From: a virus
Lineage: Duplodnaviria; Caudoviricetes
Virus record (IMG/VR): IMGVR_UViG_3300037634_004069
Span: 1 to 64,000 of that record
DNA: 64,000 bases
Direction: 5' to 3' (one strand)
Positions 1 through 64,000 of this stretch are shown one piece after another. A program made the position numbers and the translations under genes. Numbering within the stretch: position 1 is the first letter of the stretch; the number at the start of each line of letters is the position of its first letter. Below the pieces are notes generated by a model. The model worked only from the letters and a program-made list of their open reading frames with translations. It was not told where the DNA came from and did no database searches.

Positions 1-57
1 TTTACAAACATGGCTTTATGCTTTTATAGTCGATTAGTTTCTTATTATATTAATGAA

Positions 58-270
58 GTGTGATATACGACACACAACGGAACGTGGTAAAAAGGTGTAT
101 GTGTGACTTGTTAGCCACACACACACGCATAAGGGAATGCTTGCCAAGGTTTGTTTTAGACACTGACTCATATCAGGTACTTGGCGGATAGCATTACAAC
201 CTAGTTAGTTGCACTTGTAAGTGATATTAACACACACAGTAAAAGGTAAGGGACGCTAGTCCCTTTCCTT
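58..270. ncRNA. Candidate structured non-coding RNA (tiled hairpins and a three-way junction)
   Basis: No ORF in the track here. Stems checked by eye: 58-62/71-75; 95-108/113-126; 136-148/180-195 enclosing 149-152/158-161 and 163-166/173-176; 197-200/208-211; 212-215/220-223; ending in the 243-270 hairpin. No family recognised. Confidence 0.3.
243..270. terminator. Intrinsic terminator-like hairpin, possibly bidirectional
   Basis: AAGG-T-AAGGGAC gcta GTCCCTT-T-CCTT. It directly follows the stop of the minus-strand ORF 270..623 and has a T4 tail on the minus strand. Confidence 0.6.
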
Positions 271-623
271 TATAAGTTAAATTTCAGGCCCTTGAGGTCT
301 GACATTTCAACTTCATCGCCGACTTCGAAGACGTCGTCGAAAGATTCTGAACCCTTGAGGAATCCAGTAACGTTTAAAGGTTTGATAACACCTTTAATCT
401 TCCGCTTCTTTGAAGCCTTAAGAAGTACCCAATGTACTTCTTCATTAGATTGTTGGTCGGTATATGTACCGAGTTTACCAACAATTGCAATTTCTTTTGC
501 GGGAGACGTAGTCTCGACCGACTTTTCTTTGTCTTGGGCTTGTCCCATGATAAAAGTGGTTTTAGTTATGGGGTCCTGTTTGAACCCCATTACAAACCGG
601 GGTGGCAAATGGAGTAGGTACAC
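270..623 (-). CDS. Hypothetical protein (start uncertain; ATG at 590 or 548 is also possible)
   Basis: Open frame with protein-like composition, followed immediately by a terminator hairpin. The overlapping plus-strand ORFs look like shadows. Confidence 0.55.
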   Translation of the reverse strand: MYLLHLPPRFVMGFKQDPITKTTFIMGQAQDKEKSVETTSPAKEIAIVGKLGTYTDQQSNEEVHWVLLKASKKRKIKGVIKPLNVTGFLKGSESFDDVFEVGDEVEMSDLKGLKFNL

Positions 624-656
624 GCAAACACATTTTTAGGAGTTGAAAAAAATTTT

Positions 657-689
657 TTTGGGGGTGTAAAATTTTATAACCTATCTTTG
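657..689 (+). promoter_or_regulatory. Bacteroidota sigma-70-type promoter (-33 TTTG / -7 TAnnTTTG)
   Basis: TTTG at 657-660, a 21-nt spacer, then TATCTTTG at 682-689, in an intergenic position at the head of the plus-strand block. Confidence 0.6.
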
Positions 690-1035
690 CACCATGCACC
701 ACATTAAAACATGTGATCACCCACGAGGACCTCAAAAGGGCAGTACTGGGTCAGAAGTTGGATTAATAGAGGCACTTTTTTTCTACATAGCCTTGAAGTT
801 TTCTCCGATAGTGTATAAAAGAGATGGTATAAGTTTAGGTTTGGGGGGTTGTCGATTGACAACACATAGTAATAAGTGTAAGGGGAATTAACCCCACATT
901 GACCCTCCTAGGTATCCGAAAGGAAGCACTGGTCTAATACGAAGTCCTGATTGAAAGAGAAAAGCGTCATGAAAATTGCGCTAAGGGATTTATTATGTAC
1001 TTTTGATAAAGTATTTTTACAAAAAAAATTTTAAA

Positions 1036-1398
1036 ATGGCAACATTAACAGCAACATTAACGCTGGCAAGCACAGATGCTACTTCAGAGCCTTTAGCTTT
1101 GTCTATAACAGACGCCTTAACAATTGAAGCTCCTATTGTAAGTATGTCAAGATTGACTATTACTACTGCAGACAATCAAGAGATTGTAGACGATGCAGTG
1201 AGTGGAGTATTTTACTTCTATGCAAAGAATACAGATGCAACTAACTTTGTAATTCTTCAAACTACAGCTAGTGTACAATATGCTAGACTTGGTCCAGGAG
1301 AGTTTTGTTTCTTTGCAGTAAATGATAGTGTAGGTGTAGAGGCAAGAGCTGATACAGCTAGCTGCGTACTAGAGTATGCATATTGGAAGAAAGCATAA
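1036..1398 (+). CDS. Probable virion structural protein, paralog of 29743..30105
   Basis: ATG at 1036 after TTTTAAA is preferred to the track's TTG at 1003. 120 aa, beta-rich. Its C-terminus (KNTDATNFV...GEFCFF...RADTASCVLEYAYW) matches 29743..30105. Confidence 0.8.
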   Translation: MATLTATLTLASTDATSEPLALSITDALTIEAPIVSMSRLTITTADNQEIVDDAVSGVFYFYAKNTDATNFVILQTTASVQYARLGPGEFCFFAVNDSVGVEARADTASCVLEYAYWKKA

Positions 1399-1417
1399 TT
1401 TTTAAAGCTAGAATAAA

Positions 1418-1723
1418 ATGGCAATTTCAAATCAAGAAAAAAACCAACAGTCAGTAGCATTTAATACATCTAGTATAGTAGCTACAGGTGGATTTAAGAA
1501 TCTTACAGGGACAGGAGCTCATACATCTTTAACAGGGTATTCAGTGGTGGTACAGGAAGATACAGTGTTTACAGTATTCACTGTAGATGGGGTGGTTCAA
1601 CTATCTAACTACGGACTAAGTGGTGTAACAGTTAAAGCGGGAGCATACTTTCCAGTACCTAAAGGATCACAGATTACAGCCATCACTATGAGTAGTGGTA
1701 GTTGTGTAATCTATATGCTGTAG
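1418..1723 (+). CDS. Hypothetical protein, probably virion-associated
   Basis: 101-aa Gly/Thr/Val-rich, beta-type ORF, tightly packed between neighbours with an A-rich start context. Confidence 0.7.
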   Translation: MAISNQEKNQQSVAFNTSSIVATGGFKNLTGTGAHTSLTGYSVVVQEDTVFTVFTVDGVVQLSNYGLSGVTVKAGAYFPVPKGSQITAITMSSGSCVIYML

Positions 1724-1727
1724 TACT

Positions 1728-2516
1728 ATGCCAATATTAGGGAACGGCATAGGGGTATCATTTAGTAAAGGTGGTGGTGGTGGAGGACTCGTTACAGATG
1801 GATTAATTTTAAATCTTGACTCAACGGATACTAATAGCTATCCAGGCAGCGGTACTTCTTGGGACGACCTTACAAGTGAAGGTAATGACTTTACTTTGGT
1901 TAACGGTCCTACCTTTAGCACCGATGACGGAGGGACAATCGTAACCGATGGAGCAAATGATTATATAAAATCGGACGGCAATATTGATGAAGTAAATGCG
2001 GCCAATTCCACGTTTGCATATGTCAAATGTACAGACTTAGATTCCACATTATATAGTGGCAAATATCATACTTGGCTCATAAGTAAAGGTTTTAACAATG
2101 GCGCAGTCAATAGTTTAAGTATGTTCTTTACAGCCACCACATCGCAATGGTCAACAAATGGTTATGTGTCTTTTCGAATTGCGTTAGAAAACGCAAGCTA
2201 TTCAAATGTTGTTGATTGGAGTGGATGGGATGAAGGCACAGTTCCACAGATACACGAAGACACTTGGTACTATGTTGGATTCACAACGGATGGCGGAAGC
2301 GGTGACGATATTGATGTTTTCCTAAATGGAGTTAAAGTAGCTACTGCAACATTATCGGGTGAACGTACACCTTCAAGCAATCAACCAATGGTTTTATCAA
2401 GTGATTCTTGGAGCAGAAATTTCGGAATGCCTGGATCTAATAGAAACTACCATATGTACAGTAAAAAGCTAACCGATGCAGAAGTACTTCAAAACTATAA
2501 CGCGATAAAGATATGA
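1728..2516 (+). CDS. LamG / concanavalin A-like lectin domain protein (tail or receptor-binding associated)
   Basis: GLVTDGLILNLD...SYPGSGTSWDDLT...LVNGPTF, WYYVGFT, VFLNGVKV and YSKKLTDAEVLQNYNA are the typical phage LamG-like signature, after a poly-Gly linker. Confidence 0.75.
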   Translation: MPILGNGIGVSFSKGGGGGGLVTDGLILNLDSTDTNSYPGSGTSWDDLTSEGNDFTLVNGPTFSTDDGGTIVTDGANDYIKSDGNIDEVNAANSTFAYVKCTDLDSTLYSGKYHTWLISKGFNNGAVNSLSMFFTATTSQWSTNGYVSFRIALENASYSNVVDWSGWDEGTVPQIHEDTWYYVGFTTDGGSGDDIDVFLNGVKVATATLSGERTPSSNQPMVLSSDSWSRNFGMPGSNRNYHMYSKKLTDAEVLQNYNAIKI

Positions 2517-2770
2517 CGGGCGAATTTGACAAATTAAGATATATGGTTACACTCGTTTCAGAAGTTGACCAAGTAGACTTCCGACAAGTGTTTGAGACCG
2601 CACCCGACACGCTTAGAGTATCAGTAGATGGAGTTTATACCTTCTTTAAGTGGGAAGGCTCTATACCTTCAAGTATAGAAGCGTTAACTTACAAGGAGGG
2701 AGAGTTCACGCATAGTGAAATGCTTGAGTATTTAAACAGTCCTAAATGGATATCTAATCCTGATCCATGA
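2513..2770 (+). CDS. Conserved small phage protein typically adjacent to LamG genes
   Basis: ATGA overlap with the LamG stop. The pattern VDFRQVFETAPDTLRVSVDG..TFFKWEG..P...EW resembles small proteins I recall next to LamG genes in aquatic phages. Confidence 0.65.
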   Translation: MTGEFDKLRYMVTLVSEVDQVDFRQVFETAPDTLRVSVDGVYTFFKWEGSIPSSIEALTYKEGEFTHSEMLEYLNSPKWISNPDP

Positions 2771-2961
2771 GCCTACTAAGAGACGCAAACAACAACTTGA
2801 GTAGTAAGAGGATAGCAGGATATGCTGTCCTATCGGTTGTTTTATTTGCATTTGTAGGCGATCTGTTTGAAAAAATGGAAATAAACGAAAGCGTGGCTAA
2901 CACGTTAATTATGTCTGCCGCCACCTTATTAGGTATTGGCACATTTGAAAAGAAGCACTAA
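2767..2961 (+). CDS. Small two-TM membrane protein, holin-like
   Basis: 64 aa with an SSKR motif, two hydrophobic segments and a charged C-terminus (FEKKH). Lies upstream of the amidase. Confidence 0.5.
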   Translation: MSLLRDANNNLSSKRIAGYAVLSVVLFAFVGDLFEKMEINESVANTLIMSAATLLGIGTFEKKH

Positions 2962-3185
2962 TGGAAAAGCTATTCAGTCTTCTATTTGTACCCCAAACTA
3001 AGAACGAGATATTACTATACATGGTTGATGCATTTGGATTAATATTATCTGCTTTTTGGTTAACTGGAGTGAAGGAGACTTTAAACATTTACTTACTTAT
3101 AGTAACAGCAATCTCAATAACTGTTACGTTAGGAGTTAAGATTTACAATTTGTTTAACTCTAATGACGAGAACAAAAAGATATAA
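2961..3185 (+). CDS. Small membrane protein (holin/antiholin candidate)
   Basis: 74 aa with two hydrophobic stretches, in the lysis cassette, with a TAATG overlap. Confidence 0.55.
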   Translation: MEKLFSLLFVPQTKNEILLYMVDAFGLILSAFWLTGVKETLNIYLLIVTAISITVTLGVKIYNLFNSNDENKKI

Positions 3186-3367
3186 TGCCAGATAATGACA
3201 TACTTAAAGCTAAGACGTTAAGTAATGGTCAGATACTTGCATTGGTTTTCTTTGCTATCTCAGCTACGTTTACAGTGACAAAAATTATTATCGATATAGA
3301 AGACATAAAGGAAAGGGTGGAGTATGTAAATGATAGGATTGATAGGAAAATCAAAAACATCAAATAA
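3185..3367 (+). CDS. Single-TM protein with coiled-coil tail (lysis cassette)
   Basis: ILALVFFAISATFTV hydrophobic helix followed by a charged heptad-like region; TAATG overlap. Confidence 0.55.
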   Translation: MPDNDILKAKTLSNGQILALVFFAISATFTVTKIIIDIEDIKERVEYVNDRIDRKIKNIK

Positions 3368-3432
3368 TACTAAATGCGATAATAAATGTTTGAAGACAAG
3401 AGTCTGTTCAAGAAAGGGAAGTACAAATAAAA

Positions 3433-3843
3433 ATGAGAAATATAAATAAGATTATAGTGCACTGTAGTGCTACACCTGAAGGTAGGGATGTATCTATTGA
3501 CACTATTAGGAAGTGGCACGTTGAAGATAACGGTTGGAGTGATATAGGTTATCATTGGATTATACCTTTAAGTGGATCTATAGAAAAAGGTAGACCTGAA
3601 GCAAGATCCGGGGCACATGCAAAAGGATTTAATAAAAACTCTGTAGGTGTGTGTTACGTAGGAGGTGTAGATGAAAATCTAGAACCTAAAGACACTAGGA
3701 CTGAAGGCCAGAAAGAAACTCTTAAGTGTTTATTAGAGGATTTAAAAGATAGATATCCTAATGCTGAGATTATAGGTCACAGAGATGTAAGCTCTAAAGC
3801 CTGTCCATCGTTTGATGCAAAAGTAGAATACAAAAACATATGA
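3433..3843 (+). CDS. N-acetylmuramoyl-L-alanine amidase endolysin (Amidase_2, T7 lysozyme-like)
   Basis: IIVHCSAT, GWSDIGYHW, GAHAKG.N..SVGVCYVGG, GHRDV and KACPSF give the Zn-binding His/His/Cys set. Confidence 0.92.
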   Translation: MRNINKIIVHCSATPEGRDVSIDTIRKWHVEDNGWSDIGYHWIIPLSGSIEKGRPEARSGAHAKGFNKNSVGVCYVGGVDENLEPKDTRTEGQKETLKCLLEDLKDRYPNAEIIGHRDVSSKACPSFDAKVEYKNI

Positions 3844-4040
3844 AAGATATTGAAATAAAAGTATTTTATCTTTTAACCTTCGTATTTTTAATACTTACAG
3901 TGGTATTAGGAATAAAAGTAGAAGCACTTAAAAATGATTTGGATGTTCAGCGATATAACGAAACACCTACTGAAAACATACCTACCGTATCTGATAGCCT
4001 TTGTAATGGGGCTTGTTGTTGCGTGGAAAGGTTGCGGTGA
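3840..4040 (+). CDS. N-terminal TM protein, possible i-spanin-like
   Basis: ATGA overlap with the amidase stop and an N-terminal TM helix. Overlaps 3934..4554 in another frame. Confidence 0.4.
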   Translation: MKDIEIKVFYLLTFVFLILTVVLGIKVEALKNDLDVQRYNETPTENIPTVSDSLCNGACCCVERLR

Positions 4041-4554
4041 TTCAAATGGGAAGGATCCCATTACCACTATCATAGAAAAACCGGTACCTGTCATAGAGTA
4101 TGTAGATAGATGGAAGACTGATACAGTTCGATTTGTATCAAGAGAGGTAATTACAGTTAGAGATACAATTACATCAGAGCTTATAGTTAACCGTTTAGAT
4201 ACACTTTTCCTAGTAGACACGGTTAAGATTGTAGAAGCGTGGCTTACAGAAATAGCTAAGTATGACACAACGATAGATCAAGAGAATGCTAGTATTTCTT
4301 TGAACTGGCAAAACTATCAGAACAGATCCGAAAACTTAATGGTGACGTACACCCCTAAAAAGGTCCCTTTAAATTGGGCGTTAGGGGTTCATGGCATTAT
4401 AGGATTACAAAGTGATTTTAAACAGTCCTATAAACCACTCTTTGGTGTAGGTTTACACAGTTCAATCAAAAAGACTTATATTAGTGCTGGGTACGGATAT
4501 AATGGAGAACATTTCATATCTGTAGGAGTAGGACGCGACTTAATTACTAGATGA
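3934..4554 (+). CDS. Membrane/lipoprotein-like lysis accessory protein (spanin-like)
   Basis: Hydrophobic segment ending in WKGC, a DT-rich linker (KTDTVRF, VRDTIT, RLDTLF) and C-terminal amphipathic beta-strands. Position after the endolysin fits. Confidence 0.55.
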   Translation: MIWMFSDITKHLLKTYLPYLIAFVMGLVVAWKGCGDSNGKDPITTIIEKPVPVIEYVDRWKTDTVRFVSREVITVRDTITSELIVNRLDTLFLVDTVKIVEAWLTEIAKYDTTIDQENASISLNWQNYQNRSENLMVTYTPKKVPLNWALGVHGIIGLQSDFKQSYKPLFGVGLHSSIKKTYISAGYGYNGEHFISVGVGRDLITR

Positions 4555-4760
4555 CATATTACTATTACACTGAAGAAGATATCAGAAAAGAAATTGATAT
4601 CCTATTAGAAAAAAATGCAGCTATTCAATGCAATCTTGGAACAGAAAGTACAGATGCAGAGAGAAAAGAAGCCGACGATAAGTGGAGGGTTATAGCGGCA
4701 AAAATAAAAACCCTGGACATAAAGTTCTACAGGGAAAGGATAATGCCACAAGACAAATAG
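4551..4760 (+). CDS. Hypothetical protein
   Basis: 69-aa helical, charged ORF overlapping the previous stop by 4 nt. Confidence 0.55.
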   Translation: MTYYYYTEEDIRKEIDILLEKNAAIQCNLGTESTDAERKEADDKWRVIAAKIKTLDIKFYRERIMPQDK

Positions 4761-4783
4761 AATTATTTAGATAGGCGTTTAGT

Positions 4784-5638
4784 TTATTTTTCATGTTTAT
4801 ACTTTGCCATCTCCGCTTTCCAATCATCTTCTAACTTGGTCATATAGACTTTATTACTAACTGTATAGTATCTCTTACAAGGAGGGCAGTTTAAAACGTG
4901 CTTTACCATGCCGGCCTTAGTAATTTTTTTCTTATTGTGGTAAACTTTTTCAGATCCGCATACAGGACAAGAGTATCTACCATGACCTTCAAAAGCACCT
5001 ACATGATGATTGTGATCGATGTAAGGTAAAAGTTCTTGGAAAACCTCTTCTAGTTTTATTACATCTAGTTCACAGTATTTTACCATCTTATCTATAGCCT
5101 TATTATAACTGTCTGGTAATTCTACTTCAAACCCAAAGAACTTAGGTATAAGAGGCTTGCAGATATAATCCCAATCAGCATACTCCATCTTATCTTTTCC
5201 AGAACCTGTTAATCTTTTAGCTATGTGTTCAAGAGTGTTACTATCCATTTTAAAATGCCGCCTAGCTTTCTTTAATGTATCCAGGCTAGGAAACTTAGGG
5301 GGGCAAGGTATCTTATGAAAGAGTGCACGAGTCCTAATAATCTTTTCATCAAAGTTATCTCCATTGTGACCAATGATCTCATCAGCCTGGATAGCTACAT
5401 CAATAAACTTTTTAACTAGATCTTTATCATCTCCCTCCTTCCAAACAAAAGTGTTTATACCTTTCTGCCCTTCCCACTTGTAGCTAATGCAGATAATAGC
5501 AGATTCTATAAATACATCTGTGTGACGAATTACAGCTTTAAAAGAAGGCCTCCAAAACTTACCAACTTCGTAGCTGGTTTCGATGTCATAGAATAGCCTT
5601 TTGAACCCCGACGGGGGAGTAAGGAATTTAAGCTCCAT
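4784..5638 (-). CDS. DEDD-family (RNase H-like, YprB-type) 3'-5' exonuclease with C-terminal zinc ribbon
   Basis: FYDIETS (ExoI), IGHNGDNFD (ExoII), YCELDV (ExoIII), plus CPVC...CPPC. Confidence 0.8.
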   Translation of the reverse strand: MELKFLTPPSGFKRLFYDIETSYEVGKFWRPSFKAVIRHTDVFIESAIICISYKWEGQKGINTFVWKEGDDKDLVKKFIDVAIQADEIIGHNGDNFDEKIIRTRALFHKIPCPPKFPSLDTLKKARRHFKMDSNTLEHIAKRLTGSGKDKMEYADWDYICKPLIPKFFGFEVELPDSYNKAIDKMVKYCELDVIKLEEVFQELLPYIDHNHHVGAFEGHGRYSCPVCGSEKVYHNKKKITKAGMVKHVLNCPPCKRYYTVSNKVYMTKLEDDWKAEMAKYKHEK

Positions 5639-5661
5639 TGATTATACTCATAAGGATTAAT

Positions 5662-5669
5662 CAAAACTA
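5662..5669 (-). promoter_or_regulatory. Possible -7 box (TAGTTTTG) for the antisense exonuclease
   Basis: CAAAACTA on the plus strand, about 24 nt upstream of the minus-strand ATG at 5638. No -33 box seen. Confidence 0.3.
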
Positions 5670-5731
5670 CTGATTTTCAATGAATTATAAAAATTTTTTT
5701 AATACAGCAAATTATTATCATATCAATTATT

Positions 5732-5739
5732 TATATTTG
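5732..5739 (+). promoter_or_regulatory. Bacteroidota -7 promoter box (TATATTTG) for the packaging operon
   Basis: TAnnTTTG followed by CA, 32 nt upstream of the ATG at 5771 in an AT-rich divergent intergenic region. Confidence 0.5.
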
Positions 5740-5770
5740 CACTATAACTATTAAATATAAACTTGTTATA

Positions 5771-6064
5771 ATGAAAGCAACGGGAACATGGGTTGTACTA
5801 GAAGACCCTAGAGAAAAACTACCAGAAAGCAAAATTGAACTCTTAGACGGAACAAAAGATGCTATGAGGCAAGATGCAGATAATATAGAGAGTAACATAC
5901 TAACTATAGTAAGCGTAGGGGAAAGAGTGTTAGATTCTAAGATTGTAGAAGGAAAAAAAGCACTTTTAGATCCAAGAATGCCAGTAGCTATTTTAGCTAT
6001 AGACGATTTGGAAGAAGAATTTGTGTTAGTTGCGCAAGAAAATCAAATAATGGGAGTGCTGTGA
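5771..6064 (+). CDS. GroES-like co-chaperonin
   Basis: 97 aa. MKATGTWVVLE..., IVSVGERV, VEGKKALL and VLVAQENQIMGVL follow the GroES pattern (xPLxDRVLV / VVAVG / LxxExDILAV). Confidence 0.6.
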   Translation: MKATGTWVVLEDPREKLPESKIELLDGTKDAMRQDADNIESNILTIVSVGERVLDSKIVEGKKALLDPRMPVAILAIDDLEEEFVLVAQENQIMGVL

Positions 6065-6300
6065 CCGGGACAGTTACAATATCTTTAGAAGACTTTGAGT
6101 CTTTAAAAAAAGCAGATGATAAGCTAAAAGAGTACATACCAGCTTTAAAATCTGTAGAAGATGATATCTACACTATATTAGATACTGTAAATAGAATCTC
6201 AGATATAGATAAGGTTTCAGCGGCTTACAATAATCTTGATAGGTCAACAATTATAACTTTAAAACCTGAAGGATGGCGCTTAATGAAAAGGAAATTATAA
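6061..6300 (+). CDS. Hypothetical protein
   Basis: GTGA overlap with the upstream stop; N-terminus TVTISLEDFESLKK is coiled-coil-like. Confidence 0.6.
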   Translation: MTGTVTISLEDFESLKKADDKLKEYIPALKSVEDDIYTILDTVNRISDIDKVSAAYNNLDRSTIITLKPEGWRLMKRKL

Positions 6301-6593
6301 AAGTAAAGTTTAAAAAAACATCAGATCGACTTAGATTTTGGAATGGACCTGTAGGATTATCTCCAAAGGAGATTCTTACTTTAGGAGCTTTAATAGATGC
6401 AAAAGGAGATCTATGCGGCACTCTTAACAGAAGAGAAGCTGCTGCATCAATTGGAATGTCTAAAGAAGTAATAAATACCTACATTAAAAGGTTAAAAACA
6501 AAAAAGGCAATTCTATACGTAAATGGGGTTTACAAACTATCTAAAATCTTTGAAGAAAGACCACGTGTGGAAGTCGTTATGCATGTCGGATAA
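6273..6593 (+). CDS. Winged helix-turn-helix DNA-binding protein
   Basis: LSPKEILTLGAL...REAAASIGMSKEVINTYIKRLKTKKAIL...GVYKL. Confidence 0.6.
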   Translation: MALNEKEIIKVKFKKTSDRLRFWNGPVGLSPKEILTLGALIDAKGDLCGTLNRREAAASIGMSKEVINTYIKRLKTKKAILYVNGVYKLSKIFEERPRVEVVMHVG

Positions 6594-6711
6594 TAAAACG
6601 ATGATCAATCAATTATTTTGGGCTGCAAATAGCGATGTATTTATACTGGTAGTATATTCTACAAAAGGAAATTTATTACATGTTGAAATAAATGAAGAAA
6701 GAGTTAGGTAA
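6583..6711 (+). CDS. Small hypothetical protein (42 aa)
   Basis: Internal ATG of the track ORF 6523..6711; it fills the gap between the HTH and Zn-finger genes. Confidence 0.3.
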   Translation: MSDNKTMINQLFWAANSDVFILVVYSTKGNLLHVEINEERVR

Positions 6712-6940
6712 ATTAGTTTGGCAGTTTGCTACAGAACTTACTACACACGTTAAAGGTGGTATGAAAACTGTAGACCCTGCCACTTTTAAAAAAAGACTTT
6801 CAACTTGCATGGAATGCGATAAGTATTTAGACGGACTATGTACATTATGCGGGTGTAATATGAAAGTAAAAACAAAATGGAAAACATCTAGGTGTGCTAT
6901 GAACCCTCCTAAATGGGAAAGAGAGGATGACGGAAGCTGA
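6692..6940 (+). CDS. Cys-rich zinc-binding small protein (DUF6171-like)
   Basis: RLSTCMEC....GLCTLCGC...VKTKWKTSRC...KW. Confidence 0.6.
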   Translation: MKKELGKLVWQFATELTTHVKGGMKTVDPATFKKRLSTCMECDKYLDGLCTLCGCNMKVKTKWKTSRCAMNPPKWEREDDGS

Positions 6941-7154
6941 TAAGATTATACACTTACTTGCAACAAAACACGGATTACCTTTAAAGGAGGTTAAAAAAAT
7001 TATAAAATCTCAATTTAAATGTGTATCTCAAACTATGGCAGAAGGAAAATTTGAATCTGTAAGACTGCCAAAGTTTGGTATATTCCGTGTAAAGCCAGGC
7101 AGGTTAAAACACATTAATAATGCTAAGAGAAAGTCTACTGGAACTAAATCATGA
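6927..7154 (+). CDS. HU/IHF-like DNA-binding protein
   Basis: Basic 75 aa with VRLPKFGIFRVK, the HU/IHF signature (V.L..FG.F). An IHF-like gene before terminase is typical crAss-like synteny. Confidence 0.75.
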   Translation: MTEADKIIHLLATKHGLPLKEVKKIIKSQFKCVSQTMAEGKFESVRLPKFGIFRVKPGRLKHINNAKRKSTGTKS

Positions 7155-7635
7155 ATTAAATATAGTTCCATCCTCTTATACAATGTCTATTGATGCTTTT
7201 AAAAAGCTTGTAGACAGATACGGTTCAGAAGAATCGAATAAAATCCTTGGATACATATACTTTATGAAAGATCCAAGGTCTTCTTACTCTGCATACGAAG
7301 AGAAAAAGAGGCACGAAGAAGTATGTACATCTGTGTTTGGAAAACCATTTAAACCATGCAAGCTTACTAAAGCTGCAATGGAAGAGTATGTAAAAACAAG
7401 TTCTGCAGCAATGCTACTATTAGAGTCTGCAAAAGAAAGTATTAAAACTCTTAAAAAATGGCTTGAAATGGTAGACCCTGAAGATGATGACTATGATCCA
7501 GCAAAACATATGCGGGTTTTAGGAGACATGGGTAAGACTATAAACGGCCTTAAAGATTTAGAGGAGGCAGTTAAAAAAGAGTCCGAGGTCAATGATACTT
7601 TCGGAGGGGTGGTAGTAAGCAAGTACAATGAATAA
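7120..7635 (+). CDS. Conserved crAss-like protein upstream of terminase (possible small terminase subunit)
   Basis: YIYFMKDPRSSY motif and a coiled-coil C-terminus; overlaps the TerL start. Confidence 0.6.
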   Translation: MLRESLLELNHELNIVPSSYTMSIDAFKKLVDRYGSEESNKILGYIYFMKDPRSSYSAYEEKKRHEEVCTSVFGKPFKPCKLTKAAMEEYVKTSSAAMLLLESAKESIKTLKKWLEMVDPEDDDYDPAKHMRVLGDMGKTINGLKDLEEAVKKESEVNDTFGGVVVSKYNE

Positions 7636-9649
7636 ATTTAAGGATGTACATAGAGTCTCTCCTGCAGCAAACTACTTTGATAAAAACGGTAGGTATTGTC
7701 CATTCCCACCTAACACACAACCTTACTACGAGTTTTGGGATAAAGAAAAGCAAAGATGTTTAGAAGGATATACTACTGAAGAGGGGGATATAACAGTTAC
7801 AGGATATCACTATTTCTACCTTAACTACTGCCCTATACAGATTGCGGTAGATAAAAAACTTGCAGACGGGACCATTATTGCAGAACGTAAACAACACTTC
7901 CCAAAGTTTTATGATAAAGACCATGAATATTTTACTGCTGTAGATGAATGTCGTAGAACTAATAAACATTTAACTGTACTTAAAGGACGACGTAAAGGTT
8001 ACTCTTATAAGTCAGCTTCTATGCTTAATAGGAACTATTTTCATATACGAGGTTCTAAAAACTTTGTGTTTGCAGGTATGAAAGAATACTTGACGGGTGT
8101 TGATGCCATTCTTACAAAGGCTTGGGAGATGATGAACTTTATAGATGACAATACGGCTTGGACACAACCAAGACTATTGGACAGACCTATGGAGAAAACG
8201 TCAGGGTATAAAAAAAGAGTAAACGGACAGTTTATACAGAAAGGTTTATTAAGCTCTATAGCCGGAGTATCCCTTAAAGATGATTCAGATAAAGTAAGGG
8301 GTAAGGCAGGTGAACTTGTATTCTTTGAAGAAGCAGGAGCATTCCCTGAGCTACTGGACGCCTGGAACGTAGCAATGCCTACAATGCGTCAGGGTTCAAA
8401 AACCCTAGGTACAATGATAGCTTTTGGTACAGGTGGTACTGAAGGAACAGGCTTTGAGTCTTTAGATGAATTATTTTACCATCCTGAATCCTATGATTGT
8501 CTTGAATTTGATAATATCTGGAGTGATTCAGGTTTTGGGACCAAGTGCGGGTTCTTTGTTCCTATCTATGATATCCTAGATGGTTTTATAGATGAACACG
8601 GAAACTCTCTTATAGAGGAAGCTAAAGCATTTGAAATAGGAGAAAGAGAAAAAAAGAGACAAGGTAATGATCCTAAATCATATGACAAGTACTTAGCTGA
8701 ACATCCATTTACCCCGGAAGAAGCTACACTGCAGAGTACCGCAAACTTATTTAACCAAGCAAATATAAAAGCACAGTTAGATAGAGTGAAAGCAAATAAT
8801 CTTCACACAATGGGTGTGCCTGGAGAGCTTGTACAAGAGGATAGCAAAGTTTCTTTTAAAGCAAATTGGGATCTAAGACCTGTAATAAGATACCCACATA
8901 GAACAGAAGATGATCTTGCAGGGTGTGTAGTAATGTATGAAACTCCTTTTAAAACAAAAGGTGAAGTTCCAGATTTTTTGTATTATATATGCCATGACCC
9001 TTACGCGCATGATAAATCTTCGTCTAGCTCATTAGGATCTGCGTATGTTATAAAAAGACCTAACAGAATATCTCAACCCGATGATATGATTGTAGCGTCG
9101 TATGTAGGTAGACCAAACACGCAAGATGAGTACAATAGCAATCTATTTAGACTGTCTATTTTGTACAATGCTAAGATAGGATTTGAAAATGATCGAGGAG
9201 ATGTTATTGGATATGCAAAAAGATTCCGACTTTTGCATAGATTACAGCCAGAGTTTGAAATGCTACAAAATAAAGAGCTTCAATCTAAAACTGTAAAGCG
9301 GGGATTCGGTATGCATATGACCGAAACTAGGAAAAGGCAAGGTGAGTTATACCTAAGAGATTGGTTAGAATCTCAGCGTGGTAGGCATTCAGATGATACA
9401 TTTACATTAAATGTAAATAAAATCTATGATGTAGCATTACTACAAGAGCTGTTAAAATTTAATCATCAGGGTAACTTTGACCGTGCAATGTCTTTAATTG
9501 TAGGTATGTTTATGATGCAAGAAATGTTTAATTCTACAGTTAAAGAAAAAATAAAAGTACCGCACCAAGATTGGTTTGACGGTCTTTATGAAGGAAATAA
9601 AACTCCTTTAGAAGACTCAGGTACGCCGGGAGGGGTCACAGCACTTTGA
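7628..9649 (+). CDS. terL: Terminase large subunit
   Basis: ATPase part KGRRKGYSY and LVFFEEAG, coupling motif FGTGG, RNase H-like nuclease part ICHDPY, FENDRG and NFDRAMS. Directly upstream of the portal. Confidence 0.92.
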   Translation: MNKFKDVHRVSPAANYFDKNGRYCPFPPNTQPYYEFWDKEKQRCLEGYTTEEGDITVTGYHYFYLNYCPIQIAVDKKLADGTIIAERKQHFPKFYDKDHEYFTAVDECRRTNKHLTVLKGRRKGYSYKSASMLNRNYFHIRGSKNFVFAGMKEYLTGVDAILTKAWEMMNFIDDNTAWTQPRLLDRPMEKTSGYKKRVNGQFIQKGLLSSIAGVSLKDDSDKVRGKAGELVFFEEAGAFPELLDAWNVAMPTMRQGSKTLGTMIAFGTGGTEGTGFESLDELFYHPESYDCLEFDNIWSDSGFGTKCGFFVPIYDILDGFIDEHGNSLIEEAKAFEIGEREKKRQGNDPKSYDKYLAEHPFTPEEATLQSTANLFNQANIKAQLDRVKANNLHTMGVPGELVQEDSKVSFKANWDLRPVIRYPHRTEDDLAGCVVMYETPFKTKGEVPDFLYYICHDPYAHDKSSSSSLGSAYVIKRPNRISQPDDMIVASYVGRPNTQDEYNSNLFRLSILYNAKIGFENDRGDVIGYAKRFRLLHRLQPEFEMLQNKELQSKTVKRGFGMHMTETRKRQGELYLRDWLESQRGRHSDDTFTLNVNKIYDVALLQELLKFNHQGNFDRAMSLIVGMFMMQEMFNSTVKEKIKVPHQDWFDGLYEGNKTPLEDSGTPGGVTAL

Positions 9650-9676
9650 TATCATTAAGGAGAAATGGTATCTTTG
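9645..9676 (+). promoter_or_regulatory. Bacteroidota promoter upstream of the portal gene
   Basis: TTTG at 9645-9648, a 20-nt spacer, then TATCTTTG at 9669-9676; ATG at 9697. Confidence 0.55.
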
Positions 9677-9696
9677 AATGACTTTGACCTAAGAAC

Positions 9697-11943
9697 ATGT
9701 ATAGTAACATACCAAACCAAAGAATAGCCCGTTCTCAAAAGAACAAAAAATGGCAGAAAGACTGCATAGATGGCTATATCTCATTATCTGACGCTAATTA
9801 TAGCGAGAGGAAAAGAAGCATAAGAAGGCTTTACGACTATTATAATGGTGTAATTCATGATGAAGATTATGATTACATATTGCGCCCTTATGGAAAATCT
9901 AGAAAAAACTTTCCTTCTAAGCTAAGAAATTACCCACTTATAAAACCAACTATAGATCTCCTGCTTGGAGAGAAGGCTAAAAGACCTTTTAATTATAGCG
10001 TAGTTGCAGTAAATGGAGATGCTGTAGATAGAAAAGAAAAAGCTAAACATGAGTTTATAGCTAAGACAATCCAACAAGGACTTGCAAATGAAATGAATGA
10101 AATGGGGATGAATACAGGACAAGAGTCCCAACCTATTCCCACATCTGAAAATTTACAAGCAATGTTTGAAAGGTCTTACGTAGACAACTTTGCTGTTATA
10201 GGCCAAAAAAGTCTTAACTACATAATGGCCCAGCAAGACGTACATGAAAAACTACAAAAAGCGTGGTTTCACTTTCTAGTTGCAGGAGAGGCTTATACAC
10301 TTAGGTCTGTAGTAAACAATGATGTTTCTTATGAAATATTAAACCCGTTAGATGTAGACTATGATTTAGATCCGGATTTAGATTACGTAGAAGATTCAGA
10401 CTGGGCAATTGTAACTAAATACATGGGTCCTTCACAAATAATTAAAAACTTTGGTAGGTTTTTAAGTAAAGACCAGATGGAGGCCTTGTACACAGACAGT
10501 TCTTTTGATACTAACTTGTTATTTTTTGAAGATAGGAGAGAAGATGTAGAGAGTAGACTTATTAAAGTGCAACATGTATACTGGCAATCTTTAAAACGTA
10601 TAGGGTTCTTAAGTTACTTGGATCCTAATACAATGTCAGAAGAAATGATGGAGGTAGAAGACGGTTTTGTAATGCCCCCAGAGTTAAAAGAAATTGGTGC
10701 TAAAGTAGAATGGGAATGGCACAATGAGCCTTGGCAAGGAATAAGAATAAACGAAGACTTTGATGTAGATGTAAAACCAATAGAAGAGTTTAAATCTTCT
10801 GTAGATAATCCATCAAAAATAAAACTCCCTATAAATGGTCGTAAGTATTCTGATGTAAATACAAGTAATATATCACTAGTTATGCTGGGAATACCTTTTC
10901 AGCTTAACTATAACATCTACAAATACAGATTAGAAACATCTATTGCACGATCTAAAGATATCATAGCACAATTAGATATAAACCTTATCCCTAAAAAATG
11001 GGATATGGATAAGTTCATGTACTTTGTAGAAGGAACCGGTATTGCCTGGGTAGACTATGACAAAGAAGGAGTAAAACTTTCCCCGCAACATCAAACTGTA
11101 ATGGATCTTAGTGTAAAAACAATTCAATTGTACATTACACTTTTAGAGCATATACAAATGGAATGGGAAAATGTTTCAGGTGTAAACAGACAGCGTAGAG
11201 GAGAGGTTGGTCAATACCAAGGTAAAGCAATGGGACAACAAGCTATTGTACAATCTTCTCATACCACTGAAGATTTATACAGGAAGTTTGCCGGGCTAGA
11301 AAAAAGAGATCTTCAAACTTTTATAGATCTTTCTAAGTATGCGTGGATGGATGGTAAAAAAGCATCTAACTTTTTACCCGATGGTGCGATAGAGTATTTT
11401 ACTGTTGACCCTGATACATGGATAAATTCTGATTTAGGAATATTTGTATCAGATGCTACAAAAGATGTAGAGAAAATGAATGCTGCAAGAGAAATGACAC
11501 AGGCCCTTGCGCAGAATGGTGTTCCTTTCTCTACTATACTAGAAACTCTAGAAGGAGAAAACTTTGTAGAATTAAAAGGTAAAGTGAAAGCAGCTGAGGC
11601 TTCAATGCAAGAACTTCAAGCGGCTCAGTCTGAAGCACAACAACAAGCTGAACAGGCTCAAGCTGAAATGGAACAGCAAAAGCACGACGATCTTATGATG
11701 TCTAGCGAAAAAGAAAGAATGCTTACAGCTTCTGAAGGAGAAAAAGAGAGGATGCTAAAAGTCCGACTTAAAGAGATGGACATAAACATGGCTAGTAATA
11801 ATACACCTCTTACAGATCCAAGAGAAATGGCCTTAAAAGAAAGAGCTCAATCAGAGTCTGAACGAAGTAATAAATCTGACGAGGTAATTAAAAATAGAGC
11901 AGTAACTGCTAAAAAAGCCTCTGATAAAAAATCTGAGAAATAA
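9697..11943 (+). CDS. Portal protein
   Basis: 748 aa directly after TerL. YPLIKPTIDLLLGE..KRPF, WENVSGVNRQRRG and a Gln-rich coiled-coil C-terminal barrel fit a crAss/P22-like portal. Confidence 0.88.
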   Translation: MYSNIPNQRIARSQKNKKWQKDCIDGYISLSDANYSERKRSIRRLYDYYNGVIHDEDYDYILRPYGKSRKNFPSKLRNYPLIKPTIDLLLGEKAKRPFNYSVVAVNGDAVDRKEKAKHEFIAKTIQQGLANEMNEMGMNTGQESQPIPTSENLQAMFERSYVDNFAVIGQKSLNYIMAQQDVHEKLQKAWFHFLVAGEAYTLRSVVNNDVSYEILNPLDVDYDLDPDLDYVEDSDWAIVTKYMGPSQIIKNFGRFLSKDQMEALYTDSSFDTNLLFFEDRREDVESRLIKVQHVYWQSLKRIGFLSYLDPNTMSEEMMEVEDGFVMPPELKEIGAKVEWEWHNEPWQGIRINEDFDVDVKPIEEFKSSVDNPSKIKLPINGRKYSDVNTSNISLVMLGIPFQLNYNIYKYRLETSIARSKDIIAQLDINLIPKKWDMDKFMYFVEGTGIAWVDYDKEGVKLSPQHQTVMDLSVKTIQLYITLLEHIQMEWENVSGVNRQRRGEVGQYQGKAMGQQAIVQSSHTTEDLYRKFAGLEKRDLQTFIDLSKYAWMDGKKASNFLPDGAIEYFTVDPDTWINSDLGIFVSDATKDVEKMNAAREMTQALAQNGVPFSTILETLEGENFVELKGKVKAAEASMQELQAAQSEAQQQAEQAQAEMEQQKHDDLMMSSEKERMLTASEGEKERMLKVRLKEMDINMASNNTPLTDPREMALKERAQSESERSNKSDEVIKNRAVTAKKASDKKSEK

Positions 11944-12356
11944 TGGAAGCTATTGATGTAATGAAACAACTCTATGCTAATCATCATAGAGGACCTATAG
12001 GACCTGAAATTGAAAAACAAATGCTTGCAGAGCAACAAATGGCTCAAGCAGAAGTAGCAGGGACACAGCAAGAAGCAGAAGTAGGTTTAGATGATGGACA
12101 GGGACTTCGACCTATGATTATACCTGGAGCTGAAAGTATAAGGGGAGCTCAAGACGGACCTATAGATCTTACTACTATAGATCAACAAACTGGATTAGTA
12201 GATTCTCATATACCTAACGTGCAGCCAGGAGAATTAGTAAACACTGGAGAAGGTGTAGATGTTTTAGAGACTCCGTCATTACCTGTGGCAGACTTTGGTG
12301 GAAGTTACAAATCTATCATAGCAGAGAATATGAGGAATTATAAAAGAAAGCGATGA
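11943..12356 (+). CDS. Hypothetical virion-associated protein
   Basis: TAATG and ATGA overlaps on both sides. Ends in FGGSYK...YKRKR, which resembles the left half of the GG tag. Confidence 0.7.
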   Translation: MEAIDVMKQLYANHHRGPIGPEIEKQMLAEQQMAQAEVAGTQQEAEVGLDDGQGLRPMIIPGAESIRGAQDGPIDLTTIDQQTGLVDSHIPNVQPGELVNTGEGVDVLETPSLPVADFGGSYKSIIAENMRNYKRKR

Positions 12357-15300
12357 AATACAAAAAGCTCTTACCAAAATATCAATTAGGAACAGTTACC
12401 CCACTTGCGTCTCCAGAGGGATACACAAATGAAGAGCTTGCGTCTATAAATACAGAATCGCTTACTGCAGCAGAGCCTGAGACTCCAAAATCAACCTTCC
12501 TTGATGACTTTGAAGGTGTGGATCTTAATGTTCCTATGCAAACTACTGCCGTTGAAACCACTAATGTAGATACTCCTATAGTAGATGCTACAAGTAATAT
12601 TTTTGACCAAGAAGTTGATAGAAATTTAGATCCCGTAGCTTATTTTTCTAAGCATGGTAAGTTTCCTACAGGACAATCTATCTTTTTAGAAGCTCAAGCC
12701 ACTGTATCAGAAGAGCAAATACCTTATCAACAGTATATAGATAACGTAATACAAGAAGAACTTCCTAACGGATTTAAAGAGCACAAGACTCAATGTATGT
12801 ACGGGGGTAAAAATGTGATTCAATGTTCTGCAGGAACACAATGGAATTTTATGGATCCCACTATTGAAAACTACATCTCAGGCGCTGAAAAAGCATCGTT
12901 AGGTATTCAGGGAGATGGTTGGACTATGGGGCAAAATATAATAGATTCTGGAGGACAAAGAATTTATGGATTGCACGGAAAAGGAACTCGCAATCTTAGA
13001 AAAAATATGATAGAGAGAAGAAAGTTACAAGACCTAGATTTAGTAATGGGTAATGTAATGGTGGGGGATGTTGTAGAGATGTTTTATCTTGGATCAAAGT
13101 ATCAAGCTGAAGCCAACAGAATGGGTACAGGGGATGTTCATACTACCCATGTAGGTCAAGTAACAGAAGATGAAGATGGAGATAAATTTATAACTCATAA
13201 TATTTACGGTACTTGGCAAACTGAGCCTTTTGAAGATGTTTTAAAAGCAAATGGTACTGGAAAAGGAACAGACCCAAGATATTTTGTATCAGGTATTGTA
13301 AGACCGGGTTTTACAGAGGCAAGTAGAAATATTAGAATTTCAGATTCCCCTCAACAAATAAAATCAGCTACAGGCATTAGAAGTCCTCAAGACATGTCAC
13401 CAGAAACTGTAGAAGCATGGCAAAGTGTAAAAGGAAGTTATGTTAACAGCAGTAGAGGGTTTTTAAAGGGCTTAGAGTTTTATGCTCCTAACGTGCAGAA
13501 AGATTTTAATATCTCAGATGAGGATATGCAAAATCTTATACTGCCCTCTGCGTTTGCCATTTTTGGAAAAGAAAGCTCTTTTGGGGCCCTTGCAGGAGAT
13601 TACAAGAAAAAAGTAGCCAAAAGACAAATCATTAGGTCTTATAAAAATACATTTAAAGACTTTGAACATATTCCTATGTGGTTACTTGGAAAAGAGGCAG
13701 CATCTGAATTTGAGTTTGATCCTTATAGTGAAGGCCCCACCCAAATTAAAATGGAGTCAGGCTCTATAACAAAATCATGGTATGCTAGTGATGAAGGAAA
13801 AGCGTACCAAAAAAGATACGGTATAAATCCAGAGACAATATACGATCCTTCTATTGCAGCTCCTGCAACAATGCTTTTAATAGCTAAAAATATACAACTA
13901 CTTAAAGCTGGTATAGGAGAAGGCAGGTGGAATACTTTAGATACTCTCACCAAAAGAAACTTGATATTTAAAGCTCACAATAAAGGTATAGATGCAATTT
14001 TTGAAAATGAGTTTATAAAAGACGGTAAAGCAGATATAGATGGTGGAATTGAAATCTATAGAAACTTGCATTTAAATAGAGACTCTTATACTAATCTAGC
14101 TCAAGACTTTGCTTTAGCTCTTGAAATAGATTATGAAGGAATAAAGAAAGACCATACAGAAGCAGAAAGAATTGGATATACTGCTCAAATACCTAAAACT
14201 GCAGCTGAAGAACGAGCTGAATCTCGAAAAGAATTTGGGCAAGAGATGCAAGACTTTTTTAAATCCTCTGGGTCTACTTCTACTAGTAGGAGAGGTTCAA
14301 GAAGCGGTGGTTCTAGTAGTAGGGGTAGTGGAAGTAGTAGGTCAAGTGGTGTTAGTACACCCACCCCCAATGTTAGTATGCCTTCAAGGCCATCAAGACC
14401 TTCTGGTGTGTCTGGAATGCCCTCTCGAGATATTGATGTATCTGTTCCAAGTGTTAGTATGCCCGAACGCGGGCCTAGTCCAAGAGCCGGTGTAAGTGCT
14501 CCAAACGTTAATATACCTAACACTATAACTTCTCCTATATCAAATATTAGAGTGCCTTCTCCAGATACGAGTTCTCCAACCGCACCTATTCAAATCCCAG
14601 AAATAGATACTACACCTTTAGTATCTGCTAGAGGGGCTGAAGCAAACAGGCAACTGCATGAAATGTTTAGAACAGGTACTGTAGGAGATGCTAAAATAGA
14701 AATGCCTGCATCTCAAGATATAGATGTAGTAAACTCTACCCCGGAAGAGATACGAAGAGCAATTGCAAAAAGCGCTAAAGAAATATCAGACACTGTAGAT
14801 CTCTCTGAAACATTTAACCTACCTGAAGATAGTATACCTTCAATAGATAGAGGGGAAGTAAAAGAGCTTTTAAGTGGAACAGAGTTAGAGGGATTAGGTA
14901 GCCAAATAGCTCCTAACATAGCTGACTCTTTACAGGTGGCTAGACGATGGGCAGATGTTAATCCTGAAATAGCAGCTCAAATACCTGATGAAGTAATGTC
15001 AGAGCTTCTTTTAAGTGAAGAACTTATAGAGAATGGTGGAACAAAAACACTTGAAGAACTTGCAGAGGAGTATTTGTCTGGGACAATTGCCCCTGCAGAT
15101 AGTGTTCTTACACCCCCACCTCCTATAGGAGACTTTGAAATAGTACCTCCAGATACTACTGGTTTTGGTCAAACAAATTTCTTTACAGAAGAAGAAAAAA
15201 ATATAATTAGAGCAGGCCAAAGCACTCAAGAAGATGTTCCTTTACCAGAGCTTAGAATGGGGGGACATTTACCTAAATATCAAAATGGTATTCCTAGCTA

Positions 15301-17782
15301 TTATGATACTAGTGAGCAATTAAATAAAGAAATGCCTTGGAAAAAGTTAAATGCTTTTGATAAGACAGATTTCTTTAGTCGAGATGAAAAAATTGATATG
15401 ATGAATAATCCTAGTACTCCTAGGTATATATCAAGTGGGAATCCAGAAATAGAAAATAAACTCTCTAACGTAGTAGCTCCAGGAGGAGTTGGTAGCCCTG
15501 GTGGAGCAGTTAACATGTATAGTTTAGACAAATACGAAAATCTTGGACTTGGAACACCTGAACGAAAAGCTGCTGTAGCAGAGTTAAACAAAAGAAGAGA
15601 TGCGATGAATGCTAGAGCTTCACGCACATTTGAAAAAACTAAAAAATCTTTACCTAAAGAACAAAGAGCGTATCAAAATCTTATTCAAACAGATTTAGAT
15701 ATAGCTTTTCCACCTGGGTCTATACCTGAAACTCCACATTCTTCTACTTATAGACCTTCATATAATCCATACGAAAGTTTACCTAAAAAGCAAACAGGAG
15801 GGTCTTTACCTAAATACCAAAATGGTACTAAAAAAACAAAAGAGCAAGAAAGAGGAGACTATTATTTAGATCTTTTAGAAAGAACTGGTGGTGCAGGGGG
15901 ATGGAAAAATCTTCATCAGAGGCCAGGATTTAAAATGACTTTGCCTGATTCTACTTGGTATGATGTATTAAACAATAGATTTAATATTGCTAATGAACAA
16001 AAAATACAAGGTATAAATGATACTCTAGCTTATAATGCAAATGTAAGGAAACTTGAAACATTATATTCAAATCCAGTTATCGTAGATGAGAAAGATCCTT
16101 TTGCAGGCTTTATAAGTTCTAGAATGGGTAATAGTACTCCGACAGTCCCCACTATAAAAGAAGCACACTCAATTGGAGCCGAGATTGATGCTGTTAAAGA
16201 CAATATTTATGAAGGAAACGTACAAAACTCACACTCGGAAAACGTACCCCAATACTATATTCATACAGATATGCCTTTTTATAGAAACCCAGGCTCTTCT
16301 GTTGAACATACTCCTACTTCTACATTTGATCTAGCTAAACAAGCTTGGAAAGGAGGAAAAAGTTGGGGTAATAATAAAGTTATATGGGGCAATCGTTATT
16401 CTCAAACTAAGGCCCCTATAATGAATCCTACATTATATGAGTTAGAAGTAGAAGCAAGTGAACCAACCTCGTCTTCAAACACTTCAAACACTTCAAACAC
16501 TTCAAATAAAAAAAATAAAGTAATTAGAAATGAAAAAACAGGAGAAACTTGGACGCAAGAAGAGTGGGATAAACTAAAAGGTAAAGGAGCTTTTAATAAA
16601 GCAGAAAAAAAAGCATCAAGTCTGAAATACGGAGGTGAATTACCTAAATACCAAGATGGTACTGAAGGAACTGTAGTAGAAGCAAATCCTGAAAATCTTA
16701 CTGCAGAAGGAGAGCAGATACTTGAACCTCTTTATTCTAAACCAGAGGTAGTTATAGAAGGTAAAAGACCAAATACTCTAAAAGGACAAGTTGGGAAGTT
16801 TTTACAAAATCCAAATCCTTTTGTTTCACCTGCAGTAGCAAGATATGCTGGAGACTACCAAATTCACTCTCAAAACCCAGACCTAGTAAAAACATATGAT
16901 AGAAGGGGATTCGATGCACTTCCACTAGCCACTATAAAAAGAAAACTAGGTAATTTTGATCCTAGTAAGATCTTATATAAAAATAGACAAGCAGCAGCAG
17001 TAGAAAGAGGTACTCGTAATAATATATATCGAGCTTCGAATGAAAAAAACAATCCTTTTACTCTTGATATATCTGGTCAAAACTTAGCTTATGCAAGGGC
17101 AGGAGAACAAGTAGAAGGAACAGCTATATTAGGTGGAGACTTTTTAGAAGATGAGCCTACAGCATTGCTTGCATCTGAGTATAGAAAACCAGGAGCACAA
17201 AGATTTGAAGGTCAAGGGAAAAAAATAGATATTAATCCAGAAGAACAAGAGTACTACGGAGTAGTAAATAATGAACTCAAAGTAGGTAAAATAAATGATT
17301 TCTCTGATAAAGATGTTATTGTACCTATTAGATGGGGAGGAGATTATGATCTATATGAGGAGGGGGAAGAGCCAGAATCTGTAACTACAAAACAATCTAC
17401 ACCTGGGGGTCATCGAAATTACGGGATACATTCCAACCCAAACCAAGGTAGTACTCGGAAAGTAACTACCCAACCAATGTTGACTAGCGACGGTAAGCCA
17501 GCATATACTAATTCTGCCAGTGGAAAAATGATACTTTATTCTCCTTCTTCAGGTCAAAAACGTTTTTTATTCGGATATGATAAAGATGGAATGCGTGAAG
17601 AATCTCAAAAATTTAAAAGAAAATATAAAGACGCTAGGTACATAACACTTGACACAGGAAGATTTAATATGATAGCATCAAATAAAAAAGGTCTTACAGA
17701 AAAAGACTTTATAGACTATAGTTCAGGAGGTTTTGAAAATGAAATAGGGTCTGGTTATAATATTATTTATAATCCTAAATAA
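12353..17782 (+). CDS. 1809-aa modular virion protein: CHAP/NlpC-like peptidase, SLT-like transglycosylase, Ser/Pro linker and three tag-delimited modules
   Basis: QCSAG / GDGWT / GDVV / THVGQV / THN at about 12820-13200; GKESSFG / GPTQIK / AHNKG at about 13565-13990; GGxLPKYQxG tags at 15260, 15797 and 16631. Confidence 0.7.
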   Translation: MKYKKLLPKYQLGTVTPLASPEGYTNEELASINTESLTAAEPETPKSTFLDDFEGVDLNVPMQTTAVETTNVDTPIVDATSNIFDQEVDRNLDPVAYFSKHGKFPTGQSIFLEAQATVSEEQIPYQQYIDNVIQEELPNGFKEHKTQCMYGGKNVIQCSAGTQWNFMDPTIENYISGAEKASLGIQGDGWTMGQNIIDSGGQRIYGLHGKGTRNLRKNMIERRKLQDLDLVMGNVMVGDVVEMFYLGSKYQAEANRMGTGDVHTTHVGQVTEDEDGDKFITHNIYGTWQTEPFEDVLKANGTGKGTDPRYFVSGIVRPGFTEASRNIRISDSPQQIKSATGIRSPQDMSPETVEAWQSVKGSYVNSSRGFLKGLEFYAPNVQKDFNISDEDMQNLILPSAFAIFGKESSFGALAGDYKKKVAKRQIIRSYKNTFKDFEHIPMWLLGKEAASEFEFDPYSEGPTQIKMESGSITKSWYASDEGKAYQKRYGINPETIYDPSIAAPATMLLIAKNIQLLKAGIGEGRWNTLDTLTKRNLIFKAHNKGIDAIFENEFIKDGKADIDGGIEIYRNLHLNRDSYTNLAQDFALALEIDYEGIKKDHTEAERIGYTAQIPKTAAEERAESRKEFGQEMQDFFKSSGSTSTSRRGSRSGGSSSRGSGSSRSSGVSTPTPNVSMPSRPSRPSGVSGMPSRDIDVSVPSVSMPERGPSPRAGVSAPNVNIPNTITSPISNIRVPSPDTSSPTAPIQIPEIDTTPLVSARGAEANRQLHEMFRTGTVGDAKIEMPASQDIDVVNSTPEEIRRAIAKSAKEISDTVDLSETFNLPEDSIPSIDRGEVKELLSGTELEGLGSQIAPNIADSLQVARRWADVNPEIAAQIPDEVMSELLLSEELIENGGTKTLEELAEEYLSGTIAPADSVLTPPPPIGDFEIVPPDTTGFGQTNFFTEEEKNIIRAGQSTQEDVPLPELRMGGHLPKYQNGIPSYYDTSEQLNKEMPWKKLNAFDKTDFFSRDEKIDMMNNPSTPRYISSGNPEIENKLSNVVAPGGVGSPGGAVNMYSLDKYENLGLGTPERKAAVAELNKRRDAMNARASRTFEKTKKSLPKEQRAYQNLIQTDLDIAFPPGSIPETPHSSTYRPSYNPYESLPKKQTGGSLPKYQNGTKKTKEQERGDYYLDLLERTGGAGGWKNLHQRPGFKMTLPDSTWYDVLNNRFNIANEQKIQGINDTLAYNANVRKLETLYSNPVIVDEKDPFAGFISSRMGNSTPTVPTIKEAHSIGAEIDAVKDNIYEGNVQNSHSENVPQYYIHTDMPFYRNPGSSVEHTPTSTFDLAKQAWKGGKSWGNNKVIWGNRYSQTKAPIMNPTLYELEVEASEPTSSSNTSNTSNTSNKKNKVIRNEKTGETWTQEEWDKLKGKGAFNKAEKKASSLKYGGELPKYQDGTEGTVVEANPENLTAEGEQILEPLYSKPEVVIEGKRPNTLKGQVGKFLQNPNPFVSPAVARYAGDYQIHSQNPDLVKTYDRRGFDALPLATIKRKLGNFDPSKILYKNRQAAAVERGTRNNIYRASNEKNNPFTLDISGQNLAYARAGEQVEGTAILGGDFLEDEPTALLASEYRKPGAQRFEGQGKKIDINPEEQEYYGVVNNELKVGKINDFSDKDVIVPIRWGGDYDLYEEGEEPESVTTKQSTPGGHRNYGIHSNPNQGSTRKVTTQPMLTSDGKPAYTNSASGKMILYSPSSGQKRFLFGYDKDGMREESQKFKRKYKDARYITLDTGRFNMIASNKKGLTEKDFIDYSSGGFENEIGSGYNIIYNPK
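15260..16660 (+). repeat. Dispersed 30-nt/10-aa repeat GGxLPKYQ[ND]G (three copies)
   Basis: 15260-15289 GGHLPKYQNG, 15797-15826 GGSLPKYQNG, 16631-16660 GGELPKYQDG. The last two share 25 of 30 nt. Confidence 0.9.
16473..16506 (+). repeat. In-frame 9-bp tandem repeat (CTTCAAACA x about 3.8; Ser-Asn-Thr)
   Basis: Read directly: cttcaaaca cttcaaaca cttcaaaca cttcaaa. Confidence 0.9.
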
Positions 17783-17851
17783 AATAAGTGACATAATATA
17801 AAAGCATCACGCGAAATCATATCAACATATTATATATTCAATTACACACTT

Positions 17852-17859
17852 TAAATTTG
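17852..17859 (+). promoter_or_regulatory. Possible -7 box (TAAATTTG) for the scaffold/capsid operon
   Basis: Intergenic, 5 nt before the ATG at 17865. The same 11-mer TAAATTTGTAT occurs at 38247-38257 before the cargo genes. Confidence 0.4.
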
Positions 17860-17864
17860 TATCC

Positions 17865-18944
17865 ATGGAAGGGAAAGAAACACCTGATAACGACGGTCTA
17901 GACATTGAGTTTGATATAGCATCTATTGAAGATACTGTAGAGGCTCCAGAAAAGACTGAAGAAACAGAAGAAACTACAGAAACAGTAGAGGCTAAAGAAG
18001 ATCTAAAAGACATAGATAAACCTGAAACTTTAGAAGCTTCAGAGCCAGAGCCTGTAGTAGAAGAACCAGTTGCAGAAGAGACTAAGGAGGAAGATTCTTC
18101 TGTAGTGTCTGAAATAATTTCAAAACTGGGTTATGAAATAGACGGAGACTTTGAAGATTCTACTGAAGGCATTGTAGAGCTTACTAAAAACGTAAGTGAA
18201 AAAATGGCTGAAGAAACTTTAGATACTATTTTCAATGCGCATCCATCTGTAAAAAGACATCTTGATTTTGTAATGAATGGTGGAGACGCCAATCAATTTA
18301 TGGACGCTCAAAAAGAAACAGATTATGAATCTGTAGAAGTAAGAGAGGATGATAAAGCATCTCAAAAAAAGATTCTTACAGATTATTTTGTAGCACGAGG
18401 AGATGATAAAGCTTTTATTGGAGATATGATAGAAGCATATGAAGATAAAAATGCACTTTTTCAAAAAGCAAATCAAGCTAAAGAAGCTCTTGCCGGAGCA
18501 CAGAAACAAAAGCAAGATAGAATGCTTGAAGAGCAACGTGCTTTTGCAGAAAAACAAAGAGAAGAATCTCAACAAATTTGGAATAGCGTAAAAGAAACTG
18601 TTAAGTCTTCTTCTAATCTTTCTGGATTACCTATTTCAGAAAGAGATAAATCTAAATTCATTTCTTATATATCAGATCCAGTTACCAAAGATGGTAGAAC
18701 ACAGAGAGATCTAGATACAGAGAAAATGAGTTTAGATCAAAAACTTGCTGCAGACTATTTCTTATATAAGAAGGACTTTGCAAAATTTATTAATACTAAA
18801 GGTAAAACTGAGGCGGCTAAATCATTAAAAAATCGTCTTAAATCCAATAGCACAGGGAAGGTGAAAGGAGGAAAGTCAAATCCAAATTATAAAGGGGGAG
18901 GAAACTCTCAGTTTGATGACTTGGATGTTGGCGGACTATTTTAA
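17865..18944 (+). CDS. Probable capsid scaffolding protein
   Basis: Very acidic, disordered N-terminus, coiled coil and basic C-terminus; directly upstream of the MCP as in crAss-like phages. Confidence 0.6.
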   Translation: MEGKETPDNDGLDIEFDIASIEDTVEAPEKTEETEETTETVEAKEDLKDIDKPETLEASEPEPVVEEPVAEETKEEDSSVVSEIISKLGYEIDGDFEDSTEGIVELTKNVSEKMAEETLDTIFNAHPSVKRHLDFVMNGGDANQFMDAQKETDYESVEVREDDKASQKKILTDYFVARGDDKAFIGDMIEAYEDKNALFQKANQAKEALAGAQKQKQDRMLEEQRAFAEKQREESQQIWNSVKETVKSSSNLSGLPISERDKSKFISYISDPVTKDGRTQRDLDTEKMSLDQKLAADYFLYKKDFAKFINTKGKTEAAKSLKNRLKSNSTGKVKGGKSNPNYKGGGNSQFDDLDVGGLF

Positions 18945-18971
18945 TAAGTAAAAACTATAAATTAACAACAA

Positions 18972-20423
18972 ATGATTTCATCTAATATCGGAGGATCGAA
19001 TATCTCAGTACAGAGGACGATCTACAATGATTCCCAAATGACAGACATGAACAGTCTGTCTAATGCTATGTTGAACACACCAACAGAACTTTCACCTATT
19101 ATTACTCACCTAGCTGGTAAGGACGACATGCGATTCCCTCTATCTTTTCTTTCTGAAGGAATGGGTAACGCAAAGTCTATCGACAATCTAGAGTTCGAAT
19201 ATCGTATTCAGACTCGTAAATTGATGACTCGCCCTGTGCATACAACTAACGCTGGATCTAACCTAGGTCAAGGAGGAGCTACTTTCGAGTTGGTATTCCC
19301 AGACAAATGGTTCGTATTCCCTTACGTTCTTGTAAACGGAGTAGGAGAGCAAGTTCGTATCATGGAAGAGCCAGTTGAATCTATCAGTGGTGGTTCTTAT
19401 GTATACAGAGTACAACTTGTAAACCCTGACAGTGCAGCAGTTCTTACTTCTGGATTTACAGCGGGAGACCTATGGGCTCAGTTGTTTGCACCTGTTGGAG
19501 TTGATTTCTCTCGTGGAAATGCTTCTAACTGGCAAGCACCAGGTAAAGTTCGTAACAAGCTTACTACAATTCGTAAGTCTTACCACATGTCTGGTAACGC
19601 TAAAGATTATGTAGCTGAGTTTACTCTACCAAAGAAAGGTGGTTCTACTACTAAACTTTGGATGGACTACGAAGAGTACCAACACATGCTTTCTTTTAAA
19701 GAAGAGTGTGAGATGTACTACTGGTACGGACAACGTACTTATGGTGCTGATGGTGTAGTAAACATGAAAGACGAAAATGGTCAGCCAGTTGTTATCGGCC
19801 CAGGATTGCTTGAGCAGATTATCAACCAAGAGACTTATTCTAGTCTTACAGAGACTCACTTGAAAAACATCATTGGTGACCTTTTCTATGGTATGACTGA
19901 TGCTAACAAAAAGCAAGTAAATCTTTATACTGGTACAGGAGGTATGCGTGAGTTCGATGAAGCTCTTAAAAATCACTTCGGTGGAAACACTTGGAAAGTA
20001 AGTGGAGAGACTCGATTCATCACTGGATCAGGACGTAACCTAGGACTTACAGGATACTTTAAATCTTACGAGCATATTGATGGACATTCTGTGAATGTTA
20101 TCAAATTGCCATTGTTCGATCATGGTCCTGTTGCTCGTGCACGTTCACTTCACCCAGTAACTGGATACTCTCTTGAATCTTACAGAATGGTATTTGTAGA
20201 CCAGTCTTCTTACGACGGTGTATCAAACCTTCGAATGATCAACAAGAAAAATCGTGAATATTTGAGATGGTGTGTAGCCGGATCAGTAGTTCCACGAGGA
20301 TTTGACGCTAATATGAGCAGAGCATCTGATGTAGATGGTGCTTCAGTTCACATGCTTAAAACAGCAGGTATTTCACTTGGACGATTCGACACTAGCTTGG
20401 ATCTTCAGTGTACTGCTAGCTAA
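18972..20423 (+). CDS. Major capsid protein (crAss-like, HK97 fold)
   Basis: 483 aa with FPLSFLSEG, NQ-like KVRNKLTTIRKS, GPGLLEQI, YTGTGGMREF and ASDVDGASVHMLKTAGI, followed by a terminator-like hairpin. Confidence 0.88.
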   Translation: MISSNIGGSNISVQRTIYNDSQMTDMNSLSNAMLNTPTELSPIITHLAGKDDMRFPLSFLSEGMGNAKSIDNLEFEYRIQTRKLMTRPVHTTNAGSNLGQGGATFELVFPDKWFVFPYVLVNGVGEQVRIMEEPVESISGGSYVYRVQLVNPDSAAVLTSGFTAGDLWAQLFAPVGVDFSRGNASNWQAPGKVRNKLTTIRKSYHMSGNAKDYVAEFTLPKKGGSTTKLWMDYEEYQHMLSFKEECEMYYWYGQRTYGADGVVNMKDENGQPVVIGPGLLEQIINQETYSSLTETHLKNIIGDLFYGMTDANKKQVNLYTGTGGMREFDEALKNHFGGNTWKVSGETRFITGSGRNLGLTGYFKSYEHIDGHSVNVIKLPLFDHGPVARARSLHPVTGYSLESYRMVFVDQSSYDGVSNLRMINKKNREYLRWCVAGSVVPRGFDANMSRASDVDGASVHMLKTAGISLGRFDTSLDLQCTAS

Positions 20424-20439
20424 TAGCATATAAAACTCC

Positions 20440-20467
20440 GCAGGGTGGGCTTTCGGGCTCACTCTGC
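20440..20467 (+). terminator. GC-rich UUCG-loop hairpin after the MCP
   Basis: GCAGGGTGGGCT TTCG GGCTCACTCTGC. The G-U wobbles work on the plus strand; there is no immediate U tract. Confidence 0.55.
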
Positions 20468-20532
20468 CCCTTCCCGGGGGTAGTTATTCTTTTTAACCCA
20501 GGGAATTTTAATTATAAATCTGGAAAGAACCT

Positions 20533-21432
20533 ATGACAACAAAAGCAAAGGCAAAATCTGCCACAAAAAAATCGGAAGAAACGGTAACCGAAAAAAAATC
20601 ACCGGTAAGGGAAGTAGAATACGGAACTCATAAAGTTTATCTCCGTAGACGTCCAATTTTAAATCATCTACCTAAAGAAGTAAGAGCCGAAGCAGTATCA
20701 AAACTGTCTAGCGTTTTTGTAAATAGACAACCTTTAAAAGGTTTGTCAGGCGCAGATGAAAAAAAATATTTAGCAGGAGTTCTAGATGTAGACCCTGATG
20801 ATAGAGATTGGTCTAAATATGTTCGACGATTCTGGGCAGAACTACGAATTGCAGTAGGATTTTCTGGTAAAGAATTGGAAATAGGAACAGATGAAGACGG
20901 ATCCCCACTAAACCTTCTTGATTTTATACACTATAGTTTTGCAAAAAAACATTCTTTGGTAGCAGACTCCGAAGCAGAAATGCTAAAAGACCCTAGAAAA
21001 AGGTTCTTTATTATGGATCCTAGAAAAGAAGTTAAAACTAAAAACAACTCTGTTCAAACAGCTAAACGTGCAGACAGAGAGTTTATAAAAGCAACAGAAG
21101 ATCTTGAACGTATGAGAAATCTTTTACAGGTTTTAGGTACGGTTAAAGTAGAGAATTTTGATACAGAGAGCATTGAAAACATGCTTTATGATATCAAACA
21201 ATCTACCCCTAAGAAATTCTTAGAGGCTGCTTTAGATGAAAATCTAGATATAAGAGCAGAAATAGCATCTTTTCTTTCTTCAAGTACTATTCAAAAAATG
21301 GGGACGACTTTAGTTCACATGAATGATACTATTGCAAATAGTGAGGAAGAAGCTATTATATTCTTTAAGAATCCAAAAAATTCAGGTCTCTTAAATATTT
21401 TAAGGTCCAAACACCGTGAAGCCATTCGATGA
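20533..21432 (+). CDS. Conserved crAss-like protein downstream of the MCP (function unknown)
   Basis: 299-aa ORF in conserved position; FWAELRIAV and EEEAIIFFKNPKNS motifs. Confidence 0.6.
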   Translation: MTTKAKAKSATKKSEETVTEKKSPVREVEYGTHKVYLRRRPILNHLPKEVRAEAVSKLSSVFVNRQPLKGLSGADEKKYLAGVLDVDPDDRDWSKYVRRFWAELRIAVGFSGKELEIGTDEDGSPLNLLDFIHYSFAKKHSLVADSEAEMLKDPRKRFFIMDPRKEVKTKNNSVQTAKRADREFIKATEDLERMRNLLQVLGTVKVENFDTESIENMLYDIKQSTPKKFLEAALDENLDIRAEIASFLSSSTIQKMGTTLVHMNDTIANSEEEAIIFFKNPKNSGLLNILRSKHREAIR

Positions 21433-22577
21433 ACGTACTTGAAATGCACATAGCCTTAAAGCAAGGCGTAGATAAGATGCACTCTGAAAGAAGTGATCAA
21501 CTTCGAACAGAGGAAATTGATATTGAGCTTAACAAGGCTATGATGCGTTTTATTAATCAGAGGTACGGGAGAAACAATATCTATAAAAAGGGATTCGAAG
21601 AAAGTCAAAAAAGAATTGATGAACTTCGGTCCCTTATTGTAGAATACTCTGATATAGTAAACTTTAAAGAAGAGATTATAAATGGTAAAATCTGGGCAGA
21701 TTCTTTTGAGTTTCCTTCAGATTACATGTACCTAGTAAATCAAAGGTCTACTGTTCATTTAAATAATTGTAAACCTTTAGAGCCAAATTCAGTTACACAA
21801 GAAACTTTGCCAAGCATATACTATTTTGTATTTAGTCTTGAACAATTCTTTGTACAAAACAATGAATTTCTTGATGAAATAAGACTTGTTAATCCGGTTA
21901 CAAATCAAAGTGAATTGGTATGGGAACCTTCTCCAGAGCTTATTGCTTCAGGATACACCCCAAATTCTTACCCGCAAAATGTTAATGCTGTAGTAAATGA
22001 CATGTTTGAACATGTGCAACTAGGATTTTCTATACATTGGCAGTCATACGGGCCTTTAACATTTCCAAGTCAGTTTATAGTTGTTGTAGATCCAGAAGTA
22101 CACCCTTGGTTTCAATGGGATGCTTCTTTAGGTGATATAACTCCTCTATATGCAAATGATTCTACTGGAACCATGATAAATGAGATAGCTCCTAGAGTAG
22201 ATGATAGGAGTGGTCAAGTAAGAAGGATACCTACGGTAGATACTACAAAAACTCAAGTGTTTAATAAGTTCTCACAATTAGATGATGTATACCGTCTTTT
22301 AGATGATCCTTTTAACACTACTACAGAAAATTCTCCTCTTACAACTATTAGAGATAACTATATAGATATCTACACAAGTGCTATATTTATAATAGATAGT
22401 GTAAAAATTACCTACATTAGAAAACCTTTACCTATATCATTACCTTTGGGATATAATTGCGAGCTACCAGAGCACACACATCAAGAAATAATTGCAATGG
22501 CAGTCTCCTCAATATTAGAACAACTTAGTGATCCCAGATATAAAACGCAAATGGGGGAGCTTATGAATCGCGAATAA
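21429..22577 (+). CDS. Tail ring / head-tail adaptor-like protein
   Basis: N-terminal MHIALKQGVDK...EEIDIELNKA and C-terminal ITYIRKP...CELPEHTHQEIIAMAV resemble crAss ring proteins, with a central insertion. Confidence 0.6.
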   Translation: MNVLEMHIALKQGVDKMHSERSDQLRTEEIDIELNKAMMRFINQRYGRNNIYKKGFEESQKRIDELRSLIVEYSDIVNFKEEIINGKIWADSFEFPSDYMYLVNQRSTVHLNNCKPLEPNSVTQETLPSIYYFVFSLEQFFVQNNEFLDEIRLVNPVTNQSELVWEPSPELIASGYTPNSYPQNVNAVVNDMFEHVQLGFSIHWQSYGPLTFPSQFIVVVDPEVHPWFQWDASLGDITPLYANDSTGTMINEIAPRVDDRSGQVRRIPTVDTTKTQVFNKFSQLDDVYRLLDDPFNTTTENSPLTTIRDNYIDIYTSAIFIIDSVKITYIRKPLPISLPLGYNCELPEHTHQEIIAMAVSSILEQLSDPRYKTQMGELMNRE

Positions 22578-22596
22578 TAATTAAAAATTTAAAATC

Positions 22597-23574
22597 ATGC
22601 GACAACTATTAGTATCTAGCGCAGCCACTCCAACTGTTTCAAATGGATTGTACCCTTCGGGATCTGTAGCTATTGAAAAAATGGATCTTAGTAATCCAGC
22701 TCAAAACTCGACTGCTCTAGCAGCGGGAGAATTTTACCCAGATGCACCAAAAATTCGTTTTGTACAAGGTACAGGAACAACATCTGGAACAAACAAAAAT
22801 ATTTCAACTCCATGGATTGATGGTAGAGATATCGTTGCTTGGAAAGGCGAAAGCTTTGTAGATCAAGTAGCTCAATCTGTAGTTCACACTGTAACAACTG
22901 TTCCTACAGCAGCTGGAGAAATCTCTGTAAAACTTACAGACTTCGGTGTAGGACAAGCACAATTTGAAAGAAAAGGAGCAACTATCAGTGTTTCAGCTAG
23001 TGAAGCTGTTGCTACTGTAGCTCTAAAGCTTGTAAAAGATCTTCTTTCTTGGGTGGGTGCTAGTGATCCTTCTACAGGTACATACTATGCTATTCCAGGA
23101 ATGAAAAATATGGAGCTTCAGTATACTGGTGCTGCTATCACTTTCAGAGGTAAGACATTCTCTCTTACTAACAACACTGATATGGCAAGATTCAAAGTTT
23201 CTTCTGAAGGAATGGACGGATCTAATGGAACTACTTTCCCTGCAACTAGCCCACAGGATCCAGTTATTGGATACGGAAACGCAGAGCTTCTTGCACAGTA
23301 CGAAGAAAGTCTTCAAGGAGACCGATCTTTTTACAACCGAGTTCGACAGCCAAACACTCCAACTGCTTTTATCGACAGAGCTACTCCAACTGAGTATGAT
23401 GTTTATAGCCTTGTTTATAGAAACGGAGCTGCTGGTCAAATTAATGGTGTAGATAATCTACGTAACATTACTATTGCATTTAGACAAGGACAAGCCGAAG
23501 GAGCTGTTTTTGAAGGTTTGATCAATGGCTGGATAGCTACTACTCCAGGAGCTTTTGGACCAGTTGCACTTTAA
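22597..23574 (+). CDS. Probable auxiliary capsid / structural protein
   Basis: Thr/Ala/Gly-rich 325 aa with IGYG...L..YEE and YDVYSLVY; third gene after the MCP as in crAss-like synteny. Confidence 0.45.
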   Translation: MRQLLVSSAATPTVSNGLYPSGSVAIEKMDLSNPAQNSTALAAGEFYPDAPKIRFVQGTGTTSGTNKNISTPWIDGRDIVAWKGESFVDQVAQSVVHTVTTVPTAAGEISVKLTDFGVGQAQFERKGATISVSASEAVATVALKLVKDLLSWVGASDPSTGTYYAIPGMKNMELQYTGAAITFRGKTFSLTNNTDMARFKVSSEGMDGSNGTTFPATSPQDPVIGYGNAELLAQYEESLQGDRSFYNRVRQPNTPTAFIDRATPTEYDVYSLVYRNGAAGQINGVDNLRNITIAFRQGQAEGAVFEGLINGWIATTPGAFGPVAL

Positions 23575-23599
23575 TATTAATTGATAAAAATTAGAAACT

Positions 23600-24091
23600 A
23601 TGTCTAAAAATCCACGTTTTAATAAATTCGTAGCACAAGCTACATGGGATATAGGTAAATCTGGCACACTAACTGCTGGAGCCGCTTCCCACTCTGCATC
23701 TTCAGGATCTGTTTACATTCCTGATGGAGCACTTATCACTAAAGCATACTACCACGTAGAAACTACTGTGGGAGATGATGGTGACGATTCTACAACTCTA
23801 GCTCTAGGTTATACTGGTGCTACAGGAGCATTCGTTGCTGCAATTGCTATCAGTGATGCTTCTAATGTATATGATGCAGGTACTCATGGTACTCTAGTAG
23901 GAATGGGCGCAGCACTTGGTGCTGATGCAGCTCATGACACTGCACTTGAAGTTATTGCTTTGAATGCAGCTACTATGATTGCACTTACAGATCGTAAAGA
24001 ACTTCTTCTTACAAAAGCAAATGACCACGCTATCGATGCTGGTAAATTGCACTTGTTTGTAGAATATGTTCAGACTCCTGACTTGGCATAA
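23600..24091 (+). CDS. Probable head decoration-like structural protein
   Basis: IPDGALITKAYYHVETT...TTLALG...GKLHLFVEY is a jelly-roll-like pattern; followed by a strong terminator. Confidence 0.5.
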   Translation: MSKNPRFNKFVAQATWDIGKSGTLTAGAASHSASSGSVYIPDGALITKAYYHVETTVGDDGDDSTTLALGYTGATGAFVAAIAISDASNVYDAGTHGTLVGMGAALGADAAHDTALEVIALNAATMIALTDRKELLLTKANDHAIDAGKLHLFVEYVQTPDLA

Positions 24092-24117
24092 GTCAGAGTA
24101 ATTGATTAACTTTAGAG

Positions 24118-24154
24118 ACCGGAGGGGGAAGTGTCCTCCTCCGGTTTTTTATTT
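24118..24154 (+). terminator. Rho-independent terminator
   Basis: ACCGGAGGGGG...CCTCCTCCGGT followed by TTTTTATTT. Confidence 0.8.
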
Positions 24155-24166
24155 AAAATAAACGGT

Positions 24167-24667
24167 ATGAGTGCAAATGCAACTATTACAGGGGACTGTA
24201 AATACATAAGCCTTGTTCTTAGCGGGGCTCAAGGTGCGGCTTCAGTTTTAATATCAAACGGAGGAATTTCGCACAGTTTTAATGTTACTTTACCTGCAAA
24301 CGAAGCTGCATATCATACTGTAGTAAGCCTAGAAGCTGTTTCATTATCTTCTGATGGTATTTTTGAAATAACAGTAACTGATAGCGCCGGCACAATTCAT
24401 GAAGCAGGCACATTTGGAAAGTGCTCTCTTAACTGCTGTATAGCTAAGAAAGTAGATTCTCTTTTAGGCTGTGATTGTGATTGTAAGAAGTGTGATGCTA
24501 AACTTATAACTGCAGAAAGAGTCTTACTCTTAATTACGGGTATAGAAACAGATCTGGCTCAATTAGGAGAAGATAGCTCTGTTAATGCAGGGTTATTTGA
24601 AAATGCAAAGAAAAAATACAATAAAGCTCTCGAACTTTGTTCTGATAGCTGTGGATGTAGCTGCTAA
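24167..24667 (+). CDS. Cys-rich tail-associated structural protein
   Basis: The ATG at 24167 is preferred because the track's GTG at 24131 lies inside the terminator stem. NCCIAKKV...CDCDCKKC...CSDSCGCSC. Confidence 0.7.
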   Translation: MSANATITGDCKYISLVLSGAQGAASVLISNGGISHSFNVTLPANEAAYHTVVSLEAVSLSSDGIFEITVTDSAGTIHEAGTFGKCSLNCCIAKKVDSLLGCDCDCKKCDAKLITAERVLLLITGIETDLAQLGEDSSVNAGLFENAKKKYNKALELCSDSCGCSC

Positions 24668-27600
24668 TGGGAAAACCAAAATATATAGGAGGCCTTACTG
24701 GAAACAACGACGGCAATTTTTGGATCGGACTATCATACTCTTTAGAGGACGGATATGATAAAGTCACTAGAGTAGAAGATATATCCGAAGATAGTTATGG
24801 AGTAGGAACAGTAACTAATAAGTACTATAAAGATAGAATCTATATATTCTATAAAGACTTTGATAACTCTATAGACTCTAGAAAACTTAAAATCTATTTT
24901 GAATCAGGAGATGTGGAACAGATATCTGTATTTGTTCCTACAAGTAATAAGAAAGTAGACAATGCAGGAGATGAGTATTCTAGCTCTAAACTTTTTAATT
25001 CTTCAGAATTTTTAGATTATAGATTAGAAGTAACTTATGGTACAGGAAAAAGTATGGCTGGAAACTATGCTATGCTTCCTATTAGTGACCCTTACGGTAA
25101 ATTTTCTTATGATAAAGCATGGTCACATAGTGAACCCGGATCTTTAGTAACTTTTAATGGATCAATACTAAATACACTTGATCCAGATGTTACTCATATG
25201 GGTAAACCTTTTGTAGGGCCATTACCTCAATTTGTAATGTTTGCTGCTGTACTTGATGATTCTAAAGATTATTTAGAGGCAGGAGATGTTTGGGGTGAAG
25301 TATTTGATGCTAATAGCACTGTACCTACAATAACATCTTTTATTTGGACAAAGGATATACCTGAAAAACCAACCACTGTTAAAAAAACATTTGAGGTTTG
25401 TGCAGATCCTACATCTCCAAGTTATTATAAGACTACAAAACAAGATACATCAGGAGCTACTATAGATGATAAATATCTAAAAGGTTTAATTCCGGCGTTA
25501 TTTACTAGTGGAGCTTGTGCAACAGATACTTCAGGATTTGAAGTAGTAGTTGATGTTACGGATCCTTATAGAGATGAAGACGGTACTATTACTGTTACTG
25601 TTTTAGGAACTAATACTACTCCAGTTCAAAGTGAGTGGGAGAAGCAAAGCCTATATTTACAAGATAAAGCACCTACTACTACGCTTCTTGGAACTCAATT
25701 TTTCACTTGGGAATTAAAAGTACCAGGAGGAATTCAAGCGCCTAGTACCACTATAACAAATGGTAAAGCAGCTGCACCCGTAACTTTTACAGGGATAAAA
25801 ACAGCAAATGCCCCTTATACTGTAGAAGTAACTGAAACAGCTACAGGAGGAAAAATCACTATACCTGTAAATATACAGGAAACGTCTACAAATTCTAAAA
25901 CTAAAACAGATAGGGGAGGAGATATATATTTTTGTCATAAACCAACTGCTATAAATTATATAGGATACCCCAACCCAACTGGTAATGACCAAGATCCCGG
26001 ACAAATTTGCATCGAATGTTTAGATAAAGATGCGGATGGAGTGTATGAATACACTATAGGAGATGTTCCATCTAGCCAACCAATACTAGTAAACGCAGGA
26101 AGTAATTTTGTAAATGAAACTTCTGAGGGGGCTGGTGACGGTTCTATTATATTTAATGCTAATTATAATAGTGCTTTAGCTCCTAATTTAGGTCAATTTT
26201 TTACCAATGGGTTTGATGTAAACTTATATACTACTACAGGAGTATCTGGACCAAGTAACACCTTTATCTATGGTACTACAGGAGCAAGTTCCCCTAGTTA
26301 TACATTTAATAATTTAGCAGATGGATGGTATGTAGTTGAAGCATCTCCTGCAGGATGGAATTGTCCTACAAAGTTTTATTTTCAAATTGGATATGGCGAA
26401 TCTCCACAAGAATGTGTTACTTCAGCAAATTTTTCAATAGATCCATGCTCAGGACAAACAAGTATATCTGTAGAAACAGCTTATGATTCTTTACCAGAAT
26501 CAGGACTTGGTATAAATTACGGAGTTTATACAGAGGTAATAAGCCCCACTGGAGAGTCTGTTCTTTTCCCAGTAAGTGATCCTATTGTAAATATAGGTGA
26601 TACTTTTATTATACATATAAATTTTTGGAGTAATAATCCTCTAAATTGTAATAATTCTGAAGTAACACATATAGTTACAGAGGCAGATAGAAACTGCAGT
26701 ATTTTAGAAGGATATCCTATTGGGTGCATGGATCCTACAGCAATTAACTTTGACCCAAGCGCAGTAATAAGCAGTGGGCAATGTGTATATGAAACTGTAG
26801 GATGTACTGATGTTTCAGCTTTAAACTATGACAGCAGTGCAAGTGTATCTTGTGAAAATTGCTGTTATTATTGTGAAGACCAACTTATAACAGGAGTTAC
26901 AGTGGCATCTAACATACCTACTTTAACTTGGTTTGGAACAGCGCCGGCTGTATATGATGTATCTTGGGAAAGCACTTCAACAGGAACTGTAATAGAAACT
27001 GAAAACACTTTAACAGGTCCTTATTTAGTAGATGGGGCTTATACAGTTACAATAACTGATGCTAATGGCTGTATTCAAACATATGCATTTGGAATAAATA
27101 CCACTCTTATATATGGGTGTATGGATCCTAATGCAGAGAATTTTAATCCTGCAGTCAATGTTCCTTATGGTACTCTAGGAGAACCAGGAGATACTTTTTC
27201 TACAAATTGTACTTATAGATTAGAACCTTCTCCGTGTGTTCCTACCAGTTTAGGAACTATACAAAGTAATTTAGATGTGTGCTTTAGTGATAAAAGTAAT
27301 AAGTATCTCACACTGCTAAAGTCAGGGAGGTTAACTCCCTGCAATGAAGCAGTTATAAGAAGACTTTCACTTATAAAATATTTACTCTCTCAAAGAGACT
27401 TAGAATGTGTTTATAATTGTTCAGATTCTTTATCCCCCGCACTTAGTGAAACTTCACGAGGAACATCTTGTACTTCAAAATGGTCAGAAGGAGGTCCCTC
27501 TGGGGAATCTCTTATATGGTCAGCTACAGCAGGTTATCAATGGGGGGATGTAGTAAAACATCCAGTGAGTGATAATATTTACACAATGATTCTTGGTATA

Positions 27601-27852
27601 TATGCTATAGGATCTGATCCGGAAACTATAATAGGAGATCCTTATTGGGAATATTGTAGGTCTGTTGACGCACCTTCAGATAATACAAATAGGTTAGATA
27701 AATACATGGCCTATATAAATGAAAATTGTAAAGACTGCAATCTTAAAGATGTAACGTCTACAGATTCAGAACCAGTTTCAACAAGTGATTCACCAACAAC
27801 TATAGACGGTGAAATAATAGAAATAGAAGGTGGAGGAATAGATCTCCCATAA
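24667..27852 (+). CDS. 1061-aa tail/fibre-associated protein with SprB-like beta repeats, GCxDP repeats and a CBM5/12-like module
   Basis: DGTITV / DGSIIF...NNLADGWYVV / GAYTVTITDANGC; GCMDPTAINF, GCTDVSALNY, GCMDPNAENF; WSATAGYQWGDVVKH...YWEYC. Confidence 0.6.
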   Translation: MGKPKYIGGLTGNNDGNFWIGLSYSLEDGYDKVTRVEDISEDSYGVGTVTNKYYKDRIYIFYKDFDNSIDSRKLKIYFESGDVEQISVFVPTSNKKVDNAGDEYSSSKLFNSSEFLDYRLEVTYGTGKSMAGNYAMLPISDPYGKFSYDKAWSHSEPGSLVTFNGSILNTLDPDVTHMGKPFVGPLPQFVMFAAVLDDSKDYLEAGDVWGEVFDANSTVPTITSFIWTKDIPEKPTTVKKTFEVCADPTSPSYYKTTKQDTSGATIDDKYLKGLIPALFTSGACATDTSGFEVVVDVTDPYRDEDGTITVTVLGTNTTPVQSEWEKQSLYLQDKAPTTTLLGTQFFTWELKVPGGIQAPSTTITNGKAAAPVTFTGIKTANAPYTVEVTETATGGKITIPVNIQETSTNSKTKTDRGGDIYFCHKPTAINYIGYPNPTGNDQDPGQICIECLDKDADGVYEYTIGDVPSSQPILVNAGSNFVNETSEGAGDGSIIFNANYNSALAPNLGQFFTNGFDVNLYTTTGVSGPSNTFIYGTTGASSPSYTFNNLADGWYVVEASPAGWNCPTKFYFQIGYGESPQECVTSANFSIDPCSGQTSISVETAYDSLPESGLGINYGVYTEVISPTGESVLFPVSDPIVNIGDTFIIHINFWSNNPLNCNNSEVTHIVTEADRNCSILEGYPIGCMDPTAINFDPSAVISSGQCVYETVGCTDVSALNYDSSASVSCENCCYYCEDQLITGVTVASNIPTLTWFGTAPAVYDVSWESTSTGTVIETENTLTGPYLVDGAYTVTITDANGCIQTYAFGINTTLIYGCMDPNAENFNPAVNVPYGTLGEPGDTFSTNCTYRLEPSPCVPTSLGTIQSNLDVCFSDKSNKYLTLLKSGRLTPCNEAVIRRLSLIKYLLSQRDLECVYNCSDSLSPALSETSRGTSCTSKWSEGGPSGESLIWSATAGYQWGDVVKHPVSDNIYTMILGIYAIGSDPETIIGDPYWEYCRSVDAPSDNTNRLDKYMAYINENCKDCNLKDVTSTDSEPVSTSDSPTTIDGEIIEIEGGGIDLP

Positions 27853-27869
27853 CTTTTAATATTGAAAAA

Positions 27870-29240
27870 ATGTCAGACGTATCAAAATGGAATGTAATAA
27901 GTAAAACATCTTTAGATTCCTCACATTATGTACCAGTAACAGGGAAAAATAAATTCCAACTTTCCTCTTTATTGCCAAGTTTAGCTACTTCAGGAGCGGG
28001 TTCTGAAAGTTTATATGTAAGTGTTACAAACGGAAACCAACTAAACTTTAAAGGTATTAAGTCTGGAGATACAGGCCTACTTACTGTTGCTACTGCCTCA
28101 GATAATGTTGTTCTTACAATTCTTGAATCAGGAATAGATTTAAATTCTTGTGACAATACTACAGCACAGTTTCTTAAAACTGTAGCTCTAGCATCTAATG
28201 TTACAGGACAACTATCTGTAGTAAACGGAGGAACTGGACTATCTACAATATCTAAAGGTCAAATGCTTTATGCATCTGCAGATGGAACTCTCGCAGCAAC
28301 TTCTGCTATGAGTACAAATGGACAAGTTCTTATAGGTAATGCTACTTCAGGTGTACCAACTTTAGCTACATTAACTGCAGGAGATAACATTGCTATTACT
28401 AATGGAGCTGGTTCTATTTCTATTGCAGCAAATCTGACAAGTGCAGGAGCTGCTTTAGATATGAATACTTATAATATCAATTTAGACAGAGCTGCAGGAC
28501 AATCTTGGGTAACCGGAGATGGGTCTGATGAAGGTATTTCAGTTGATGCGGATGGTAAAGTGATCCTAAAAGACGGTACACATGCTGCAGATACTAGCGG
28601 AGCACAGCTGTCTTTACAAGGAGCTGCAGCAACAGCTATAGAAATAGGTAACGATGCTGTACAAAAAGAGTACACCATCAAAGTTCAAGACGCCCCCTCT
28701 TCAGCACATTCCGTAGGATTAAATATAAAAGGAGGCAATGCTACTAGTGGAAACACTAATGGAGGACATTTAACAATAAAAGGAGGCTCATCTTCAGGCA
28801 CTGGAACTGCAGGAATAGTATACCTCGAAGCAGGAGATCCTGGAGCTGGGGGCACAGAAGCAGGAATACAATTAAAAACCCATGCAGCTGGAGCTGCAGC
28901 AAGTACTGCATTTGCTGTTAGTTCTACAATGACTACAACATATAAGCCTTTACTGTATAGCGGTGTACAAGTACTTACAGGAGCAGGAGCAGTGGATCTT
29001 ACAAGTCCTATTACACACATAGTTACAACAGGAGCTAACGCACTTACTCTTGCAGATGGTATAGAAGGCCAAACAAAAATGATTATCATGAAGACCGACG
29101 GAGGAGACGGAACACTTACCCCGGCCAATTTCGCACAAGGGACAACTATTACGTTTGATGCTGTAGGAGAAAGTGTATATCTACTATTTACTAATGGTGG
29201 ATGGCATAAGATGGGAGGACACGATGCTACAATTGCTTAA
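27870..29240 (+). CDS. Tail fibre / spike-like protein
   Basis: Gly/Ala/Thr-rich. VNGGTGL, GQVLIGNATSGVPTLATLTAG, IKGG repeats and C-terminal ALTLADG..GQ.K.I...GG..TLTP are typical of fibres. Confidence 0.65.
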   Translation: MSDVSKWNVISKTSLDSSHYVPVTGKNKFQLSSLLPSLATSGAGSESLYVSVTNGNQLNFKGIKSGDTGLLTVATASDNVVLTILESGIDLNSCDNTTAQFLKTVALASNVTGQLSVVNGGTGLSTISKGQMLYASADGTLAATSAMSTNGQVLIGNATSGVPTLATLTAGDNIAITNGAGSISIAANLTSAGAALDMNTYNINLDRAAGQSWVTGDGSDEGISVDADGKVILKDGTHAADTSGAQLSLQGAAATAIEIGNDAVQKEYTIKVQDAPSSAHSVGLNIKGGNATSGNTNGGHLTIKGGSSSGTGTAGIVYLEAGDPGAGGTEAGIQLKTHAAGAAASTAFAVSSTMTTTYKPLLYSGVQVLTGAGAVDLTSPITHIVTTGANALTLADGIEGQTKMIIMKTDGGDGTLTPANFAQGTTITFDAVGESVYLLFTNGGWHKMGGHDATIA

Positions 29241-29250
29241 GAATTTAACC

Positions 29251-29272
29251 AGATAACGTACATTTGTTATCT
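29251..29272 (+). promoter_or_regulatory. Palindrome AGATAAC-N8-GTTATCT overlapping a -7 box (TACATTTG)
   Basis: Perfect 7-bp inverted repeat; TAnnTTTG at 29259-29266; intergenic, before the ATG at 29312. Confidence 0.4.
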
Positions 29273-29311
29273 TAATTATATATCTAAACCTAAATAAATT
29301 ATTAAAATCAG

Positions 29312-29740
29312 ATGGAGACATTAACAAAAGTAACAGGGGAAGGGACTGATCAAAAAACAGTTCAAAATTATGTAGACCTACTATCAGGACATTACAGTGT
29401 AGTAGATCTTCCAGGACTAAAGTTTGCAAAAAAGATTGCAGACAATATTGATGCAATGGAAGAGCGCCTTGCTCCTCTTAATGAAATTCTACAACCTACT
29501 AAAGAGTTTGAAGAGTTTGCAGAGAGAGTTAGAGAGGAAGCTGGAACCGATGCAGAAAAAATAAAACTCTTAGAAGAAGAAAACAAAGAGTTGGTAGATC
29601 ATAGAAAATCACAGTTAGAGACTGCGGAAGAAATGTTAAAAGAAAATATGAGTATAACCCTTCGAACTATTTATGAAGGAGAGCTCCCTAATAACATTTC
29701 TGCCAAGCAGATTAAAGCTCTTAAATCAATCTTAAAATAA
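29312..29740 (+). CDS. Hypothetical helical protein (tail assembly chaperone-like)
   Basis: 142 aa, acidic and coiled-coil; position next to fibre genes. Confidence 0.55.
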   Translation: METLTKVTGEGTDQKTVQNYVDLLSGHYSVVDLPGLKFAKKIADNIDAMEERLAPLNEILQPTKEFEEFAERVREEAGTDAEKIKLLEEENKELVDHRKSQLETAEEMLKENMSITLRTIYEGELPNNISAKQIKALKSILK

Positions 29741-29742
29741 TC

Positions 29743-30105
29743 ATGGCATCATCCGTAAAATTTAAACTAAGCGCAGTAAGTTCTTCTGTAGGAGCAGATA
29801 AAATGGACTTTACTGTAGAGAAACTTGTATCAGTTACAGAACCTTTGTCGAATATGGCAAAGGTTTCTGTAGCTACAGGTTCAGACTCTGTAATTCTTGC
29901 AAATACTAATGTACAATCTTATGTATATGTAAGAAATATAGATACAACAAATTATGTTACAGTGAAGAATACTGCAGATAACACTCTAGCTATAATTAGA
30001 GCTGGAGAGTTTGCATTGTTTCCTGTAGCAGCATCTGCTGGCATAGAACTAAGAGCTGATACAGCTGCATGTATTGTTGAATATGGATACTGGGCAGTAG
30101 CATGA
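29743..30105 (+). CDS. Probable virion structural protein, paralog of 1036..1398
   Basis: 120 aa; YVYVRNIDTTNYV...AGEFALF...RADTAACIVEYGYW. Confidence 0.75.
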   Translation: MASSVKFKLSAVSSSVGADKMDFTVEKLVSVTEPLSNMAKVSVATGSDSVILANTNVQSYVYVRNIDTTNYVTVKNTADNTLAIIRAGEFALFPVAASAGIELRADTAACIVEYGYWAVA

Positions 30106-30839
30106 TAATTACCCCGATAAATAGCACTGAAAGTGCAGTGCATTTAAGCGGGTATGTAACAGGTGCTACATCCGGCTATAAAGAAGTATGGCCTATATCA
30201 GGTACTACTGCTTCTATAGCTATGCCTGAAATCTTAAGACAAGTGTCAGTATCTAGTGGTGATACTACAGACGTAGCTCCTAGTGGAGGTGCGCATTCAG
30301 TTTTATTAGAAGGGCTGGACAGAAGGTTTGAGCCTCAATCAGAGCTTATTGATTTAAATGGGAGAACAGGAGTTATAAGTGAAAAAGCTTATAGAGCAAT
30401 AAACTCTATAAAAGTTGTTTCTTCTGGATCAGATGGTACTAATAAAGGTATTATATATGTAGGCTCAGGAGCTATTACTACTGGAGTACCAGCAACATCT
30501 TACTCTGTAATAGATTCAAATATTTCTGTATCAGAAACTTTATCTTTTACTGTTCCTAATGGGCACATGCTAGAAATAGAATCTATATCAGTAGTACCCA
30601 AAACTATTAATACCACATCTTTACATTGGGAATTACTTAAAGCAGATATAGTAAGTGAAATAGAAGTAGATCAAGTTGTTTATACCTCTATGTATAGAGG
30701 AACACAATTTGAAAGCACACAAAAACTTCATAGACCTATAACCATTGAAGCAAGAAAGACACTAAAAATGAGAGTCTCTCAATTAAATGCTAATGGAGAT
30801 GTATTAGTACATATAATAGGTAAATTAATTAAACAATAG
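30102..30839 (+). CDS. Phage structural protein of unknown function
   Basis: VSSGDTTD...GAHSVLLEGLD...E.IDLNG.T.V...Y.AIN.I.V...G...TN.G.I is a pattern I recall from aquatic phage virion proteins. Confidence 0.6.
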   Translation: MIITPINSTESAVHLSGYVTGATSGYKEVWPISGTTASIAMPEILRQVSVSSGDTTDVAPSGGAHSVLLEGLDRRFEPQSELIDLNGRTGVISEKAYRAINSIKVVSSGSDGTNKGIIYVGSGAITTGVPATSYSVIDSNISVSETLSFTVPNGHMLEIESISVVPKTINTTSLHWELLKADIVSEIEVDQVVYTSMYRGTQFESTQKLHRPITIEARKTLKMRVSQLNANGDVLVHIIGKLIKQ

Positions 30840-30846
30840 ATTTGAA

Positions 30847-31545
30847 ATGACACTAGATGAAATAGCATATAACATCCTTAACATCTACAGAGGTGGTCGT
30901 TCAAATCATAATGAACATATATCTCTTAGACAGATAAAGTTCAATATCAAGCATTATCGTGCAATGCTATTACGTAGAGATTTTGCACGTAATTCTTTTG
31001 TCTCTAGGCACCATGAGCAAGATCTTAAATGTATAGAATTAGAAATAGTAGATGCATCGAGGTGTTGTGGGCTCCCTTTAGATTGTGTAGTATCTAGAAC
31101 TAATGTAGATATACCTAGAACTATCCGTATGAATCATATGGAGGGGATAACAAATGTAGCGGATCCAAGTGGTATACATACTATACCTATGATAGATACA
31201 ATTGCAGTCCAAACTCTACCATATGATAGGTTTACAAAAAATACTCGTAAAGCGTACATGATAGAAGATAGACTATATATATACAATCCAGATGGAATGG
31301 ATACAGTAAATATTAGAGGAATATTTGAAGACCCGGAAGAGCTAGCTAAATTCGATTGTGACGGAGGAGATTGCTACGATAGCGATATGGATTACCCATT
31401 ATCTGCAGATCTTGTATCAGCTATAACTGATGGTCTTATCAAAGGTACATTCCAAATGATAGCTATGACTACATCAGATACTGAAAATGACACAATGCAA
31501 AGTGGTGCAGTACCAAGACAACAAGGAAATGCCAAAGCAAAGTAA
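30847..31545 (+). CDS. Tail tubular / ring protein (crAss-like)
   Basis: MTLDEIAYNILN...ISLRQIKF..KHYRA.L, VNIRGIFEDPEE and YPLSADLV. Confidence 0.7.
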   Translation: MTLDEIAYNILNIYRGGRSNHNEHISLRQIKFNIKHYRAMLLRRDFARNSFVSRHHEQDLKCIELEIVDASRCCGLPLDCVVSRTNVDIPRTIRMNHMEGITNVADPSGIHTIPMIDTIAVQTLPYDRFTKNTRKAYMIEDRLYIYNPDGMDTVNIRGIFEDPEELAKFDCDGGDCYDSDMDYPLSADLVSAITDGLIKGTFQMIAMTTSDTENDTMQSGAVPRQQGNAKAK

Positions 31546-32014
31546 AGATCTTTACAGTACATATCTAACTATGAGTGATTCTCCAGTACTTTTTAAAAAG
31601 TATAAGGAGATTCTTCAAGAGTTTAATATTATGATAATGGAAGCCCTTATAGCTGGGGCAGAATTTAACATGGGTTATAACTTATCTAATCTTTCAATTA
31701 TAAGAGCGAATGTAAATCCAAACACAGCTAGAATAGATTGGAACACGTCTATGAAATTTAAAGAAGAGCTTTTAAAAAAAGGAACTGTTCTTTTTGATAA
31801 AGAAACCGGGAAAGGAGAGAAATGGTTTATTTATCATACATCTAAACAGTATTTTAAATTTTACTGGTCTAAGATGTTCTGCAGAGTAAAAAATTCAAGC
31901 GTCTATAGATTTGATGCTACTCGTGGCAAAAAAGGAAATAAACAGAAATTAAAAGATCTGATCAATAATGACGATCTTGCATATCTAAGATTTAAACGCC
32001 ATGGCAATCTATAA
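31529..32014 (+). CDS. IHF-like protein of the crAss tail module
   Basis: The ATG at 31529 avoids a long overlap. EFNMGYNLSNLSI, IDW and YFKFYWSK...VYRFDATR match the second crAss IHF-like gene. Confidence 0.55.
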   Translation: MPKQSKDLYSTYLTMSDSPVLFKKYKEILQEFNIMIMEALIAGAEFNMGYNLSNLSIIRANVNPNTARIDWNTSMKFKEELLKKGTVLFDKETGKGEKWFIYHTSKQYFKFYWSKMFCRVKNSSVYRFDATRGKKGNKQKLKDLINNDDLAYLRFKRHGNL

Positions 32015-32969
32015 GCACGTATCCGGAAAAGAGATTATAAGAAAGGTATTTAGAGACATACGTCCTGCAAATGCTAACTTCATCCATGATGCTGTAGAAT
32101 GGATGGGAGAGGCTCTTGAGCATATAGGTGCTAGCACCCAGCTTTGTCGCAAGCAGTGTGTAATAGAAATAAAGAACCATAAAGCCTGTTTACCAGGAGA
32201 TCTTTATTACATAAATCAAGTAGCGGTAAATACTTGCACACAACCCTCTATAAAAAATGAAACATCAGAGATATCTTCTCAGATAGCAGAATTAAATAGC
32301 AATCTATCTACTTACTATGAAAATGTAAATAATACAGTTTCAAAAAATGAAAGTGGTCAATATATATCTTCTTTGACTACTACGGATTTAAATCAATTCG
32401 ATACTTACCATAAAACAACTTTAAATCAATTAAATGTTTTAAACTCAAGAATGAGTGTTTTAGAAAACATTTATTTTAATAGTAATGGTAATTGCTTACA
32501 GCCTCTACAGTACGGTACTTCTACTTTTCACTCAAGTATACACTGTGACGGCTGCGTAAATGCGCAATCAAATTATAAGGATACATATATAATTAATTGC
32601 GGTAATATTCAAACATCTTTTGCACAAGGGCAAATATGTTTGAGTTACATGGCATTCCCAGTAGATGAGGAGTGTTACCCAATGGTACCAGATGACATAA
32701 GCTACAGAGAAGCTATGTTTTGGTACATTCTTAAAAAGCTCCTTCTTCAGGGGGAAACATTCAAGAACACTAAAATAGAATATCAGTTTGCAGAAATGAT
32801 GTGGCAAAAGTATTGTACACAAGCGCGTAATGCTGCAAATTATCCTGATATAGATAGATATCAATCGTTCATGGATCAGTGGGTGAGGCTTTTACCTAAT
32901 ATAAACAGAGACCTTAATTTCTTTGAAGATCTTAATAGTAGGGAAATGCTTCAGTCCGAAAACTTCTAA
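32001..32969 (+). CDS. Tail ring protein (crAss-like)
   Basis: IIRKVFRD...DAVEWMGEALEHIG, ICLSYMAFPVDEECYPMVPDD and WQKYCTQAR; directly upstream of the muzzle gene. Confidence 0.65.
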   Translation: MAIYKHVSGKEIIRKVFRDIRPANANFIHDAVEWMGEALEHIGASTQLCRKQCVIEIKNHKACLPGDLYYINQVAVNTCTQPSIKNETSEISSQIAELNSNLSTYYENVNNTVSKNESGQYISSLTTTDLNQFDTYHKTTLNQLNVLNSRMSVLENIYFNSNGNCLQPLQYGTSTFHSSIHCDGCVNAQSNYKDTYIINCGNIQTSFAQGQICLSYMAFPVDEECYPMVPDDISYREAMFWYILKKLLLQGETFKNTKIEYQFAEMMWQKYCTQARNAANYPDIDRYQSFMDQWVRLLPNINRDLNFFEDLNSREMLQSENF

Positions 32970-32971
32970 AT

Positions 32972-35900
32972 ATGGCTGAAGAAGGAAACAGAGTATTAAG
33001 ATTTATAAGGGGGCTATTTAAAGATACGGCTCACGTAGATCAGCCCCCAGGCTCGTTAAGATTCGCACGTAATGCGAGTATAAACAATACTACTGGAGCT
33101 GTGTCTAACGAGCCCGGTAATATAAAAATAGAATCACTGCCTGTAGGGGCTGTTGTAATAGGAACTATTCCTCTTACAAGCAATGATATAGCTCTGTTTT
33201 TAAAAGTGGGGGATGATTCTATAATAGGTATTTATAGAAATAGCGCATACCAAACTATACTTAATCTGCAACCGGTTTTAAATGGTAATGATACAGATTT
33301 AAACTTTCAAACTTCGCACCCTATACAAGGAACATTTAAAGAACAGGGGGATGGAGATCTTATGGTATATTGGACAGATGATCTTAACCCCCCTAGAGTT
33401 CTTAATATAACTAGACAAAGAGTTGTTTCTCCTAATACCATATACGGAATAAATGCTATGAATTCCCCCGATGTAGCTTTTATAAACAAATTAAATTTAT
33501 TCCCCCATTCTGGACCAGTTCCTCATGTAGAGTTAATAAATGTATTTAGCGGTGGGGGATGTCTTACAGGTGTATATTATATAACTCTTGCTTATACGGA
33601 TACAGATATAGTTACAACAAACTATTTAACTGTAGCTAATCCGGTTTCAATTGTAGATGATCCAGAAGGAATAGCCCCTATAGAAAGTTATGATGGAGCT
33701 GAACCAGGAATATTAACTGGTAAATCTCTTACTTGGGAAGTATCAAACATAAATACTGATATGAAATATTTATCAGTTCAGATACTTCAAAAAATAGAAG
33801 GGGTTATAACTGCTGTTAGACTTCATGATATAGAGATAGATAACAGAGATAGATTTCTTGTAACATATAGTGGAGAAGAGTCTCAAGCCACATCTTCTGT
33901 AGATGCTGTTACTATAGATATGCCAGAGTATTTAACTGCTAAAACAATGGAGCAGTTAGATAGTGTTCTTTATTTAGGAAACCTTACTTCTGATACAGAC
34001 ATAGGATATCAAAAATATGCTAATTATATAAAATCTGAAGCAGTAGTATTAAAAGGTGAAGATGTTTTTGATCCTTTTGATCCTATGGTCATTACACAAA
34101 GTTTTTTTGATTTAAAAAAATCTGACACTATTCACTCCCAGGATTCTGATGCTATACAACACGGATATAGATATCCAAAAAATATTTATAAATATAAAGG
34201 ATATACTAGAGAAGAAGTATATGCATTTTACATAGCATTCATTCTTAAATCAGGAAGGATGTCTTATGCCTATCATATCCCTGGAAGACAACCTTTAACA
34301 GATGTAAATCCTGATGATGTTAACGAACTTATGGGGGATTGGAATCCTGCATTAGTAAATGAAGGATTATCTCTTTATGATAATGGAAATGGACATATAG
34401 GTGATTGGCAATTAATAAGTTTAACAGGGGGTCAGCAACCTCAAGGGTATGCATTCCATTTCTATGATTTTTCTCATTTGCATTCTCGCCATATGAACTA
34501 CTGGCATAATCTGCATGAGTTTTATCCTAATAATGATAATTTTCTTTCTGTAGATGCTGAAACAGGGTCTACTTATGAAGACTTAAGATCACAAAATGTA
34601 AGGCACCATAGATTCCCATCTAATAGAAATTCAGAGTTTACCACTGTAAAAAGTACAGATGCTCAAGTATTTGAAAGTGCAGAAAACGATAAAAAAGCCA
34701 CTGTACATTGGTTTTGGTATGGTGAGTTTGATAATAATGATGAAGTGCTAAGAGGACGTTATCCTACAGAAAATCCTAATGAAGCACAATGGTGGCAAAA
34801 TAATAATTATGGCACCCCTATGGGAGGAACAGGATCAGGTCATGATACTGATCGTGATAGTTCTCCTCAAGATGATCCTGGTTACTGGTACAGAGGTTTC
34901 TTTTTTAATAACGGACCTGCTAATGGTCCATTTCCTAATTCTACTCATTATGGTGGAAATCCACACTCTCCTGTAGGTTTAGGAGGCACTCCTAATGATG
35001 TTACTTCTGAAGCTCCAAACGGTCAAAGTAATACTCAAAATTCTTGTTGGCCACCATCAGCCGCGTATTTTTTTAATTGGCCCACTAATACAAATCCAAA
35101 CCAACCCTTAAATGATGTGTGGGAAACAGAAATAACTGAATGGTCAGATTTAACATTTGTATATGATACAAATCCTCCAGAGGGAATGAGATTAAGATTA
35201 CAATACGACTGGGTTCCGAATCTTTTTGAACCGAATAGTAGACCTCACTGTTGGGGTAAGTCTTGGGGTACTGTGGCCGGACATAGTGGAGAAGACGTTC
35301 TTTTAACTGATGTATCAGGAGATTTAGGTAACGGCACAAGGCCGGGATGGGCAGCTTGGGTAGAACCAGATACACCTATACCAGATGAAAATGAAAATAT
35401 TCCTTTAACACACCATGTTCAACCTTTAGGAATTAAATTTTGTGATATAAAAATACCTAAGTCCATTGCAGATAAAGTGCAGGGATTTAGAATTTATTAT
35501 GCAGATAGAACTCACGAGCAAAGAACTGTACTAGGTCAAGCCCCTGTACACCCTATGGAATATAGGCACCAAATGGATCCATCTAAATGTGATACTGGAG
35601 GATTGGGCCAAGGAAAATTCAATTATTGGTTACAAAACGGACAACCTGCTCCTGTAAACATAAGGGCTCCTTGGGCCCACGAAGTTTATTCTTTTCATGA
35701 TTTTTATTTATTAAATAGACACCCCTCATTAGCAGCTGCTACACATATAAAACTTCAATATATTTTGTGTATGGCAAATTTTAAAGGATCTGTAAGATAT
35801 AATAAAGATGGTAAATACACCGACACTAGTACCCAGAATCAAGAACCTTTTTATACTTGTAGAAAACCAGAGGTTATAACTTCTTTTCATATATCAGGAG

Positions 35901-38293
35901 ATCAGTTTAGAATACAAGGAATAGATCAAAGATTAAATTACATTCTCGACGATAAGTCAAAAGCTTATGTTTTAGGAGATACTATTTATGAAGGAACACA
36001 TCAAGGATTTAAATACGATATATACAATCAAGGGGGACAAACTCATATTGCTATAAAGCCAAAAAGATGGTTACCTCAGTTAGTCTCTAATCCAAGCAGC
36101 TCTTGGAGAGATCAAAGAAGTGAAGGTGCAAACACTGAATTTGTATCTTATACTACAAATTCTTGGGAAATGGATGATCAGGGAAATCAAATTCCTGGAA
36201 ATCCTGAAGCTTATGACGGACTTCAATTATACTTAACAAACCTTAAAGCATTTAAATCTGATGTATATAATGCTGTAGACTCACAAAATCTTGTATGGAC
36301 AGGATATGAAGTAGTAGGAGATGACTTAAATAGATTTATTCTAGATGAGAATGATTCTCCTGTATATAGTGGATCAGATCTATTTTGTACTGATGATGTA
36401 TATGGGGGCGATACTTATATAACTAGGTATGGTTATAGAATGACTGCCAGAGAAGAAGTTAGTTCAACTCCAGATGCAAATCAATCTAAAGATATAAAGT
36501 CTGTTATAGCTTGTATTACTGAAAGCACAGAAAATATAAACTACAGGCATATAAATAATGATGATGAACCTTATTTTCCAGGTGCTGCTTTAAAATCTGT
36601 ACTAGATGCAGATGCAAGAATAGATCTTCATTATAACCCAGATCTTACTACAGGAAAAATAAGATACAATGAAGACTACTCATCTATAAATAATATCAAA
36701 GTTGTACTACCTTTCCCTTTTGTACTTGAGCAACCAGAAAATCATCCTGTAAGAATTATACGTTCTTCTAAAACAACATCCTCTTACTTATCAGACAACT
36801 ATAGAATATACTCATTTGGTGAATTAAGAGAGCTTAATAATAGATATGGGGAACTTTGGAAGATAACCGCTGTAGGTAATCTTTTATTATTCCACATGGA
36901 AGACGCTTTGTATCAAACAAAGGGTAAGCAAAAAATGAAAGTTTCTGAAGGCAATGAAGCTTTTATTGGTCAGGGAGATATTTTTACTCAAGAACCGGAT
37001 TTAGTGCAACACACAGACTCTGGATATTTAGGTACAAGATCTCAATTTGCAAATATTGTTACACCTCAAGGATACTTTTTTATTGATAATATTGATAGGA
37101 AGATGTTTCTTTTAGGTAAAGGAGCAGAAGAACTTTCAGGTGAAAAATATGGTATGTCAAATTGGTTGCAAGACAATATGCCATATGCTTTAGAAGATTA
37201 TGGGTTTCACGGTAAGACAGACAGTTTTATTACAGGTATGGGATTTCATGCAGTGTACGATGAAAGATTCTCAAGGATTATAATAACAAAAAGAGATCTT
37301 GTACCAACAGCTGCTTTTATAGGAGAATGGAGTGGGTCTTATACATCACTTGTTGCTGCTACGCAAAACGGTGCTTCAGGCATAGTTTACGTTAATGGAA
37401 CATATTATAAGTGGACAACAACAAGCGAAAACTTATCTTCTTGGCAACCTATAGATCTTGATAACACACAAATAACAGGATCAAGAGACGATTTATTTGA
37501 AAGAAAGTCTTGGACTATCTCTTTTGTTTTTTCTAGTATGGTTCAAAACAAACTAGGTTCTTGGGAGAGTTTTCACGACTATGTTCCTTATATGTATTCT
37601 TATTCTGGAATAGATGTGTTTTCTTTTACTGAAAGCACAGATCCAGATATTCAAAGAGGTATATGGAGGCACAACGACTACAATAATATGGGTAATTTTT
37701 ATGGAACCATTTACCCATTCGAAATAGAAGTAATATCCAATATGGTTCCGAATATCGATAAGGTATTCAACAGTTTTAGTTTTCTTGTAGATACAAAAGA
37801 GTATAACTCTCAGTATAAACTTTATAACAATGACTTAAACTCTGGATTTACTTCTTATATTACATATAATTCAGATATGCTTTCCGGCGAGCATCCGTTA
37901 GAGTATCTGATAAATACCAGAAGAATAGGTACAGACTGGAAAGTAAACCAGTTTAGGGATATGTCTAAAGAAATTACTGATGCAAGTAACTACTATACAG
38001 GCATAACAACACCATTCACTGGTACAAACTACATAACACAAGGACAAAACCTTTTTGGTGGTTCTAACGCAGGAACTGTAACTGCAATAACAGACCGCAT
38101 GTTCTCCACTGCAACAACAGAAGCCTACCATGAACCAATGAATGTTAACTATATAGACTCTAATAAAGAGTGGTATAAACAAAGCAAATTCATAGACAAA
38201 TACATGGGTATAAGACTCTCATGTAGTAATGAAGCAAACAATTTGGTAAATTTGTATACAGTGCTTGCAGACTTTAGACCTTATAAACGATGA
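32972..38293 (+). CDS. Tail stabilisation / muzzle protein (P22 gp10-like beta-propeller)
   Basis: 1773 aa. GLFKD...QPPGSLRFARN, VYWTDDLNPPRVLN, GGDTYITRY, LNNRYGELWKI, GYLGTRSQF, WTISF...W.SFHDY.P and DKYMGIRL. Confidence 0.75.
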   Translation: MAEEGNRVLRFIRGLFKDTAHVDQPPGSLRFARNASINNTTGAVSNEPGNIKIESLPVGAVVIGTIPLTSNDIALFLKVGDDSIIGIYRNSAYQTILNLQPVLNGNDTDLNFQTSHPIQGTFKEQGDGDLMVYWTDDLNPPRVLNITRQRVVSPNTIYGINAMNSPDVAFINKLNLFPHSGPVPHVELINVFSGGGCLTGVYYITLAYTDTDIVTTNYLTVANPVSIVDDPEGIAPIESYDGAEPGILTGKSLTWEVSNINTDMKYLSVQILQKIEGVITAVRLHDIEIDNRDRFLVTYSGEESQATSSVDAVTIDMPEYLTAKTMEQLDSVLYLGNLTSDTDIGYQKYANYIKSEAVVLKGEDVFDPFDPMVITQSFFDLKKSDTIHSQDSDAIQHGYRYPKNIYKYKGYTREEVYAFYIAFILKSGRMSYAYHIPGRQPLTDVNPDDVNELMGDWNPALVNEGLSLYDNGNGHIGDWQLISLTGGQQPQGYAFHFYDFSHLHSRHMNYWHNLHEFYPNNDNFLSVDAETGSTYEDLRSQNVRHHRFPSNRNSEFTTVKSTDAQVFESAENDKKATVHWFWYGEFDNNDEVLRGRYPTENPNEAQWWQNNNYGTPMGGTGSGHDTDRDSSPQDDPGYWYRGFFFNNGPANGPFPNSTHYGGNPHSPVGLGGTPNDVTSEAPNGQSNTQNSCWPPSAAYFFNWPTNTNPNQPLNDVWETEITEWSDLTFVYDTNPPEGMRLRLQYDWVPNLFEPNSRPHCWGKSWGTVAGHSGEDVLLTDVSGDLGNGTRPGWAAWVEPDTPIPDENENIPLTHHVQPLGIKFCDIKIPKSIADKVQGFRIYYADRTHEQRTVLGQAPVHPMEYRHQMDPSKCDTGGLGQGKFNYWLQNGQPAPVNIRAPWAHEVYSFHDFYLLNRHPSLAAATHIKLQYILCMANFKGSVRYNKDGKYTDTSTQNQEPFYTCRKPEVITSFHISGDQFRIQGIDQRLNYILDDKSKAYVLGDTIYEGTHQGFKYDIYNQGGQTHIAIKPKRWLPQLVSNPSSSWRDQRSEGANTEFVSYTTNSWEMDDQGNQIPGNPEAYDGLQLYLTNLKAFKSDVYNAVDSQNLVWTGYEVVGDDLNRFILDENDSPVYSGSDLFCTDDVYGGDTYITRYGYRMTAREEVSSTPDANQSKDIKSVIACITESTENINYRHINNDDEPYFPGAALKSVLDADARIDLHYNPDLTTGKIRYNEDYSSINNIKVVLPFPFVLEQPENHPVRIIRSSKTTSSYLSDNYRIYSFGELRELNNRYGELWKITAVGNLLLFHMEDALYQTKGKQKMKVSEGNEAFIGQGDIFTQEPDLVQHTDSGYLGTRSQFANIVTPQGYFFIDNIDRKMFLLGKGAEELSGEKYGMSNWLQDNMPYALEDYGFHGKTDSFITGMGFHAVYDERFSRIIITKRDLVPTAAFIGEWSGSYTSLVAATQNGASGIVYVNGTYYKWTTTSENLSSWQPIDLDNTQITGSRDDLFERKSWTISFVFSSMVQNKLGSWESFHDYVPYMYSYSGIDVFSFTESTDPDIQRGIWRHNDYNNMGNFYGTIYPFEIEVISNMVPNIDKVFNSFSFLVDTKEYNSQYKLYNNDLNSGFTSYITYNSDMLSGEHPLEYLINTRRIGTDWKVNQFRDMSKEITDASNYYTGITTPFTGTNYITQGQNLFGGSNAGTVTAITDRMFSTATTEAYHEPMNVNYIDSNKEWYKQSKFIDKYMGIRLSCSNEANNLVNLYTVLADFRPYKR

Positions 38294-41200
38294 AAAAAAA
38301 GAAACGACTCTTACAAATGTATCGTAATGGTACTGATCCTAGAACAACCACTGCACCTGCATCTACTTCAGCAACTAATATTCCACCTATAAACGTAGAA
38401 AATATTATAGCTCAAGATGCAGTTATGAAGCAAAGAGCAGCAAATAATGCAGACGTACAAAGGTTAATACAATCTGGAGTAATTAAACCTCAAGTACAAC
38501 AAAACCCTGGAACAATAGATTATCGTGCGTCTGATAGAAGGTCTGCTAACTATGTTGGTAATCCTAACTTAGGGTTTTTAGGTAATAGAGTAGGGGAGTC
38601 TCCAGCATTTAGACGTAGTAGAGAGGATGCTTTTAATACAGAGACTGCAGCAGAATTAATATTTGCAGGTGCAGCAGGTATAGCTACAGGTATAAGAACC
38701 GCTAAAGCTGCAAAAACTGCTGCTGCATATAAACAAGAGTTAAGCCAATTTGTAGATCCTAAAATTCTAGATGCTTTAGAAAATGAAGGTAAAAACTTAA
38801 AAGACTTAGGAGTAAGCGACTTTACTAAAAAGCATGATCAAATGGTAGCTGATGTTTATGGTGAACACGGTCCATCTATAATTAGTGATGCTCAAAAACA
38901 TTTTTTAGAGACAGGTCAAAAACAACCTATAGCTAGCGCTTATAGTATGCCAGATGCCAGTTTACAAGAAGTATTAGATGCTAGAGACATGGCTCAATGG
39001 AAAGCAGCAGGCAAAGAAGGATTAACAGATGAAATGGCAAGCACATATGCTGAAAGGCAACTAGGAAAACAATTTTCAGAAGAAAGGCTTGCTAGAGAAG
39101 TAGCAAAGAATGAAGCTAATTTAGCAGATTATCAAAGACGAGTAGCTGCATTAGATCCTAAAGGACCCGTTCAAGTTAGTGAAGGTGTATTTAGACCTTT
39201 TAAAGTTGATAAAATTCCTAGGTCAGAAAGAATAGACCCTTGGAATCCAGACTTGGGAGAATTATCTGGGAGTCCTGCACATCAAATTCAAGTAGAGCAA
39301 GCAATTAATAGGAACCGATTAATTAGAAAAGCTGAAGATAAAATAGCAGGTAGCGGCGAAGCTATGGGGTTAGACATCCCATTAAATAGTTCTATTGATG
39401 CAGGAGAAGAAGCTTTAAGAGGTTATACAGATCCTAAAGCAGATCTATTACATGATATATTTGGTGATGGTACAAAAAAAAGACCATCTTTTGATTTTAG
39501 AAGTAAAGATTATATATATGATCCTGCAAAAACATTCCCAGTAAGTTTAAATAAATACGGGGGAACTCGAGAAGATGGTCTACCTAAATATAAGTATGGA
39601 TCTGAACCAGATCCTTATACAACCTGGGCACCAGATTTGGGAGAAGATGCAGGCCAAGGCATTAAAGCAGGTGATACGGGAAATAACAAATGGATGAAAA
39701 ATGCTGGAAATGCAGCTTTAGCTGTAGGAACATCTATAATTTCAAGTTTTACAGACAGTAAAGCTGAAATGGAAGCTTTTCAGAAAGCAAAAAGAGGGAA
39801 TTTTAATTACAACCTTTTTAATGCAAAAAGACAAGCAGATATGTTAGATGATTCAAGGTATCGTAGTGATTATACATATGGTACTCCTACATATAAAATG
39901 GGAGGTGAATTACCAAAGTATCAAATAGGAGGGCAAGATTATTCTGGACAATGGAATACGACTGTTCAAGAAGAAAACCCTTACACTTATACTCCAGAAG
40001 TTAATAATATTAGCAGTCCTCAACTTCAATCTGAACAAATAGCAGAAGGTGTTGATCAGACTGTAGAAGTCGGGTTAGCTCAGGCTATTCCTGCACTAGG
40101 TGCGGCTTTTATGGCAAGAGACGTAATTCAACAAGATATCCTAGGCCAAAAATCTGGTAGATTAAAAGATGGTGAAGAAGTAAAGTATTATGCTACAAAA
40201 GAGGATGCAGCTAAGGGTTCTATAACAACAGCGCATCATACCCAAGCGATTGATCATGCAAAAAAAGGAGACTGGGGTAGAGCAACATTAACTCTGTTTG
40301 GGGGCCCTATTGGAATAATCGCTGATGCAGTAGACAACGTGAATAAATCAGAAAAGTATAATCAAGAACAAAAACAACTCGCAAGAGAAAGAGCAACTTC
40401 ACAAGGTGGAACATCAGATAAAAACTTTATGGGGCATAATCAACAATCTCTTAGAAGTGTTGAAGGCGAAATTGCAACTCCAAGAGGGTTTCAAGAAAAG
40501 GCTGCATACGATATGAGTATGGCAAAATATGGAGGAACTATGAAAGACTTATACAGAAAAGGTGGGTATTTACCTAGATATAGATATGGAGGAATGATGG
40601 CAACAGGAGGCGTTTCTCGAAACAAAGCCAATGCAGAACTTGAAAAAGATGAAATCATTATGCGAGACGGTGGACCAGATGAACTTGTTGTAGGAGCTAC
40701 ACATGAAAAAGGTGGTGTACCAGAAGTCTTAAATGAAGGAGATTATGTATGGTCTGATCATCTTACTTATAAAGGAAGATCAATGGCTCAACTATATGCA
40801 ACAGCTGTAAAAAACGGTGCTACTCCACAAGAGATAGATCAACTTAAAATGCTTCAAGAAAAACTAGCAGGACGTGCTGGAAGTGCTCAACAGGCAAAAG
40901 ATATGATGGCACCTCCTCCTGTACTTGTGGGAAAATACGGAGGGTCTCTTCCTAAATATAAAAGAGGAACAGGAGAGTTATCTGGGTTTAAACGTTGGAC
41001 AAATTCAGGTGGACATTTACCATATATACAAGCAGCAGCAGGTATAGCAGGAGCTATCACTGCGGCTACGACAAAAAGAGATGATGTTGAAATTAGAAAA
41101 CCTGTAGTAGTAGAAGCAGATACAATTAGCAATGATCGTTTTAATCCTAGAGCATACTTAGAAGAAAACCAAAGAAACTATATAAAAAGGTTTGAAGCTG

Positions 41201-41691
41201 CTCAACAAAAAGGTTATGGTACAGGACTTGAAGCTTCTGCACAACTAGCATATAATGATAAAGTAGCTGCAGATAATAAAGTACAAGCAGAGGCAAATAA
41301 AATTAATTTGGCTGCATCTATTAATGAGAATACTGAAAACGCTAAAAATGAACTTGAGGCAAATAAAACAAATGCAGCTGCTTGGGAAAGGTATAACGTA
41401 AGACTTGAAGAAGAGGATAGAGCACAAGATGAATTTAAAAGACAGCGTACACAAGCTATAATAGACCCTCTAGTTACAGAAACAAGAAATATAGTTCAGA
41501 CAGATCTAGGTATGCGAGAAATAGGAGCTATTGGAGAGGGTGCCGGAACTAATGAAAGAGGCGCTGGATTTAGTGAAGTTTTGGCTAGACAGCAAATAAA
41601 AGCTGCAAATCCTACTATCTCAGATGAGGATTTAAAGAAAGCGGTAAATAAAGCTGAAGCAGATTATAATGAAAAGCACGGACTTGGATAA
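38290..41691 (+). CDS. Cargo (ejection) protein with TM-like Gly/Ala helices and four GG tags
   Basis: First large gene after the muzzle. NAELEKDE...GATHEKGGV...DYVWSDHL motif; hydrophobic helices; tags at 39559, 39901, 40561 and 40939. Confidence 0.65.
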   Translation: MKKKKRLLQMYRNGTDPRTTTAPASTSATNIPPINVENIIAQDAVMKQRAANNADVQRLIQSGVIKPQVQQNPGTIDYRASDRRSANYVGNPNLGFLGNRVGESPAFRRSREDAFNTETAAELIFAGAAGIATGIRTAKAAKTAAAYKQELSQFVDPKILDALENEGKNLKDLGVSDFTKKHDQMVADVYGEHGPSIISDAQKHFLETGQKQPIASAYSMPDASLQEVLDARDMAQWKAAGKEGLTDEMASTYAERQLGKQFSEERLAREVAKNEANLADYQRRVAALDPKGPVQVSEGVFRPFKVDKIPRSERIDPWNPDLGELSGSPAHQIQVEQAINRNRLIRKAEDKIAGSGEAMGLDIPLNSSIDAGEEALRGYTDPKADLLHDIFGDGTKKRPSFDFRSKDYIYDPAKTFPVSLNKYGGTREDGLPKYKYGSEPDPYTTWAPDLGEDAGQGIKAGDTGNNKWMKNAGNAALAVGTSIISSFTDSKAEMEAFQKAKRGNFNYNLFNAKRQADMLDDSRYRSDYTYGTPTYKMGGELPKYQIGGQDYSGQWNTTVQEENPYTYTPEVNNISSPQLQSEQIAEGVDQTVEVGLAQAIPALGAAFMARDVIQQDILGQKSGRLKDGEEVKYYATKEDAAKGSITTAHHTQAIDHAKKGDWGRATLTLFGGPIGIIADAVDNVNKSEKYNQEQKQLARERATSQGGTSDKNFMGHNQQSLRSVEGEIATPRGFQEKAAYDMSMAKYGGTMKDLYRKGGYLPRYRYGGMMATGGVSRNKANAELEKDEIIMRDGGPDELVVGATHEKGGVPEVLNEGDYVWSDHLTYKGRSMAQLYATAVKNGATPQEIDQLKMLQEKLAGRAGSAQQAKDMMAPPPVLVGKYGGSLPKYKRGTGELSGFKRWTNSGGHLPYIQAAAGIAGAITAATTKRDDVEIRKPVVVEADTISNDRFNPRAYLEENQRNYIKRFEAAQQKGYGTGLEASAQLAYNDKVAADNKVQAEANKINLAASINENTENAKNELEANKTNAAAWERYNVRLEEEDRAQDEFKRQRTQAIIDPLVTETRNIVQTDLGMREIGAIGEGAGTNERGAGFSEVLARQQIKAANPTISDEDLKKAVNKAEADYNEKHGLG
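39559..40968 (+). repeat. Dispersed GG-x-LP[KR]Y-x-x-G tag (four copies)
   Basis: 39559-39600 GGTREDGLPKYKYG, 39901-39933 GGELPKYQIGG, 40561-40593 GGYLPRYRYGG, 40939-40968 GGSLPKYKRG. Confidence 0.85.
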
Positions 41692-41700
41692 ATAGAACTT

Positions 41701-43785
41701 ATGGCAGAGCAATACGATTTTTTTAAACCTTATGAGGGTATGGATTTTGATCTTACCCCTTTAAAGAATGCGGCCACTCTTAGAAGAGATAGGTACGATG
41801 CTAATCAGCAGAAATACTATGATCAAAAAAATCTTTTAGATAGTATAAGAGTAGGCCCAGGAGATGAGTATTTAAAATATAATGCTCAACAAGACATAGA
41901 GGATATGTTCCAAGGGAATCTTAGTTTTGAATCATTAGATGATACTATATTTCAAATGAGTAACAGAATAGCAGGAGATACTAATCTTGCGGGTGCTCTA
42001 GAAAATGCTGCTATTTATAAAAAAATGAAGGCTGATAAAGCTACTTCTCGTGCAAATCAAAAACCAGTAATAGATTATAATGAAAAGATTGCTAGAGATC
42101 CTATTACAAATGAAATAATTACAAAAACACTTCCTGATGGTCGTATAGTACCTGAAACAGAACACCTTTTTGATACATGGTCCTATGAGCATCAAGGAAC
42201 TATAGTACCTAATGTGGTACCTATAATGGATTACGGTGCAAAGATGCAAGCTCTTATGGCTAATATTGAATCTAATCCTGTATTACTACAAAAAGTAAGG
42301 CAATTACCAGGATTAAGCGGTGCAACTTTAGCTGATATTAAAATGTATTTAATGGAAGGAGATGCTGTATCAGATGAAAAAGTTGCATTAGTTGCAGGGG
42401 CAATTAAAGATGTATACTTAAACACTCCAGAGGGTATGCAGCATATGGATCTTCTTACAGAGCGTACTCTTTTTCCAGGAACTAATGAGTTATATACAAC
42501 TGATATGGCTGAAGCTGAGATTGAAAGATTACTTGCACAATCAGCAGCACCTCAGATAGGAGAAAAGCTTAATTATATTTCTAACACAAAAAGAGTTATT
42601 GACGCTAAAAAAGATCCACCACCTCCACCTTCAGCTCCACCTTTAGAAAGAGATTGGGGATTTGTACCATCTGATATACAATTAGCTGTAGGAGATAAGT
42701 TTGAGTTCTTAGATGACATGTTTGATACAAAAGGAGCATCAACTAATATATATAAAATTGAACACCCAACCGCTGGAAAAGTTGGAGCATGGACAGAAAC
42801 AAAAAATATTACAGATGCTGATAAAATAAGAATAGATAAACTTCTTAAAGATGCAGGAGGCATTGGTAATCTATCTAAAGGTGAAATAAGTAGAAATAAA
42901 AGTCTTATAACTAGTTGGATGCTGACACAGCCTACAAGGACAGCACCTGCTTTTGCAGGTATGACCGATAGAGAGTATGCAGAAGCTTACTGGCAAGCTT
43001 TACGAAGTTCTCCTGGAGACCTTACATATGCATTTAATACTGCTCAAGAAGAATTGATGCTTAATAAAGTAGGAAAAGAGGTTTTTGCAGGCCCTGTAAC
43101 TTACAAGGGTAAAAGATATGATTTAGGAAAACCTAACGAAGTAGATGCATTGGCTCATGCTATAGATGAGGAGAGGACGACGCCGTTTCATGGAGAAGGT
43201 GATATAAAGACAGAAATAATGGCTATGCTTACCTCTGGAAAATACAATGATGGGACAAACGATTTTATACCTAACTATACTTTTAATAAAGCTGGTAAAG
43301 ACGCAGGAGCATTTAGAATAGATTTACCAATACCAAAAGAAGGAAATCACACTTTATACGCTGCGCCTTATGTGCAGCAAACTAAAGGGTTTGCTGTTGT
43401 ACAAAGTATTTACAAACAACTTCTAAGTAAAGATCTTCAAGCAAGTGGAGGTACAGAATTAACTGGTCCAGATGCAGCTGAGTTTTTAAATATTTTAGTA
43501 GGAATAGATCCTGCAAAGGCTCCTAAGAGTTATTGGGTTAGAAATAAAATGATGCGAGCATGTGATGCATGTGAGTATCAAATTGTACCAGCTCTTACAG
43601 ACGAGGATGGAAAAGTAATTTCAATTTCTGATGGTGCAGGAAACACTAGAAGACTTGAAGGAATGTTTTGGGTAGATTTCTTATCTAAATCAGCAACTTA
43701 TAATATGGTAAATGCTAATAGAGGTACTATTTTAGGGGTATTGTTTGATGAACAAAAGCCAGTAAGAAGTACAATATTTAATTAA
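41701..43785 (+). CDS. Probable cargo / internal virion protein (694 aa)
   Basis: Helical N-terminus; lies between the cargo gene and the vRNAP gene. No catalytic motif recognised. Confidence 0.6.
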   Translation: MAEQYDFFKPYEGMDFDLTPLKNAATLRRDRYDANQQKYYDQKNLLDSIRVGPGDEYLKYNAQQDIEDMFQGNLSFESLDDTIFQMSNRIAGDTNLAGALENAAIYKKMKADKATSRANQKPVIDYNEKIARDPITNEIITKTLPDGRIVPETEHLFDTWSYEHQGTIVPNVVPIMDYGAKMQALMANIESNPVLLQKVRQLPGLSGATLADIKMYLMEGDAVSDEKVALVAGAIKDVYLNTPEGMQHMDLLTERTLFPGTNELYTTDMAEAEIERLLAQSAAPQIGEKLNYISNTKRVIDAKKDPPPPPSAPPLERDWGFVPSDIQLAVGDKFEFLDDMFDTKGASTNIYKIEHPTAGKVGAWTETKNITDADKIRIDKLLKDAGGIGNLSKGEISRNKSLITSWMLTQPTRTAPAFAGMTDREYAEAYWQALRSSPGDLTYAFNTAQEELMLNKVGKEVFAGPVTYKGKRYDLGKPNEVDALAHAIDEERTTPFHGEGDIKTEIMAMLTSGKYNDGTNDFIPNYTFNKAGKDAGAFRIDLPIPKEGNHTLYAAPYVQQTKGFAVVQSIYKQLLSKDLQASGGTELTGPDAAEFLNILVGIDPAKAPKSYWVRNKMMRACDACEYQIVPALTDEDGKVISISDGAGNTRRLEGMFWVDFLSKSATYNMVNANRGTILGVLFDEQKPVRSTIFN

Positions 43786-43805
43786 AATCTTTAATTGCAA
43801 ATAGT

Positions 43806-46800
43806 ATGTCAGATAGCAATTCCGATAATATCTTGAATAATTTATATGCAGATGAGACATTTAATGACTCTGCATTACCTTATACAGACCCTGAAGAAGA
43901 GAATGGAACAGACCCTGTAATATCTAATTTATATTCAGAAGATGAGCTTGTTTTAGAACAAAATCCTTTAGATATTTTAAATATACAGTCTCAAGCAGAT
44001 GCAACTTCTCCTGTAGAAACCCCAATAATAAATGTACCTGAAGAATTTGGATCGTCTCAATATGATAAAAATGCTAGCCGAGCGTATCAACTTAATAACC
44101 TTGAAGAGTTAAGGGGTAGAAATCAAACCGGATGGGATAAGTTCGGAAACTTTGTACCAAGATTTATCGGGGGTGTAGGTACAAATGTAGTAGGAGGTCT
44201 AGGCGGTGTAGGTTATGGGATATTAAAAACTATGTACAAAGCAGCTGAAGCTCCTTTTACAGATAAAGACGATTCTGCAGCAGAAATAGTAAGAAACATT
44301 TGGGATAATGAACTCTTTGATGGATTAGATTATATTAATGAGGAATTATCTGAAAACCTTCCTTTCTATTACACACAACAAGAAAAAGAAGCAAGCCTGT
44401 TTGGTCAAATGGCCTATGGTAATTTCTGGGCAGATAAGTTTGCAAATGGGCTTACTTTTATTACAGGTGCGGTTTTAACTGAGCTTGCAGCAGTAGGTCT
44501 TGGTGGTCTTATAGGTAGTGTTGTACCAGGAGCAGGTACTGTAGCAGTAGGAGGCGCCGCAGCAGCAGGTAATGCAATGCGTTTAACACGTCAAGCAACT
44601 AAGATATTTAAAAATATAGGGAGGGCAACTGTACCTAGAAAAGTAATAGAGGCAGGAAAAAAAGTTGCTCAAAGTAGAAAGACTCTTGATGCTTTAAAAA
44701 TAGGGAGACAGATGATGACTGGTGCGGGGTACGAGGCATCTATTGAAGCTAAACACGGATACGATGTAGCTTTAAATACTCTATTAACAGAAAACTTTGG
44801 AGATAGAATAGCTTTAGGGGAGCAAGAGGCTGGAAGAGCTTTAACTATAGAGGAAAAAGGAAATCTTTTAACTCCTCAAGAAAGAGCAGAGATATTTGAA
44901 ACTGCCGCTTCTATATCAAACTTCCAATTTGCAGGTAACTTGCTTCTTGTAGGAGTGGGTAATATGATAACCTTACCGGGGCTTTACGGAGCTGGAGTAA
45001 TGAGTCGTATGAATAAATCTGCAGCAAAAAGTAGCTTATATACAAAAGCTAAGGATGCCCTTGGATTTTCTGGAGTACCTAAAAGAGATGTACTTCATAA
45101 AGCTTTAGGTAAAGCAGGACTTGGAGATAAAGGTATTACAATTACTAGAGGACTTGGATCTTGGCTAAAAAGATCTCTTTATGAAGGTTTTGTAGAAGAA
45201 GGTGGTCAGGGAGTAATGGCTCGAGCATCAGAAGACTACGCTCTTAGAAGTCGTATGGGAGATAATGGTACTTTACAACTTATAGGGGAGTGGCATGATG
45301 CTTTTGCTAGAGGTTTTGATGAGTCTTATGGTTCTAAAGAGGGTCAAACAGAAATTCTTATAGGTGCTTTAGCAGCTGCACTTGGTATGCCTGGTCAAGG
45401 AGGTAAAGCAGGATGGTACAAAGGTATAGCGTGGACAGGAGATCTTGCATCTCAATCTACTAAGATGGAAGGTATTCAAGAGTTTGAAGCTGTAAATAAA
45501 AAGTTTGCAGATGAATACGCAAGAATAAAAAAGGCAAATCCTTCTCTTGGAGCTAAAATGGAGCAAACTGCATGGATGATGATGCAGGTAGCTAAAACTA
45601 AAGAAGGTCTTGATACAGCAATTGAAAACGGAGATGTAAAAAAAGCTAAAGATTTTGAGTACGACAAGTTCTGGGAGTCTGTAATGCTAGCTATAGATAG
45701 TAATGATTTTGAATCTTTAGAAACTAAGATCGAGACGGACTTATCAGAGATATCTGATGAAGCTTTGAAAGAGATGTATAGCTATGAAGATGATATGACA
45801 AAAGAAGCTCTTGCTGAAAGGAGAGCATACTTAGCTACCACTATTAAACAAAAGCTTAAAACAATAAAAGAAAGCCAAGAGCTTGTAGATTCAGGGTTAA
45901 GATTAAATGATATGGATAAGGTTATAGGGCTTGGTAAACCAGGTTCTATGGCGGCTGTTCGTAGAGAGCTTATACACTATGCTTCTAAGATGGACGAGAA
46001 TGTTCGTAGAGAAGAGGCTATGATATCAAAACTTGCAGAAATTACTGGAGGTAAAGTGGTATCTATAAGTAATGAAATAAGCAGTATTGAATACCAAAAC
46101 ACTGACGGTACTAAAAGAGTACTTCAGATAGGTGCTATGAATGTAGGTAGCACTGTATTTGAACACATAGTTGAGTCTAGAAGAAGAATTGAAGACTTAG
46201 AGGCCAAAGGAGGAAGTCGTACACAAGTAGAAAACGAGCAACTAAAAGACCTTAAAAACTACATAACAGAGCTTGAAAAAATAGAAGACCAGTCTAAACC
46301 GGTATACAATCTTTTACAGGAAGCAGGCAGCGTAACTAATGATGAGCAAGTAGCTGCTTGGGAAAAAGAATTTCCAGAACAATCTGCTAAACACAAAAAA
46401 GAAGTTCATAAAATGATGAAAGATATCCGTGCACTTAGGGCGGATAGAATTGACTTCGCTCAAAAGTATCAAATGCTTATAGACCCTTCTTTAAGAGAAA
46501 AGTACAATAAGCAGATGGAAGCTTCTGCAAATGATCTTAAAAAGAAGATAAAGCAAGAAACAGAGAAGTTTGAGAAAGAACAAACTAAATCTGAAAAGAG
46601 AGTAAAGAAATTTAAAAAGGTAATTGACTATTATAAGCATGAGCTTCTAGAGAGAATGCAAGAGCTAAATGATGAGCTTACTACAAAACAAGAAAGCCTT
46701 CAAGAAGCTATTGAGATTTTAACAGGTATGAAATCTTATGTAGAAAAGCTTAAGAAAAAACCTCACCAAAAAAAGTTTAAATACAACAACAAGTTCATTA

Positions 46801-49800
46801 CAAGAGATCAGCTAATTAAAGAAATAGCAACAGCAAAAGAGCTTGTAGATACGGCAGAGAAAGAGTACACCACATTTGTAAAGGTGACTTATCCTGAACA
46901 GCACAGGACAATACATGAGAATATTCAGATTCTAGACATGTTCATGAAAAATGAGCTTGATCCAGATATGATGCCTCATGAGTTTGAAGAAATCCATGAA
47001 GTTCTTTTGAGAAGAGCAGAAAAAGAAGGGTTTACAGCAACGGACTTTGGTGTGCAGTCAGTAGCTGCAAATCTTATTAAAGACCATGAAAAGTCTATAG
47101 AGGATCTTGAAGCTTATAAGAAAGACCTTAAAGCTCATATAGGCGCTCTTAAAAGGGTAATAAATATTGCAGAGAGTATTGTAGAGGCCAATCCTGGTGT
47201 AGAAGTATTTGATGTAGAGGGTAAATGGAAAGATAAATCCTCTCAAGTAAATAAAGTACCTGTTGAAGCTATTCAAATGGCAATAGACAAACAGGTTGCA
47301 GAACTCAAAGAAGTAAATAAAGATATAAAAGAGCTCAAAAAGAATATAAAAGATGTCCAAAAAACCTACTCTGGATTAAGGCAGATACAGGTGTTTAGGG
47401 ATCTTTTACGTAGGGTTCCTCTTGCTAAAGAATGGAAGAAAAGAGAAGAGATAGATTATGACTCTTTAGAAAATGATTTTACTTCTATGGAGAAAGAGGA
47501 TGACTTATATAAGCCAGATATTTCTATGCCTGGCTTACATAAAACATCAGGAGCTCATATAGGATTTAAAATAGACCAAACTGTCTATGAAAAAAGTTTA
47601 GAGATCTATCAAAGATTAACAGAGTTACAAGAAAAGAAAAAGAAAAAAGGTAAAGAGCTTAATAAAAAGCAACTTAATGAGCTTAAGACCGCTACTAGCC
47701 AACTCAATTGGTTTCAGTATATACAAAAAGACAATAAGAATATACTAGGAAGAACTACAGATAAAAAAGACAATAATATAAGTTCGAAATATTTTCTAGC
47801 ATTTATATCTGAAGACACAGTTGTACCTGAAGATGTTGCCAAAGACTTAGAGGGTACATGGTATCACCAGAATAATAAGGATGCTAAGTACAAGGATATA
47901 AAAGTAGCTCTTGTAAGAAAAGTTATAAATAAAACAACTGGTAGAACATCAATACAGTTTGTAAGAGACGGGGAGACAAAAGGAGTAGTCTTTACTTCTA
48001 TTGAAGATCCAACTGTAAAAAATAAAAGAGGGGAGAGCAAGTTCACAAACAAGAAAGATAACCTTTCTAAAAGTGAAATAGAGGACATACAAAGAGATTA
48101 TAATGATAACATAAGGAAAAAAGTAAATAGTACAAATTCACTTATGATAGCTCCAATAACTGGTAAATCTCCTGGTACTATACTCCTTGATAGAGGTGAA
48201 GTAAACTATGCCTCTGACACTATAATGAGTACTAATCTTGAAAATGTAAAAATAGCAATAGGAAAAGTAATTAAGAATGAAGACCCAGAAGCAGAAGGAG
48301 AGTATAAATATGATACTATTAAGTTTGTTAAGAATGCAAACTCTGTTATGGTACGTCCTGGTCAAATAGTTGCTTATGACCACGTTAGGCACATGCCTAT
48401 ATTTATGAGGAGATCAGAGCTAGGAGAAGAAAGGGCTATTCAAGTACAAAGACTTTTTAGGGTATTACTAAAAGAATTTGCTGCAGCTAAAGAAAGTGGT
48501 AAGTCTAATATAGAGGCTTTAAAACAAGCAGAAAGATTCTCTCTTGAATACGGTGGAGAGAGTATAACGCTAAGGGCTCAGATTAGATCTATGGTGCATA
48601 TTTTAAATGCCGAAGATTCTAAATTTCGATTAGCTTACAGGCTAAAAGATAATGACCTTGTAATTTACTTCAAAGAAATGGATGAGTATGCCACTCTTGA
48701 AGATATAGAGGACAATACTGAAAAAGGAGAAGAGCTTTTAGAGTTTCTTAAAACTAAAAGACATAATGTTCGAGGAACCCTTTTAGAAAATAGTGTTAAA
48801 AGAGTAGAGTTTAGTGGGAAAAACAAGAGAACTAACAAACCATATAGTGCTAAAGGAGAGAAGTATGTAAATAACGCCAAATCAAAATACATAAACGTAG
48901 TACTTAATAAGGATTTAACGGTTTCTCAATCTAAATCTACAGAGCATGCTAATTACAATCACTTCTTACTTAGTAAAAACACATCCGGAGAGGCTCCTTT
49001 ATACACAGAAGCTAGACCTTTAAAAGAAGTTTCTTTTACAAACCCTAGAGCAGGGGGAGGGTATCTTGTGTATGGCAAAACTCTTATGTCCACTGCAAAA
49101 TTTGATATAGAAGATCAAGCTGCTCCTGGCGGAAAAGCTGTTTTTTCAAATATAGAGGGTGAAGATGAGTTTGATCCTGATGATTTTAGCGACGATGTAG
49201 GAGGAGATCCTACTGCAGGAAGTTCTTCTGAGTTAGAAGCTTTAGAAAACGCATTAGGGCTTGACCCAGAGGTTGAAGATGATGTTGTTCCAACAGGGGA
49301 TCCAGAAGTAGATCCAACAGGAGACCCAGAGGATTTGCCTCCAGGGCTAGCAGACGCACCTTATATAAAACAGGATGACTTAGAAAGTATTAAAGCTAAG
49401 AAAGCAGCTAAGAAAAAAGCTAAGAAAGAAGCTGAAGAAGCAGCTAAAAAAGAAGCAGAAATTGATCCTAGTTCGGAGGTAGAAGGACTTTTTGAAGGTC
49501 TTTCTGGTACAGGTACTCTAGAGACAACTCATAAGGGGTTGGGATACACTGACACATTTAAAGCAGAAGATATTTGGGCAGAAGATCAAGATGGAATTTA
49601 TAAAGTAACTGTTGGGGGAGGAGATTCTTTGGGGTATTATAACCCATCAGATGGAAGCTTTAAAACTAGTTCTAGCTTTGATTTTGATTCTGACACCCTT
49701 GTATCATGGATGGATAAAACAATAGATGAAGCTGAAGAAGATGAAGCACCTTTTATGCTTGAATCTCAAACTAAAGCATTAGAAGAACTTCTTTCAAGTT

Positions 49801-52800
49801 ACTCTAAAGACACTCAGACAGAAATACAAAGAGCTCTTAAAATGACCTCTTTAGAAATAGCAACTTCTGAGGCAGTGCTTGATTCATTAGATGGTAGAGC
49901 AGTGGCTCAATTAGTGTCTTTTGGTAAAGTTGTATTAAGTGAACTAGCACCTTCTGGAGCTATATTCCACGAAGCTTTTCATAATGTATCTCTATATGTG
50001 TTGTCCCCTAAAGATTCTAAAACACTCTATAAGAAGATACGAGAAATACCTGGAGAGACTGTAACTTATAAAGGGAAGACAAAGAAAATGTCTGACCTTA
50101 CAAACAAGGAGGCAGAAGAATGGGCGGCTGAAGAGTTCCGTAAGTATATTCTTATGGGTAAAGACTACAAGTTTGGAGAAGGAACAGTTACAGATACACG
50201 TAATATAATTCAGAAATTCTTCGATGCTATTAAGTCTGTACTTAGAAGACTGTTTAGATTAAATGAAAACTTTGAATTTGATTCCTCTATAACATCTATA
50301 GAAGGTCTGTTTGAATCTATAGACAAAGGTAAGTTTGCTAAAGCAAAAAGACATCAAGGAAGATCAGACGCCGGGGTATATAACATGCTTCAAAGCATAG
50401 AAGGTTGGAATGATGTTTATACTAATGATATGATATCTAGTATATCAGTAGAGTTAGGTGGACTTATAGATAAGCCTTTTAGATATGGTGGAAAAACTTA
50501 TAAAGTAGAGCTTGGTGAATTGTATACAGGAGATATTTTTAATACTCCAGTAGGCAAAAAGAGTTTAAATGCTTTGTACTTAAAAGGCATTTCAAACTTG
50601 CGGGAAAAGCTAATAACGTTAGAAAACGAGCTTGACAGATTTAGTGAAAGAAAGCCTGCAGTAACTGAAACTTTAGATAGAATCGGTAGATCTTCTAATG
50701 AGAAAAAAGAAACTGTAAAACAAGCTATACGTGCTCATTATGGGTACTTAACTGATATTGGATTAGTAAAAGAAGAGGGTGTAGAAGTAGATGAAGAGAC
50801 TCTTACCTCAAAAGACTGGGTGGATGAGTTAGATGCTTTAACTATATCTCCATCTAAAAGCGCTTCAGGATTGATCAAACTGATTTTTAGCATGTTTGAA
50901 GATCCTAATACTGTTAATAGTACAGGTCTTACAGGGGCATATAATATGTCTACCACTTTAAAGTCTGCACAGAACCTTCTTGCAGGCAGTACAAGTTTTG
51001 CAAATCAAATTAAAAAGCTTAAGCAGAATAAAGAGAAGTTTCCTTGGGCAGCGGATCTTGTAAAAAGACTAGATATAGATCCTGAAGGTAAAACTTACTC
51101 TCAGATAGCACCTAGAATTGCTTTTGCTGTGCACATGGCACAAGTAAAGTTAGATGTGTCTATTTCTTCAGTAGAACCTAATGGTCGTATATATACAATG
51201 GATCCCGCAAAAGAAGGGGCTCTAAAAAAGATTTCTTATAACTGGACTTCTAGACTTAAAAACTTTGGGGCTCAGACAAATAAAAAGTCTAACCATGTAA
51301 CTTTAGACAAAGACGGTAAAATTCTAATAAATAAAAAAGCAAAATTCAATTTTGTATCTCCAAAAGGAACACTCATAGAAACTACTATGACAGGGCTTTT
51401 TAACAGAGCAAAAAAATCTAATGATGTAGCTACTATAATAGCTCTATACAAACCTTTAGGGATAGAGTTTACAGATCCAAAAGCAGTAGAAGAAATATTT
51501 ACTTTTAATGAAGATGTAGAGAGAGCAGCTTTAGAAAAACGTTTTCCAAATGCGTTTGAAGACGAGATTGTTGAGATGCTAGACGAAAAAGAAGAAGAGA
51601 TAACTCAAGCTTTCTTAGGATTTAAAAAAGACCAAGAATGGATTATTGATGATATCATATCTAGAAAAGAATCTTTTGCTACAATATTTTCAAGAGATAA
51701 GTCTGGAGCTGTTACTAGAGCAAGAGCACTTGCAGATATAGAGTTAACGACAGGAAATAATGATGTAGAGTTCCAGTACTTGAATAGTGAGGGTAATATG
51801 GAATACTCTATTATAAGAAATCATTACATATCTGCTCTTACAAACTTTGAATACATTGATCTTGTAGAATACTTTAATCCTGTTTCAAATCCTTTTGCTG
51901 CTAATTCTTTAGCGGTCGAAGCTTGGAGAGGAGGAAGTAAGATAGATATTATAAATATGGGTGGGCTAAGAGCCGACTTATTGGGTGAAATGGGTCAAAA
52001 AATATCTAGATTGGCCTCAAACGATGTGGTTACAATGCATTTAAATGCAATCTTAGATGGTATATCTATCCTTCCAAGAGCAGCAGACCAAGTAACAGAG
52101 TTTGGAATCCGGTTACCTATAGAAATGCCTACCAGAATAAGACAGGGAATGGGTATTTTCTTAAACTACCTCAAAGATGAAATTGCTGCAACTGCAATTG
52201 GAATTGAGGCAGGTAAGAACATTTCAAAGTACAAAGACAACATTAAGAAGTTAAGATTCTTTGACAGTATCCTTACAGATTCTAGAGGAATAGTTCAAGA
52301 TTTATTAAGTACTCCAAGACTATTAAAACAGATTCGTAAAGAGATTATGTTTTCAAGTAAAAAATCTACTTCAGAAATACCTGGAGAAAGCGATTACTTA
52401 GAGGCATTTATGATTGAGAATGCAGATGCTTTTGTAAAAGATATAACTGCAAGACTGAATGTTGATATCGCAAAATTAGATTCATTTTTAGTTGAAAGGG
52501 GCCTTTTACAAGAAACAAATGAATCTGGTACTCGAGTACCGTATGCTTTAAGTAGTGAGTTGTTTCAAGAAGATGCTAATGAGGATCCAGACTTCTCTGA
52601 TAAAAACATTAATGCTGTTTTAGAAGAGATTGTAGTAAAGCAGTTTATAGGTAAGACTGAGACATTTAAAATGTTCTTAGGTGATCCTGCTTTTTATTCT
52701 GATATGTTTAAAAGAATTAAAGGTGCTGTAGGTACAAAAACTCTTATGGATCTTAGCCCGGAGATTTTAAAGTGGATAGATGATACTCCAGGCCTTCATA

Positions 52801-55800
52801 GAGCAGATGGAAAGATTGATCTGATAGCTATAAAAGAACCTATGGCTAGAATGTCTGAGGAAATTATAGAGATGTACAGTGGTCAAGTAACTCCAGATGT
52901 ACTTGAACAGTGGAAGAAACCTATAGAAAAAGCTGACGGAGCTTTGTATGTGGACCTTCCTACGTACAGACTATTAAAAATAACTTCTGATCAGTGGGAT
53001 AATAATAGAGAGAGCCAATTCTCTAAATCTATGGGGAATATATCTTCTTCATACGAGGAAGTAGAAGGAGCTACATTCCCACCAGATAAGTTTCAGTATA
53101 TGGGTCCTTTTTTAACAGACCTTGGTCCGGCAATGGGATTCCTTAAAATGGCTATTATTCCTATATCTAGAGATATGGAGAGCTTTAATGGGGTTGAGTA
53201 TCCTAACATAAAAAAGGCTCTTGACTATATGGAAGAGAATGGAGTTGGTGGGTTTGTTATACCAACAGGAATGAAGATAGGAGGAGCTATAGAAACATCT
53301 CAAGTATCTTATGGTATTGAAAATGGGGCTTACGAAGAAATGGAATTTGAAGATCCTGTAAAAGGATCAAGAATGACTTTTGATCTTAGGTTTATGGGGT
53401 CTCAATTAGAAATATCACCATCATTTAAGAATAAAGCTACACGACCTACACAGCAAGCAGTTCATATATCTTCTGACTTATATGAAGATGGGGTTGCTGT
53501 TAGCGAGGAAGCTCTAGAAAAAGACTCCGAGTATCAAAGTCTTATGTCTGCAGCTACTAAGAATGCTTTTACAGATATGTTAGAAGAACTATCTATAGAA
53601 AAAACTACTGATAAAAACGGTGTAGAAGGATATGGTTTATCTGAAGAATCTTATGAGCTTATACTTGATAAACTAGAAAACCAGGGAATAGAAAAAGATC
53701 TTGGTAAATCTATCATGTCTGGAGTATCTTATCTAAAAGAAAAAGGAGGAGCATTTAAATTCGATTTCTTTGTAGATAGACATAGAATGGAATCTATGTT
53801 CCTTAGTGGTATAGGTTCACAAATCATCAAGCCTAAAGTAGCTGGGGAGATGCTTGTAAACACACCTGATTTATTTTATGAAGTAAGAAAAATAGGTGAT
53901 ACAATTGCTAGTAACGAGTTGCAGTTTTACGAAAACTCTGATGGTAGATGGGCAATGCAAGTAAGAATGCCTCACCGGTTTAAAGAGTTATTAGGTAAAA
54001 ATGTAAAAATTGTAAATGGAACAATATTAGGTGAAGGTATAACTGTACAAAGTTCAGAAGAACTTTTAAAAATGATTGGTATACGTATTCCTACAGACGG
54101 TATACACTCTGTAGAAGTAATAGAGATAGTAGAGTTCTTACCACAATCTGCAGGACCAAGGATTAATGTACCGGCAGGTCTTGTAACTAAAGCAGGTTCT
54201 GATTTTGATATTGATAAATTAACTGCACTATTTAAAAATTACAGGGCTTATACAGATGAGAAAACAGGTGGTGTAATTCTAAGACCAGATAAGTTTTACA
54301 ATACAGAGGAAGAGTGGTTTGAAGCTAACCAGCGAAGGGTGGCAAACAAACTCAAAGACTTTGAAGCAATATTTAAAAGAGGATTTGAAAGAAAACTTAA
54401 AGATGAGAAAGAGCTTAATGACTTTCTTGCTAAGTTTAAAGATGACCCTCTTCTTGCAAAAGAGTTTACAGACTTCTTAGAAAGAGATCTAGATATGGAC
54501 ATGGAGAGCTTGTCTTTAGAAAGAAATCTTACAAAAGAAGAAGCTCAGGAAATGTGGGATGGTATACTTGAGTCTGCAGAAGAGTTCTTTAATATAACAT
54601 ATACTGTTGACCCTACAACTGATGTTACTGAGCAAGAATTTTACGAAAATTTACCTAGAATAACTCAAGATTCTAACTCTTATTATAGAGGAACAATTAT
54701 ATCCCCAACTATTGATGCAGAGGGTAATTTAATTATAAAAGGTAGAAAAGATCGTTTGTACGAAAAAGCAAATTTACCTTCTTACGGAGTCTCTATGGGA
54801 GATCGTATGAACACTAGCAAAGAGTATGGAGAAGGTCAATTTAAAAGACGCCTTCAAGAACTTCGAGATGAATATAATGAGCAAGCTGCAGATGAGTTAG
54901 AATATGGAAGTGGCTATTATTTAATACAGGTAGATAAAAGTAAAATAGATAATGAAATCATTGAAGAGGCGGGAGAAGTAAAAGTTCTAGGAGATTTAAA
55001 AATTCCTAAAGGAGCATACAAAATAGAGCTTATTAATCCTGAAGAAAACAAAAGGATTCAGGATGTTGAACCTATTGAAAGTGCTGAGGGAATGGAAGAG
55101 TTTGGATATGGATTCTTATATGATCTTTTTAACCTTACTCAACCTACAACTGAGGTTACTGAAGGTGTCTCTGAAGTATTTGAGTCTAATCCTGAACTAG
55201 CTAATGTAGGAACAGAACAACAATATTCTGAGTACTTAGATAGTATAGGTGTTACAGAAATAGCGCACCATCATTCTGAATCAAGTATAGAAGAGTTTAA
55301 GACATTTCCTGAAGGGTATTTTCCCAATGAACTAAAGAAAAAAGGAACTCACTATAAGGAGGCTGATGATGTAGTATTTTTTGTTAAAGAAAAACTTACT
55401 GAAGAGTTTATGTCTAAACGACCCAAAGTTGGTACGTGGGGGCTAAAAGCTTCTAATATATTACAGTTTAATGGAGGACAGAAGGTAGGAGATGGAGCAC
55501 ATCCTGGAATAGACGAAGGAGTTAAAAAAGGCATAGATGAAGGATATGATGCTGTTGATTTTGGTAGAATAAGAGACAACAAAACTTGGAGCGAAGTAAT
55601 TGCTATATTTAATCCTAGAAATGCAGTTAAACTAGGTAGTAAACAAGATATACAAGGATTTAAAGATTTTGTATCTAAAAAAGGAACAACTAAGGTTGCA
55701 GCACTAAATATATCTCCTAAATTATTTACAGATTGGAAAGCCGAAAATCCAACTCTTACTAAGTACGATCTTAATACTAAACAAGCCATTCATAATAAAA

Positions 55801-57896
55801 CCTTAGACGTAGTAGAGGATCTACTAAGTATGAAAGGAAGAGAGAAAGAGTTTCTTCGTCCTGTAAATACAAACAGTTATGAGGGTTTAGCGGAAGAGAT
55901 TCAAGGGTTGTATGAGGATAAAGGCAATGAAGAGCTTCCGGATTTACAGATTGTAAAAGATTATCATGAGGAAACTACACTCCCGCATATTTTTAAAGTT
56001 ACAGATGCAGTTTTTTCAGGAGCAAAGGATGTAGGGATAGTGGCTCTTGCATCTACACACCAAGTAAAAGGACAAAAAGCTAACTTAAGATTAGATCTTA
56101 GTAAGTCAATGAAACTTGCAAATGGAAAGTTTTTAAACTCTTTAGGGATATATTTTAATTATGATGAGTTTAAAAAAGAAAAAGATTCCGAAGGAGAGTT
56201 TATAGGGGATTCTACAATTTCTTTAGCTAGAATGTCAGACGTTTTAAATAATAGAAGAGTTACAGATAGTATATCTCAGTTTGTAAACTTAGCAGTTGAT
56301 ACAGTAAACACTCCTGTTATACACATTCTAAACCTTGGGCCAGAACTAGCTCCAGCTGCACTTGTATTATTAAGAGCAGGTGTTCCTTTGGAAAGTATAG
56401 TTTATTTTATGAATCAGCCTATTGTAAGAGATTACATAGAAAACAGACAAATAGCATCAAGTAGAGTTTACCAGGCACTTGGGAAAGAAGAATATCCAGC
56501 TCAAACAATTACTAAACTAAGAAAAGCGTACAAAACTGATAGTGATATTTCGTCCCCAGAAAACAAACCTTACTTATCTGATAAAGAACTTAAGCAGATG
56601 ATTGGGGGTATAGAAGCCCCTACTAAAGAGGGTGACTTAAGTATAGAAGACCAAAATGCATATCAATTGCATATACTAGATGATTTGTTAATGTACTTAG
56701 AGCTTGGAGATAGAATGACAACCGTTATAGCCGCACAATCTTATGATACAAAGCTTCCTAAGACCCGTGCTGCAATGGCTTTAACTAACAGGGCTTACGA
56801 AAAAGTAATGGCTGAGGGTATCTTCCCTAACGCAGAAAAAATAACAGAGGGAGAAAATAGTTTCCTTAAAGAAATGCGTAACTACACTTTAGTAGCATCT
56901 GAAGTATTTGGAGATTTGTTTGTAAACAACAATCAAATAAAAAGCTTCAACGACGCTTATGCAATGAAAGTTGAAGAACTTACACATACAGAAAATAGAC
57001 AGCCTTTAGATATTAAAGTAAAGTCTTTAGAAAGATTGGAGCAGTTTTTTACATCTCTTATACTTCAGAGAGTTCCAAACGAAGATGGCATAGCTATAAA
57101 TGATAGGTCTCAAACTTTATTGTTTGGAGAAAAAAGTGCAGCTGTAACTGTTTCAAAGATTATAAACTCCCCTAAACACCCACTACGAAACAACGTATTC
57201 TTAAACTCTCTTTTACCTGTAGTACAGGAAGAAAGAAAGTCTGTGAAGGGAAAAATGGTGGAAAATGATTTTATACAACCTGAGTTTAAAGCTGTCAATA
57301 TTTATGATATGGCTGCAATGTATGATTCATACCAAGAGATTGTAGCATACGATGCTAAAAAGAACACCACTTTAGCAAAAGATCTTTTCGATGTAGCTAT
57401 TTTGCAAGCAGGTACTATGAATACTCCGTATTCTTTCTTAGATAAACTGCCTGGAGATCAATTTGCAGAGATATCTTCTAAATTGTATAATAGATACCTT
57501 AAGACTCCTAATGCTTTAAAGTTCTCTTCTGAACTACTGTTAAGTTTATTCCATGCAAACATGTTGAAATTTCCAAACATGGTAGAGTTTACTAAGCCTC
57601 AATCTCCTAAGAACATGAGGTTAATGTATGCTAAAAGATACTTAGATCTGCAACAAGACAGAGAGTTTGGTATGGGTAGAAAACAAAGAGATATAGCACT
57701 CTATCAAAATCTTATCTTTACACGAGATTTAATTACAGGAAAAATTAATTCTGGTGAAAGCACTGGTGTAGTAAGAATTGAAACTACAGGATACGACTCA
57801 ATGTCTTATTTGAATACTAAGTCTGACTTTATAACGTACAACAAAAAAGTTGAATCTTCAGAAACAGATCCAATTGATCCTACAGAATGCCCTTAA
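43806..57896 (+). CDS. 4696-aa virion RNA polymerase polyprotein with zincin and ART-like inserts
   Basis: GIRIPTD...S...FLPQ..G..I.VP....KAGSDFDIDKL with DFDID at 54201-54215; KADG at about 52930; zincin HEAFH at 49968-49982; hydrophobic N-terminal helices. Same motif set as the crAss/phi14:2 vRNAP. Confidence 0.88.
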   Translation: MSDSNSDNILNNLYADETFNDSALPYTDPEEENGTDPVISNLYSEDELVLEQNPLDILNIQSQADATSPVETPIINVPEEFGSSQYDKNASRAYQLNNLEELRGRNQTGWDKFGNFVPRFIGGVGTNVVGGLGGVGYGILKTMYKAAEAPFTDKDDSAAEIVRNIWDNELFDGLDYINEELSENLPFYYTQQEKEASLFGQMAYGNFWADKFANGLTFITGAVLTELAAVGLGGLIGSVVPGAGTVAVGGAAAAGNAMRLTRQATKIFKNIGRATVPRKVIEAGKKVAQSRKTLDALKIGRQMMTGAGYEASIEAKHGYDVALNTLLTENFGDRIALGEQEAGRALTIEEKGNLLTPQERAEIFETAASISNFQFAGNLLLVGVGNMITLPGLYGAGVMSRMNKSAAKSSLYTKAKDALGFSGVPKRDVLHKALGKAGLGDKGITITRGLGSWLKRSLYEGFVEEGGQGVMARASEDYALRSRMGDNGTLQLIGEWHDAFARGFDESYGSKEGQTEILIGALAAALGMPGQGGKAGWYKGIAWTGDLASQSTKMEGIQEFEAVNKKFADEYARIKKANPSLGAKMEQTAWMMMQVAKTKEGLDTAIENGDVKKAKDFEYDKFWESVMLAIDSNDFESLETKIETDLSEISDEALKEMYSYEDDMTKEALAERRAYLATTIKQKLKTIKESQELVDSGLRLNDMDKVIGLGKPGSMAAVRRELIHYASKMDENVRREEAMISKLAEITGGKVVSISNEISSIEYQNTDGTKRVLQIGAMNVGSTVFEHIVESRRRIEDLEAKGGSRTQVENEQLKDLKNYITELEKIEDQSKPVYNLLQEAGSVTNDEQVAAWEKEFPEQSAKHKKEVHKMMKDIRALRADRIDFAQKYQMLIDPSLREKYNKQMEASANDLKKKIKQETEKFEKEQTKSEKRVKKFKKVIDYYKHELLERMQELNDELTTKQESLQEAIEILTGMKSYVEKLKKKPHQKKFKYNNKFITRDQLIKEIATAKELVDTAEKEYTTFVKVTYPEQHRTIHENIQILDMFMKNELDPDMMPHEFEEIHEVLLRRAEKEGFTATDFGVQSVAANLIKDHEKSIEDLEAYKKDLKAHIGALKRVINIAESIVEANPGVEVFDVEGKWKDKSSQVNKVPVEAIQMAIDKQVAELKEVNKDIKELKKNIKDVQKTYSGLRQIQVFRDLLRRVPLAKEWKKREEIDYDSLENDFTSMEKEDDLYKPDISMPGLHKTSGAHIGFKIDQTVYEKSLEIYQRLTELQEKKKKKGKELNKKQLNELKTATSQLNWFQYIQKDNKNILGRTTDKKDNNISSKYFLAFISEDTVVPEDVAKDLEGTWYHQNNKDAKYKDIKVALVRKVINKTTGRTSIQFVRDGETKGVVFTSIEDPTVKNKRGESKFTNKKDNLSKSEIEDIQRDYNDNIRKKVNSTNSLMIAPITGKSPGTILLDRGEVNYASDTIMSTNLENVKIAIGKVIKNEDPEAEGEYKYDTIKFVKNANSVMVRPGQIVAYDHVRHMPIFMRRSELGEERAIQVQRLFRVLLKEFAAAKESGKSNIEALKQAERFSLEYGGESITLRAQIRSMVHILNAEDSKFRLAYRLKDNDLVIYFKEMDEYATLEDIEDNTEKGEELLEFLKTKRHNVRGTLLENSVKRVEFSGKNKRTNKPYSAKGEKYVNNAKSKYINVVLNKDLTVSQSKSTEHANYNHFLLSKNTSGEAPLYTEARPLKEVSFTNPRAGGGYLVYGKTLMSTAKFDIEDQAAPGGKAVFSNIEGEDEFDPDDFSDDVGGDPTAGSSSELEALENALGLDPEVEDDVVPTGDPEVDPTGDPEDLPPGLADAPYIKQDDLESIKAKKAAKKKAKKEAEEAAKKEAEIDPSSEVEGLFEGLSGTGTLETTHKGLGYTDTFKAEDIWAEDQDGIYKVTVGGGDSLGYYNPSDGSFKTSSSFDFDSDTLVSWMDKTIDEAEEDEAPFMLESQTKALEELLSSYSKDTQTEIQRALKMTSLEIATSEAVLDSLDGRAVAQLVSFGKVVLSELAPSGAIFHEAFHNVSLYVLSPKDSKTLYKKIREIPGETVTYKGKTKKMSDLTNKEAEEWAAEEFRKYILMGKDYKFGEGTVTDTRNIIQKFFDAIKSVLRRLFRLNENFEFDSSITSIEGLFESIDKGKFAKAKRHQGRSDAGVYNMLQSIEGWNDVYTNDMISSISVELGGLIDKPFRYGGKTYKVELGELYTGDIFNTPVGKKSLNALYLKGISNLREKLITLENELDRFSERKPAVTETLDRIGRSSNEKKETVKQAIRAHYGYLTDIGLVKEEGVEVDEETLTSKDWVDELDALTISPSKSASGLIKLIFSMFEDPNTVNSTGLTGAYNMSTTLKSAQNLLAGSTSFANQIKKLKQNKEKFPWAADLVKRLDIDPEGKTYSQIAPRIAFAVHMAQVKLDVSISSVEPNGRIYTMDPAKEGALKKISYNWTSRLKNFGAQTNKKSNHVTLDKDGKILINKKAKFNFVSPKGTLIETTMTGLFNRAKKSNDVATIIALYKPLGIEFTDPKAVEEIFTFNEDVERAALEKRFPNAFEDEIVEMLDEKEEEITQAFLGFKKDQEWIIDDIISRKESFATIFSRDKSGAVTRARALADIELTTGNNDVEFQYLNSEGNMEYSIIRNHYISALTNFEYIDLVEYFNPVSNPFAANSLAVEAWRGGSKIDIINMGGLRADLLGEMGQKISRLASNDVVTMHLNAILDGISILPRAADQVTEFGIRLPIEMPTRIRQGMGIFLNYLKDEIAATAIGIEAGKNISKYKDNIKKLRFFDSILTDSRGIVQDLLSTPRLLKQIRKEIMFSSKKSTSEIPGESDYLEAFMIENADAFVKDITARLNVDIAKLDSFLVERGLLQETNESGTRVPYALSSELFQEDANEDPDFSDKNINAVLEEIVVKQFIGKTETFKMFLGDPAFYSDMFKRIKGAVGTKTLMDLSPEILKWIDDTPGLHRADGKIDLIAIKEPMARMSEEIIEMYSGQVTPDVLEQWKKPIEKADGALYVDLPTYRLLKITSDQWDNNRESQFSKSMGNISSSYEEVEGATFPPDKFQYMGPFLTDLGPAMGFLKMAIIPISRDMESFNGVEYPNIKKALDYMEENGVGGFVIPTGMKIGGAIETSQVSYGIENGAYEEMEFEDPVKGSRMTFDLRFMGSQLEISPSFKNKATRPTQQAVHISSDLYEDGVAVSEEALEKDSEYQSLMSAATKNAFTDMLEELSIEKTTDKNGVEGYGLSEESYELILDKLENQGIEKDLGKSIMSGVSYLKEKGGAFKFDFFVDRHRMESMFLSGIGSQIIKPKVAGEMLVNTPDLFYEVRKIGDTIASNELQFYENSDGRWAMQVRMPHRFKELLGKNVKIVNGTILGEGITVQSSEELLKMIGIRIPTDGIHSVEVIEIVEFLPQSAGPRINVPAGLVTKAGSDFDIDKLTALFKNYRAYTDEKTGGVILRPDKFYNTEEEWFEANQRRVANKLKDFEAIFKRGFERKLKDEKELNDFLAKFKDDPLLAKEFTDFLERDLDMDMESLSLERNLTKEEAQEMWDGILESAEEFFNITYTVDPTTDVTEQEFYENLPRITQDSNSYYRGTIISPTIDAEGNLIIKGRKDRLYEKANLPSYGVSMGDRMNTSKEYGEGQFKRRLQELRDEYNEQAADELEYGSGYYLIQVDKSKIDNEIIEEAGEVKVLGDLKIPKGAYKIELINPEENKRIQDVEPIESAEGMEEFGYGFLYDLFNLTQPTTEVTEGVSEVFESNPELANVGTEQQYSEYLDSIGVTEIAHHHSESSIEEFKTFPEGYFPNELKKKGTHYKEADDVVFFVKEKLTEEFMSKRPKVGTWGLKASNILQFNGGQKVGDGAHPGIDEGVKKGIDEGYDAVDFGRIRDNKTWSEVIAIFNPRNAVKLGSKQDIQGFKDFVSKKGTTKVAALNISPKLFTDWKAENPTLTKYDLNTKQAIHNKTLDVVEDLLSMKGREKEFLRPVNTNSYEGLAEEIQGLYEDKGNEELPDLQIVKDYHEETTLPHIFKVTDAVFSGAKDVGIVALASTHQVKGQKANLRLDLSKSMKLANGKFLNSLGIYFNYDEFKKEKDSEGEFIGDSTISLARMSDVLNNRRVTDSISQFVNLAVDTVNTPVIHILNLGPELAPAALVLLRAGVPLESIVYFMNQPIVRDYIENRQIASSRVYQALGKEEYPAQTITKLRKAYKTDSDISSPENKPYLSDKELKQMIGGIEAPTKEGDLSIEDQNAYQLHILDDLLMYLELGDRMTTVIAAQSYDTKLPKTRAAMALTNRAYEKVMAEGIFPNAEKITEGENSFLKEMRNYTLVASEVFGDLFVNNNQIKSFNDAYAMKVEELTHTENRQPLDIKVKSLERLEQFFTSLILQRVPNEDGIAINDRSQTLLFGEKSAAVTVSKIINSPKHPLRNNVFLNSLLPVVQEERKSVKGKMVENDFIQPEFKAVNIYDMAAMYDSYQEIVAYDAKKNTTLAKDLFDVAILQAGTMNTPYSFLDKLPGDQFAEISSKLYNRYLKTPNALKFSSELLLSLFHANMLKFPNMVEFTKPQSPKNMRLMYAKRYLDLQQDREFGMGRKQRDIALYQNLIFTRDLITGKINSGESTGVVRIETTGYDSMSYLNTKSDFITYNKKVESSETDPIDPTECP

Positions 57897-57906
57897 AAAA
57901 TAACAC

Positions 57907-60900
57907 ATGGCTTGCAGTGTAAAACAAAATATAATAGACCATATTGAACTTGAAAAACTAGGGAGGTCTGAGGCAGAAGGTATAACAAGAACTGCTCCTA
58001 TTGCAACTGTTATGCAAGAAAGCAGGAAGCTTTCATCTTTAATACTTTCTAAGTATGATGTACCAGGATTACCTTTTAGAGCTGTTGGGAAAAATATTGC
58101 TTTAAACGATCCTTTATTTGACGCTATAGACAATAAAAACGAAGAAAGAGGGGAAGTTGTTGTTACTCCAGCGTATGTGCAAGAAGCAGAAGCAGAAGTG
58201 CTTTCATCTATGCGATCTGCAATGAAAAAATTAGGAGTAACAGAAAGAGCTGTAAGCAGGCTAAGAGATAGAGAGGGAAATGTTATTGCTGGAGTAGCAG
58301 CTGCAGATATAATAAGTAAATCAATTACGTATGTAGAGGGGAATGAAAGTGAAATACCAGAGGAGGTTATTCACATGTTCGTAGTTGCAATGAACGAACT
58401 AAAAGATCCTATATATACATCTATGTACGAGAGAATAGCTCAAGAACCTGAGTATTTAGAAGTACAAGAAGAGTATGGGGGGCTTGCCGATTGGACCGAG
58501 CAAGATATAAAAGATGAGGCAATTACCAAAGTTATTCTAAATAGAATGAAATTGGATGCCAAAGAAAAAGCAAAAGATAGAAATGCCAGGTGGTGGCAGA
58601 GACTGCTTAGAAAGCTTAGAGAGGTATTTAATTTTGAATCTGATCCTGTAAAAAAGGCAGTCAAAAAAGTATTAAGCGAAGATATTTCTAAGTATGCAGA
58701 GGCACTGTCTAGGTCAAAAAGAGAAACAATATTCCGGTCATTAGGAGATGCTACGACGCAAGATATACAAAGAGAAAATATTGTTAAGACTCATAATAGC
58801 ATGGAAAACGTAAAAGACCTTACGTTTGATATGGTGAAGGGAAAAATAGATGAAGGAACATTTGAGATTCTTTCAGATATAGATGGAGTTATAGCAAGGT
58901 ATAAAATAGATGGAAAACTTGTAGCTAAAAGAGCAACAGACCAATCATCTATATCTTTTTTTAAGAGTGTTGGTAATATAGACGAGTATAAAAGTATTTC
59001 TAACAGAGAAAGATCCGCACTCCTCAGAGATACTGGTACAAATATGCACAGTATACAACATGAGATTGCTTTAAATATGGCTCAAGACACGGATCTTGAA
59101 TACCACAAGTACATAAACGTTGTAGAACTTAAAGACAGTGTTAAACCAAGAAGTTATGCTAAACTAAAAGAAGACTCTGGTTTAGATAAACAAATGTTTT
59201 TGGATTTAAAAGGTGTAGTAAAAGGTATATTAGATAAGCAGGTAGCACGTCAAAAAGTTATTAATAAAAAGACTGAAAAAGATAAAAAAACAGACATGTA
59301 CACAGAGGTCCGACTCTTTAATAAAAAGATGGATACTGGTGGTACTGTAGACCTTATGTTTATTAACTCTGAAGGTACAGCCTCTATATATGACTGGAAA
59401 TTTATGAGTCCAAAGTTTGAGGATGTAACTAAAAAAGGAGAGGATTTTTATATGTTACTTGATCCATTTAGAGGGGCTAAAGGAGAAGGATACCAACATC
59501 AAATGGGATTCTATGTAACAACTTTAAGAGAGCAGTATGGTATTACTAAAATCCAAGAGTCTCGTCTTATACCAGTTCACTTGAGATTTAAATATGTAAA
59601 TAAAAAAATCACAAACACCATCAACTACCTTGCAGTGGGATCCTCTCATGATAGGTTTTTAGCTGAAATGCCAATGGCTAAAGAGAAAGCAGGGGATAGA
59701 GATATAGATTCTAAATTAAAAATACTGTATGATAAGTTCGATGCTATAAAAAACAGACCTAAGTCTCCAAGTATCAAAAGACAGGTTGCGCTTATTACTA
59801 CAGCTATAAGAGAGCTTTTAAATGAGTCTGACATGCAGCATACTTTTGAAGAACTCTTAGAGGTTATGAAGTATGCAGAGGCTGGAATGAAAATAGACGA
59901 CTCTACAGAGACTGGGTACTTAGAGTTCGATGAGCTTTGGGAAATCTATGATCTTTTAGGGACATTTAAAAACTTGCAAACGATTGTTGCTAAAAAGATA
60001 AAACTTTCAAAAGACTCTGAAAAAGAAAAAGCAGCATTACGAAATAAATTAGAAAAAGCTGCAGAGGCAGTATCTAATATTACTTTTCAAATACAAGAAA
60101 AACTTATTGAAAGATTAGATATAGACTCCCCATATAAACTGGGAGAGCAAATGAAAAGATATGGGAAAATAGTTTCTAAACCCACAGAAGCTATGGATCA
60201 AATGTTAGCTATGAATATGGTTGACAATGCTTTATTTAAAGAAGGATATTTTAGAATAACTGAAGGGAGGAGCAGAAAAGATGCTTTATATAGAGAGCAT
60301 TATAAAAAATGGAAAGCTTTAGACGACGGACTAAAATCTTGGGCAGGGTCAATGCCTATGAGAGATGTATATAATCTATTTATAAGAGAGACTCCTTTTG
60401 GACTAAAGCTGATTACAATGTTTGACCCAGAGTTTAAAAAGACTTTGGATAAAAAAATATCTACTGCACAATCTACTCAAGATGATAAGGTAAAAAAAGA
60501 AGTATTAAAGTGGATGAAAGAGCACTTTCAAATTAAAAAAGGTGCTAAAGAAGAATTTAAAGCAAATAGAGCTGAATTTTTAGAACGAAAAAGAAAAGAA
60601 TTTGGCTCAAAAGAAGATCAGAGATATAAGAATGTTGAAGCTTGGTTTGATAGTAAGAACAATGTATTTAGTAAAGTAGATGAAGCTACTGCATGGACTT
60701 CAGATAGCTACCATATGTATCTAGAATTAAAGCCAGGAAAAGAAGACGCAGCGTTTAGTTCAGAATACAAGTACCTTTTAAGGTCAGGAAATGAACCATT
60801 ATTAGAATACTACAATGCCTGGAAAGAGCAAATGAAAACCTTTAAAAAACTCTTAAAGGGTAGAAGAGCTGTTCTGTCTGCAGATACTATTCCATCTATA

Positions 60901-62793
60901 ACTAAAAGTATGATGGAGCAATTAATGACTGGAGAAAATGCATTTAAAGCATTTGGAAAAAGTTTTTTAAGAGGTATGAGTATTGATGTAGAAAATGAAG
61001 AGCAAGTAGGAAAAGCTACAATACAAAAAGTTCCCCTTAGATTTTTAAACCCTCCAAGAGGAAAAGATGGAGAGGTTGACCATATGTTAATTTCAAGAGA
61101 TCTTACCAGAGCTATGGTAATGTTTGGAGATTCTGCATATGAACATATAGAAGACACAAGATCTGAAGCTGAGATTTTATTTATAAGAGATCTTTTAACT
61201 CAATCTGAAGAAGTTAAAATGTCTGGAGGAAAGATTGTAAAAGAGCTTGGAGAGTTTAAGTTTGAAGAGAGTGGAGTGTCTGAAAAAACTCTTAGCTTAT
61301 TTGATACTTATGTTAATATGCTACTGTATAAGAACTTTGGTCAAAACATAGGTAAAGAAATAAATTTTGCTGGTAGAACTATATCTAGTACAAAATTGCT
61401 TAGAGGAGTTAAGAGTGGATTTAGCGCTATGATAATGACAATGCCTGTAAAAGCAGCATTAGCTACTCTTGGAGGCGCCTCTGTATTTAGAATATCAAAA
61501 TCAATTGATAATCCTAATTATTCTTATGATACTTTATCAAAAGGGTTTAAGCTTTGGACAAAAGACAAATCTAGATATATGGCTATTGCAGGGCACTTTG
61601 ATGTACATGCTGAAGGAGATGCGATAATGCATTCAAGAGAGTTGTCTGCAGATCCTTTAACCAGGTCTGCACAAACTGCTTATTTGTATTATCCACTTAT
61701 ACCTGTAGATAAGTTTGGAGATAGAAGACTTTTAATGGGGATGTTATTTAACCATGCTGTAGATGAAAATGGTTTAATACAAAGATTAGAAGATATGCCA
61801 GAAGGTACTTTGCCTTTAGCAGAGACAATGAAAGTAGAAGATGGTGTAGTAACAGAAGATTTGCCACAATCAATAAGAAAGCAAATTAAAATGCGATTTC
61901 TTGGAGAGATACGTGGTATAAGAGGAGATATGTCTGAAACAGGAATAGCTGCTTATCAATCTAATATTTATGTATCTCTTGTAATGCAGTTTAAAGATTG
62001 GATGCCACCTATGGTTCAAGATAGGTTTGGAGATGTAAGATTTGATTATTATACAGGAAATTATGAAGCAGGTAGATATAAATTAGCTGCTAAAAGTGCA
62101 TTGTTTTTACCGAATGCTACGGCGGAAGATATGGAGGAGGAAGTTGCCTGGAAAACTTTAATGGCAAACAGCGCTACTACTATGAGTAGGCTTTTAGGAA
62201 ATCTGGTGGGAATACAAAGCTTCGTAACATCGAAGAAAACCAGAGATAAGAAAGACGCTGAAGGAAAATGGAGTGAAGCTCAAGAAGCTCAGTATCAGCG
62301 TAGAAGAAAGAAGTATTTGCAAGGTTTAGATTTTATAAAAGAAAACTCTACTGATCCTGCGCTTGCAAACATGACAGAAGAAAAGTACTTAGAGCTTATG
62401 CAGCGTTCTATAAAAAGTACAGTGGCAGAAATAAGAGCCACACTTATATTAGGGTTATTGTCTTTGTTTATGGGGGCCCAAGTAGGAGATGATGATGAAG
62501 AGTTGTACAAAGCAAACTATGGTACAAGAAAAGCTCAAGAGTTATTAGCAAGAACTATTTTGGAAACAGCAATGTTTATCAATCCTATGGAGCTTGCTAA
62601 ACTTAACAAATCAGTTGTTCCTTTGTTTGGTTTACTTGAACAAACCGGTAAGTTTTTTGGAAATTCTGCTGATGAAGCAATGGATTTGTTTCGTGGAGAT
62701 ATGTTTGAAAAAGGAGATAGAACACAAATGTTCCACTATACTTTTCAATTTGTTCCTGGAAACAGAACTATTAGGTGGGCATTAGACCTTTAA
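57907..62793 (+). CDS. 1628-aa cargo protein with degenerate zincin-like motif and PD-(D/E)xK nuclease domain
   Basis: EEVIH at 58360-58374; DTGTNMH...TEV...GGTVDLMF...IYDWK at about 59030-59400; C-terminal hydrophobic helices. Confidence 0.7.
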   Translation: MACSVKQNIIDHIELEKLGRSEAEGITRTAPIATVMQESRKLSSLILSKYDVPGLPFRAVGKNIALNDPLFDAIDNKNEERGEVVVTPAYVQEAEAEVLSSMRSAMKKLGVTERAVSRLRDREGNVIAGVAAADIISKSITYVEGNESEIPEEVIHMFVVAMNELKDPIYTSMYERIAQEPEYLEVQEEYGGLADWTEQDIKDEAITKVILNRMKLDAKEKAKDRNARWWQRLLRKLREVFNFESDPVKKAVKKVLSEDISKYAEALSRSKRETIFRSLGDATTQDIQRENIVKTHNSMENVKDLTFDMVKGKIDEGTFEILSDIDGVIARYKIDGKLVAKRATDQSSISFFKSVGNIDEYKSISNRERSALLRDTGTNMHSIQHEIALNMAQDTDLEYHKYINVVELKDSVKPRSYAKLKEDSGLDKQMFLDLKGVVKGILDKQVARQKVINKKTEKDKKTDMYTEVRLFNKKMDTGGTVDLMFINSEGTASIYDWKFMSPKFEDVTKKGEDFYMLLDPFRGAKGEGYQHQMGFYVTTLREQYGITKIQESRLIPVHLRFKYVNKKITNTINYLAVGSSHDRFLAEMPMAKEKAGDRDIDSKLKILYDKFDAIKNRPKSPSIKRQVALITTAIRELLNESDMQHTFEELLEVMKYAEAGMKIDDSTETGYLEFDELWEIYDLLGTFKNLQTIVAKKIKLSKDSEKEKAALRNKLEKAAEAVSNITFQIQEKLIERLDIDSPYKLGEQMKRYGKIVSKPTEAMDQMLAMNMVDNALFKEGYFRITEGRSRKDALYREHYKKWKALDDGLKSWAGSMPMRDVYNLFIRETPFGLKLITMFDPEFKKTLDKKISTAQSTQDDKVKKEVLKWMKEHFQIKKGAKEEFKANRAEFLERKRKEFGSKEDQRYKNVEAWFDSKNNVFSKVDEATAWTSDSYHMYLELKPGKEDAAFSSEYKYLLRSGNEPLLEYYNAWKEQMKTFKKLLKGRRAVLSADTIPSITKSMMEQLMTGENAFKAFGKSFLRGMSIDVENEEQVGKATIQKVPLRFLNPPRGKDGEVDHMLISRDLTRAMVMFGDSAYEHIEDTRSEAEILFIRDLLTQSEEVKMSGGKIVKELGEFKFEESGVSEKTLSLFDTYVNMLLYKNFGQNIGKEINFAGRTISSTKLLRGVKSGFSAMIMTMPVKAALATLGGASVFRISKSIDNPNYSYDTLSKGFKLWTKDKSRYMAIAGHFDVHAEGDAIMHSRELSADPLTRSAQTAYLYYPLIPVDKFGDRRLLMGMLFNHAVDENGLIQRLEDMPEGTLPLAETMKVEDGVVTEDLPQSIRKQIKMRFLGEIRGIRGDMSETGIAAYQSNIYVSLVMQFKDWMPPMVQDRFGDVRFDYYTGNYEAGRYKLAAKSALFLPNATAEDMEEEVAWKTLMANSATTMSRLLGNLVGIQSFVTSKKTRDKKDAEGKWSEAQEAQYQRRRKKYLQGLDFIKENSTDPALANMTEEKYLELMQRSIKSTVAEIRATLILGLLSLFMGAQVGDDDEELYKANYGTRKAQELLARTILETAMFINPMELAKLNKSVVPLFGLLEQTGKFFGNSADEAMDLFRGDMFEKGDRTQMFHYTFQFVPGNRTIRWALDL

Positions 62794-62999
62794 AAGTCTT
62801 CAAAGTCTCCTGTTTGAGCTTCAAGTATCTTAACCATGATTTTCATGTGAACTTCTTCTAAAAGATCAAGTTCTTCAAATAAATCACTTACGTCTTGCTC
62901 ATCTTGAGTTATCTGAAGGACCTCAATGCCCCCCTCTTCATTAAGCTCATACTCAACAGTGACTTGAGCTCTTCTCATATCTATAATCTCTAAAGCCAT
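62790..62999 (-). CDS. Small very acidic hypothetical protein
   Basis: 20 D/E versus 4 K/R in 69 aa. A-rich start context. Its stop overlaps the convergent stop in TTAA. Confidence 0.6.
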   Translation of the reverse strand: MALEIIDMRRAQVTVEYELNEEGGIEVLQITQDEQDVSDLFEELDLLEEVHMKIMVKILEAQTGDFEDF

Positions 63000-63037
63000 T
63001 TGTTTTTTTTAAGATATATAAAGATATGATTTTGAAA

Positions 63038-63083
63038 AGTAAGTTTGGTACCTGAAAATAAAAATTCTCAGGTACCACTTACT
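63038..63083. terminator. Intergenic hairpin
   Basis: AGTAAG-TT-TGGTACCTGA, 12-nt loop, TCAGGTACCA-CTTACT; 10 nt downstream of the stop of 63093..63848. Confidence 0.5.
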
Positions 63084-63092
63084 CATGTCGTT

Positions 63093-63848
63093 TTAAATGT
63101 CATAAATTGTAGGGTCGTATATTTCTTGTGTCATATTAGGTATACTATAAAGCTCTGCAGATTTTTCAATAGTTACATCTGGCCCTAAAGCCGTCTCTAA
63201 CTGCTTTCTGCGAGAAGCAGCTTTATACAGTATTTTACCAAGAGTAGAGTCTTTAGTAAATCCATGGAATCTAAGTATTTTCAACTTATACTTGCTGTCA
63301 AACTTAGAATACCTGCCTGCTAAAAACAAATTGAACTCTTTTTTATACTTTTCAGGGACATTAAAAATGTACAAAGTAGTTTTATTACTTATGTCAATAC
63401 ACTCAATAAAATTATCCAAACCCTTTAAATAGTGTTCGAAATCTACAAACTCTTTCTTACCAGAAAATCTGTATAAAAGAGCTATTACATTTTTATGTTC
63501 CTCAGTACCTACAAAACAATTTAATAAAAGGTTGTCATAAAAATAGTTTTTACGATTACCAGATAACATTGGAAGAATAAACAAAGAAGCCTTTGTTCTT
63601 CTTGCCATTGTCATCTCATATGAAGTATTGTTTTCAGGTCCTGCAGAGGTTATCATGTTTATTTTATAAGGGAATTTAGATCTCCCTATAGTAAGAGTTT
63701 TACCTAAAGTTATTTTAGGAACTTCAGGAAGTTCTACTGCAGTAATGTTTCCATCACCATCAAACTCCACTTCAACACCAATATAACCAACAGCTTTAAC
63801 TGTAAGAGAATCTTTTATTTGTATTCCTTTTCTACTTCTTCCGGACAT
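63093..63848 (-). CDS. Conserved crAss-like hypothetical protein (minus strand)
   Basis: The track labels it +, but its translation reads from the reverse complement (CAT at 63846-63848, TTA at 63093-63095). C-terminus YKLKILRFHG...ILYK...RRKQLE...ELYSIP. Confidence 0.75.
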   Translation of the reverse strand: MSGRSRKGIQIKDSLTVKAVGYIGVEVEFDGDGNITAVELPEVPKITLGKTLTIGRSKFPYKINMITSAGPENNTSYEMTMARRTKASLFILPMLSGNRKNYFYDNLLLNCFVGTEEHKNVIALLYRFSGKKEFVDFEHYLKGLDNFIECIDISNKTTLYIFNVPEKYKKEFNLFLAGRYSKFDSKYKLKILRFHGFTKDSTLGKILYKAASRRKQLETALGPDVTIEKSAELYSIPNMTQEIYDPTIYDI

Positions 63849-64000
63849 TTACCTAGTTTTTTAAGAATATTAAAATACTTTAATGGGGGTAAAGAAATAC
63901 CCAATCTATCTAAATCATAAGAAGATCTAAGAACATATACAAGGTCCAAAGTCTCTTTAAATTTATCTGTAGCTTCTTTAGAAGACGCAATATCGCTCTC
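63815..64000 (-). CDS. 3' end of a gene entering from beyond the window (possibly the C-terminus of a 5'-3' exonuclease)
   Basis: Open frame ...KFKETLDLVYVLRSSYDLDRLGISLPPL...EKEYK*, with its stop at 63815-63817. The product guess is from recall only. Confidence 0.45.
   Translation of the reverse strand, partial: ESDIASSKEATDKFKETLDLVYVLRSSYDLDRLGISLPPLKYFNILKKLGKCPEEVEKEYK

Follow-up and report, generated by a model that had tools for sequence, protein, structure and literature searches.

A recurring Gly-Gly-x-LPKYQ tag at the module joints of two cargo-type proteins of a crAss-like phage: a candidate docking or threading motif

The crAss-like phages rank with the most abundant known viruses, and we know of no mechanism by which the proteins that they inject are chosen and loaded. 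In the window analysed here (the whole stretch of 64,000 nucleotides, positions 1 to 64,000 of IMG/VR record IMGVR_UViG_3300037634_004069), a first-pass annotation made from the letters alone had pointed to a short peptide that recurs in two large proteins, and had suggested that it could be a capsid-loading address or a maturation site. The question raised by this locus is what the peptide is, and which role would account for its positions. In both cargo-type proteins the N-terminus and all internal module joints bear a copy.

A six-frame scan for GG.LP[KR]Y[QKR].G located copies at 15260, 15797 and 16631 in the ORF 12353-17782 and at 39901, 40561 and 40939 in the ORF 38290-41691, and none outside these two ORFs on either strand. 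The 1133-aa ORF holds in addition a gapped copy, KYGG-TREDG-LPKYKYG, that starts at 39553, and the remainder of the 78.8-kb genome contains no additional one. The seven occurrences claimed for two proteins only are thus six exact copies and the gapped one. In 2000 shuffles of all 19,323 residues of the plus-strand ORFs the full motif, observed six times, did not occur, and LP[KR]Y[QKR] was observed 8 times versus 0.03 in the shuffles (highest count 2); looser forms, e.g. [KRQM][YFMKT]GG, were nearly limited to the 1809-aa and 1133-aa ORFs. The N-termini MKYKKLLPKYQLG and MKKKKRLLQMYRNG present the right half without GG, as described before. The segments between tags, which had been called mutually unrelated, indeed showed no similarity among them when compared, and the nucleotide identity of 25/30 reported for two copies was found in two pairs of tags, with 18-24/30 for the remaining pairs. 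None of the papers searched describes the motif. A basic-aromatic-x-x-Gly-Gly unit, present once or twice, gives the best reading of the tag, and the best explanation for [basic]-[Y/M/K]-G-G-x-L-P-K-Y-Q-x-G(G) is that it is the hallmark of a modular cargo system in one crAss-like phage lineage.

The 1133-aa protein, P0002, is encoded in the following region:

32001-32969: ring 1 (PF24228)
32972-38293, + strand: muzzle protein (PF25731, E 3.7e-50; PF25729)
38290-41691, + strand: P0002, 1133-aa C1-type cargo protein
38290-38331, + strand: N-terminal tag of P0002, MKKKKRLLQMYRNG; helix at residues 2-12 in the model, pLDDT about 80
39553-39600, + strand: gapped tag KYGG-TREDG-LPKYKYG; the N-terminal region of P0015 aligns just downstream
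39895-39933, + strand: tag KMGG-ELPKYQIGG; homologous in position to the tag that starts minimal C1 proteins
40525-40611, + strand: compound tag KYGG-TMKDLYRKGG-YLPRYRYGG-MMATGG, preceding the conserved domain
40612-40914, + strand: conserved domain, aa 775-875; pLDDT 87-97, most conserved block among 38 homologues
40933-40968, + strand: tag KYGG-SLPKYKRG after the conserved domain; aligns with FAYGG of gp45 and AKKGGMLKKYQTG of P0016
41008-41688, + strand: degenerate GGHLPYIQ followed by hydrophobic helix and long helical hairpin; the C1 C-terminal body

The placement of ring 1 and the muzzle protein puts P0002 into the C1 slot, since the order ring 1, muzzle, C1 is the same in crAss001; the homologue P0016 likewise lies directly after ring 1 and muzzle. 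Residues 817-887 of P0002 aligned with residues 479-565 of crAss001 gp45 in hhalign (probability 94.6%, E 6.8e-8), the 62 columns corresponding to the C-terminal half of the portal-bound domain and the following YGG. Judged by profile and gene order, P0002 is a distant homologue of the crAss001 cargo protein C1 (gp45; PDB 7QOG and related entries; PF25725 crAss_CARG1; PMC10172136). Both genes directly follow the muzzle gene, both proteins have a basic N-terminus and a helical C-terminal body, and in both the homologous central domain has an aromatic-Gly-Gly before and after it. Unlike P0002, which matched 0 Pfam families at E <= 0.01 in hmmscan, PF25725 included, gp45 scores PF25725 at 2.3e-66, and it carries only degenerate [AF][YF]GG and no LPKYQ. 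For R2, P0013 and P0018 no Pfam match was obtained at E <= 0.05, and an hmmsearch against PDB sequences gave no match. P0002 also differs from gp45 by about 535 additional N-terminal residues, which make up two further tagged modules, and the present phage differs from crAss001 by a second, post-portal tagged protein, none being known in the latter.

In the family alignment GG…Y..GG is kept ahead of the conserved domain, and tags stand on either side of this domain in every member, including the minimal ones without inserted modules. A basic stretch and [LP]xKY[QP]xGG are found at the start of most of the 38 homologues. In the predicted model of P0002 the four internal tags fall into coil of pLDDT <50, predicted disordered linkers that connect confidently modelled domains; for the tags of P0001, the post-portal tagged protein, there is no usable model. 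The natural N-termini had been said to resemble the internal tags, and they do carry the same motif. Residues 5-577 of P0018 align with residues 541-1128 of P0002 (E 1.7e-47), which makes one internal tag a positional homologue of the N-terminus found in the shorter members. By this alignment, at least one internal tag once stood at the N-terminus of a shorter protein, and the proteins thus became longer through the end-to-end joining of tagged modules.

The second tagged protein, P0001, is encoded behind the portal gene:

9697-11943, + strand: portal protein (phrog_6547, E 1e-106; 1259 homologues, many from Tara marine samples)
11943-12356, + strand: 137-aa post-portal protein with a conserved ...PS-x-GG-S... 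element and a basic-aromatic C-terminal tail
12353-17782, + strand: P0001, 1809-aa post-portal polyvalent-type cargo protein, in the order N-terminal tag, M1, tag, M2, tag, M3, tag, M4
12353-12391, + strand: N-terminal tag of P0001, MKYKKLLPKYQLG
12770-14212, + strand: M1, putative enzymatic head; papain-fold Cys/His domain, then helical lysozyme/SLT-like domain
15248-15289, + strand: tag 1, ELRMGG-HLPKYQNG; upstream partner of the G001 crossover
15290-15784, + strand: module M2, aa 980-1144; 68% identical to P0011
15785-15826, + strand: tag 2, KKQTGG-SLPKYQNG
15827-16621, + strand: module M3, aa 1159-1423; missing in G001
16622-16660, + strand: tag 3, LKYGG-ELPKYQDG; downstream partner of the G001 crossover
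16661-17779, + strand: module M4, aa 1437-1809; terminal in P0001 and G001

In M1 the invariant residues are C158, H266 and H282 of the papain-fold domain and E407-S408 of the lysozyme/SLT-like domain. ESM features gave CHAP and Lysozyme_like/SLT at 0.90, which is used as a lead only, and the secondary structure of an AF2 model of low pLDDT was compatible with that reading; the head is a probable cell-wall hydrolase of CHAP plus lysozyme-like type. A Pfam scan gave no match for the M1 head and no PolyVal domain in P0001. The FGGSYK reported at the end of the 137-aa ORF is present and is beyond chance, since four diverged relatives retain its GG in the form PS-x(1-4)-GG-[SQ]; GG and tail (RKFNLGG, KRYRPGS) are kept in L036, L037 and L038. 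This small protein may belong to the tag system. The designation of the two tagged proteins as virion proteins agrees with their genes, which occupy cargo positions in the virion module of this marine-type crAss-like phage, and both are probably cargo that is carried in the particle and injected.

P0001 comprises at least four independently distributed modules and its gene adjoins the portal gene. In this it resembles the polyvalent proteins, including MuF-linked effectors, which are giant, multidomain, head-packaged and injected, with genes that adjoin the portal gene and effector modules that vary (PMC5512222). Kinase-PolyVal occurs in L025, the positional equivalent of P0001, other relatives end with a phage lysozyme module, and LPD39 and LPD1 were obtained as ESM leads only, in the 4696-aa protein described below. 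Unlike polyvalent proteins with signature domains, P0001 is devoid of a PolyVal Pfam domain. For polyvalent proteins processing by zincin-like peptidases was proposed; a conserved inter-domain peptide was not described, and the word 'linker' is absent (Iyer et al. 2017, PMC5512222).

The division of both proteins into modules by the tags, as first described, holds, and among relatives modules vary and tags persist. In the sister phage G001 the large protein is without M2 and M3, and the crossover of this G000/G001 indel lies within the LPKYQ codons, which supports the suggestion that similarity between tag copies could promote module shuffling. The M2 family is found in both tagged proteins, in P0001 and, behind a tag, in the C1 homologue of G001 (aa 466-567, 47% identity), and also in P0011. 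In P0009, M4 does not end the protein but is followed by a tag and two more modules. L024, with a capsid protein 91% identical, has a different module behind the tag, and has only the last ~35 aa and the tag in common with M3. The post-portal ORF of syntenic relatives comprises 1809, 1328, 1386, 516 or 433 aa, and 23% of the internal homology breakpoints lie <=20 aa from a tag compared to 8% at random. Module shuffling at tags is thus well supported by these sequence comparisons. At the conserved tag positions GG, L, P, K, Y and Q, all differences between G000 and G001 are synonymous, the replacements being confined to the two variable x positions and the final Gly (Ala in G001), and the motif recurs with unrelated modules in phages too diverged for DNA homology. 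Because conserved positions show synonymous changes only and the motif recurs with unrelated modules, the peptide itself is under selection.

Several roles may be considered for a selected peptide in these positions. The tags might be processing sites, cut behind Gly-Gly by a protease of the phage or the host, a somewhat doubtful reading; the two giant ORFs would then yield about nine polypeptides, each starting with x-LPKYQ-x-G like the natural N-termini, and N-terminal copies ending in GG could be cleavable leaders, similar to the T4 capsid targeting sequence. Adenain, ASFV pS273R and the C39 peptidases cut at GG-X, and the tags share with their substrates a Gly-Gly immediately ahead of the proposed new N-terminus and the polyprotein logic of a large DNA virus; unlike there, most of what is conserved in the tag follows Gly-Gly, and no homologous protease was detected in the ORFs scanned. 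GG precedes every internal copy and is missing from the two natural N-termini, KYGG-type left halves without LPKYQ stand at module ends (R2: KKQTGG-EMSY, KYGG-MMEYGKGG), and the internal tags of P0002 lie in linkers that are predicted to be exposed and disordered. The papain-fold domain at the head of P0001 and its orthologues could be a protease, and its top Foldseek rows were cysteine proteases, GG-specific ones included, with weak, non-significant scores; the Cys/His domain is, however, paired as CHAP with lysozyme by ESM, which points to a cell-wall hydrolase, and the structural model of the domain is poor. A further candidate protease is HEAFH in the following protein, and HETGH occurs after a tag in L024:

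43806-57896, + strand: 4696-aa fused RNAP-type cargo polyprotein; no tag; HEAFH at aa 2055, DFDID at aa 3466

The HEAFH has no Pfam match, and the zincin assumed by the first-pass annotation is not supported, as it is based on a single HExxH, of which about 0.5 are expected by chance in the proteome. Moreover, Pfam gave no protease family for the scanned set of the genome's larger ORFs, this fused polyprotein is without a tag, the post-portal ORF L038pp is tagged in spite of having no papain-fold head, and for a cleavage site 12 conserved residues would be a long motif. That fused crAss polyproteins are cleaved has already been proposed (10.1101/2020.03.07.982082); crAss001 C1 is reported as ordered through AFGG (PMC10172136). 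The scenario in which each Gly-Gly is cut during or after assembly, and about nine effectors re-expose a docking LPKYQ handle and become exchangeable between genes and genomes through recombination at that handle, so that the tags would form a true cargo code, is unlikely. It is quite improbable that the tag has no binding or cleavage role and is a flexible Gly-rich hinge kept as an in-frame recombination junction, comparable to the VENN and PxxxxDPxGL junctions of polymorphic toxins. The crossover inside tag codons, the enrichment of homology breakpoints at tags and the 18-25/30 nt common to the copies would fit, and the phage encodes an AAA_24 (Sak4-like) protein, of a family that includes single-strand annealing recombinases tolerating short homology. 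A mere junction is opposed by the conservation at the peptide level with synonymous DNA changes, by tags at N-termini, where no junction exists, by tags that flank the conserved domain even in minimal family members, and by their presence in phages too diverged for DNA homology. Very improbable is a role after ejection, in which each injected module would require the tag for insertion into or passage through the host envelope or for binding of a host factor. The tag is basic-aromatic and limited to proteins expected to leave the virion first, the hydrolase-head protein and C1, the latter being thought to form a trans-envelope channel (PMC10172136); it is nevertheless short and hydrophilic, and is kept in phages whose Bacteroidota hosts are probably different.

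An uncleaved docking or threading motif is favoured over a Gly-Gly processing site or a mere junction, with chances that we regard as about even. Each cargo module would use the tag as a short linear motif, a handle for recruitment to, or retention at, a site that recurs within the particle (portal, tail lumen, scaffold or another cargo), and the tag might also act as a flexible leader while the chain threads out via the tail. The same short N-terminal peptide is common to P0001, P0002, most of the 38 C1 homologues and the post-portal proteins P0009 (MLKKYQLG), L036pp (MLKKYQLGG) and L025 (…GYLLPKYQNRG), and in L038pp it stands 20 residues from the start. In crAss001 C1 the ordered domain, reported as residues 425-552, begins with AFGG(-W…), so that the chain runs through that Gly-Gly, which argues against cleavage after GG; the other ordered segment, 214-245, has AYGG four residues ahead of its start (PMC10172136). 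In SDS-PAGE of crAss001 virions the large cargo proteins were found among the bands, including those of 150, 270 and over 300 kDa (PMC6235969). The ordered copy in crAss001 is a degenerate aromatic-GG form of a distant phage and not the LPKYQ form. A counter-point to docking is that Lys/Arg takes the place of the internal GG at the natural N-termini, as cutting after GG would predict. With the same handle on every module and about 20-25/30 coding bases common to the copies, recombination at tags would give in-frame chimaeras that are still loadable, by which the phage could alter its injected repertoire.

Two further known arrangements resemble this candidate docking or threading motif in part. 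The T4 capsid targeting sequence comprises about 10 N-terminal residues of IPI-III and Alt and is removed by the gp21 prohead protease; like the present tag it is a short N-terminal peptide shared by head-packaged, injected proteins with no other relationship, and unlike it the present tag recurs internally at module joints. To our knowledge, no prohead protease is known in crAss-like phages. Short peptides also form the borders in CdiA (VENN), Rhs (PxxxxDPxGL) and MARTX (inter-effector sites), and those of Rhs and MARTX are cleaved as well. As in these polymorphic toxins, a conserved short peptide borders variable modules exchanged by recombination; the toxins are bacterial and secreted and have either a single variable tip or a dedicated processing domain, whereas here the tags mark several joints per protein in two different virion proteins.

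The tag would offer a concrete, testable hypothesis of cargo loading or maturation in crAss-like phages, and it would account for the fast change of the injected repertoire between phages with capsid proteins 90% identical. As a peptide shared by every cargo module, it would be a handle by which injected proteins may be found in the genomes of uncultured phages. Should the tag be sufficient for loading, foreign proteins could be packed in phage particles with its help.

The motif GG.LP[KR]Y[QKR].G, which the first-pass annotation had described as a recurring tag in two virion proteins, was recovered by a six-frame scan at positions 15260, 15797 and 16631 in P0001, the 1809-aa ORF that follows the portal gene (12353-17782, plus strand), and at 39901, 40561 and 40939 in P0002, the 1133-aa ORF (38290-41691, plus strand). 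The gapped copy claimed for P0002 was found as well and starts at 39553. The reported confinement of the motif to these two proteins held, since neither the six frames nor the remaining genome contained further copies. The full motif did not occur in 2000 shuffles of the proteome, and its core LP[KR]Y[QKR] was observed 8 times versus 0.03 expected by proteome shuffling. Moreover, the right half of the motif indeed opens both proteins. In the database representative of P0002 (P0012), which starts at Met10, the N-terminal tag (window 38290-38316) is lost; start-site calls in public protein sets can hide N-terminal tags of this kind. The FGG noted in the ORF upstream of P0001 is present, and four diverged relatives have kept it; in two of them the equivalent has a tag-like end (RKFNLGG or KRYRPGS). 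This small ORF shares the sequence ATGA with P0001, its stop codon overlapping the start codon there.

Window 11943-12356: small acidic post-portal protein (137 aa); conserved element PS-x-GG-[SQ], basic-aromatic C-tail.

The tag is demonstrably a point of module exchange. The expectation that the modules vary among relatives while the tags persist was borne out by the sister phage G001, the homologous proteins P0009 and P0011 and the related phage L024. In G001 (approximately 80% protein identity) the homologue of P0001 has tag 1 joined straight to the module that here follows tag 3, modules M2 and M3 being missing. At the DNA level G001 matches tag 1 on the upstream side and tag 3 on the downstream side, changing over within the LPKYQ codons that the two tags share. 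The C1 cargo homologue of the same phage contains a counterpart of M2 (47% identity) that lies behind a KMGG-ELPKYQ tag and ends in KKQTGG, and another copy of M2 (68% identical) is carried by P0011. M4 closes P0001, but in P0009 it has an internal position and is succeeded by a tag and two more modules. The capsid protein of L024 is 91% identical to that of the window phage. What the L024 post-portal protein has in common with P0001 is confined to the tag and the ~35 residues at the end of M3, and the module that comes next is a different one. The C1 homologue of the sister phage additionally contains a mini-module that is absent from P0002.

L024:3711-6548, minus strand: different module after the shared tag, with a HETGH zincin-like motif.
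L007:632-4222, minus strand: mini-module of ~45 residues (GLWANIHAKRARGESPAKPGDKEYP…) between two KYGG tags in the C1 homologue of the sister phage.

In otherwise syntenic relatives the post-portal ORF accordingly comprises 1809, 1328, 1386, 516 or 433 aa. Among 55 tag-bearing proteins, 23% of the internal homology breakpoints were located at most 20 residues from a tag versus 8% at random (1000 randomisations, highest value 12%), a comparison in which the endpoints are non-independent and the tags may themselves stop alignments. When M4 was sought as a stand-alone short protein, only one contig-end fragment was obtained, so that this search yielded no case of gene fission at tags. An AAA_24 protein of the replication module could act as a recombinase supporting exchange at short homologies.

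L034:10472-11230 (genome 72471-73229), minus strand: AAA_24 (Sak4-like) protein of the replication module.

Besides its position between modules, the tag is an N-terminal signature. Most C1 homologues open with [LP]-x-K-Y-[QP]-x-G-G behind a run of basic residues. Among the post-portal proteins of relatives, three open with the same signature, and a fourth has the motif 20 residues in. Tags are located on both sides of the conserved domain across the whole C1 family, the minimal member of 657 aa having LKKGGYIKQYAGGG on the N-terminal and AKKGGMLKKYQTG on the C-terminal side. AlphaFold modelled P0002 with confident domains at residues 610-700, 770-870, 920-1060 and 1090-1130, and it placed each of the four internal tags in coil at a pLDDT under 50. 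The alignment with the 599-aa homologue P0018 begins at residue 5 of P0018 (LRKYQAG…), opposite residue 541 of P0002 (LPKYQIGG…), and extends through the C-terminus (E 1.7e-47). P0002 therefore corresponds to a complete minimal C1 protein to whose front two further tagged modules, ~535 residues in all, are fused. By this alignment, at least one internal tag is a former N-terminal tag.

The virus record is 78.8 kb long and crAss-like. Its first 64 kb, the window, encode terminase, portal, a major capsid protein of the Crass_capsid family, ring proteins 1, 2 and 3/4 and the muzzle protein; the replication module is located on the opposite strand outside the window. A candidate scaffold protein of 359 aa maps to 17865-18944. 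Many of the 1259 portal homologues originate from Tara ocean samples. In one relative the large terminase subunit comprises 1387 aa (L038:5802-9965), and its Hint, Intein_splicing and LAGLIDADG matches indicate an intein. A 4696-aa fused ORF contains the RNA-polymerase motif DFDID; it has no Pfam match, and ESM features point, as a lead, to the polyvalent-protein domains LPD39 and LPD1. It is the most obvious polyprotein candidate, yet it is without the tag.

Window 43806-57896: 4696-aa fused ORF, DFDID at aa 3466 and HEAFH at aa 2055.
Window 3433-3843: separate Amidase_2 endolysin gene.

The gene of P0002 lies directly 3′ of the muzzle gene, which is the slot of gp45, cargo protein C1 of Bacteroides phage crAss001. 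HMMER, run in full over 1.84 billion representatives, yielded 38 relatives with a common core at residues 755-895, and their profile aligned to the portal-bound domain of gp45 with a probability of 94.6%, KYGG of P0002 falling on AYGG of gp45. Pfam PF25725 was not reached by P0002, profile searches of PDB sequences with alignments A2 and A5 returned nothing, and tblastn against 50,697 deposited phage genomes gave no match for P0001 or P0002. For the whole P0002 model there was no Foldseek match at E <= 0.001, and VIA-align wide gave only generic long-helix matches (Z <= 8). Complex prediction of the portal (alignment A4) with P0002 residues 740-900 resulted in an ipSAE of 0.00, which has no bearing on binding either way.

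The gene of P0001 comes after those of the portal and the small post-portal protein. Within the N-terminal 620 residues of P0001, one Cys, two His and a Glu-Ser pair are invariant, and language-model features read the head as CHAP plus lysozyme-like/SLT (score 0.90, a lead only). The AF2 model of residues 1-640 had a mean pLDDT of 45, and Foldseek returned papain-fold proteases at E >= 0.05, which is not significant. Positional equivalents elsewhere carry a Kinase-PolyVal domain or a phage lysozyme module at the end. These features make P0001 similar to the polyvalent proteins described by Iyer et al. (PMC5512222). Since the endolysin gene is separate, the CHAP/lysozyme-like head probably serves entry and not lysis.

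Scanning 2.9 million viral contigs for the exact codons revealed 25 tag loci, with most hits in giant ORFs that contain several copies or at N-termini. Where synteny was readable, the tag ORFs were located after the portal or after the muzzle gene. A few matches were found in large contigs without recognisable crAss markers, and the tag thus occurs outside recognisable crAss-like contexts; PHROGs were uninformative on the neighbours of the tag ORFs in L008 and L016.

L016:5773-9033, minus strand: 459-aa ORF with KEGGQLPKYQIGG, then a 626-aa ORF opening with MKIKTFQTGG, from contigs of 110-204 kb without detectable crAss markers.

In crAss001 gp45 only the form [AF][YF]GG is present. The cargo genes of Cellulophaga phage phi14:2 have only [YF]..GG forms weaker than those of gp45, and its published proteomics therefore cannot decide the question of the tag.

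When this genome (G000) is compared with G001, only synonymous changes are seen at the conserved tag positions, and replacements are located at the variable x positions and the final Gly (Ala in G001); selection acts on the peptide rather than on the DNA. For its function we favour an uncleaved handle, at roughly even chances, over cleavage and over a bare junction. Counted for the handle are the residues 425-552 of crAss001 C1, reported as ordered, which begin with AFGG (PMC10172136), the large crAss001 cargo proteins among virion bands including 150, 270 and over 300 kDa (PMC6235969), the lack of any protease family by Pfam in the ORFs scanned, and the fused 4696-aa polyprotein without a tag. 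The other ordered segment of crAss001 C1, 214-245, starts four residues after AYGG (PMC10172136).

Cleavage after Gly-Gly, which we consider rather unlikely, would account for the GG before every internal copy but not at the natural N-termini, and it is compatible with a papain-fold head of P0001, with the HExxH motifs and with the suspected cutting of fused crAss polyproteins (10.1101/2020.03.07.982082). Less probable still is a bare junction: it would account for the crossovers at tags but leaves conservation at the N-termini unexplained, where the tag is kept although nothing is joined. The small remaining share falls to a role after ejection. A Lys-Gln cross-linking site was rejected, since both residues can be replaced (LPRYR, LPKYK, LPMYQ). 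So was a sortase-like LPxTG signal, on account of the different motif and of hosts that belong to the Bacteroidota.

In the literature searched, no paper mentioned LPKYQ or LPKAQ in a phage context. Nor did any describe a Gly-Gly motif or an N-terminal one for cargo proteins of Crassvirales, or an inter-module peptide for polyvalent proteins or the cargo proteins of crAss phages. Injected cargo proteins, polyvalent proteins, N-terminal capsid-targeting peptides and recombination junction motifs are already known kinds; new is one conserved tag that is common to two different cargo proteins, stands at each module start and is the site of module exchange.
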